A DNA stretch of 32,000 nt from a bacterium 1XD42-54 (GCA_003612585.1 RAZH01000003.1:70968-102967); one strand, 5' to 3'; shown: positions 1 through 32,000, counted from the stretch's first letter. Notes: generated by a model from the letters alone, not told the origin. Program-made: numbers and translations.

Positions 1-41
1 AAATTCATTTTGATACCTCCGTTTTTTATTTTTTGAACACA

Positions 42-79
42 ATATTAAAATAACATTCCTATATGGAACGTATATGGAA
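42..79 (-). promoter_or_regulatory. Candidate response-regulator box plus -10 element for a minus-strand gene that starts at nt 8 and leaves the window
   Basis: Tandem direct repeat TATATGGAA (60-68) cg TATATGGAA (71-79) in 11-bp register; on the minus strand this reads TTCCATATAcgTTCCATATA. On the minus strand it is followed 12 nt later by TAATAT (47-42), then GGAGGT (20-15) and ATG (8-6). There is no good -35. Direct repeats one helical turn apart overlapping a weak -35 are typical of OmpR/PhoB-family activation. Confidence 0.4.
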
Positions 80-102
80 TATCTGTGAAAAATAAACGGA
101 AG

Positions 103-128
103 AAAAAAATCCCCCGAAACATCGGAGG
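103..128 (-). terminator. Rho-independent terminator after the histidine kinase gene
   Basis: The minus-strand RNA forms a 7-bp stem (111-117 pairs with 122-128, one G-U pair) with a 4-nt loop, followed by A + UUUUUUU (110-103). It starts about 9 nt after the kinase stop codon (137-139). A T5 run (130-134) lies on the other side, so it may act in both directions. Confidence 0.55.
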
Positions 129-136
129 GTTTTTCA

Positions 137-1258
137 TCATAAATATATAGTAAAACACATTCTTTGCGGATTGTCTTTCGCTTGAAACGTATATGGAATA
201 GAAAGTGCAGAAAAAATAGTGTCCACAATATACAAGCCTAAGCCATTTCCTCCTTGCTCTCTGCTTCTTGCATAATCAAGACGGTAAAATGGCTCAAACA
301 ACCGGGGGATTTCGGATTGCCGAACAGGGACACATTCATTTTCAACAACAAGATTTCTGCCATCCATAGAAACAGAAATCAGCTTCCCGCTTTCTGTATA
401 TGCAACTGCATTTGCAAGAATATTAGAAACTGCCTTTTCAAATAAGGAAATGGGTATACTGACTGTAAAATGCTGTGGCAGGCAGACAGAAAAATTTATC
501 TCGTTTGCAACGGCAATCAGTTTATATGGCTCACAAAGGTTTGTGAGCAGTTCTGGCAAATTTATTTCGGTCGGTTTTTCTTCATTTATGATATTCATTT
601 TGGATGTTTCTAAAATTTCATGTATCATCTTGGAAAGCTGTTCTGTTATTTCTTTGCACTCTGGCAGATATACGTCATAGTCTTGATATTTTCCTACTCC
701 AAGTATCATATTTTCAAGAATGGCGTTTAAAGCAGTAACAGGCGTTTTTAATTCGTGGGAAGCTGCACGCAAAAAATCTATTTTCAATTTCTCGCTTTCC
801 TGCACATACTTTTTTTCTAATTCAAGATTATGGATTGCTTTCAGCAAACTCCTGTAAAGACTATTGATATTTCCTGCCAAATCTTCAATTTCATCTCCCG
901 AAGTAACAGAACATATCGCAGACTTATCCATTTTTGTCATGCGCTGCGCTGTTTCTGATAAGTGACAAATATTTCGCGTCATGCTTCTGGAAAAAAGTGC
1001 AGCACAGACAATGGCAATCACGATACAACAGGAAACAGAAACAGGCAGGGCACGTTTTATCGTAAATGTTACAAACTGTGAGGCATCTACGTCCGTACTG
1101 ACTAAAAATCCGTCCAGTTCCATTCCTTTCTCGCCAACAAGTCCTAAAGATATTTGTGGGGCAAGAACATACATGATGCCATGTGCAGTTATTACAATAA
1201 ATATCAAGACACTCAATGTATATAAAAATGTCTTAGGAAATATTTTTATTCGTGCCAT
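137..1258 (-). CDS. Sensor histidine kinase (two TM segments, DHp + HATPase_c)
   Basis: 373 aa from ATG 1258, with a GAGGTG RBS inside the end of the upstream regulator gene. The track ORF runs to 1285, but those codons overlap the regulator gene. It has two N-terminal hydrophobic segments, an H-box (SHELKTPVTAL) and a G-box (GGNGLGLYIV). AT-rich codon usage. Confidence 0.9.
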   Translation of the reverse strand: MARIKIFPKTFLYTLSVLIFIVITAHGIMYVLAPQISLGLVGEKGMELDGFLVSTDVDASQFVTFTIKRALPVSVSCCIVIAIVCAALFSRSMTRNICHLSETAQRMTKMDKSAICSVTSGDEIEDLAGNINSLYRSLLKAIHNLELEKKYVQESEKLKIDFLRAASHELKTPVTALNAILENMILGVGKYQDYDVYLPECKEITEQLSKMIHEILETSKMNIINEEKPTEINLPELLTNLCEPYKLIAVANEINFSVCLPQHFTVSIPISLFEKAVSNILANAVAYTESGKLISVSMDGRNLVVENECVPVRQSEIPRLFEPFYRLDYARSREQGGNGLGLYIVDTIFSALSIPYTFQAKDNPQRMCFTIYL

Positions 1259-1259
1259 A

Positions 1260-1922
1260 TTAGTCCACCTCATATTTATATCCAATTCCTTTTACAGTAA
1301 CAATGCAGTCAAGATGCAGTTTTTTTCGCAGGTTTTTTATATAAGTATCTACTGTCCTGTCAATAATAGGATGGCTGTCGCCCCATAAATCGTCAAGTAT
1401 CTGGGAACGGGTCAGAACCAGTCCTTTATGCTCCACAAACAATTTCAGCAAGTCAATCTCTTTTGGAGTAACGTCGATTTTTCCATTGTCATCTTTTGCT
1501 GTATAACCTAAAAAATCTACAATTACATTTCCAAATTCGATTGTATCTGGCAAAATCCCCTTTCCGCTTCTTCTTAAAAGTGCAGTAATGCGCCGCCCTA
1601 ACAAAATCATGGAAAAGGGTTTTACGATATAGTCATCTGCCTGTCCGTCAAAGCTGGAAACTTGTGTATATTCGTCCCCTATTGCTGTTAGCATAAGTAT
1701 CGGGACAGAACTTTTTTCTCTGATTTCATGCAAAACAGAAAGCCCCGATATTTTTGGAAGCATAATGTCAAGTACAATTAAGTCAATCCTGCTATTGCTA
1801 AAACATTGCAGCGCAGATTCCCCGTCATACGCAGGAATTAATTTGTGTCCCGCTAATTTCAAATACTCGCAAATCGCTTCATTTGTTTTTCGGTCATCTT
1901 CAACAATAAGTAATGTCGCCAT
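1260..1922 (-). CDS. OmpR/PhoB-family response regulator
   Basis: 220 aa from ATG 1922. The track start at 1931 is a GTG lying inside the AGAGGTG RBS. Receiver domain (LLIVEDD, LIVLDIMLP, VKPF) plus a winged-helix output domain (TPKEIDLLKLF, VDTYIKNLRKKL, VKGIGYK). Its stop lies 1 nt before the kinase ATG. Confidence 0.92.
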   Translation of the reverse strand: MATLLIVEDDRKTNEAICEYLKLAGHKLIPAYDGESALQCFSNSRIDLIVLDIMLPKISGLSVLHEIREKSSVPILMLTAIGDEYTQVSSFDGQADDYIVKPFSMILLGRRITALLRRSGKGILPDTIEFGNVIVDFLGYTAKDDNGKIDVTPKEIDLLKLFVEHKGLVLTRSQILDDLWGDSHPIIDRTVDTYIKNLRKKLHLDCIVTVKGIGYKYEVD

Positions 1923-2004
1923 ATAAATCACCTCTTTTTTCAGTTTAACACTCCAATATGGAGCGAATGTGAAATTTTAGAAAGAACATCCATTTATGTG
2001 CTAA

Positions 2005-2095
2005 TTTACATCTATTATAACCGCTTATATAAATAGCAACAATTATGCAAATAGGATTTCACATCGTTTAGTAGGATACCACACCTCTGTAAAAT
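2005..2095 (+). promoter_or_regulatory. Candidate sigma-A type promoters for the XRE regulator gene, within a divergent intergenic region
   Basis: TTTACA (2005-2010), 17 nt, TATAAA (2028-2033). A second candidate is TTAGTA (2068-2073), 16 nt, TAAAAT (2090-2095). Both lie upstream of ATG 2134. Pattern match only. Confidence 0.3.
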
Positions 2096-2133
2096 ATAAG
2101 GGTAAAAGTTTTCAGAGTACAGGTGGTGAACGC

Positions 2134-2493
2134 ATGGACAAAAGAAACAACGATTTTGACTTTGATTTCAGACCGTTAGGACTGGCAATCAAAAAAGCCC
2201 GTAAAGCTCAAGGCGTGACCAGAGAACAGTTTGCGGAGATTATTGATTATAATCCCAGACATCTTCAAGCTGTTGAAAATGAGGGGCAGTATCCAAGCAT
2301 AGAGCTGTTTCTTCAACTTATCACAATGTTTGATGTATCAGTTGACGAACATATACATACTGAGGAAAAAGCAAAGAAAAGTTCTATCCGAAGACGTTTG
2401 GATGCTATGCTTGACCGACTGGATGACAAAGAACTGTCTGTTGTCGAAGCAACTGTAAACGGGCTATGTAAAGCAAAAGAGCCAGAGGATTGA
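2134..2493 (+). CDS. XRE-family helix-turn-helix transcriptional regulator
   Basis: 119 aa with RBS AGGTGGTG. HTH_XRE core: LAIKKARKAQGVTREQFAEIIDYNPRHLQAVENEGQYPSIELFLQLITMFDVSVDE. It is the only plus-strand gene and converges on the hydrolase gene. Confidence 0.9.
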   Translation: MDKRNNDFDFDFRPLGLAIKKARKAQGVTREQFAEIIDYNPRHLQAVENEGQYPSIELFLQLITMFDVSVDEHIHTEEKAKKSSIRRRLDAMLDRLDDKELSVVEATVNGLCKAKEPED

Positions 2494-2520
2494 CCTCTGG
2501 TTTCCTTTTGCTCCGCCCAA

Positions 2521-4338
2521 CTAATAGTTTGGGCATCCGTAGCCGTATATTGAGCCGCTCCCAACTGGATAGCTCTGCTGTTTGCAGGCATCCCCAGAGT
2601 TACCCTCCACGGTGTAGACCGTTCCATTCTTGCATCTCTCTACAATGCCTACATGGTCGATTGAGCCGTCGCTCCCCCAATCAAAGAAAATGAGGTCGCC
2701 TGCCTGCGGCTCATAGTCCTTGTCCTGCCATTGTCCTTTGCCCTTGAACCAGTTTACGCCGTCCGAGCAGAGGGAGAATTTCGGCACAATTCCGCTTTCC
2801 AGATAGCCGCACTGGTCGGCACACCACGATGCGAAGCAGGCACACCATTCCACACGCCCGCCAAATCCATACCAGCTCCAATAAGGCTGCCCGCCCTCGT
2901 TGCCGAGCTGTGTTAAGGCAACTTCTACAATGGCTTGGTTTCCTCCGCTTGTGAATGCCCGCCCGTATGGGTAGTAGCGTAACACATGGGCGGGGTACTG
3001 CGTGTCACCGTATTTCTCCCAACCGAGCCGCTGTGCCTGCATTGCGGAAAACTCCACCGCATTTGCATAGGAATAGCCGCCGTAGTTGGTCTTTGCCCAT
3101 GAGATATACCCGTTGCCGAAGTTGTATCCCTGCAGGGCGAGCTTGATACGCTCCATGTCAATCGGGCTTTCCACTTCGGCTGATGTGAGGGCGGCTTTTA
3201 ATTCCTGCACGCCGCACTCAATGGAATATTCGGGGTCTTTGATGCCGTTCGGCTGATGGGGGTACTTTTTGTTGAAGCTCCCCTCCGCCGCCTGCATCGG
3301 GTCGCTGCCTTTACCGCCAGATTCCTGCATCATCACCGCCTTGATAAGCTCCACATATTCGGGGATTCCGTACTGCTTCGCATACTTCTGTATCAATGGC
3401 GTGTAAGCTTCGACCTCCGCACTGACAGGGGTATAGGATGTGCTGTCGCTGCCGCCCCCGAACAGGGAAACGGCGCACCCAAGCAGGACGACGATGAGGA
3501 TTATCACGACGGCAATCCAGCCGCCTGCGATAAGGGCAGAAATCAACGCCTTAGTCCCTGCGATAATCGCCTTAACTGCCGCAATGGTCGCCTTGACCGT
3601 GCCTTTCGTTGCTTCGGCTGTCGCCTTTGCGGTGGCTTTCGCTGTCTGCGCCGCTTTCTGGGCGGCTTTGGCAGACGCTTTCGCCGTTTTCTGCGCCGCC
3701 TTTACGGTCTGCGACCTGGTCTTAATCGCTGTCTTGGATGTCGCCTTTGCGGTTTTCACGCCTTTTTCCGCCGCCTTGACCGTGCCTTTGGCTGTGGTCT
3801 TGACGGTCTTTTCCGCATTTCTGGCAGTTGTCTTTATCGTCCGCTTTCCCTGCTGTCTGGTCTTTATCAGTGAGTTTGCCGCCGTCTGGGGCATTTCGGT
3901 CTTGGCAGAAGCAGCAGAAACAGCGGGACGGCTTGCAGTCCCTTGTATTTCCTGCAAGCCGTCCTGTCCCATTGTACGCACGGCGTTCTGTCCTGCCTTA
4001 TTCCGCATTGTTTTCTGCTCTGCGGCTTTCTTCTCCCACTTTGCTTTAAAATCGGCGATTTTGTCCTTTGCCTTACCGATATTTTCCCTTGTAATCTGGG
4101 CGTTTTTCTGCCCCTGTTTATTGAATTGATGGATGCCCTCGTCCTTGATACGCCCCGAAGCATGGGAAACCTTGTCGGCGGCATATTCCGTGGGGGAATT
4201 TTCCTCCGCATAATATCCCTGCTCCGCCTTGTCCTTTGTCTTTGCGTAAGCGGATTTCATGCGCCTGCCTGCTATGGCGGCTTTGTCTAAAGTCTTAATC
4301 GTTCCTTTGACCGCATCTCTGGTCTTTATATCAGCCAT
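2521..4338 (-). CDS. Conjugation-associated bifunctional cell-wall hydrolase (lysozyme-like + CHAP/NlpC-P60 domains), CwlT/TcpG analogue
   Basis: 605 aa with a strong RBS (GGAAAGGAGGT). About 290 aa of N-terminal K/A/T-rich low-complexity sequence is followed by one TM segment (WIAVVIILIVVLLGCAV). Next comes a lysozyme-like domain (VMMQESGGKGSDPMQ) and a C-terminal CHAP domain (WCACFASWCADQCGY ... HVGIVE). Confidence 0.9.
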   Translation of the reverse strand: MADIKTRDAVKGTIKTLDKAAIAGRRMKSAYAKTKDKAEQGYYAEENSPTEYAADKVSHASGRIKDEGIHQFNKQGQKNAQITRENIGKAKDKIADFKAKWEKKAAEQKTMRNKAGQNAVRTMGQDGLQEIQGTASRPAVSAASAKTEMPQTAANSLIKTRQQGKRTIKTTARNAEKTVKTTAKGTVKAAEKGVKTAKATSKTAIKTRSQTVKAAQKTAKASAKAAQKAAQTAKATAKATAEATKGTVKATIAAVKAIIAGTKALISALIAGGWIAVVIILIVVLLGCAVSLFGGGSDSTSYTPVSAEVEAYTPLIQKYAKQYGIPEYVELIKAVMMQESGGKGSDPMQAAEGSFNKKYPHQPNGIKDPEYSIECGVQELKAALTSAEVESPIDMERIKLALQGYNFGNGYISWAKTNYGGYSYANAVEFSAMQAQRLGWEKYGDTQYPAHVLRYYPYGRAFTSGGNQAIVEVALTQLGNEGGQPYWSWYGFGGRVEWCACFASWCADQCGYLESGIVPKFSLCSDGVNWFKGKGQWQDKDYEPQAGDLIFFDWGSDGSIDHVGIVERCKNGTVYTVEGNSGDACKQQSYPVGSGSIYGYGCPNY

Positions 4339-4376
4339 AAAATCCGACCTCCTTTCCCAGAAGATTTGCGGTCATG

Positions 4377-5162
4377 TCAGTTTACCTTTTTTGCCACGAC
4401 GACAAGCCTGCCGTTCTGGGCGGAGTATTCGCAGGTGGAGAGGGTAATGAGCCTGTCGCCGTATTGGGCTGTCACGCCCGTATCATACAAGGCAAGCTCC
4501 TTGCACTTCCCGACAAAGGCATCAAATTCTTTTTCATTCTCCGCATTGACAAAATCATAGTAGCGGTAGCCCTCCGAACTGTACGCAACCGTCTTAAAAA
4601 CGACGATGATTTCATAGCTCCCCTGCTCCGTGAGGGTGTCAAACTGGACAGTTTTATGCTTCTCATAGAAACTCTTGGATTTGTAATTTTCCAACGCCCC
4701 GAACATCCTGCCGCCTTTGATGTGGTGTCCGTAGATAACCAGATTGTCGCTTGTGGGGATGTCGCAGTCCTCTTGGATATACGGCACGCCTAAGTCACTG
4801 TATTCCTTTTCAAAGCTGTGCTTCAGATAGAAGTTGGGATTGTTCTTGCTCTGCATGACGGGGTAGTTGATGCTTGTTCCGTCAATGGCAATCCACCCGA
4901 CCATATCCTCATTCTTCAAATACAGTTCTTTGTATTTTGCCAATATATCCTCGCCCTCGCTGACGGGCGTATCCTTATCTTTTGGCGGTTCTTTCTCTGG
5001 CTCGGCGTTCTCCACGACCTCGGCAATCTCCGCAAAGGCTTCCGTCTGCTCATCTATCTGCTGGTAATGGCTGTAAATCTTAAAGCCGCAAAAAACCGCT
5101 GCTCCTAAAAAGGCAACAGCGGCGGCAATACAGAGAATACATTTATAGTTTTTCAGATTCAT
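4377..5162 (-). CDS. srtB: Class B sortase
   Basis: 261 aa with an N-terminal membrane anchor. SrtB-type motifs: NNPNFYLKH, VIYGHH, and the catalytic TLSTC context (LITLSTCEY). Confidence 0.88.
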   Translation of the reverse strand: MNLKNYKCILCIAAAVAFLGAAVFCGFKIYSHYQQIDEQTEAFAEIAEVVENAEPEKEPPKDKDTPVSEGEDILAKYKELYLKNEDMVGWIAIDGTSINYPVMQSKNNPNFYLKHSFEKEYSDLGVPYIQEDCDIPTSDNLVIYGHHIKGGRMFGALENYKSKSFYEKHKTVQFDTLTEQGSYEIIVVFKTVAYSSEGYRYYDFVNAENEKEFDAFVGKCKELALYDTGVTAQYGDRLITLSTCEYSAQNGRLVVVAKKVN

Positions 5163-5185
5163 AAATTATTCCTTTCTTTATTCTG

Positions 5186-5220
5186 CCCTGCTTTCTGGGC
5201 ATAGAAATATGCCCGCAGGG
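5186..5220 (-). other. Intercistronic stem-loop between the DUF6075 gene and the sortase gene
   Basis: CCCTGC (5186-5191) tttct GGGCATA gaaa TATGCCC GCAGGG (5215-5220). This gives a perfect 7-bp inner stem with a 4-nt loop, extended by 6 bp across a 5-nt bulge. No U-tract follows on the minus strand. Confidence 0.4.
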
Positions 5221-5244
5221 TGTTTCCTATTTTCTTGTTTTCAG

Positions 5245-5649
5245 TTACCGTGTATGCTCCGCCTGCTTCTTGGGCGTGGGTAAATCCCTGCAATATTCGG
5301 GATACCTTGCCTTGATGCCCTCCATGAAATACGGGGCGAACTCGCAGCAAAACAGTTCCTCTGGCGTGGAGAGTTTCTCACGCCCCTCCTCGGCGTAACC
5401 GTTCCAGAGGTTAAAGGCAAGGCGGCAGACCTTGACCGTGCCGCTCGTCTGCCATCCGCCGTGCATCCCCTCTGGCTTGATGCAGTCCGTCTTAAAATCA
5501 AACATGGCGTTGATGTTCCGCCTTGTTTCCCCCGCAATCCCCATCACATAGAAGAATGCCCTGTGGTAGCAGTCGTTTACCCTGCATTTCATCATGCTTT
5601 CCAGAAAAAAATCACGGTGGGCTGCGTTGCGAAACCTTATCTCTGACAT
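5245..5649 (-). CDS. DUF6075-like conserved ICE protein
   Basis: 134 aa from ATG 5649 (RBS GGAGGGA; the track ORF extends to 5670). Family-like motifs from memory: AFFYVMGIAGETRRNINAMFDF, IKPEGMHGGWQTSGT, RLAFNLWNGY. Confidence 0.8.
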   Translation of the reverse strand: MSEIRFRNAAHRDFFLESMMKCRVNDCYHRAFFYVMGIAGETRRNINAMFDFKTDCIKPEGMHGGWQTSGTVKVCRLAFNLWNGYAEEGREKLSTPEELFCCEFAPYFMEGIKARYPEYCRDLPTPKKQAEHTR

Positions 5650-5663
5650 AAAAATCCCTCCTT

Positions 5664-7997
5664 TTAGCACTCCCCAAATTTCGTCGTCATCAGCTTATAC
5701 AGCTCCGTATTGCGTGGGAATTTGTTGACGAACGGCACGAGGGAGCTGCCGACTTTCAATAATCCCTGCCCCGCACCGACATTCGTGATATAGCTCATCT
5801 GAAGGTCGGAGATATTAAGGAGCTTCGCAAGCTCAATACGGTCTGTGGACGCTTGGTTCAGCATGATGATAAACTCGCTGTTGGCAAGCATCGTCCTCGC
5901 CGTATGGCTCTGCAATAGGTCATCGACATTTTGTGTGATGCCCGTGCAGTACGCCCCGTACTTACGCACACGCTTCCAGAGGGTAAAGAGGAAATTGGCA
6001 CTATACTCATGCTGGAACAGCAGATAGATTTCATCAATGAAGATAAAGGTGTTCCTGCCTTTCGCCCTGTTCTGGGTGATGCGGTTTAAGATGCTGTCGA
6101 GGACGACGAGCATACCGATAGGCTGTAACTGCTTGCCCAAATCCAGAATATCGTAGCAGATAAGGCGGCTGTGGGTGTCCACATTCGTATGCTTGGCAAA
6201 GGTGTTGAGAGAGCCGTCCGTGAAAAGCTCAATCGCAAGGGCGATTTCCTGCGCTTCTGGCTCGTCCTGCTTTAATAATTCCTCACGGAAGTCCTGCAAG
6301 GTCGGCGGCGTCCCCATATAGTTGCCCTGCTGGTAGTAGCGGTAGACGCCCGCCGTGCAGCGGTCAATGATGGACTTCTGCTTTGCACCCAAACTTGCAC
6401 CTCCGATGAGCTGCTCGCACAAAGACAAAATAAACTCTGATTTCAAGATGACGGGGTTTGCACCGTCGCCGTAATCAGAGTTCATGTCCATCGCATTGAT
6501 GTGGTTGTCGCTCGTCGCCGAGATGTGGATGACCTCGCCCTGCATGGCTTTCACAAGAGGGGCGTACTCTCGTTCGGGGTCTATTACCAAGACATCGGCG
6601 TTGGGGTCGGTCAGGATGATGTTCGTCATTTCCTCCTTTGCCGTGAACGACTTGCCCGCACCAGACACGCCGAGGATAAAGGAATTTCCGTTCAGCAGGT
6701 GGCGGCGGTTTGCGATTATCATATTTTTACTGATGACGTTCTGACCGTAATACACGCCGTCCTTATGGTAGATTTCCTGCACACGGAAGGGGATAAACAC
6801 CGCAAGGCTCTCCGTTGTCAGCGTCCTTAACGCATCAATCTTCCTCACGCCGAACGGCAGGGCGGTGTTCAGCCCGTCCATCTGCTGGTACTTCAGCACG
6901 GCAAACTGGCAGAGATGCTTCCGTGCCGTCGTAAGCAAAGCTTCCGTGTCATTGTCAAGCTGCTCTTTGGTGTCTGCGGTATGCACCATCGTAAGCACCG
7001 CAAACATCATCCTCTGGTCACGGGTCGTCAAATCATCGAGGAACTCCTTGCTTTCCTTTCTCTGCTGTTCCAAGTCGTAGGGGATGACGGCGGAAAAGTT
7101 GTTGTTCTGGTTCTGCTTCCTCTGCCAGTTCGTGATGTTGGTTTCCACGCCCAGAAGACGGTTCTCCACCTCCCGCACGGCTTCGTCCGTCGGGACAGGC
7201 ACGACGTCAACGGAGAGCATCATGTTACGGTTTAATTCGCAAAGCTCCGCCACCATGCTGTCCTTGATATAGGCGGCATACTCACGCAGGAAAATCACAC
7301 GCCCATAACGGTTGCCGATGCGGAAATAATCTTTCTCAAACTCAAAGGAGTCGGGACAGATATAGTCCTTGAAGTCGTGACCTTTCCGCATAGCCTGTGC
7401 CATGTCAAAGGAAAACGCCGTTTCCTCGCCCATACGGTAAAAATCATGGAAGATACGCAGCTTGTCATTCGCATCCAGTTCCGTACACTTTGAGCCAAGA
7501 CGGTTAAAATGCCCGATAAGGTCAGCACCGACACGGGCAAAATAGTTCCTCGCTTCCTCAATGTTCTTCTTGCAGACGGAAACAGTCACATACTTGTCCT
7601 GCACGGTGGAGTTAGCTCCCGTCGCCTTGTCAAGCAGCATCTTGTTATACTCTTTGCGGTATTTATCCAAATCGTCCTCCGCCATCGGGATTAAGATTGT
7701 CTGCTCAAAATCCGCTTTATTGAGCCTGCGGTTGTTTATCGTGATTTTCGTGGTCGCCCCGCTGTCGAGGGCGTTTAAAAGCTCCGAGTATTCGAGGAAC
7801 ATCGCTTCCTTGTCCTCACGGCTCGCCACGGCGTAGTTGATGTCCTCAAACTTGAATGTCTTTGCGTATTTGTTCCTGCCCACAAGGAAAATGCCGTCCT
7901 CCCACATGGTCTTTAACGGGATGACCGCCTGCACCGACTTCGGCACAATGAATTTCTCCCTGTCCTGCTTGAACAGCGTTTTCAGCGTCTTAATCAT
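5664..7997 (-). CDS. virB4: VirB4-like conjugal transfer ATPase
   Basis: 777 aa. Walker A LGVSGAGKSF and Walker B-like TFIFIDEIY. Its start overlaps the PrgI stop by 8 nt, with an AAGGAGGT RBS. Confidence 0.95.
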   Translation of the reverse strand: MIKTLKTLFKQDREKFIVPKSVQAVIPLKTMWEDGIFLVGRNKYAKTFKFEDINYAVASREDKEAMFLEYSELLNALDSGATTKITINNRRLNKADFEQTILIPMAEDDLDKYRKEYNKMLLDKATGANSTVQDKYVTVSVCKKNIEEARNYFARVGADLIGHFNRLGSKCTELDANDKLRIFHDFYRMGEETAFSFDMAQAMRKGHDFKDYICPDSFEFEKDYFRIGNRYGRVIFLREYAAYIKDSMVAELCELNRNMMLSVDVVPVPTDEAVREVENRLLGVETNITNWQRKQNQNNNFSAVIPYDLEQQRKESKEFLDDLTTRDQRMMFAVLTMVHTADTKEQLDNDTEALLTTARKHLCQFAVLKYQQMDGLNTALPFGVRKIDALRTLTTESLAVFIPFRVQEIYHKDGVYYGQNVISKNMIIANRRHLLNGNSFILGVSGAGKSFTAKEEMTNIILTDPNADVLVIDPEREYAPLVKAMQGEVIHISATSDNHINAMDMNSDYGDGANPVILKSEFILSLCEQLIGGASLGAKQKSIIDRCTAGVYRYYQQGNYMGTPPTLQDFREELLKQDEPEAQEIALAIELFTDGSLNTFAKHTNVDTHSRLICYDILDLGKQLQPIGMLVVLDSILNRITQNRAKGRNTFIFIDEIYLLFQHEYSANFLFTLWKRVRKYGAYCTGITQNVDDLLQSHTARTMLANSEFIIMLNQASTDRIELAKLLNISDLQMSYITNVGAGQGLLKVGSSLVPFVNKFPRNTELYKLMTTKFGEC

Positions 7998-8475
7998 GGT
8001 CTACCTCCTTGCGCTTTCTTGATTTCTTATTTTTCTTTCTGGCTTTTTCAGCCTGTTTTCTCCGTTCCCGTGCCGCTTTGCGCCTTGCCCTCCTGCATTT
8101 TTTCTTTTTCTTATCCTGCACGGCGGGCAAGCCCTTTTCATGGGCTTCAATGGCGTTCTTCATCGCTTCGTAATAAAGATTCTCTGGGGCAAATAAAATC
8201 TTCTTCGGCATCAGAAACTGCGACTTTATCCATGCCCACACAAACTGCTCGGCGGTCATGCCGTTATACCTTACAAAGCCCATGACCGCAAAAGGGGAAG
8301 CCCCCAAGATGCACATCCAGCTCAATGTTTCCGTCCCAAACCTGCCACGGAGCAGGAAGAACAAGCCGACCGCCACGCCGCAGGCAAGCACGGAAAACAG
8401 GAACTGCCGCATCGACAGCCCGAAGAACATGGATTCCGTGTAGTTGCGGATTTCCTTATTTATCTTGACTTCCAT
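7990..8475 (-). CDS. prgI: PrgI-family (VirB3-like) membrane protein with a Lys/Arg-rich C-terminal tail
   Basis: 161 aa from ATG 8475 (RBS GGAGGAGAGGTG); the track ORF extends to 8664 without support. Motif FGLSMRQFLFSVLACGVAVGLFFLL, a second TM segment, then a KKKKKCRRARRKAARERRK tail. Confidence 0.8.
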   Translation of the reverse strand: MEVKINKEIRNYTESMFFGLSMRQFLFSVLACGVAVGLFFLLRGRFGTETLSWMCILGASPFAVMGFVRYNGMTAEQFVWAWIKSQFLMPKKILFAPENLYYEAMKNAIEAHEKGLPAVQDKKKKKCRRARRKAARERRKQAEKARKKNKKSRKRKEVDHD

Positions 8476-8476
8476 A

Positions 8477-8713
8477 TCAGCACCTCTCCTCCCCGACATC
8501 CCCCGTCGAAATAAAGAGGATGCTGCGTTTTGGGATATATGCAAATCCAGAAATGGCATCCCCGATTTCAAATATCTCGTTATCGTCAGCTTTTTCAAAT
8601 TTTCCGACCAGTCCTTTTTCAGCAGGCAGGTCATAGGCTTCGGAAGCCCCGATGACTTCTCCATTTAGCAAATGGATATTATAATTCTGGCAATACTTCG
8701 TTTCTTTTTTCAT
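8477..8713 (-). CDS. Small conserved hypothetical protein of the T4SS operon
   Basis: 78 aa with RBS GGAAAGGA. Its TGA stop (8477-8479) lies 1 nt from the PrgI ATG (8475), indicating tight coupling. No recognisable domain. Confidence 0.7.
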   Translation of the reverse strand: MKKETKYCQNYNIHLLNGEVIGASEAYDLPAEKGLVGKFEKADDNEIFEIGDAISGFAYIPKRSILFISTGDVGEERC

Positions 8714-8739
8714 TTCAATTTTCCTTTCCTGTTGGATAA

Positions 8740-9576
8740 TTACAAGCCCATCATCTCACGCACAACACGGTCTGCCATCTTGACCGCACCGACAAGGACG
8801 AGCATATTGAACACCAATTCCCCGATATAGCCCCATACCATCGTGACCGCCGCCGCATCGGGGTTGACTGCGGGCGGGGACGCCGCAAACACCGAGAAGA
8901 TGATGCAGGCAAGCACGATGATTGCCCCCTCAAGGCACACGGCGGAGTAGCTCTTGATGAAGCTCTTGCCCACGCTCTGGCTCGGCTCCCCCGCAAACGA
9001 GGACAGCGGCACGGGGGCGATGGCGGTATATAAATATAGCTTAAAAAACCTGCCGTACACCGACATTATCATAATGAACGACAATACCGTGATGAACAGC
9101 CCGCCTATCAGCGTGACCGCCCAGAGAGGGATGCTCTCGAAAAAGCCGCAGTCCTCGACGGCTGTCACTATCTCTGTCGGCAGCACGGTCTTTTGTGCCG
9201 AGCCGAAGCCTGCGGCTTTCATGATTGCAGAAATCACGCCCTGCACGATTTTGAACAGAGCCATCATCAGCTCCAAGCCGTAAGTGACCGCACCTTTCGC
9301 AAGGGCGAAGCGGATGAACAGCTTCAATGCGTGTTCGGGCTTCTTCACGCTTGCGAAGTCGCCGCAGGTACGCATCACGCCGACGACGAAAAACAGCACG
9401 AGCAGGGCAAGCCCTATCGCCTGCAACGCTCCGTGGATGTCAACGATGACTTTCCATATCGCACCGCCTTTAAAGGTTTCTGGGGATTGGGTGATGAGCT
9501 GCCATATCTCGGCTAACTTTTCATTCCATGTGTCAAGGGCGTTCTCCAAGTTCTGGACTACCCAGTTGTCTGACAT
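8740..9576 (-). CDS. VirB6-like polytopic membrane protein (CD0415/CD1112-family type)
   Basis: 278 aa with RBS ACGGAGGTGG. It has at least 5 hydrophobic segments and an N-terminal MSDNWVVQNLENALDTWNEKL motif typical of this family. Confidence 0.85.
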   Translation of the reverse strand: MSDNWVVQNLENALDTWNEKLAEIWQLITQSPETFKGGAIWKVIVDIHGALQAIGLALLVLFFVVGVMRTCGDFASVKKPEHALKLFIRFALAKGAVTYGLELMMALFKIVQGVISAIMKAAGFGSAQKTVLPTEIVTAVEDCGFFESIPLWAVTLIGGLFITVLSFIMIMSVYGRFFKLYLYTAIAPVPLSSFAGEPSQSVGKSFIKSYSAVCLEGAIIVLACIIFSVFAASPPAVNPDAAAVTMVWGYIGELVFNMLVLVGAVKMADRVVREMMGL

Positions 9577-9606
9577 TCGACCACCTCCGTTCTTAAAATT
9601 TGATAG

Positions 9607-9638
9607 CGGGGCAAGTTCCGCAGAGCGGATCTGCCCCG
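9607..9638 (-). other. Stem-loop between the Maff2 gene and the VirB6-like gene (possible attenuator or mRNA-stability element)
   Basis: CGGGGCA (9607-9613) pairs with TGCCCCG (9632-9638). The enclosed loop contains an inner CCGC/GCGG 4-bp stem. On the minus strand only a short A/T-rich run follows. A 9-nt direct repeat CAGTCTGTT (9655-9663 and 9668-9676) lies nearby. Confidence 0.4.
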
Positions 9639-9681
9639 TTATCTTATCTTGTGTCAGTCTGTTATTTCAGTCTGTTTTGGA

Positions 9682-10038
9682 TTAGCCTGTGATGAGGGTC
9701 AAAATCTCTTTCGCAAAGGTAATCACAACGCCGCCCGCCAGTGTGAGGAAACCGTTCGCCCTCTGGGACGGGTCGTGGGATTTCAGCGACAAGCCGACCT
9801 GCACGATGCCGAAGCCGAGCATAATCATCCCGACCGCCCGTATCAGACCGAAGATGAAATTGGAAAGGTTGTTGACGACGGCAATCGGGTCATTGGCGGC
9901 AAAGGCGGTCATGGATGTGCCAAATACCATCATAACGGCAAGCACCGCCACGCAGTAATGGCGGAAGCCCTTTTTTACCTTGCCTGTCATCGGCAGTTTC
10001 TGGGTTGCTTTCTTCTCGTTTTTCTGGAAAAGTTTCAT
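9682..10038 (-). CDS. Maff2-family small membrane protein (candidate pilin-like/VirB2 analogue)
   Basis: 118 aa with a strong RBS (AAGGAGGA). It has a signal-like N-terminus ending AFAANDP and two further TM segments (FIFGLIRAVGMIMLGFGIV, FLTLAGGVVITF). Confidence 0.85.
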   Translation of the reverse strand: MKLFQKNEKKATQKLPMTGKVKKGFRHYCVAVLAVMMVFGTSMTAFAANDPIAVVNNLSNFIFGLIRAVGMIMLGFGIVQVGLSLKSHDPSQRANGFLTLAGGVVITFAKEILTLITG

Positions 10039-10052
10039 AGGGTAAATCCTCC

Positions 10053-11846
10053 TTATAAATTGAATATTTCTTCCAAGTCCTCATCGGACAGAAGCTCATA
10101 GGATGTGCTGACAGGGTTAAGCGCAACAGCGTCTTTTGGAATATCCCCGCCAAACACAAAGGTTGCGACCGCCTGCGTCGGCTCGCCGTGGATATACGGC
10201 GGCTTCCCCCCGTCGGCGGTCAGTTTCACATTCGGGTGTTTCAGGATGTCGTACTTCAAATCCATGACGGGGCGTTCCCCACGCACAAAAAGAAGTGCGT
10301 AGCGGTTGTCTAGCATACGCACCTCGTCTGGCGTTAAAAGCTCACGCCCCGAAATCTGGTAGTTAGTGGAATAGTTGCCGCTCCGCCCAGAGCTTTTCCC
10401 GTAGGTGTTGGTGTCTATCGTGGCTTTTCCAAGAAGCTCACTTACAAACTTATGGGTACTCTGCTCGTTGCCGCCGAGATAGAGGAACTCATCGGCATTG
10501 CCGACAATGCTTTCCCACTGTTTCTCAAACAGGGCTTTGAGCTGTGCCAGATTTTGCAGGATAATCGAAACGGACACGCCCCTTGACCTCATAACTGACA
10601 GTATCTTGTCAAAGTCATCGGGCAGCGAAACATTGGCAAATTCATCCATAATAAACTGGCAGTGGACGGGCAGACTCCCGCCGTACTTATGGTCGGCGAG
10701 GTAGAATAACTGTTGGAATAGCTGCGTGTATAACAGCGACACAAGGAAATTGAAACTGGTGTCGTTGTCTGGTATCAGTGCGAACAGTGCGACTTTCTTC
10801 TCCCCCAAAGACGGCAAATCCAATTCATCTGTGGCGGTCAATCCTGCAAGGCTTTCCAGATTAAACTTCTCAAGCCTTGCGGCAAGGGTTATCTGGATGC
10901 TCTTTAGCGTTTTGGCTGAACCAGAATGGTAATCTCTGTAATACTTTAATGCGATATGCTCTGGGTTTACCATCTCCAAGCGGTCAAACAATTCGTCAAG
11001 CGGGCTTACATAGCTGTCGTCATCCTCCCTTACCTCACCTGCCCTTAAAAGCTCCATCACCATCGGGAAATTCTGTTCCTCTGGCGGGGCTTCGTATTTC
11101 AGATAGAACACGAGGGACAATAGAAGCATACTCGCCGCCGTGTCCCAGAACGGGTCTTGCGACTGTGAGCCTTTCGGCGTGGTCGCCTTAAAGAGATTCG
11201 TCACAAGCCGCTGCACGTCGTTGTCGTTCCGAAGATAAACAAACGGGTTGTAACAGTGGCTCTTGTGCATGTTGATTAAATCAAGCACACGCACCTCATA
11301 GCCTTTCTTTTCCAAAAGCCCGCCCGTGTCACGGACAATCTCGCCCTTTGGGTCTAAGATTACCATTGACGTGTTGCACTGCATCACGTTCGGCTTACAA
11401 AAAAATCTGGTCTTTCCTGCACCAGAGCCGCCCACCACGAGGATATTCAGATTCCTCCTGTGCTTCTTCCCGTCAAGCCCGATGCGGACGCTCTGGGTCA
11501 GCAGCTTGTTCTCCGATGCGTCCTTATCTCGGTATTTTTTATTAAGCGTACCTGCGTTGCCCCATTTGGCAGAGCCGTGTTCCTCCCCTTTGCGGTAGTT
11601 CCTGCGTGTGGAAAAATAAACGCCGATTCCCATGCCGTAGGCAAGCAGAAAAATAAGGACAGTTTTCACGCTGTCCTTACACACCGTTATGGAAAACGGA
11701 TTCTCGATTGCTGCGGATAAGTTGCCGATTATCTCCACGATGCCGCCGCTGATATAAGGGGCTGTCAGCAGGGCAAGCCACACGACAGGGATAATGCCGC
11801 ATAAAGAGAGGATTAAGCCCGCCTTGTAATCATCACCGTTCTTCAT
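10053..11846 (-). CDS. virD4: VirD4/TraG-type coupling protein (CD1115-family type)
   Basis: 597 aa. Two N-terminal TM segments, Walker A VVGGSGAGKT and Walker B-like FIMDEFAN. Its start overlaps the upstream small gene by 14 nt. Confidence 0.95.
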   Translation of the reverse strand: MKNGDDYKAGLILSLCGIIPVVWLALLTAPYISGGIVEIIGNLSAAIENPFSITVCKDSVKTVLIFLLAYGMGIGVYFSTRRNYRKGEEHGSAKWGNAGTLNKKYRDKDASENKLLTQSVRIGLDGKKHRRNLNILVVGGSGAGKTRFFCKPNVMQCNTSMVILDPKGEIVRDTGGLLEKKGYEVRVLDLINMHKSHCYNPFVYLRNDNDVQRLVTNLFKATTPKGSQSQDPFWDTAASMLLLSLVFYLKYEAPPEEQNFPMVMELLRAGEVREDDDSYVSPLDELFDRLEMVNPEHIALKYYRDYHSGSAKTLKSIQITLAARLEKFNLESLAGLTATDELDLPSLGEKKVALFALIPDNDTSFNFLVSLLYTQLFQQLFYLADHKYGGSLPVHCQFIMDEFANVSLPDDFDKILSVMRSRGVSVSIILQNLAQLKALFEKQWESIVGNADEFLYLGGNEQSTHKFVSELLGKATIDTNTYGKSSGRSGNYSTNYQISGRELLTPDEVRMLDNRYALLFVRGERPVMDLKYDILKHPNVKLTADGGKPPYIHGEPTQAVATFVFGGDIPKDAVALNPVSTSYELLSDEDLEEIFNL

Positions 11847-12030
11847 GGCACTTGCACGGGGCGACCTTTACTTTCTTGGTCGGGGCGAATGCCACCCTGC
11901 TTATCAGCTCGTCAACAGGCTCGGTGGGGCGTTCCTCCTGTATCTGCTGCGTCCGCAGGGTGTTGAGGGCATTGAGGACGATGTTCTTATCGTATTTATC
12001 CAATGCCAGATGGTATCGTTCTTCTTTCAT
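11833..12030 (-). CDS. Small conserved hypothetical protein
   Basis: 65 aa from ATG 12030. The track start at 12039 is a GTG inside the GGAGGTG RBS. It ends ...CKCHEER. Confidence 0.7.
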   Translation of the reverse strand: MKEERYHLALDKYDKNIVLNALNTLRTQQIQEERPTEPVDELISRVAFAPTKKVKVAPCKCHEER

Positions 12031-12045
12031 TGGCTGCACCTCCGA

Positions 12046-12909
12046 TTAGCGTTCCTGCTCTTTGGATTTGGGCGGCTTGTTCTTTTCAAGGCTCTTATAC
12101 ATGTCCGACTGGATTTCGCCGAGGACGTCACGCATCGAGCCAAGCTCGCCTTTAAATTCCTGCGTTTCCATACCCTCAAATTCTTTCGGGAGCTTGTCAA
12201 AGCTAAAACCTTTCGTGTCCACGCCGTAGCGGGAGCTTACCATATAGGCAACGCAGAACGATTTGAACTCTGAAGCGTCACGGCTTTCCTTATGCTTGAA
12301 GTCAAAGACCGCCGCCGACACTTCCTTTGCCATGCTGACAAAGAGCTGTTCCTCGGAAAGCCCCGTCTTGATGAAGATGGTCTGCTGTGCGCTGTCGTAG
12401 AACGCAGGCAGCTCAAGGTCGTCCACTGGCACAAAGGAAACGGGGCTTGCGTCAATCATCGCCGACACAAGCTCCCGCATGGTTTTGGCTTCCTGCGGCT
12501 GCTGCCTGTCCTTTGCCGAGGTCTGGGAAATGTCATAGACTATCTTGGCGTTGTAGCCGACCGCCTTTGAGCCGTCCTCCCGCTCATACTCTTTCCCCGG
12601 CTCAAGGATGGTGACTTTCTGTGCGTCCTTGTCCACATAGGCACGGCTCTGTTTCCAACTGCCGTAATCTTTAAGCTGCGTCGCTTCGGGCATCTGTGCC
12701 GAAACCAAGATGGCGTTGTTGACGGAGTAGCGGTCAAAATGCCCCTGCACGTCAAGGTACTGGCGAAAGCTGTCGCCGTCCGCCATCATTTCAGAACAGG
12801 TATTGTCAATCAGCCCATAGGCTTCTTTCCGCTGCTCCTGCTTTTGGGCAGCCCATTCCTCTTTGTTAAAGGCTCTGTTGCCGCCGCTGAATACATCATA
12901 AATGCTCAT
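12046..12909 (-). CDS. Stand-alone ArdC-N-like (ssDNA-binding antirestriction-type) protein; paralogue of the N-terminal module of the polyvalent protein
   Basis: 287 aa with RBS AAAGGAG. NNAILVSAQMPEATQLKDYGSWKQSRAYVDKDAQKVTILEP aligns by eye with LLIYAQRPDATAVAEIGTWNRLFKRWVNKDSKGIAVFDP of the big ORF. SFCVAYMVSSRYGVD likewise aligns with NSVAYMLLSRCGLD. Confidence 0.75.
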   Translation of the reverse strand: MSIYDVFSGGNRAFNKEEWAAQKQEQRKEAYGLIDNTCSEMMADGDSFRQYLDVQGHFDRYSVNNAILVSAQMPEATQLKDYGSWKQSRAYVDKDAQKVTILEPGKEYEREDGSKAVGYNAKIVYDISQTSAKDRQQPQEAKTMRELVSAMIDASPVSFVPVDDLELPAFYDSAQQTIFIKTGLSEEQLFVSMAKEVSAAVFDFKHKESRDASEFKSFCVAYMVSSRYGVDTKGFSFDKLPKEFEGMETQEFKGELGSMRDVLGEIQSDMYKSLEKNKPPKSKEQER

Positions 12910-12911
12910 GC

Positions 12912-13766
12912 TTATCTCGCTCCTTTCGATTTTGGTTTCCGTTTCCGCTTCTGGGGCTGTTTATGCTCCGTCTTTCCTGCGGGCGGTTTCTTCGACCTGT
13001 CAGAAGATTTCTCTTTTGCAGGGGAAACATCCGCTTCCTGCTCCTTGCGGCTCTCCTTTATCTTCCGCAGTTCTTCCCTGACTGACGGTTTCTCCGCCTT
13101 AGCCATAGCAGCCCCCTCTGCGGGCTTCCTTTGCTGCTTTAAGGTAGGCTCGGACAGAGGGGATTTTTCTGTCTTTGCCACCGAGGGGTTTGGGGCGTTT
13201 TCCTCCTTTTGGAGCGGCTTGCCCATAAGGGCGTCCATGAGCCTGTCTTTCTCCGCCTTTTCCTCCACGCCGACGTCTGGCTCTGGCTGACCGTCCTTTG
13301 CATCTGCATCTTTTACATCTGCGGTTTTGTCAGCTTTCGCCTTTTCCCCTTTCGATTTCTCCGCTTCGGTCACAATGGAAGCAGTATCTACCGACGCAAG
13401 GCTGAACCGCTCCACAATGCGGCTGATTTTCGATGCGTCCTCGGCTCTCGCAATCACGTCCACCTCCGCATTGGGGTCTTTGTTCCCCCTGTCTGCCAAA
13501 ACGCAGTAGAGTACGCCGTATTTCTTCGCTTCCTGCGTGAACTTCTTCAAGTCGCCGCTCTTTACGGTAAAGACTTTCAGCTCCTTGCCAGAGCGGAGCA
13601 TGTTTGTGAGCCTTGCCTTTCCTTTGGTTTTCTGTTCTTCCTTTAAGATGGAATATAAGAGGATGGCGATGTTCTTCGCACCCGCCCCCGTGATTCTGGC
13701 TGCGACCTCAAATCCCTCCAAGCTCATCCTTACGATTTGCTCCGCCGCTTCGCCGCCTGTGTTCAT
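12912..13766 (-). CDS. pcfB: PcfB-family (DUF3801) protein
   Basis: 284 aa with RBS AAAGGAG. N-terminal PcfB-like domain (IVRMSLEGFEVAARITGAGAKNIAILLY ... KELKVFTV ... YGVLYCVL) followed by a long K/E/P-rich tail. Confidence 0.85.
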   Translation of the reverse strand: MNTGGEAAEQIVRMSLEGFEVAARITGAGAKNIAILLYSILKEEQKTKGKARLTNMLRSGKELKVFTVKSGDLKKFTQEAKKYGVLYCVLADRGNKDPNAEVDVIARAEDASKISRIVERFSLASVDTASIVTEAEKSKGEKAKADKTADVKDADAKDGQPEPDVGVEEKAEKDRLMDALMGKPLQKEENAPNPSVAKTEKSPLSEPTLKQQRKPAEGAAMAKAEKPSVREELRKIKESRKEQEADVSPAKEKSSDRSKKPPAGKTEHKQPQKRKRKPKSKGAR

Positions 13767-15120
13767 GCTTCATCAGCTCCTTTCCTTTCTTCTCTTTTTC
13801 GTCTGCCCGTATGACATTTAAATTTTCTTTGAGGGTGTCGCTGCGGGCTTCGATTCCCTCACATAATCTGACCTCCCTCCGCAATGTTTTCATACGCCCC
13901 GTGATTTCCGACAGCCGAGCCTTGACCGCTTCCTTTTCTTTGCCGCTTGCCTTGCGGCTCTGGGAGTAAAGCCCCTTGCGCTGTTCGGTCAGCTCCTGCA
14001 TCTCGGATTCCAGAGAGCCTTTATAAGACAAAAGCTGCCCCGCCGTGTCGATATGGTTGCGGCAGAGCAGCCTTGTTTCGTTTGTGATGGCTTCCATCTT
14101 CAGCAAGTCATCTTTCAGAAGATAGTGAAGCCTTGCATAGTTCTGTTGTTTCTTCTTTGGCAGGATGCCGAGCTTGTAGCAGTAGTGGAGATACAGCCCA
14201 CGCAAGCCGCCGATTTTCTTTGCGTCTTTCAGAGAGCCACGGACACGGTACACTTTGACCTGCGGCTGTTCTCTGGAAAAGTTCTGGAATTTGACCGCAT
14301 AGGAATTTTCCCTTATGCGTTCCGTTATCCGCTCATTGGTGTAGTCCCCGCCGAGCTTGTAGAGCCGCTTCGGTCTTTGCCATCCCTTGCCGATTATCGT
14401 CCAGTATTTTCGGTTGGGGTCAAAATTGATGCGGTATCCCATTTCCGACAACTGGCGGTCAAAGTCTTTCAGCGTGAACGATTTTGAGATGGCTTCGTCC
14501 ACCGCCTGCCGTGCCACGCTGTCCCTCGTAGGCAGACCGTTTTTCTCGGCTTGGCAGAGGACATAGGGCTTCTTCCTGCCGCTTGGATGTTCGATGACCG
14601 ATAAGGAATACTCACGGCACAATTCATCCGAACGCTGACGGAGCAGCCGCAGGTTCTTCTTGTTGTCGTGGTAATGCCTGCCGTCAATATAGGAAACAGA
14701 GTTGACGACAAAGTGGTTGTGCAGGCATTCCGTGTTCAGATGTGTCGCCACGATTACTTGAAACCTTTCTCCCCACATCTTCTCCGCCAGCTTCACGCCG
14801 ACCTCATGGGCAACCTCTGGTGTGACCTCGCCATGCTTGAAGCTCTGGAAGCCGTGGTAGCAGACAATCTCGCTCTGGTCGTTCCATTGGGCTTTTGCCA
14901 TCATCATCTCGTCCCTTGCGGTGGCAGGGTCGCAGTTTACGCCCGTGACGAAAAACTGCCGCTCGGTCTTGTCGCCGTTGGTGGCGTACTTCATCACGTC
15001 ACCCATCGCCTGCAAGTCCGCATCCGTATATTTGGGGTTGGCGGTCTTCTCTGGATTCTCGGCATAGTCGATGGGGTGGTCGAGCCTGCCCTTTACGTCC
15101 CATATCTCGCAGACCGCCAT
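13708..15120 (-). CDS. Relaxase / mobilisation nuclease (MobA/VirD2-type domain)
   Basis: 470 aa from ATG 15120, which forms an ATGA overlap with the mobC stop; the track ORF extends to 15183. Histidine triad context ATHLNTECLHNHFVVNSV, with a coiled-coil C-terminus. The last 59 nt overlap the pcfB start. Confidence 0.92.
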   Translation of the reverse strand: MAVCEIWDVKGRLDHPIDYAENPEKTANPKYTDADLQAMGDVMKYATNGDKTERQFFVTGVNCDPATARDEMMMAKAQWNDQSEIVCYHGFQSFKHGEVTPEVAHEVGVKLAEKMWGERFQVIVATHLNTECLHNHFVVNSVSYIDGRHYHDNKKNLRLLRQRSDELCREYSLSVIEHPSGRKKPYVLCQAEKNGLPTRDSVARQAVDEAISKSFTLKDFDRQLSEMGYRINFDPNRKYWTIIGKGWQRPKRLYKLGGDYTNERITERIRENSYAVKFQNFSREQPQVKVYRVRGSLKDAKKIGGLRGLYLHYCYKLGILPKKKQQNYARLHYLLKDDLLKMEAITNETRLLCRNHIDTAGQLLSYKGSLESEMQELTEQRKGLYSQSRKASGKEKEAVKARLSEITGRMKTLRREVRLCEGIEARSDTLKENLNVIRADEKEKKGKELMKHEHRRRSGGANRKDELGGI

Positions 15121-15452
15121 CAGCCAGACATCTTCCTCGGCACAAGGTAGCACTTGCCCACGTCCAGACGGAAGTCCCGCCAACGCTTGGCTTCGTCATA
15201 GAGCATCGGCGTGTCCACAAAGTTTAGGGCGTTCGCTTTTGCCGCAAGCTGGTTGATGCGGTTGCCGATGGCGGACAGCTCCCGCATGATTTTATAAAAC
15301 TCTGGGTCTGGCTTCTCGCACAGGCGGTAGCCCATGACCATCGACTGGAGCAGGGCTTGTCTGGAATGCCCCGCCCGCTCTGCAAGGGAGCAGAGGTATT
15401 CAGCTTCTTCCTCGGTCAGTCGGAACAGTATCTGCACGTTTCGTTTCCGCAT
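15120..15452 (-). CDS. mobC: MobC-family relaxosome accessory protein (ribbon-helix-helix)
   Basis: 110 aa. Motifs: ILFRLTEEEAEYLCSLAERAG ... SAIGNRINQLAAKAN. Confidence 0.9.
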   Translation of the reverse strand: MRKRNVQILFRLTEEEAEYLCSLAERAGHSRQALLQSMVMGYRLCEKPDPEFYKIMRELSAIGNRINQLAAKANALNFVDTPMLYDEAKRWRDFRLDVGKCYLVPRKMSG

Positions 15453-15564
15453 CCAAATCCCCCTTTCCCTCGGAGAGCCTGTTAACCTGCAGCACGCACA
15501 TACACGCCACGCCGAACATCCCTCCGAGCGTTGTGCCGAGAGCGAAGAACAATAAATCTCTCAT
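15400..15564 (-). CDS. Unlisted small hydrophobic protein, DUF3789-like
   Basis: Hand translation gives 54 aa: MRDLLFFALGTTLGGMFGVACMCVLQVNRLSEGKGDLDAETKRADTVPTDRGRS. Strong RBS (GAAAGGAG) 9 nt before ATG 15564. Its 3' end overlaps mobC by 53 nt in another frame. Below the 60-aa cutoff of the ORF track. Confidence 0.5.
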   Translation of the reverse strand: MRDLLFFALGTTLGGMFGVACMCVLQVNRLSEGKGDLDAETKRADTVPTDRGRS

Positions 15565-15586
15565 CCTTAAAAACTCCTTTCTTCCT

Positions 15587-15660
15587 GCCGCACTCTGGCG
15601 GCGGTCTTTTCCACGGGGTATTAGGGGAGCTTTCCCCTAACAAGCGAATTTTGTTTCCAT
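15587..15660 (-). promoter_or_regulatory. Candidate oriT region upstream of the DUF3789-like/mobC/relaxase genes
   Basis: Two inverted repeats in a 139-nt non-coding gap. One is GCCGC (15587-15591) / GCGGC (15598-15602). The other is a perfect 8-bp palindrome, TTAGGGGA gctt TCCCCTAA (15621-15640), followed by CAAGCGAATTTTG. The position next to the relaxosome genes is typical for an oriT. Confidence 0.35.
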
Positions 15661-15703
15661 CGGAAGATGGATAACCAAATTCAGTGCTTGGTAAGACGTG
15701 TCT

Positions 15704-15994
15704 TTAATCCCCACCCTCATGACAGCATCCTTTACATACCGTTCTGAAGCACGGACACTCCGAACAGCAGCCGTCCTCAAAATCCTCTCCCTCGGATTCG
15801 ATTTCTTCCCCTGCATCCTCCATAGGGTCGTTAATCTCGGCTTCGCCGCAGACAAAATCCTCTTGGGAAAACTTCACAAGGTCGGTATCAAACAGGACGG
15901 TCTTTAACTTCTCCGCCGCCTGTTCGGGGCTGTCGGCATGGATGGAAACGGTCTTTGCATAGTGGGCGACAAGGGTCACTTCATAGTTTTTCAA
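15704..15994 (-). CDS. Acidic small protein with a C-terminal cysteine cluster (unknown function)
   Basis: 96 aa. It appears to start at TTG 15994 with a GGGAGGA RBS 8 nt upstream; there is no nearby in-frame ATG. The C-terminus DGCCSECPCFRTVCKGCCHEGGD has 8 Cys in 23 residues and follows a D/E-rich segment. Confidence 0.65.
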   Translation of the reverse strand: MKNYEVTLVAHYAKTVSIHADSPEQAAEKLKTVLFDTDLVKFSQEDFVCGEAEINDPMEDAGEEIESEGEDFEDGCCSECPCFRTVCKGCCHEGGD

Positions 15995-16067
15995 TCGGTC
16001 TTTCCTCCCTTTTGGTCTTAAATTTAATGATAGTTACGTTGTTCCTAACAGAAAAATCTTCACGCAG

Positions 16068-17057
16068 TCAGCGGGCATCCCTTCTTTCACGGCTCGGTTT
16101 CTGCCTTGCAATCCCCAGATAGGACATTAAAAAATCGTTGAAGTCCTTGCCAACTGGCGGCGGTTCATCAACGATTTGGTAGTCTTTCTGCAATAATTCT
16201 TTCAATGCGGCGGTACATAAACGACCTGCCCTGTCCTTATCCAGATGCAGAAATATGGTCTTGATTTGTGGATTTGCTTTCAAAAAAGTCGTGAGGGCAA
16301 TAGGAATTTTGCTTTCTTTCAGCTCTTTCTTCGGCTGATATACGCCCGACAGCGAGAGAAGATTCTCTGCCTTATAATCCTTTCCCTCGCATTTTAAATA
16401 GGTGGCATAGGATAATAAATCAATGGCGGCTTCAAATAAATGCACGGCATCGGTCGGGTCTTTTGCCAGAAGCCGAAACGAATACCGCTTGTCGCTGCCC
16501 GATGCGTCACGCTTGAAGTTCCCCATCGTGCCACGGCAGGCAGCATATTTTGGCGTTCCGTTCTCATCTTTCCCGATAAAAACGGCGTTGTGGTAGTCGG
16601 CACTCTCGAAAATAATCCCCTCGGCAATGCACTCTTGAATAATCTGGTAGTCAATGCCACGCCCGAAAAGATACTCTGCCACCCTGTCACAATTTTTGTT
16701 CTTCGGCGGCAGGAGCAGCACCTTTGGCTCGTCTTTCTTCACGGCAGGGGGCGGCGGTTTCCAGTCCGCCATCGTCTGCCCCGTGAGGGTTTCCACGGCT
16801 TCCACAAATCCGTATTCCTTGACTTTCATCAGATAGTCAAGGGCAGAATAGCCGCCGAAGCCCCTCGACCACCAGTACCATTTTCCGTTGGAAATCTTTA
16901 GGCTGTCATGCTCGGCGGTACAGTAGACGTTCGTCGTGCCTTTGACTTTGACAAGGTTGCTCGGCTCATAGGCTCTAAGATAGGAGAGTAAATCTATCTG
17001 CCTTGCCTGCTCAAGCACGTCGGGGTCAATCTGCACATAGGGTCTGTTACTTCTCAT
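16068..17057 (-). CDS. DUF3991 + Toprim domain protein (primase-like)
   Basis: 329 aa. N-terminal zinc-less primase-like region (KWYWWSRGFGGYSALDYL) and a Toprim-like C-terminus (VHLFEAAIDLLSY ... IFLHLDKDRAG). Confidence 0.9.
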   Translation of the reverse strand: MRSNRPYVQIDPDVLEQARQIDLLSYLRAYEPSNLVKVKGTTNVYCTAEHDSLKISNGKWYWWSRGFGGYSALDYLMKVKEYGFVEAVETLTGQTMADWKPPPPAVKKDEPKVLLLPPKNKNCDRVAEYLFGRGIDYQIIQECIAEGIIFESADYHNAVFIGKDENGTPKYAACRGTMGNFKRDASGSDKRYSFRLLAKDPTDAVHLFEAAIDLLSYATYLKCEGKDYKAENLLSLSGVYQPKKELKESKIPIALTTFLKANPQIKTIFLHLDKDRAGRLCTAALKELLQKDYQIVDEPPPVGKDFNDFLMSYLGIARQKPSRERRDAR

Positions 17058-17086
17058 TCAAATAAAATCACCTCCAGAAATGAATT

Positions 17087-17124
17087 TAGCCGAAGGATTT
17101 TCGCTAATGAAAACCTCTCGGCTA
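17087..17124 (-). other. Long imperfect hairpin at the left junction of the low-GC islet
   Basis: TAGCCGAAGGATTTTC gctaat GAAAACCTCTCGGCTA forms about 14 bp with two single-nt bulges. It lies between the stop of the 240-aa gene and the Toprim gene start. No clean U-tract follows. Confidence 0.35.
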
Positions 17125-17245
17125 TGTAATAAATTCAATATTAATTCTAATTTAAGTTGTCTGAAAACCGTAATTTATTGTTTGACAGCATTCTTTCTGT
17201 TTCAATCTACAACATTCTCTCAATTATAATGACTAAAGAAAATAT

Positions 17246-17968
17246 TTATTCTATTAAATTAGGATATCCTACATCTAAATCATATCCTGTACCATCTTCA
17301 TTTCGTTTTAATTCGTAATATTGAATATACTCGTTTGTCATGCTGTCCGCAAACCAGATAAAAAATGTGACTCTTTTTCCCATTTTGTATGTTTGAACAT
17401 TTAGTAATATTTCTTTTTTCTGATTTACTGTAAATACTTCTTTAAAGCTTATACCAGTTAAGTTTTCTCCCGTTCCAAAAGTTAAAGTGTTTGCAAATCC
17501 GTTTCCTATATTTGTAATAGATAAATATATAGGATAAAACTCTTGTGTAGCTTTTCCCTCTACATATTTTGGCTCATCTGCGATTTGAAATTTTTTTACA
17601 GTTCCAGATGGTTTTCCCACCACTTCTACATTAAGAAATGGCTGAATACTTTGTCTTTCCTTTTTTCTATCAGCTTCACGGGTAAACTGTATTGTATAAA
17701 AAACACCAAAAATTGCAATCGTTCCAGAAAATACACCACCAATGATGCCACCCCAGTACGATGCTAGCGACCCAATCCAAGTTGCGTTAGCATCATTATC
17801 AATGGATAATTTGCCTATACTACATCGTATCACCTCTTCACACTTCAAGGACAATAATACAAATAAAATAGCGATAATGATACCCATTAAAACTGGCTTT
17901 ATCCATTTTTTCTTTTTGCGTTTTAATTGATTCTTTCCAAATCGCGATATATCCATTTCATTTTTCAT
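17246..17968 (-). CDS. Unknown two-TM membrane protein with a C-terminal beta-rich soluble domain (low-GC cargo)
   Basis: 240 aa. Basic N-terminus (KRKKKKW), TM1 PVLMGIIIAILFVLLSL, TM2 WGGIIGGVFSGTIAIFGVFYTI, then about 135 aa with no recognisable family. Very AT-rich codons compared with the neighbouring genes. Confidence 0.75.
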   Translation of the reverse strand: MKNEMDISRFGKNQLKRKKKKWIKPVLMGIIIAILFVLLSLKCEEVIRCSIGKLSIDNDANATWIGSLASYWGGIIGGVFSGTIAIFGVFYTIQFTREADRKKERQSIQPFLNVEVVGKPSGTVKKFQIADEPKYVEGKATQEFYPIYLSITNIGNGFANTLTFGTGENLTGISFKEVFTVNQKKEILLNVQTYKMGKRVTFFIWFADSMTNEYIQYYELKRNEDGTGYDLDVGYPNLIE

Positions 17969-18041
17969 TTACTCAACCGCCTTTTCAAATGCCACCGTCT
18001 GCTCCTTCATAGAAATCTTCTTAATCAATTTTTACCGTTTA

Positions 18042-18557
18042 TTATTTTATCATTTTAATAATTTTCTCTGCGACACTATCTATATTCATATCTGATGTAT
18101 CTATTCTAACTGCATCAGAATAATGATTTTTCAAATATATAGTTGCAGTTTGAAAATACGTTTTTGCTAAATCCACATCTCTATTTTCTTGGTTTTCTAT
18201 ACGTTGATACAAAATCTTTTCTGATGCAGTTAAGATAAAATGATAGCATTCAACATCTACAAAAGTATTTACAAGTTTCTGATTACAATAATCATTAATC
18301 AATGCAATCGGAACAATTATATAATCATAATCTCCGCCTTGTATCAAAGTCAATATTTTATTTCTAAGTGCATCAATCAAATATCTTTTCGCTTCAGGAT
18401 ACCTTTCTCCAAAAAAATCAGAAATAGAATTTGGTTTATATTCCTTTTGCAAAGCATCAAACTCAAGTAAACACATATTATTAATTCTTTTAGCAATTAC
18501 ATTGGCAACAGCAGTCTTTCCACTCCCAAAAGTTCCATCTATCCATATTATTTTCAT
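18042..18557 (-). CDS. TmrB-like P-loop NTPase/kinase-fold protein (low-GC cargo)
   Basis: 171 aa with RBS AGGTGAG. MKIIWIDGTFGSGKT (Walker A), YIIVPIAL, HFILTASEKILYQRI and the C-terminal IDTSDMNIDSVAEKI are co-linear with my recollection of B. subtilis TmrB (MIIWINGAFGSGKT ... ILIVPMT ... HFTLMASKETLLKRL ... IQTDNLSIQDVAENI). Confidence 0.8.
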   Translation of the reverse strand: MKIIWIDGTFGSGKTAVANVIAKRINNMCLLEFDALQKEYKPNSISDFFGERYPEAKRYLIDALRNKILTLIQGGDYDYIIVPIALINDYCNQKLVNTFVDVECYHFILTASEKILYQRIENQENRDVDLAKTYFQTATIYLKNHYSDAVRIDTSDMNIDSVAEKIIKMIK

Positions 18558-18590
18558 ATTCTCACCTGCAACTTCTTATTTATTGCTCTT

Positions 18591-18619
18591 ATTGTACATC
18601 CAGATTATGAATTTTTCAA
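18591..18619 (-). promoter_or_regulatory. Candidate sigma-A promoter for the low-GC islet genes
   Basis: On the minus strand: TTGAAA (18619-18614), 17-nt spacer, TACAAT (18596-18591), about 35 nt upstream of ATG 18557. Confidence 0.45.
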
Positions 18620-18729
18620 GCCAGTCAAGCTATTGCATTTCTGCTCCATAGAAATATTATTCCTTTTAAGCTATATAAAAAGACGGCATCAACACTCACG
18701 CCAATACCGCCTTTTTCTCGGTCAGTCCG

Positions 18730-19059
18730 TTATAAAATCCCTGCCTTTTTCAGATACCCCACGCTGTCATAGCAGCCACGGAAGTAGACCGACTGCATCT
18801 CCATGTCTGTAAGTTTGTTCCTAAGCTCCATCACTTTAATCAGTGCGGCACATTCTTCCTCGGTCAGTTCCGCCGCTGTTTCCGTGTCAAACACGCCTAA
18901 GACTTTCGGATATTTCTTATACAATCCCTCAATCTCGGCTCTTATGGCACGGTATTCCTCGTTTTCTTTGGACAGCTTTGCTATGACAGAGCTGAGGTAT
19001 TCATTAAAGACATTGCTGTGGGCATCCACAAAAGTTTCAAATCTGAACGCATCAGACAT
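18730..19059 (-). CDS. Small conserved helical hypothetical protein
   Basis: 109 aa with RBS GGAGGTGAGGA. Helical composition and no catalytic motifs. A family name (possibly DUF6809-like) is only a weak recollection. Confidence 0.72.
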   Translation of the reverse strand: MSDAFRFETFVDAHSNVFNEYLSSVIAKLSKENEEYRAIRAEIEGLYKKYPKVLGVFDTETAAELTEEECAALIKVMELRNKLTDMEMQSVYFRGCYDSVGYLKKAGIL

Positions 19060-19137
19060 TCTTCCTCACCTCCAATTTTTTCTAATCGTCCTTATTATAA
19101 TACCCCAAAATCAGCAGTACAAATGTGCAAACTGGAT

Positions 19138-22100
19138 TTAACGCTCCCTATCTGTGCATTTTTTCTCTGGCTGCTCATCGTTCCGCTCTGGCTCATCGTC
19201 AATCACGGAGTTGTCTTTTTCATTCAGATTCAGTTCGATATTGAGTGCGTTGAGCCGTTCCGTCTTTTCTTTCAGTTCATTTTCAAAGGCAAACGGCTTC
19301 TTTACTTCCTCTTTTGCGGTTTCAAGCTGTGCGATGGTTTCCTCCTTTCTGGTCTTGGCAGCTTCCAGTCTTGCGGGGAGCTTGGCAATCTCATTCTCGA
19401 TTCGAGTAATGTTACCGAGAGCATCCGTTCCTAAATCTACCTTATATTTCCTCATTCCGCAAAGGTTCAGACAATAGTGTGCATTGACAGTATCATAGAA
19501 AACCTCCATTTGAAAGCCACGGTAGCTGCCGATTTGTATCGGCTGTGACAGCGGGTTTTCCTTGCAGATGGCAAGGAGCATCCCGCCTGCATCCGCTTTT
19601 TCTTTGTAGGTCACGCCGTTTAGGGTCATCGGGCAGAACTTGTCCTCGCCCTGCGGCATATGCCGGCTTGCAATCTTGGCATCATTCCCGTAGCCTATAA
19701 TGCGTTCCCCATACTCCTTAATCTCCTGCGGATAGTGCTTTAATATCCTGTCCTCAAGGTCATAATGCTCGGAAAGGTAGCTCTGCTTCAAGACTTTCAG
19801 CTTCGCCACCTGCATATCCAAATCCATTTTTTCCTTGAAACGCTCGTCGCCCGTAGCCAGCATTTTTACTTCCGCAAAAGAGAGGGCGACCTCGTCCATG
19901 TCCTCGGCAGAACGCACGGGGCTTTTGCTCGTCATTATCTGAGAAATAAATTTCTGCTTTCCCTCCACGAGCTGATAGAGGTACGCATCGAATGTTTGTT
20001 CCGTTACATAGCGGTAGACTTCGACTTCTGGAAACATATTTCCCTGGCGTTCCAGACGACCAAGCCTTTGCTCCAAGTCCGAGGGTCGCCAAGGGCAGTC
20101 GCAGTTGTGGATGGCAATCAACCTGTCCTGCACGTTTGTCCCTGCCCCCATCTTCGGGGTAGAGCCTAAGAGGACACGCACCTCGCCGCTCCTTACCTTT
20201 GCGAACAGCTCCCTTTTCTGTGCGTCAGTATTCGCTTCATGGATGAAACGCACCTGCTCCGCAGGGATTCCACGGGCTATGAGCTTCTCTCGGATGTCGT
20301 CATAAATATTAAAAGTGCCATCATTCTTCGGCGTTGAAAGGTCGGAGAAAACAAGCTGCGCCGCCTTTGTGTCGGCATGTTCCTCCCAGATGCGGTAAAT
20401 ATTGTCCACGCAGACGTTGACTTTGCTGTTCGGGTCGTCGGGCAGCATCGGGTCAATCAGCCGCTGGTCTAGGGCAAGCTGCCGCCCGTCGTTTGTCACT
20501 TTGAGCATGTTATCGAATTGTGGTTTTACCAGTCTTGCACGGATTTTCTCTGCCCGCTTCGCAAGCCCCGCCACCATTTCCGTCTGGATTTGGCTCGGCT
20601 TTGTCTTGATGTTGTGGTAATTGACCTTTGGCACGGGCAGCTTCAGCATATCAGCGGTCTGGAGGTCCGCAACCTCACGGAACATCTGCATCAGTTCTGG
20701 CAGGTTGTAGAACTTCGCAAACCTCGTCTTGGCTCGGTAATTCGTCCCCTCTGGGGCGAGTTCCAGAGCCGTGACCGTTTCGCCGAACGTGGAAGCCCAA
20801 CTGTCAAAATGCTGCAAGCCGTTCCTTGCGAGGGTGTCATACTGCAAGTACCTCTGTACGGAATACATCTCGACCATCGAGTTACTGATGGGAGTTCCCG
20901 TTGCGAAAACCACGCCACGGTTGCCCGTGATTTCGTCCAGATAGCGGCATTTCATAAAGAGGTCGGAGCTTTTCTGGGCTTCGGTCTGGGCGATGCCGCC
21001 CACGTTCCGCATCTTGGTGTAAAGATAAAGGTTCTTGTAAAAATGACTCTCATCTATAAAGAGCCTGTCTATGCCCAATTCCTCAAAGTTTATCACGCTG
21101 TCTTTCCGCTTGGTATCGTTGAGTTTATCGAGCTTCGCTTTAATCGCTTTCCTCGTTTTCATGAGCTGCTTGACCGTGAACTGCTCCCCGTGGGATGCCT
21201 GCACGTCATCTATCCCCATCTCTATATCATCAAGCTGGCGCATGAGCTGTTCCCTCTGGCGTTCTTCGCTGATGGGGATTTTCTCGAACTGACTATGCCC
21301 GATAATCACCGCATCATACGCCCCCGTCGCAATCCTGCCGCAGAACTTCTTGCGGTTTCCCGTTTCAAAATCCCGCTTGGTAGTCACAAGGATATTGGCA
21401 GATGGATAGAGCCTTAAATACTCCGATGCCCACTGCCCGACAAGGTGGTTCGGCACGACAAACATGGATTTCTGGCATAAGCCAAGCCGCTTGCTTTCCT
21501 GCGCTGCGGCGACCATTTCAAAGGTTTTCCCCGCCCCTACCTTGTGTGCAAGGAGCGTGTTGCCACCGTAAAGGATATGGGCAATCGCATTGACTTGGTG
21601 GGGTCTTAGCTGGATTTCTGGGCTGATGCCGCCAAATGTGATATGGCTTCCGTCATATTCACGGGGTCGGATAGAGTTAAATGTGTCATTGTAGTAGCGT
21701 ACAAGGCGGTTTCTGCGCTCTGGGTCTTTCCATATCCAGTCCTGAAACGTCTGCTTTATCACCTCCTGCTTTGCCTGCGCCGCCGTGGTTTCCTTATGGT
21801 TCAGCACCGCTTTCTTGTTGTTGTGTTCATCATAAACATAGTCAAAGATGCGGGTGTCACGGAGATTCAAAGTGTCCTCCATGATGCGGTATGCGCTCGC
21901 CCGCTTCGTGCCGTAAGTGCTGTCCGCCTTGACATTCCCAATGTCGGAACTCTTATTCTCAATGAACCAGTCGCCGTTATACGCCGTGTAACGGACTTTC
22001 AATCTGCCCGCCGCATAGCTTGACGGCGTTAAAAGCTCCACCATAAACTGCTGTATATCCTCCTGCGGTATCCACGTCGTACCCAGACGGACGGAGATTT

Positions 22101-25100
22101 CGCTTGCGGGCAAATCCTTTGGGATGACCTTTTCCAGAGCCTCCACGTTGGCTGCAAGCTCTGGGTCTGACTTCGCCGCTATCCCTGCGACTTTCAGTTT
22201 CTCCCGCACATTCCCCGATAAATACTCGTCTGCGGTCACATACCTTGCAGGTTCACAAGACGGCACTTTATAGATTACGCCCTGCAATTCCTTAATGATT
22301 TCTTCCTCCGACCTGCAGGTAAGCCGTGCCATATAGGATAAATCGACACGGGCTTTCTCCCCGATGGAGAGGGCAAGTGCTTCACTCGCCGTTTCCACAA
22401 AGGTCACTTCACGGTGGGGCTTTATCGTCCGCTTCGTGAACATATCCGCCTTGCGTTTGAATTTCCCCTCATCGTCAAGCACTTCCAGAGAACATAAAAG
22501 GAAGTAGCTCTCGTCTGCCGCAAAAGCGAGGTAGTTCCCCCTGCTGTTGATTAAGCCGTACTTTTTGGTAAAGGCATCGTATAATCGGTTTAGGTTTTCC
22601 TGCTCGGTCTGTATCATTTCCTCTGGGCAGTCGTCGGTCTGGTACTGGATGAGCTTCCTCACGCAGTCACGGATTTCCAACAGCCCCTTGATGCGGTTCT
22701 CCGCCGTCATGGACACGTATGCAGGGGTCATCCCGTTATTCTCTCGGAAATAGACCTTTCCTCCCACAAGGGCAAAAGAGAAGTTCCGCACGTTCGGGTC
22801 GGCGGGGATGGCTTTCTCCTGCTCATCGGAGATACGGTCAACCTCATTTTCAATCTCTGGGATTTCGCCGTTTATCCGCTGCATGGCTTCATGGAGAAGC
22901 CCCGCAAACGGCACGTCTGGGTAGGCTTTGCAAACGCTGTCCATGCCGAACCTTGTGCTTTCCATCCTCATCTCGCCAAGCACCATCTCTGGATGCTGGA
23001 CAAAATAGCTGTTCATCGTGACGCCGTTTTCATCCGTGTCAAGATTTATCCACTCTGGCTCAATATCCATGATGCGGTCACGTTTCTGTAAAATAAGGAT
23101 ATCGCTCGTGACCTCCGTGCCTGCGTTTGCCCGAAACGTGTTGTCTGGCAGACGGACAGCCCCTAAAAGCTCGGCTCTCTGTGCGATATACTTCCGCACG
23201 TCTGGGCTTGCCTTGTCCATCGTACCTTTAGAGGTGATGAACATCACAACGCCGCCTGCCCGCACCTTGTCCAGTGCCTTTGCAATAAAATAATCATGGA
23301 TTAAAAACTTCTGGGCGTTATAGCGGCTGTCGTTGACTTTGAACTCCCCGAACGGGATGTTGCCAAGCACCACGTCAAAATGGCTGTCTGGGAGCTTTGT
23401 TTCCTCAAACCCCTCAATGGCGATGCTGGCTTTCTGGTAGAGCTGCTTCGCAATCCTGCCCGATAACGGGTCAATCTCAATGCCGTGCAGCTTTGATTTC
23501 TCCATGCTGTCGGGCAGCAATCCTAAAAAATTGCCCGTACCGCAGGACGGCTCTAAAATGTTCCCCTGCGAAAATCCCAGACGGTCAAGTGCTTCATACA
23601 TTGCCTTAATGACAACAGGCGGCGTATAAAAAGCGGTCAGTGTGGATTCCATAGCGGCATGGTATTCTTCATCGGAGAGTGCTGCTTTTAATTCTTTATA
23701 TTCGTTCTCCCAAGCCGCATTGTTGCTGTCAAACGCCATCGACAGACCGCCCCACCCGACATACTTTGCAAGGGTTTCCTGTTCTTCGGGCGTGGCAAGG
23801 CGGTTTTCTATCTGAAGGTCATGGAGAAGCCTTATTGCGGACATGTTGTTGCGGAACTTTTCTTTTGCGCCGCCAACGCCTAAAGCATCGTCCGTAATGC
23901 GGTAGTTGCGGCGGTCGGCAGAGAGGGCAGGGGCGGACGGTTTCGCCGTAATAGGCGTTTCTATTGTCTGCCCATGCTCTGGCTCGTCAAATTTTATCTT
24001 CTCCACCACAATGTCATAAGGAAGCCCGTTCTCCACGGCGGGGTATTCCGCCACGGTTTCCGTGGTCACATCTGTGCGAGATTGTGTTTTTTCTTCGGTC
24101 TGTGGTTCTTTTTCTGCCTGCTCCAAGAGCCTGCGGACATAGCCGACTTTCTCCACACGGTTTATCGGGAAGCCTGCGTTGTTCTGAAACGTGATGTCAC
24201 GCATGGAAACATCGCCGCTGATTTTCCCGACGCTCTCTATCACATAGCGGCGGTTGTCAATCATAAGCTCTTTGCCGATAAGGTCAGAATTATCCTGCAT
24301 TCCATCTGTTCCAGTCTGGGCAGGCACTAATCTCTGCTGTCCCTCACGCTCTGCATCTTTCGCCGCAAAAAGTTTCGTGATATGCTCCGCATGATTTAAA
24401 GTGTCGGCGTATTCCTGCGCTTCTTCCTCGGTTTCAAAGGTCTGGTAGATGCCGCCTACGTCGTAATATCGGTCGGCACTGTCCTCTGTGGCTTCGTTAT
24501 TCCGTATGATAAACGAGTCGGCAAAGGCATCGGAAGTCTGCTCTACCGTGTAGTGCGGGGGTTGCTCTGTGGCATCAGAACTAATGTCTGGGCTTGGGTT
24601 TTCAGCCGCCTTTGTGTTTTCCTCCCGATAGAACGGCTCAAGCTGTTCCTCCGTCAAGGACACTAAATCGTGGTAATACAGATTGGAAAGTGCGTTCTGG
24701 ATAAGGTCGGCAAGGTCACTGTACTGCGTATATTTTGCAAGAACGCCGTCCACATAGGTTTCCATGCGGTACTGCAAGAGGTTGGCGGATGCCTGTATCC
24801 CGTGCAAGCCGTCCTCGGTATTTTTAAAGGCAATCTTGACGTTGGATAAATCCGTATAGTCCACTTCGGCGTCACCGCCAAACTCCGCATCGCAGTATGC
24901 GTCGATGCAGCCTTTCGCCTGTTCCAGTAGTTCTTCCTCGGCAGGTTCTTTCCTCCTGTGAAACCAGTCCTCCTCGGTAGCCATTATCTTGCCAAGCCGC
25001 TTCTCATCCTCTGGGGTCAGCTCGGTGTTCCGCTCCAAGAACGGGATAAACACGTCATGCCCCAGACGCAGGGATTCCATTTTCTCTCGGTAGTAATCTT

Positions 25101-27723
25101 CCCCCTGCCGTTTCCATTCTGGGATAAACGGGCAGTTGGGGGAGAGGGAATATTCATAGAAATTTCGGATATGGGCGGTTAAATCCCCCTCGCCGTCGCC
25201 GATGTCAAACCGCCCCTCATAATTAAATTCCTCGCCGCCAATGACGGCATGGATTTCAAAATCGGTCTTATGATACCAGCCGACATGGTTATCCTCATTC
25301 TCCCTTTCCCGATGCTGCTTTTCGTCCAGAACGCCGAGCAGCTTATTCCCAAGAGCGAAACTCAAATCCGTAAATCGGTCGTTCAGCTCCTTGTCATAAA
25401 AGGCAGGATGCTCGGAAAATCCGATAGCGAGTGTGATACTGTCAGGCTTTTCCTCGGCAAGTGTTTCTGTTTTCTGGCTCTCGGTGATGACCGTTTTTAA
25501 ATGGTCGTTCGCAGGGTTCTCCTTTAATTTCTGCTCAAAATCCTCCCTGCTAAACTCTTTTCCGAACAACGGGAACTCCGCATTTCGCAGAGAAACGGCG
25601 TTCTCATCAAAGGCGGTAATCTCATATTTATCCGCCCCGATATACACCACGTCGCCCTCGTGATAGAGGTAGCGGAGAGGGTACAGCTCTGTAAGCTCCT
25701 GCGAAAAACGCCACGCATTGCTGCGGCTGTAAACGCTGGCTGTCTTTTTCTGCACAAGGGAGAGGAAGTCTAACATCTCCTGCACGTTGTCGGGATGCTG
25801 CAATGTCTGTTCCATAAGGTCGGCGGGCATATCCGCAAAATCCCCGCATCCAATTACGCCCAACAAATCTTTCTCATAGCCATCCAAGTCACGGATAAAG
25901 TCGGAGAGCCGCAGGGCGAGCGTGTCCCGCTTGTCCGCAGGGGGCAGCTCCCTTTTTTCCTCAATAAAACGCTGCCTTGCAAGTTTCCTCTGGGTGTCGA
26001 TTTCATACTGCGGGGCAGAGATGCTTTCCAGATAGTCGGCATAGTGGTCTTTCTCTTTGGGATTGAGGTAGCGGTTATCCTTAACAAGCTCCCGCAGCCG
26101 CATTTCCGCTTTCGACCAGCTTAAAACAAGGTCGTGTTCGGTGGAGATGCCGTCACGGTCAATGGAGATTCCCTTGCCGCTGTACCACACATACCCCTCC
26201 GTGCCGTCTGAAAAATCAACAAAGAAACCGCCCGTGCCGTATTCCCTTTTCAGAAAATCAATGTTCTTCTTTTTATCTTCCTGCTTCTGGAACTGGTGGT
26301 AAATACGGTATTTCCCATTCGCAACGCTGTTCCCTTTTACAAGGACGGCGTCAATATCCTCCTGTGAAACGGCAAAAGCAGAGGCTTTCTCGTCCTCTGC
26401 TTCAGCTATCATTTCAATCTGTTCGTCTACGGTCGGGAGATTGGCGGCAACTTCTTCCTCATTGGCAAGTGCCGTGGCTGCTTTTTCTTCCTGCCTGCCG
26501 CCGTCCGACTGCGGCTCTGGTTCTGAATTTCCTAATTGAAAATCAGCTCGTCCAGTATCATTTCCTCCGCCTGGCTGCGGATGCTGTTCATCATGCCAAG
26601 CCACTGCATCGGGGCTTTCTCTTTCAGCTCCTCCGTCACTCCCTGCTCGGCTGCTAACTGCTTCGTCAGAAGCTCCAGCCGCTGCAACGCCGTCTGCTCG
26701 GTCTGGTAAAGGTGTGCGTTCAGCCTGCTCGACGTCAGCAGATTGAGATAGGTCACTCTTTTGTGCTGTTCCAGATAATCCCTGTGCATCAAAGCGTACC
26801 TGCCAAGCGGAAGCTCTGGCTCTGTCGGTAATGTCAGGTCGGGTATAAGGTAGTCCGCCTGCTTCGTGTAAGTGATTTCGCCCATTATCTTCACTCCTTT
26901 CGGGTTGTTTCCTGCCTTTATCATACTGGCTTGCGATGTTCCTTGCAAATGTGCGGTTCTGACCTCTAGCTTCGATTTGCACATTTCGGACTGCCGCAGA
27001 GATTTCCCGCAACGCCATCTCGGAAATGTCGCTCGTGGCGATGCCGATGGCGTTCAGCGTCTGGGGCGTGTTGAAATTTGTAATCTCCGCAAAGTCCTCA
27101 CGCTCAAAATACCCGTCCGCATCCAGACCGCAGCGGCTTAACAGCATATATGCGACGCTGTTTGCGGCAAGCCGCTTATAAATCACTTCTATATTATAGT
27201 CGTCCAGTTCCTCTAAAAAGCTGTCTTTCGTGCAGCCCTTTAGCTGTGAGAGGTAATCGGGCAGATTATCCTCCACGGCGTTCTCCGCCGTCCCTATTAA
27301 AAACGTGGCAAGGTCGCCGCTCTCCGTGCCGCCGAACCTGTCCGCAAGCCGCTCCATGACGGGCTGCTCGTACCGCTTATCCATCTGCCATATCGGGACG
27401 GCTCGGCTGCCGTAGTAGCCCTCATGGGTGTCGGAAACGTCAAAATAATATTTCAGCGTGTTCCTGCGCCCTTTCGGGTCAAAGACCGCTATGCCTTTGC
27501 TGTCTTTATTTACCCACCTTTTAAAGAGCCTGTTCCATGTGCCAATCTCGGCGACTGCCGTAGCGTCGGGGCGTTGGGCGTAAATCAAGAGCTGCTCGTC
27601 AAAGCGGCACTTGTAATTGTGGCAGGCAGAGGATAAAAAGCCCTGCCAAGCCTGCGGGTTCTTTGCGACCGCCATCCCCGTGCGGCGGTACAGCTCCGTA
27701 ATAAGCTGGTACTTTGCAGCCAT
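19138..27723 (-). CDS. Polyvalent protein: ArdC-N-like module + disordered linker + conserved polyvalent-associated modules + N6-adenine DNA methyltransferase + SNF2/DEAD-like helicase + coiled-coil tail (phage P1 DarB-like architecture)
   Basis: 2861 aa from ATG 27723 (RBS AAGGAGGTG; the track ORF extends to 27786). The ArdC-N-like module spans about 26990-27723. Methyltransferase motif I is ILEPSCGTGNF (about 23524-23559) and motif IV is LGNIPFG (23347-23367). Helicase motif I is AHKVGAGKTF (about 21521-21552), motif II is IDESHFYKN (21031-21060) and motif VI is QRLGRLERQG (about 20042-20080). Confidence 0.95.
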   Translation of the reverse strand: MAAKYQLITELYRRTGMAVAKNPQAWQGFLSSACHNYKCRFDEQLLIYAQRPDATAVAEIGTWNRLFKRWVNKDSKGIAVFDPKGRRNTLKYYFDVSDTHEGYYGSRAVPIWQMDKRYEQPVMERLADRFGGTESGDLATFLIGTAENAVEDNLPDYLSQLKGCTKDSFLEELDDYNIEVIYKRLAANSVAYMLLSRCGLDADGYFEREDFAEITNFNTPQTLNAIGIATSDISEMALREISAAVRNVQIEARGQNRTFARNIASQYDKGRKQPERSEDNGRNHLHEAGGLPYTRPDITDRARASAWQVRFDAQGLSGTAQKSDLSQSADVEQAERTPLPDRADGVAAAGASDEAVSSRAGSDGGAERESPDAVAWHDEQHPQPGGGNDTGRADFQLGNSEPEPQSDGGRQEEKAATALANEEEVAANLPTVDEQIEMIAEAEDEKASAFAVSQEDIDAVLVKGNSVANGKYRIYHQFQKQEDKKKNIDFLKREYGTGGFFVDFSDGTEGYVWYSGKGISIDRDGISTEHDLVLSWSKAEMRLRELVKDNRYLNPKEKDHYADYLESISAPQYEIDTQRKLARQRFIEEKRELPPADKRDTLALRLSDFIRDLDGYEKDLLGVIGCGDFADMPADLMEQTLQHPDNVQEMLDFLSLVQKKTASVYSRSNAWRFSQELTELYPLRYLYHEGDVVYIGADKYEITAFDENAVSLRNAEFPLFGKEFSREDFEQKLKENPANDHLKTVITESQKTETLAEEKPDSITLAIGFSEHPAFYDKELNDRFTDLSFALGNKLLGVLDEKQHRERENEDNHVGWYHKTDFEIHAVIGGEEFNYEGRFDIGDGEGDLTAHIRNFYEYSLSPNCPFIPEWKRQGEDYYREKMESLRLGHDVFIPFLERNTELTPEDEKRLGKIMATEEDWFHRRKEPAEEELLEQAKGCIDAYCDAEFGGDAEVDYTDLSNVKIAFKNTEDGLHGIQASANLLQYRMETYVDGVLAKYTQYSDLADLIQNALSNLYYHDLVSLTEEQLEPFYREENTKAAENPSPDISSDATEQPPHYTVEQTSDAFADSFIIRNNEATEDSADRYYDVGGIYQTFETEEEAQEYADTLNHAEHITKLFAAKDAEREGQQRLVPAQTGTDGMQDNSDLIGKELMIDNRRYVIESVGKISGDVSMRDITFQNNAGFPINRVEKVGYVRRLLEQAEKEPQTEEKTQSRTDVTTETVAEYPAVENGLPYDIVVEKIKFDEPEHGQTIETPITAKPSAPALSADRRNYRITDDALGVGGAKEKFRNNMSAIRLLHDLQIENRLATPEEQETLAKYVGWGGLSMAFDSNNAAWENEYKELKAALSDEEYHAAMESTLTAFYTPPVVIKAMYEALDRLGFSQGNILEPSCGTGNFLGLLPDSMEKSKLHGIEIDPLSGRIAKQLYQKASIAIEGFEETKLPDSHFDVVLGNIPFGEFKVNDSRYNAQKFLIHDYFIAKALDKVRAGGVVMFITSKGTMDKASPDVRKYIAQRAELLGAVRLPDNTFRANAGTEVTSDILILQKRDRIMDIEPEWINLDTDENGVTMNSYFVQHPEMVLGEMRMESTRFGMDSVCKAYPDVPFAGLLHEAMQRINGEIPEIENEVDRISDEQEKAIPADPNVRNFSFALVGGKVYFRENNGMTPAYVSMTAENRIKGLLEIRDCVRKLIQYQTDDCPEEMIQTEQENLNRLYDAFTKKYGLINSRGNYLAFAADESYFLLCSLEVLDDEGKFKRKADMFTKRTIKPHREVTFVETASEALALSIGEKARVDLSYMARLTCRSEEEIIKELQGVIYKVPSCEPARYVTADEYLSGNVREKLKVAGIAAKSDPELAANVEALEKVIPKDLPASEISVRLGTTWIPQEDIQQFMVELLTPSSYAAGRLKVRYTAYNGDWFIENKSSDIGNVKADSTYGTKRASAYRIMEDTLNLRDTRIFDYVYDEHNNKKAVLNHKETTAAQAKQEVIKQTFQDWIWKDPERRNRLVRYYNDTFNSIRPREYDGSHITFGGISPEIQLRPHQVNAIAHILYGGNTLLAHKVGAGKTFEMVAAAQESKRLGLCQKSMFVVPNHLVGQWASEYLRLYPSANILVTTKRDFETGNRKKFCGRIATGAYDAVIIGHSQFEKIPISEERQREQLMRQLDDIEMGIDDVQASHGEQFTVKQLMKTRKAIKAKLDKLNDTKRKDSVINFEELGIDRLFIDESHFYKNLYLYTKMRNVGGIAQTEAQKSSDLFMKCRYLDEITGNRGVVFATGTPISNSMVEMYSVQRYLQYDTLARNGLQHFDSWASTFGETVTALELAPEGTNYRAKTRFAKFYNLPELMQMFREVADLQTADMLKLPVPKVNYHNIKTKPSQIQTEMVAGLAKRAEKIRARLVKPQFDNMLKVTNDGRQLALDQRLIDPMLPDDPNSKVNVCVDNIYRIWEEHADTKAAQLVFSDLSTPKNDGTFNIYDDIREKLIARGIPAEQVRFIHEANTDAQKRELFAKVRSGEVRVLLGSTPKMGAGTNVQDRLIAIHNCDCPWRPSDLEQRLGRLERQGNMFPEVEVYRYVTEQTFDAYLYQLVEGKQKFISQIMTSKSPVRSAEDMDEVALSFAEVKMLATGDERFKEKMDLDMQVAKLKVLKQSYLSEHYDLEDRILKHYPQEIKEYGERIIGYGNDAKIASRHMPQGEDKFCPMTLNGVTYKEKADAGGMLLAICKENPLSQPIQIGSYRGFQMEVFYDTVNAHYCLNLCGMRKYKVDLGTDALGNITRIENEIAKLPARLEAAKTRKEETIAQLETAKEEVKKPFAFENELKEKTERLNALNIELNLNEKDNSVIDDEPERNDEQPEKKCTDRER
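26532..26885 (-). CDS. tnpV: TnpV-like small protein nested in the +1 frame of the polyvalent ORF
   Basis: 117 aa from ATG 26885, preceded by GAAAGGAGTGAAGATA (AAGGAG, 8-nt spacing). The sequence MGEITYTKQADYLIPDLTLPTEPELPLGRYALMHRDYLEQHK ... GVTEELKEKAPMQWLGMMNSIRSQAEEMILDELIFN matches my recollection of the TnpV family of Tn4451-type elements. It has a balanced, helical composition, unlike typical out-of-frame noise. Confidence 0.55.
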   Translation of the reverse strand: MGEITYTKQADYLIPDLTLPTEPELPLGRYALMHRDYLEQHKRVTYLNLLTSSRLNAHLYQTEQTALQRLELLTKQLAAEQGVTEELKEKAPMQWLGMMNSIRSQAEEMILDELIFN

Positions 27724-27737
27724 AGGCTCACACCTCC

Positions 27738-28196
27738 TTATCGTTCCATTTCTTTGTTTTTCTGCTTCCTGTCGTATTCCCCGCACCGTTCGGCGATTTC
27801 GGAATACATCTTTTCCCGCATGTCCCGCTCATAGGCTCGGTATTCCCTTGCCTTTTCCGTGGGCTTGTACCAGACGCTGTTCTGGTCGGCTTCGTCCATC
27901 TGCTCATAGCGGTCGTCTATCTTATCCATATATTTCTGATAGATGGCATGGGCGGCGGGGGCGTCCTTTGCGTAGCGGTAACGGGCAAGGCTCTTATGCG
28001 TCCCACGAAGCTCGGCATACTCATAGAGCATACGGATGACCTCACGGTCAAGCCCTTTCTGCCCCTCGGCGTCATAGATTTCCGACAGTCCCTTACATCT
28101 CCATGAGTGGTACGGAGAAGTGTCGTTGGAGCTGTGGGAAGATACATACACGCCGTCTTTCTTTACCGTGATGCGGTTGATAAGCTCGGTACTCAT
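27738..28196 (-). CDS. Conserved hypothetical protein
   Basis: 152 aa. Its stop lies inside the RBS region of the polyvalent gene. It ends KQKNKEMER. No recognisable domain. Confidence 0.78.
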   Translation of the reverse strand: MSTELINRITVKKDGVYVSSHSSNDTSPYHSWRCKGLSEIYDAEGQKGLDREVIRMLYEYAELRGTHKSLARYRYAKDAPAAHAIYQKYMDKIDDRYEQMDEADQNSVWYKPTEKAREYRAYERDMREKMYSEIAERCGEYDRKQKNKEMER

Positions 28197-28267
28197 TTCT
28201 TACCACCGCCCGATAAAACAGTCTGTTTCATAAAAATATCAATCCTCCTCGTTGTCCATGCCCGCCT

Positions 28268-28492
28268 TTAGGCAGGGGCATAGCTGATTTTGTTTTGTTC
28301 CATCCTCCGTGCAAACTCCCGAACGGCGTACCTTACGCCGTCAATCTCTGCATGGACTTCGTCCAGATAGCGGCAGACGGCAAAATAATCTTCCCCGTTC
28401 CCGTAAAGCATACGGATGATGCCGCCATCAGAGACAGAAAAAAGCGTCCTGCCTTTGCTGTCTGTCATGCAGACCTGCCTTGCTGCGCTCAT
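28268..28492 (-). CDS. Small hypothetical protein
   Basis: 74 aa. Its ATG 28492 forms an ATGA overlap with the stop of the upstream 68-aa gene. Confidence 0.65.
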   Translation of the reverse strand: MSAARQVCMTDSKGRTLFSVSDGGIIRMLYGNGEDYFAVCRYLDEVHAEIDGVRYAVREFARRMEQNKISYAPA

Positions 28493-28695
28493 TCCATCCC
28501 ACCTCCCAGAAATGAGATGACCTTGTTCCCCTTGATGCTCTTTTGCAGCTCGTTGATGAGCGTGATGTCCGCCACCGTGATTCCCTGCATGGAGAGAATG
28601 TCGTCCATTGTCATGGCGGCGATGGCTTTTTCTTCGGTAAAGCCCGCTTCAAATATCTTATTTAAAACCTTAACGGCTTTCTGGTTGACTGCCAT
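28489..28695 (-). CDS. Small hypothetical protein
   Basis: 68 aa with RBS TAGGAGGTATGGGAT before ATG 28695. It sits 12 nt after the upstream gene's stop. Confidence 0.65.
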   Translation of the reverse strand: MAVNQKAVKVLNKIFEAGFTEEKAIAAMTMDDILSMQGITVADITLINELQKSIKGNKVISFLGGGME

Positions 28696-28707
28696 ATCCC
28701 ATACCTC

Positions 28708-29406
28708 CTATCGCTCATGGTTTTTGTGCTTCGGAGCTTTCTGCGCCGCCTGCGGCTCTTGCGGCTTCGGCTCGCAGCTATGCCCGTTCCTTTCCATACG
28801 CTCGGCAAACTCGCAGATGTGATAAAGGTTGCTGCCCACTTCGGTATGGTATTCGTCAATGAAACGGCAGCTCTTTTCCGCCTTTTCCCCCCAATCATAA
28901 GTGATAATGATTTTCCCGCCATCTGGGATGCGGAACAGCTCTTTATAATGTGGGTCGATAAAGCGGATTCCCTGTTCCGCTCTGGATATATGCTTATCGA
29001 GCCATTCTTTCACATAGCAATAGCAGTAAAAATTGTAATCGCCCTTTGTCGGGTTGCAGCGGAGCAGGAAAGCGTGCTTATCGGTGTCCACACGGAATCC
29101 GTACTCGGTACAGTAATTACCCTTAAAGGCACTTTCGGGATTCTCCCTCGCAAATACCGCCATGTCATAGCGATTGTGCAGAAGCCCCTTATCTTCACGC
29201 AGGGTATTGATAACATCGTCCAGTCCTGCCTTAAATTCATCGGTTTTCCATTGTTCCCTCGTATCCGTCCAAGAAGTATAAAAGCCATATCCAGAGGGGG
29301 CAAAATCACCTCGGAGATGCCCAATACATCCCGTCTGCCCTTCAAGCTGCATACTCTGGGCGTAGGTGTATTTCTGTTCTGGCTGCGTCAAAGCCCGTAC
29401 CTCCAT
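28708..29406 (-). CDS. Conserved hypothetical protein (Cys/aromatic-rich; unknown function)
   Basis: 232 aa from ATG 29406, which forms an ATGA overlap with the upstream gene's stop; the track ORF extends to 29481. It ends APKHKNHER. Confidence 0.8.
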   Translation of the reverse strand: MEVRALTQPEQKYTYAQSMQLEGQTGCIGHLRGDFAPSGYGFYTSWTDTREQWKTDEFKAGLDDVINTLREDKGLLHNRYDMAVFARENPESAFKGNYCTEYGFRVDTDKHAFLLRCNPTKGDYNFYCYCYVKEWLDKHISRAEQGIRFIDPHYKELFRIPDGGKIIITYDWGEKAEKSCRFIDEYHTEVGSNLYHICEFAERMERNGHSCEPKPQEPQAAQKAPKHKNHER

Positions 29407-30011
29407 CAGCGTTCCTCCCTGCTCTTTGATTTTTTTGTTTTTTCCTGTTCCTTGATTTTTGCGAGGGCTTCTTTTGCCCATTCAGGCATCTTCTCTGGCT
29501 TGATTTCCCCAAGCACGTCGCACCGTTCCCATCGGGCGTGCTTTCCGTCCGCAAGGGAAGTGCCGAACACCGCCTGCCCCCTGCCGCCCAACGCACCGTG
29601 ACCGCCGTCCGCCAGTACAAGCTGGTAGGCAGAATGCCTGTACTCATGGCGGTTGACCTCGGCATTGATGACCACGACCTTGCCCACAATGCTGCCACAT
29701 TTGTCGTCTGGGATGCAGTCGTCTATGGTAAACGGGGTCATGTCAAACTTGAACTGTTCCTGCTCGGCTCTTACATTCTCTATCTGTTCCTGCACCCTGT
29801 CGGTAAACATCTGCATGGCTTCCAGATAGTCGTCAGAGCCGACCGCATCCGTCACCCATTCTGCGGACAGCGGGTTGTCGTAAGTGCAATAGCAGACAAG
29901 ATACGGGTATTCCTCTTTCTCATCTATGCCGAACACGACTTCCTTTTTTCCGATGTGGATGCTCTGCGTGACCTCGTAGGAGCTAATCATCCGCTTTTCT
30001 TCATTCTCCAT
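29406..30011 (-). CDS. Conserved hypothetical protein
   Basis: 201 aa with RBS AAGGAAGGAG. It ends KTKKSKSREER. Confidence 0.8.
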   Translation of the reverse strand: MENEEKRMISSYEVTQSIHIGKKEVVFGIDEKEEYPYLVCYCTYDNPLSAEWVTDAVGSDDYLEAMQMFTDRVQEQIENVRAEQEQFKFDMTPFTIDDCIPDDKCGSIVGKVVVINAEVNRHEYRHSAYQLVLADGGHGALGGRGQAVFGTSLADGKHARWERCDVLGEIKPEKMPEWAKEALAKIKEQEKTKKSKSREER

Positions 30012-30159
30012 CGGGATTCTCCTTCCTTTTCTTTTTCTCCCTCTGCCAGTCTAAAACCTTTCGGATACAGACGTCGCAGAAGATAACACGGCTGTCCTTA
30101 TATCGGGGGTAAGGACAATCCGTGCAGTCATATTTCTTTTCCTTACCGCTCTCGGTCAT
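30001..30159 (-). CDS. Unlisted small CxxC...CxxC zinc-ribbon-like protein
   Basis: Hand translation gives 52 aa: MTESGKEKKYDCTDCPYPRYKDSRVIFCDVCIRKVLDWQREKKKRKENPDGE. It fills the otherwise empty 30012-30142 gap and overlaps both neighbours (17 nt and 11 nt). The RBS is only weak (AAGGCG, about 12 nt upstream). Confidence 0.4.
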   Translation of the reverse strand: MTESGKEKKYDCTDCPYPRYKDSRVIFCDVCIRKVLDWQREKKKRKENPDGE

Positions 30160-30418
30160 CGTGCTGCTTCGCCTTTTTATCGGGCTGTTGATTGTATGGC
30201 ATCTGGCACTCCGACTGGTAGCGTTTGTTCAGCTTTTCCCTCGCCGCTTCAAGGGTGTTGCAGTAGCAGCCCCAATAGTAGTTGTCGCCGCCCTTGCAGT
30301 ACCAGCATACATAAGGGTTCGGGGCTGTCGGGTGATGCCCGATGACAAGCTCCGTGTTCCCGATAGTGCAGCCCTCTATGATTTCATAGCCCTGATTGGA
30401 GCGTGTTCCACCGTCCAT
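30143..30418 (-). CDS. Small Cys/Tyr-rich hypothetical protein
   Basis: 91 aa from ATG 30418 (RBS AGAGGAGGA; the track ORF extends to 30469). Motif PYVCWYCKGGDNYYWGCYC. It ends KKAKQHDDRER. Confidence 0.7.
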   Translation of the reverse strand: MDGGTRSNQGYEIIEGCTIGNTELVIGHHPTAPNPYVCWYCKGGDNYYWGCYCNTLEAAREKLNKRYQSECQMPYNQQPDKKAKQHDDRER

Positions 30419-30452
30419 AGGCGTTCCTCCTCTCTTTGGATTTTTTAATGTT

Positions 30453-30758
30453 TCAAGATTCTTTGGCATATCTGCGGTATGCCTTTTCGCCTCTGGCTCT
30501 GATTTTCTGCATCCGCACGCTCCCTAAAAGCTCTGGGCATTTCTCCTGCAATTTGCGGCGTGTCCTGCCCACGCTCTCAAAGCTCGGCAAGCCAAGTTCC
30601 TTATGGTTCAGCAGTATCTGGGCAAGCGGCATAGCCCCCGCATCTTTCAGATAAAGGTTGCAGAGGGCAAGGTACAGCACCATGTCGTCATTTCTGGCGT
30701 CCTCATTCTCTTGCAGGACGGCTCTGACTTTGCCCTCAATGGTTTTCAGATTTTCCAT
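30453..30758 (-). CDS. Conserved hypothetical protein
   Basis: 101 aa from ATG 30758 (RBS GGAGGT; the track ORF extends to 30806). Sequence MENLKTIEGKVRAVLQENEDARNDDMVLY ... No family is assigned with confidence. Confidence 0.72.
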   Translation of the reverse strand: MENLKTIEGKVRAVLQENEDARNDDMVLYLALCNLYLKDAGAMPLAQILLNHKELGLPSFESVGRTRRKLQEKCPELLGSVRMQKIRARGEKAYRRYAKES

Positions 30759-30832
30759 GTCTACCTCCATACATGGAAAAAGGGCGGTCGTTGAAAACCG
30801 CCCCAATCCACATCAGTAAAATATTTCTCAAA

Positions 30833-30916
30833 CTATTTTCTGCGGAGATGCAGCCACGCAGCCGCACCGCCGATAAACGCCACAAGCACAATGGCTATAA
30901 TAGTCTTATCTCTCAT
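30833..30916 (-). CDS. Unlisted 27-aa hydrophobic micro-protein
   Basis: Hand translation gives MRDKTIIAIVLVAFIGGAAAWLHLRRK. Strong RBS (AAGGAGGA) 9 nt before ATG 30916. It lies between the adhesin gene and the next gene. Its MRD + TM layout matches the 15400-15564 peptide. Confidence 0.4.
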   Translation of the reverse strand: MRDKTIIAIVLVAFIGGAAAWLHLRRK

Positions 30917-30921
30917 TCTGT

Positions 30922-32000
30922 TTAATCCTCCTTTTTCTTTCTTTCGCACTGGTAGCCTGCAAACCCGAAGATTCCCGCACCGACTGTAAATGCCGCCGCA
31001 AGGCTCACCCACAAGCCGAGGCTGAAGTCGTCGCCCGTTTTCGGGGTGTCACGCAGCTCGTTGTGCATGGTTACGGTTGCCGTTTCGTCCGTCTTGACTG
31101 TCACTTTCTGGTCGGCGGGCAGGATATAGCCAGAGGATGCCTTGTCGATGACCTCGGACACGGTGTATTCGCCGATACGCAAGCCGTCAATGACGATTTC
31201 GCCGTTTTTGTCCGTCTTGAACGTCTGGTCGTAATCCCTGCCGATAACACGGAAAGAGAAGCCCTCCACCCTGCCGTCAGAGGATGTCTTGACGATTTTT
31301 AATGAGCCTTTCTGTGCTTCATTCAAGAAACCTTTGCCCGCTTCATTCTCCACGTTGTAGGTCTTGCCGTTTTCCTCAATGGATACGGGATAGACATTCT
31401 CATCCAGAACGAAGCCTGTCGGGGCGGTTTTCTCACGGACAAGGTACTTTCCATATCTGAGGTCGTTCATCTGGTAAACGCCTTTTTCCACCTCGCCCAT
31501 CTCGCCGAGAAGTTCATCCTTTTTATCCAGTTTCCCATCGCCGTCCGTATCAGAGTAAACCTCGAATACCGCACCCGTGAGCTTGTTGTCGGGATAATCC
31601 TTGTCTACCTTAGTCAGAGCGATATTGCCTTTGATGAAATAGTTCACAAGCTCAATCTCCACTACCTCGTCAACCTCACTGATAGTTACGCTGATTTCTT
31701 CCTCGGAGAGTACATATCCTTTCGGGCTTTCGATTTCACGGATTACCCATGTGCCATACGGAACTTCCACAAAAGAAAAACTGCCGTCATCTTCAGATGT
31801 GGCAGTTGCGATTGCATTTTCTTTCGTGTATTCTGTTGTCCCCATCTGAAAGATGCCGATTATCGCACCGCCTAAATCCTCGCCGTCCTCGTTGGACTTT
31901 TTACCGCTGATAGAGCCGTAAATCAGTTCATTTTCAATGGCTTCGCCCTCGTTTACCGTAATATTTACGACGGCGGTTTCCTGCCCTGCGTACTCGAAGT
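30922..32000 (-). CDS. Surface adhesin with Cna-B/SpaA-type (prealbumin-like) repeats and a sortase sorting signal; 5' end outside the window
   Basis: The reading frame stays open upstream of the track's Met to nt 32000 (hand translation ...YGSISGKKSNEDGEDLGGAIIGIFQMGTTEY...). Repeats carry G.F.F..VPYG.W.I.E...P.GY-type motifs. The C-terminus has TPKTG (31033-31047), a hydrophobic segment and an ERKKKED tail. Confidence 0.9.
   Translation of the reverse strand, partial: FEYAGQETAVVNITVNEGEAIENELIYGSISGKKSNEDGEDLGGAIIGIFQMGTTEYTKENAIATATSEDDGSFSFVEVPYGTWVIREIESPKGYVLSEEEISVTISEVDEVVEIELVNYFIKGNIALTKVDKDYPDNKLTGAVFEVYSDTDGDGKLDKKDELLGEMGEVEKGVYQMNDLRYGKYLVREKTAPTGFVLDENVYPVSIEENGKTYNVENEAGKGFLNEAQKGSLKIVKTSSDGRVEGFSFRVIGRDYDQTFKTDKNGEIVIDGLRIGEYTVSEVIDKASSGYILPADQKVTVKTDETATVTMHNELRDTPKTGDDFSLGLWVSLAAAFTVGAGIFGFAGYQCERKKKED

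Follow-up and report, generated by a model that had tools for sequence, protein, structure and literature searches.

The window, a 32,000-nucleotide stretch of DNA from bacterium 1XD42-54 (GCA_003612585.1 RAZH01000003.1:70968-102967), carries part of a gut-Firmicute conjugative element in which about ten largely unrelated soluble proteins share a short Lys-rich tail finishing in Glu-Arg or Ala-Arg. The element backbone matched Pfam models for the MOBP relaxase (PF03432), VirD4 (PF02534), VirB4 (PF12846), PcfB/DUF3801 and PrgI, and the VirD4-like protein scored 522.8 bits against the NCBIfam model conju_CD1115 (cut-off 250). Compared with the marker list of the Tn1549 family (PMC12084326), the element resembles Tn1549-family ICEs in its MOBP relaxase, VirD4, VirB4, PcfB, Maff2, PrgI and polyvalent protein (PMC12084326, PMC5512222). 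This gene content supports membership of the broad Tn1549 family. The coupling protein, the tail carriers and one tail-less paralogue are located as follows.

5245-5670, minus strand: DUF6075 protein; tail ..PKKQAEHTR (5248-5277).
10053-11846, minus strand: VirD4-like coupling protein (CD1115 family); acidic C-terminus ..SYELLSDEDLEEIFNL (10056-10103).
11833-12039, minus strand: 68-aa protein, translationally overlapping the VirD4 start; tail ..KVAPCKCHEER (tail codons 11836-11865).
12046-12909, minus strand: 287-aa distant ArdC-like protein with a putative ssDNA-binding domain; tail ..KNKPPKSKEQER (12049-12078).
12912-13766, minus strand: PcfB/DUF3801 protein; AR variant of the tail, ..RKRKPKSKGAR (12915-12944).
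16068-17057, minus strand: DUF3991-Toprim (primase-like) protein; tail ..KPSRERRDAR (16071-16100).
19138-27723, minus strand: polyvalent protein with LPD25, N6-methylase and SNF2 helicase; tail ..EQPEKKCTDRER (19141-19170).
27738-28196, minus strand: 152-aa protein; tail ..RKQKNKEMER (27741-27770).
28268-28492, minus strand: 74-aa protein without the tail, paralogous to the 232-aa protein over residues 143-213 of the latter; internal control.
28708-29406, minus strand: 232-aa Cys/His-rich protein; P/Q-rich linker and tail ..KAPKHKNHER (28711-28740).
29406-30011, minus strand: 201-aa protein; tail ..KTKKSKSREER (29409-29438).
30143-30469, minus strand: 108-aa protein; tail ..KKAKQHDDRER (30146-30175).

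The sequence check confirmed that the seven minus-strand ORFs quoted in the first-pass annotation all end in ER (..KCHEER at 11833, ..KSKEQER at 12046, ..CTDRER at 19138, ..KNKEMER at 27738, ..KHKNHER at 28708, ..KSREER at 29406 and ..HDDRER at 30143), together with the three R-terminal variants listed beside them (..RERRDAR in the Toprim protein, ..KSKGAR in PcfB and ..AEHTR in the DUF6075 protein). Two gene models were adjusted: a 257-aa ORF was re-started at 29406 to give 232 aa on the basis of homologue lengths, and the start of the polyvalent gene was corrected to ATG at 27723 from GTG at 27786. The claim that such ends cannot be chance was borne out, with P of about 1e-10 to 1e-12. At least seven ER ends out of ten have a probability of 7e-13 when the residue frequencies of the tails themselves are used (E 0.107, R 0.087), and at least seven out of 29 have a probability of 1e-10 if 0.5% of all ends are taken to be ER, which is a generous background. 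Across 80 related loci, 420 of 3875 same-strand ORFs ended in ER, as did 0 of 221 opposite-strand ORFs of at least 100 aa. The ER-tail observation is real and stronger than was first claimed.

Two parts of the original description needed qualification. The carriers had been called unrelated, which holds for most of them but not for two pairs with weak similarity: the 287-aa protein against the N-terminus of the polyvalent protein (E 8e-5) and, over a short stretch, the 201-aa against the 108-aa protein (E 1e-3). The ER dipeptide is present at all seven proteins but is not the invariant feature, which is instead a final Arg preceded by Glu or Ala at -2; this places the Toprim, PcfB and DUF6075 proteins in one class with the seven. 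Orthologues of these three end in ER elsewhere, the ends recorded being KER (n = 4), ETR and KSK (n = 1) for PcfB, DAR/FAR/PER/IER/PTR for DUF3991-Toprim and ISR/PAR for DUF6075.

The ending was kept in orthologues across the 80 genome loci, and diverged ICEs (32-80% identity) carried the tail on the same orthologues. All 44 polyvalent orthologues whose alignment reached the C-terminus ended in ER, while diverged ones ended in YER or LAR. Counts were 47 ER and 6 GR for the 152-aa protein, 69 ER and 4 GR for the 201-aa protein (KER or RER in diverged orthologues), and 69 ER and 2 GR for the 108-aa protein, in which -3 varied (R/P/H/C/Y). Homologues of the 232-aa protein, for which structure comparison gave no fold match, ended in ER in 112 of 120 cases and in 76 of 77 within the related loci. 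Orthologues of the 68-aa protein ended in EER, ESR, AAR or EAR. The 287-aa protein had no Pfam match at E below 0.01, but tblastn aligned 87% of its length at 26% identity (E 1e-12) with proteins annotated as ArdC-like; for the C-terminal HExxH metalloprotease domain typical of ArdC it gave only a sub-threshold NCBIfam match to an ICE HExxH family (18 bits, cut-off 200). Among deep representatives of the ArdC-like family, 96 of 106 ended in R (40 AR, 37 ER).

Gene families in the 80 loci were bimodal, with R-terminal members making up about 100% of some families and about 0% of the others. The comparison proposed in the first-pass annotation showed that orthologues diverge in the linker and at positions -3 to -12 but keep the ER or xR end. 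In tail families with at least 12 unique tails, entropy at -1 and -2 was 0-0.4 bits in 6 of 7 families, and between -3 and -12 it reached as much as 2.6 bits; only the polyvalent set, which includes truncated ORFs, departed from this, and control families showed no entropy dip at -1/-2. Among 166 unique tails the last residue was R in 157 and K in one, and the tails contained 18% Lys and 10% Arg. The terminal Arg was drawn from five codons in two codon boxes (CGN and AGR), polyvalent orthologues using CGT, CGA, CGG, AGA and AGG; Glu was encoded by GAA and GAG, all three stop codons occurred, and downstream sequences differed. This variation in codons, stops and downstream context shows that selection acts on the protein, and the motif, retained in thousands of relatives, is under purifying selection at the amino-acid level.

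The tails fit the consensus [K/R]-x-[K/R]-[D/E]-x-[E/A]-R-COOH on a Lys-rich appendage, and the motif stood at the very last residue in every carrier. The tail is disordered: in the 232-aa protein, residues 218-232 had AF2 pLDDT values under 50. Net charge over the last 17 residues was +1 to +9 in nine of the ten carriers and -1 in the polyvalent protein; this modest positive charge is one point against a type IV secretion system (T4SS) signal. The 74-aa paralogue, whose orthologues end in ..ISYAPA, shows the tail of the 232-aa protein to be an add-on; a tail-less paralogue of the 68-aa protein was likewise found upstream of ParA in related loci. The tail is modular, and the same tail was also found behind differing C-terminal domains (P0073-type variants, and polyvalent proteins ranging from 1522 to 3208 aa). 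A specific binding pocket is suggested by the conserved Glu/Ala at -2 and the acidic residue at -4. A sortase (LPXTG) sorting signal was ruled out, as the tails lack a hydrophobic segment; the SpaA adhesin of the element has a hydrophobic segment and a basic tail ending in ..KKKED. With its conserved end, drifting linker, varied codons and modular, disordered form, the tail supports the earlier idea of a recognition signal, at the level of the protein.

The tail was found on at least 13 families in related loci and diverged elements. Its carriers are DNA-handling or establishment proteins, namely the ArdC-like, ParB-like and ParA proteins, the methylase-helicase polyvalent protein, Toprim, PcfB and several small proteins. 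VirB4, VirD4, the VirB6-like and Maff2-like proteins, PrgI, sortase, hydrolase and low-GC cargo were all without it, as had been stated, the hydrolase being of the lysozyme/CHAP type, and it was also missing from the SpaA adhesin, NikA and the two-component system. In related loci and diverged elements it was never seen on VirB4, VirB6, Maff2, PrgI, sortase, hydrolase or adhesin. Among the proteins that the element encodes, the tail is confined to a single functional class. The relaxase, the sole certain T4SS substrate, has no tail either, as the first-pass annotation had cautioned, which counts against a T4SS signal; relaxases of other systems carry internal signals. Tails were dense only in the sub-clade defined by a VirD4 with 57% or more identity to that of the window, and elsewhere they were sporadic or absent. 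No tail was found among 33 CDS of pTEF2 or 19 CDS of an S. suis plasmid, whose coupling proteins are placed by NCBI in the same CD1115 family, so the signal is not general to that family.

The favoured reading, held at about an even chance, is that the tail acts as a C-terminal signal for docking or translocation, addressed to the coupling protein or T4SS. A single receptor of the conjugation apparatus, most probably the VirD4-type coupling protein, would read the tail and recruit the soluble DNA-handling and establishment proteins listed above to the type IV secretion channel, and the DNA would be accompanied into the recipient by at least some of these proteins. We infer all three elements of this scheme: a single reader, its identity with VirD4 or the T4SS, and translocation as the outcome. 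VirD4 is the candidate reader of the tails; an acidic end like its own is also present in tail-poor relatives and is therefore not specific to tail-rich elements, a point against the proposal. The ArdC-like, ParB/ParA, methylase-helicase polyvalent and Toprim carriers are of kinds that other systems transfer or are predicted to transfer (PMC8406263, PMC5512222, PMC7213743), and the data are consistent with T4SS transfer. The pED208 system translocates ParA, ParB, SSB and PsiB (PMC8406263), positively charged C-termini are a generic translocation signal in Gram-negative T4SSs (PMC11288057), and polyvalent proteins of Tn1549-like elements are predicted to be injected together with DNA and to act in the recipient (PMC5512222).

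Several known signals are similar in part. Eukaryotic organelle targeting signals such as PTS1 (-SKL) and -KDEL, in which one receptor reads a terminal motif of 2-4 residues, share a fixed end motif, a flexible linker and unrelated bearers with the tail; the likeness is an analogy without evolutionary relation. The Agrobacterium VirB/D4 substrates VirF, VirE2, VirE3 and VirD5 have a C-terminal Arg-rich transport signal (Vergunst et al. 2005, as cited in PMC8406263), which resembles the tail in being unstructured, at the extreme C-terminus and common to unrelated proteins and, as far as the modest charge of the tail goes, in being positive with important Arg residues. That signal is read by a VirD4-type coupling protein, a reader only proposed for the tail, and is a loose charge pattern (R-x7-R-x-R-x-R) of a Gram-negative effector system, whereas the tail is a sharp [E/A]-R-COOH with acidic -4 and Lys rather than Arg upstream, known from sequence in a Gram-positive ICE. 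The substrates or 'conjutome' of the F-like pED208 T4SS likewise comprise ParA, ParB, ssDNA-binding and establishment proteins, and positively charged C-termini suffice there for Cre transfer (PMC8406263, PMC11288057); those substrates have no sequence consensus and possibly internal signals, while one consensus spans about a dozen families here. The Glu-rich E-block of Legionella Dot/Icm effectors, bound by DotM (as cited in PMC12857230), likewise consists of a short linear motif at the C-terminus, carried by many unrelated substrates and recognised electrostatically by the coupling complex, but has the opposite overall charge, no fixed terminal residue and a type IVB system with adaptor proteins.

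An unlikely alternative is that the tail binds a common donor partner (relaxosome, ParA, PcfB or the cytoplasmic face of the T4SS) and gathers DNA-processing proteins at the transfer site with no export. PcfB, DUF6075 and the 68-aa protein overlapping virD4 are tailed products of the T4SS/relaxosome operon; they may act only in the donor, an observation against a T4SS signal that makes donor-side docking equally possible. ParA and ParB-like proteins carry tails as well, and the conservation and modularity fit this reading as well as they fit a docking or translocation signal. It accounts poorly for the antirestriction-type protein and the methylase-helicase, which have no obvious role at the donor transfer site unless exported, and for the prediction that polyvalent proteins work in the recipient (PMC5512222).

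A stability tag is improbable. Here the exposed terminal Arg would tune turnover of element proteins, or the charged end would shield them from tail-specific proteases; McsB arginine phosphorylation followed by ClpCP degradation is a possible route. The accessible, disordered tail, the almost exclusive terminal Arg and the confinement to soluble cytoplasmic proteins agree with such a role, but its form matches no bacterial C-degron known to us, long retention of one precise degron by about a dozen families is hard to explain, neither the element's regulators nor its relaxase has it, and the conserved -2 and -4 positions suggest specific binding. Purine-rich 3' ends (AAR, GAR, CGN, stop) serving translational coupling or the ribosome-binding site of the next gene, with the peptide as by-product, are very improbable: about four of the seven genes have GGAGG a few bases from the stop or overlap the next start, but the GAR-CGN-stop motif first suggested is rejected by the variable wobble positions, codon boxes, stops and downstream contexts, the polyvalent (79-nt gap) and 108-aa (132-nt gap) genes keep ER with no adjacent downstream start, and deep relatives retain R with all else changed.

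The tail was not found described in the literature searched, and term searches of PMC12084326 and PMC5512222 on the Tn1549 family returned no C-terminal motif. If, as we consider most likely, the conjugation machinery reads the tail as an address tag, Gram-positive bacteria would have their first defined tag of this kind. Tentatively, and at somewhat under an even chance, the tails may mark a 'conjutome' in which about a dozen proteins with anti-defence, partition and replication-priming roles are injected by abundant gut-Firmicute ICEs alongside their DNA, and would then be the first sequence-defined Gram-positive T4SS secretion signal. In that case sequence alone would suffice to predict T4SS substrates, and engineered proteins could be delivered between gut bacteria by means of the tail.

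All genuine genes of the window lay on the minus strand, and Pfam and NCBIfam matches identify the element that they form as a Gram-positive integrative conjugative element (ICE) of the broad Tn1549 family. The VirD4-like coupling protein matched the NCBIfam model conju_CD1115 with 523 bits. Two insertions had a GC content of 33-38% against approximately 52%. [quoted passage not shown]

Gene content of the element and antisense ORFs
Minus strand, transfer backbone (Pfam/NCBIfam): NikA-like protein, MOBP-type relaxase, PcfB/DUF3801, VirD4-like coupling protein, Maff2/TrbC-like protein, VirB6-like protein, PrgI, VirB4 and DUF6075
Minus strand, cell-surface functions (Pfam/NCBIfam): sortase, lysozyme/CHAP hydrolase and SpaA-type adhesin
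Minus strand, further genes: DUF3991-Toprim protein; 2861-aa polyvalent protein with LPD25, N6-methylase and SNF2 helicase
17246-19059, low-GC insertion: three cargo genes (membrane protein, P-loop kinase-like protein, DUF6664), no tail
137-1931, low-GC insertion: two-component system (histidine kinase and response regulator pair), no tail
28717-29601, plus strand: antisense ORF, 294 aa
29538-30086, plus strand: antisense ORF, 182 aa
30122-30448, plus strand: antisense ORF, 108 aa

The three antisense ORFs lay opposite tail-bearing genes and had no homologue support, and a naive longest-ORF caller prefers them over the genuine genes. The start of a gene called at 257 aa was corrected to 29406, giving a product of 232 aa. 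For the polyvalent gene, the mechanical ORF begins at a GTG (27786) within the 152-aa gene. An ATG at 27723 is the likely start; it lies 14 nt past the stop of the 152-aa gene and is preceded by GGAGG directly behind that stop codon.

Seven unrelated soluble proteins of the element ended in Glu-Arg (ER), and the DUF3991-Toprim protein, PcfB and DUF6075 ended in a similar Lys-rich tail with a terminal x-Arg; all ten endings were exactly as quoted in the first-pass annotation. The tail was absent from the membrane, cell-wall and cargo proteins and from the relaxase (ending ..DELGGI), again as reported there. Chance was ruled out as the source of the ER endings, since a composition-corrected test (probability 7e-13 for 7/10 tails, with residue frequencies taken from the same tails) and a background test (1e-10 for 7/29 genes, background 0.5%) both agreed. 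Across 80 related loci, 420/3875 ORFs of at least 40 aa on the strand of the element ended in ER compared to 59/6447 on the other strand, of which 53 were a single antisense shadow family. None of the 221 opposite-strand ORFs of at least 100 aa ended in ER. The small carriers of 68, 152, 232, 201, 108, 106 and 84 aa had no Pfam or NCBIfam match, and a Foldseek search of the PDB returned no structure matching the AlphaFold2 model of the 232-aa protein (pLDDT 68).

Each carrier family had thousands of homologues, close ones being present in Clostridioides difficile and in cultured Lachnospiraceae. Orthologue endings were compared in the 80 genome loci, which came from Lachnospiraceae and other Clostridia. 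These loci reach past the ends of the window and add further carriers. The tail was also present on the same orthologues in diverged elements (a Cohnella plasmid, Monoglobus and Subdoligranulum replicons and IMG/VR contigs; 32-80% protein identity to the window), where position -2 from the C-terminus was E, A, T or S.

Endings of tail-bearing families
Polyvalent protein: 80 loci, ER in 44/44 with an alignment extending to the C-terminus; diverged elements, YER, LAR
152-aa protein: 80 loci, ER 47, GR 6
232-aa protein: 80 loci, ER 78
201-aa protein: 80 loci, ER 69, GR 4
108-aa protein: 80 loci, ER 69, GR 2, other 1
68-aa protein: diverged elements, EER, ESR, AAR, EAR
ArdC-like protein: diverged elements, QER, EAR, TTR, YER
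PcfB: diverged elements, KER (4), ETR
Toprim protein: diverged elements, DAR, FAR, PER, IER, PTR
DUF6075: diverged elements, ISR, PAR
DUF3846 protein: diverged elements, ..DMER
ParB-like protein, outside the window: ..QER or ..HER in 63/65 loci
ParA, outside the window: ..RADRIR, invariable
106-aa protein, outside the window: ..NAYER
84-aa protein, outside the window: ..KDHER

The expectation that the ending would be conserved while the linker drifts was borne out. An ER ending was present in 112 of the 120 homologues retrieved from the database for the 232-aa protein (70-95% identity). Their P/Q-rich linker differed in sequence and length, and position -3 was occupied by H, Y, L, R, M or N. 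Shannon entropy, computed for seven tail families with at least 12 unique tails each, was 0-0.4 bits at -1/-2 in six families and up to 2.6 bits from -3 to -12; the exception was the polyvalent set, in which some ORFs are truncated. No dip at -1/-2 was seen in control families, and tail-less neighbour proteins had non-R and more variable endings (ES/KE/SD; TE/ME/AE/GE). Clustering of same-strand genes was bimodal, with an R-terminal share per family of either ~100% or ~0%. The Toprim, PcfB and DUF6075 tails, previously described as similar, belong to the same class as the ER tails because their orthologues in diverged elements carry the tail with a varied -2 residue (KER, PER, AR and others).

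For the 287-aa protein, which is by sequence a predicted distant ArdC-like protein with a ssDNA-binding domain, the relatives recovered by a homologue search were all at least 95% identical and thus uninformative on deep conservation, and a search of representatives was used instead. Its family, clustered at 50% identity, yielded 106 full-length representatives sharing 32-56% identity with the query. Of these, 96 ended in Arg (AR 40, ER 37 and a few VR, SR, GR and DR). The family-weighted consensus was K(-7)-x-K(-5)-D/E(-4, 64%)-x-E(-2, 76%)-R(-1), in which R(-1) is 100% by construction as R-ended tails alone were pooled.

The first-pass annotation had also offered a nucleotide motif (GAR-CGN-stop) tied to translational coupling. 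In polyvalent orthologues the terminal Arg was encoded by CGT, CGA, CGG, AGA or AGG; both codons were used for the penultimate Glu (GAA, GAG), each of the three stop codons occurred and the downstream sequences differed. The polyvalent and 108-aa carriers had no adjacent downstream start. With codons and context this variable, the nucleotide-level alternative is effectively excluded. Inside the tails Lys was about twice as common as Arg (18% vs 10%), and the final residue of 166 unique tails was Arg in 157 and Lys in one. From these patterns, selection is judged to act on the protein and not on the DNA.

The tail is disordered and modular, added on to the proteins that carry it. In the AlphaFold2 model of the 232-aa protein, pLDDT fell below 50 over residues 218-232. 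A 74-aa gene (28268-28492, minus strand) encodes a paralogue of residues 143-213 of this protein (38% identity) that ends in ..ISYAPA, precisely where the linker and tail would start. A paralogue of the 68-aa protein (60-70 aa), found upstream of ParA outside the window in ~50 loci (L001:2090-2281 and equivalents), lacks only the last ~9 residues; most copies end tail-less in ..KRMKIEYV and one sub-group is extended to ..GGSDVR. The ending ..KPKDYER was retained in variants of the 232-aa protein whose C-terminal domain differs, and polyvalent proteins of 1522-3208 aa kept the tail throughout. Fused ORFs were also observed. At L032:1554-4118, the ParB-like carrier and a large serine recombinase (Resolvase, Recombinase, Zn ribbon and DUF4368 domains) share one 854-aa ORF ending in ..NKAHER. 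In about nine database homologues (P0034, P0036, P0047, P0084, P0101 and others; 409-433 aa), the 201-aa and 232-aa proteins, whose genes overlap as TGATG in the window, were fused. The junction (..KSRKVGRNAD-MEIR..) corresponds to the upstream gene's A-rich stretch encoding the tail, translated in another frame (29404-29440), and these fusions could be homopolymer sequencing errors or true frameshift variants losing the upstream tail.

Tails were dense where VirD4 was at least 57% identical to that of the window (elements L081-L087, L091 and L092). In canonical Tn1549-type contigs (VirD4 40-46% identity) they were sporadic; some ParA, ParB or PcfB-like proteins ended in ..ER or ..AR and other contigs had none. 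The signal is not general to CD1115-family coupling-protein systems, because the tail was found on 0/33 genes of the pCF10-like plasmid pTEF2 and 0/19 element genes of a S. suis plasmid (VirD4 43%). The VirD4 C-terminus is acidic and conserved (YELLSDEDLEEIF; 10056-10103, minus strand, motif YELLSDEDLEEIFNL), and it might serve as a docking tail like that at the C-terminus of F TraD. It would make an attractive partner for a basic tail but was uncorrelated with the presence of R-tails, and was rejected as a co-occurring receptor feature because more distant, tail-poor Tn1549-type coupling proteins have a similar end (FDYYEIxEADLQED). At least 80 contigs of the viral collection IMG/VR (L083-L166) encode a CD1115-type VirD4 with T4SS neighbours; they look like ICEs, or composites of an ICE and a prophage, filed as viral.

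A motif that is sequence-specific, lies strictly at the end of a flexible tail and recurs on some dozen unrelated proteins encoded by one element would be the hallmark of an address tag recognised by a single receptor. We infer with moderate confidence that this tag would serve docking and translocation through the VirD4/T4SS apparatus, a reading favoured because the motif is tag-like and the carriers fit classes known or predicted to accompany conjugative DNA. ParA, ParB, SSB and PsiB are translocated in the F-like pED208 system (PMC8406263), in which positively charged C-termini were sufficient for Cre transfer (PMC11288057). ArdC is needed in the recipient cell and not in the donor (PMC7213743), and Tn1549-like elements have been predicted to inject their polyvalent methylase-helicase proteins along with the DNA (PMC5512222). 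That the tail marks proteins for a donor-side hub is an unlikely alternative, to which the tails on PcfB, DUF6075 and a small protein coupled to virD4 lend some weight. A stability tag or degron is more doubtful still, and sortase, ssrA-like or signal-peptide-type tags were ruled out on sequence grounds.

No description of the motif was found in the literature searched and, to our knowledge, no such signal has been defined in Gram-positive organisms of this group. If the docking and translocation reading holds, the tail would be a new form of an established type of signal, and an unusually sharp one. According to a 2025 review, the known functions of Gram-positive T4SSs are nearly all restricted to DNA translocation (PMC12857230). 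Even as a degron, or as a tag for assembly on the donor side, the tail would represent a new type of protein-level regulation acting across the element. Few mobile elements are more abundant in the gut microbiota than ICEs of this type. A sharp terminal motif on establishment proteins offers a directly testable handle on protein co-transfer, which could reveal the component that reads the tag and measure the share of the tag in overcoming recipient defences, and hence in the spread of resistance genes.
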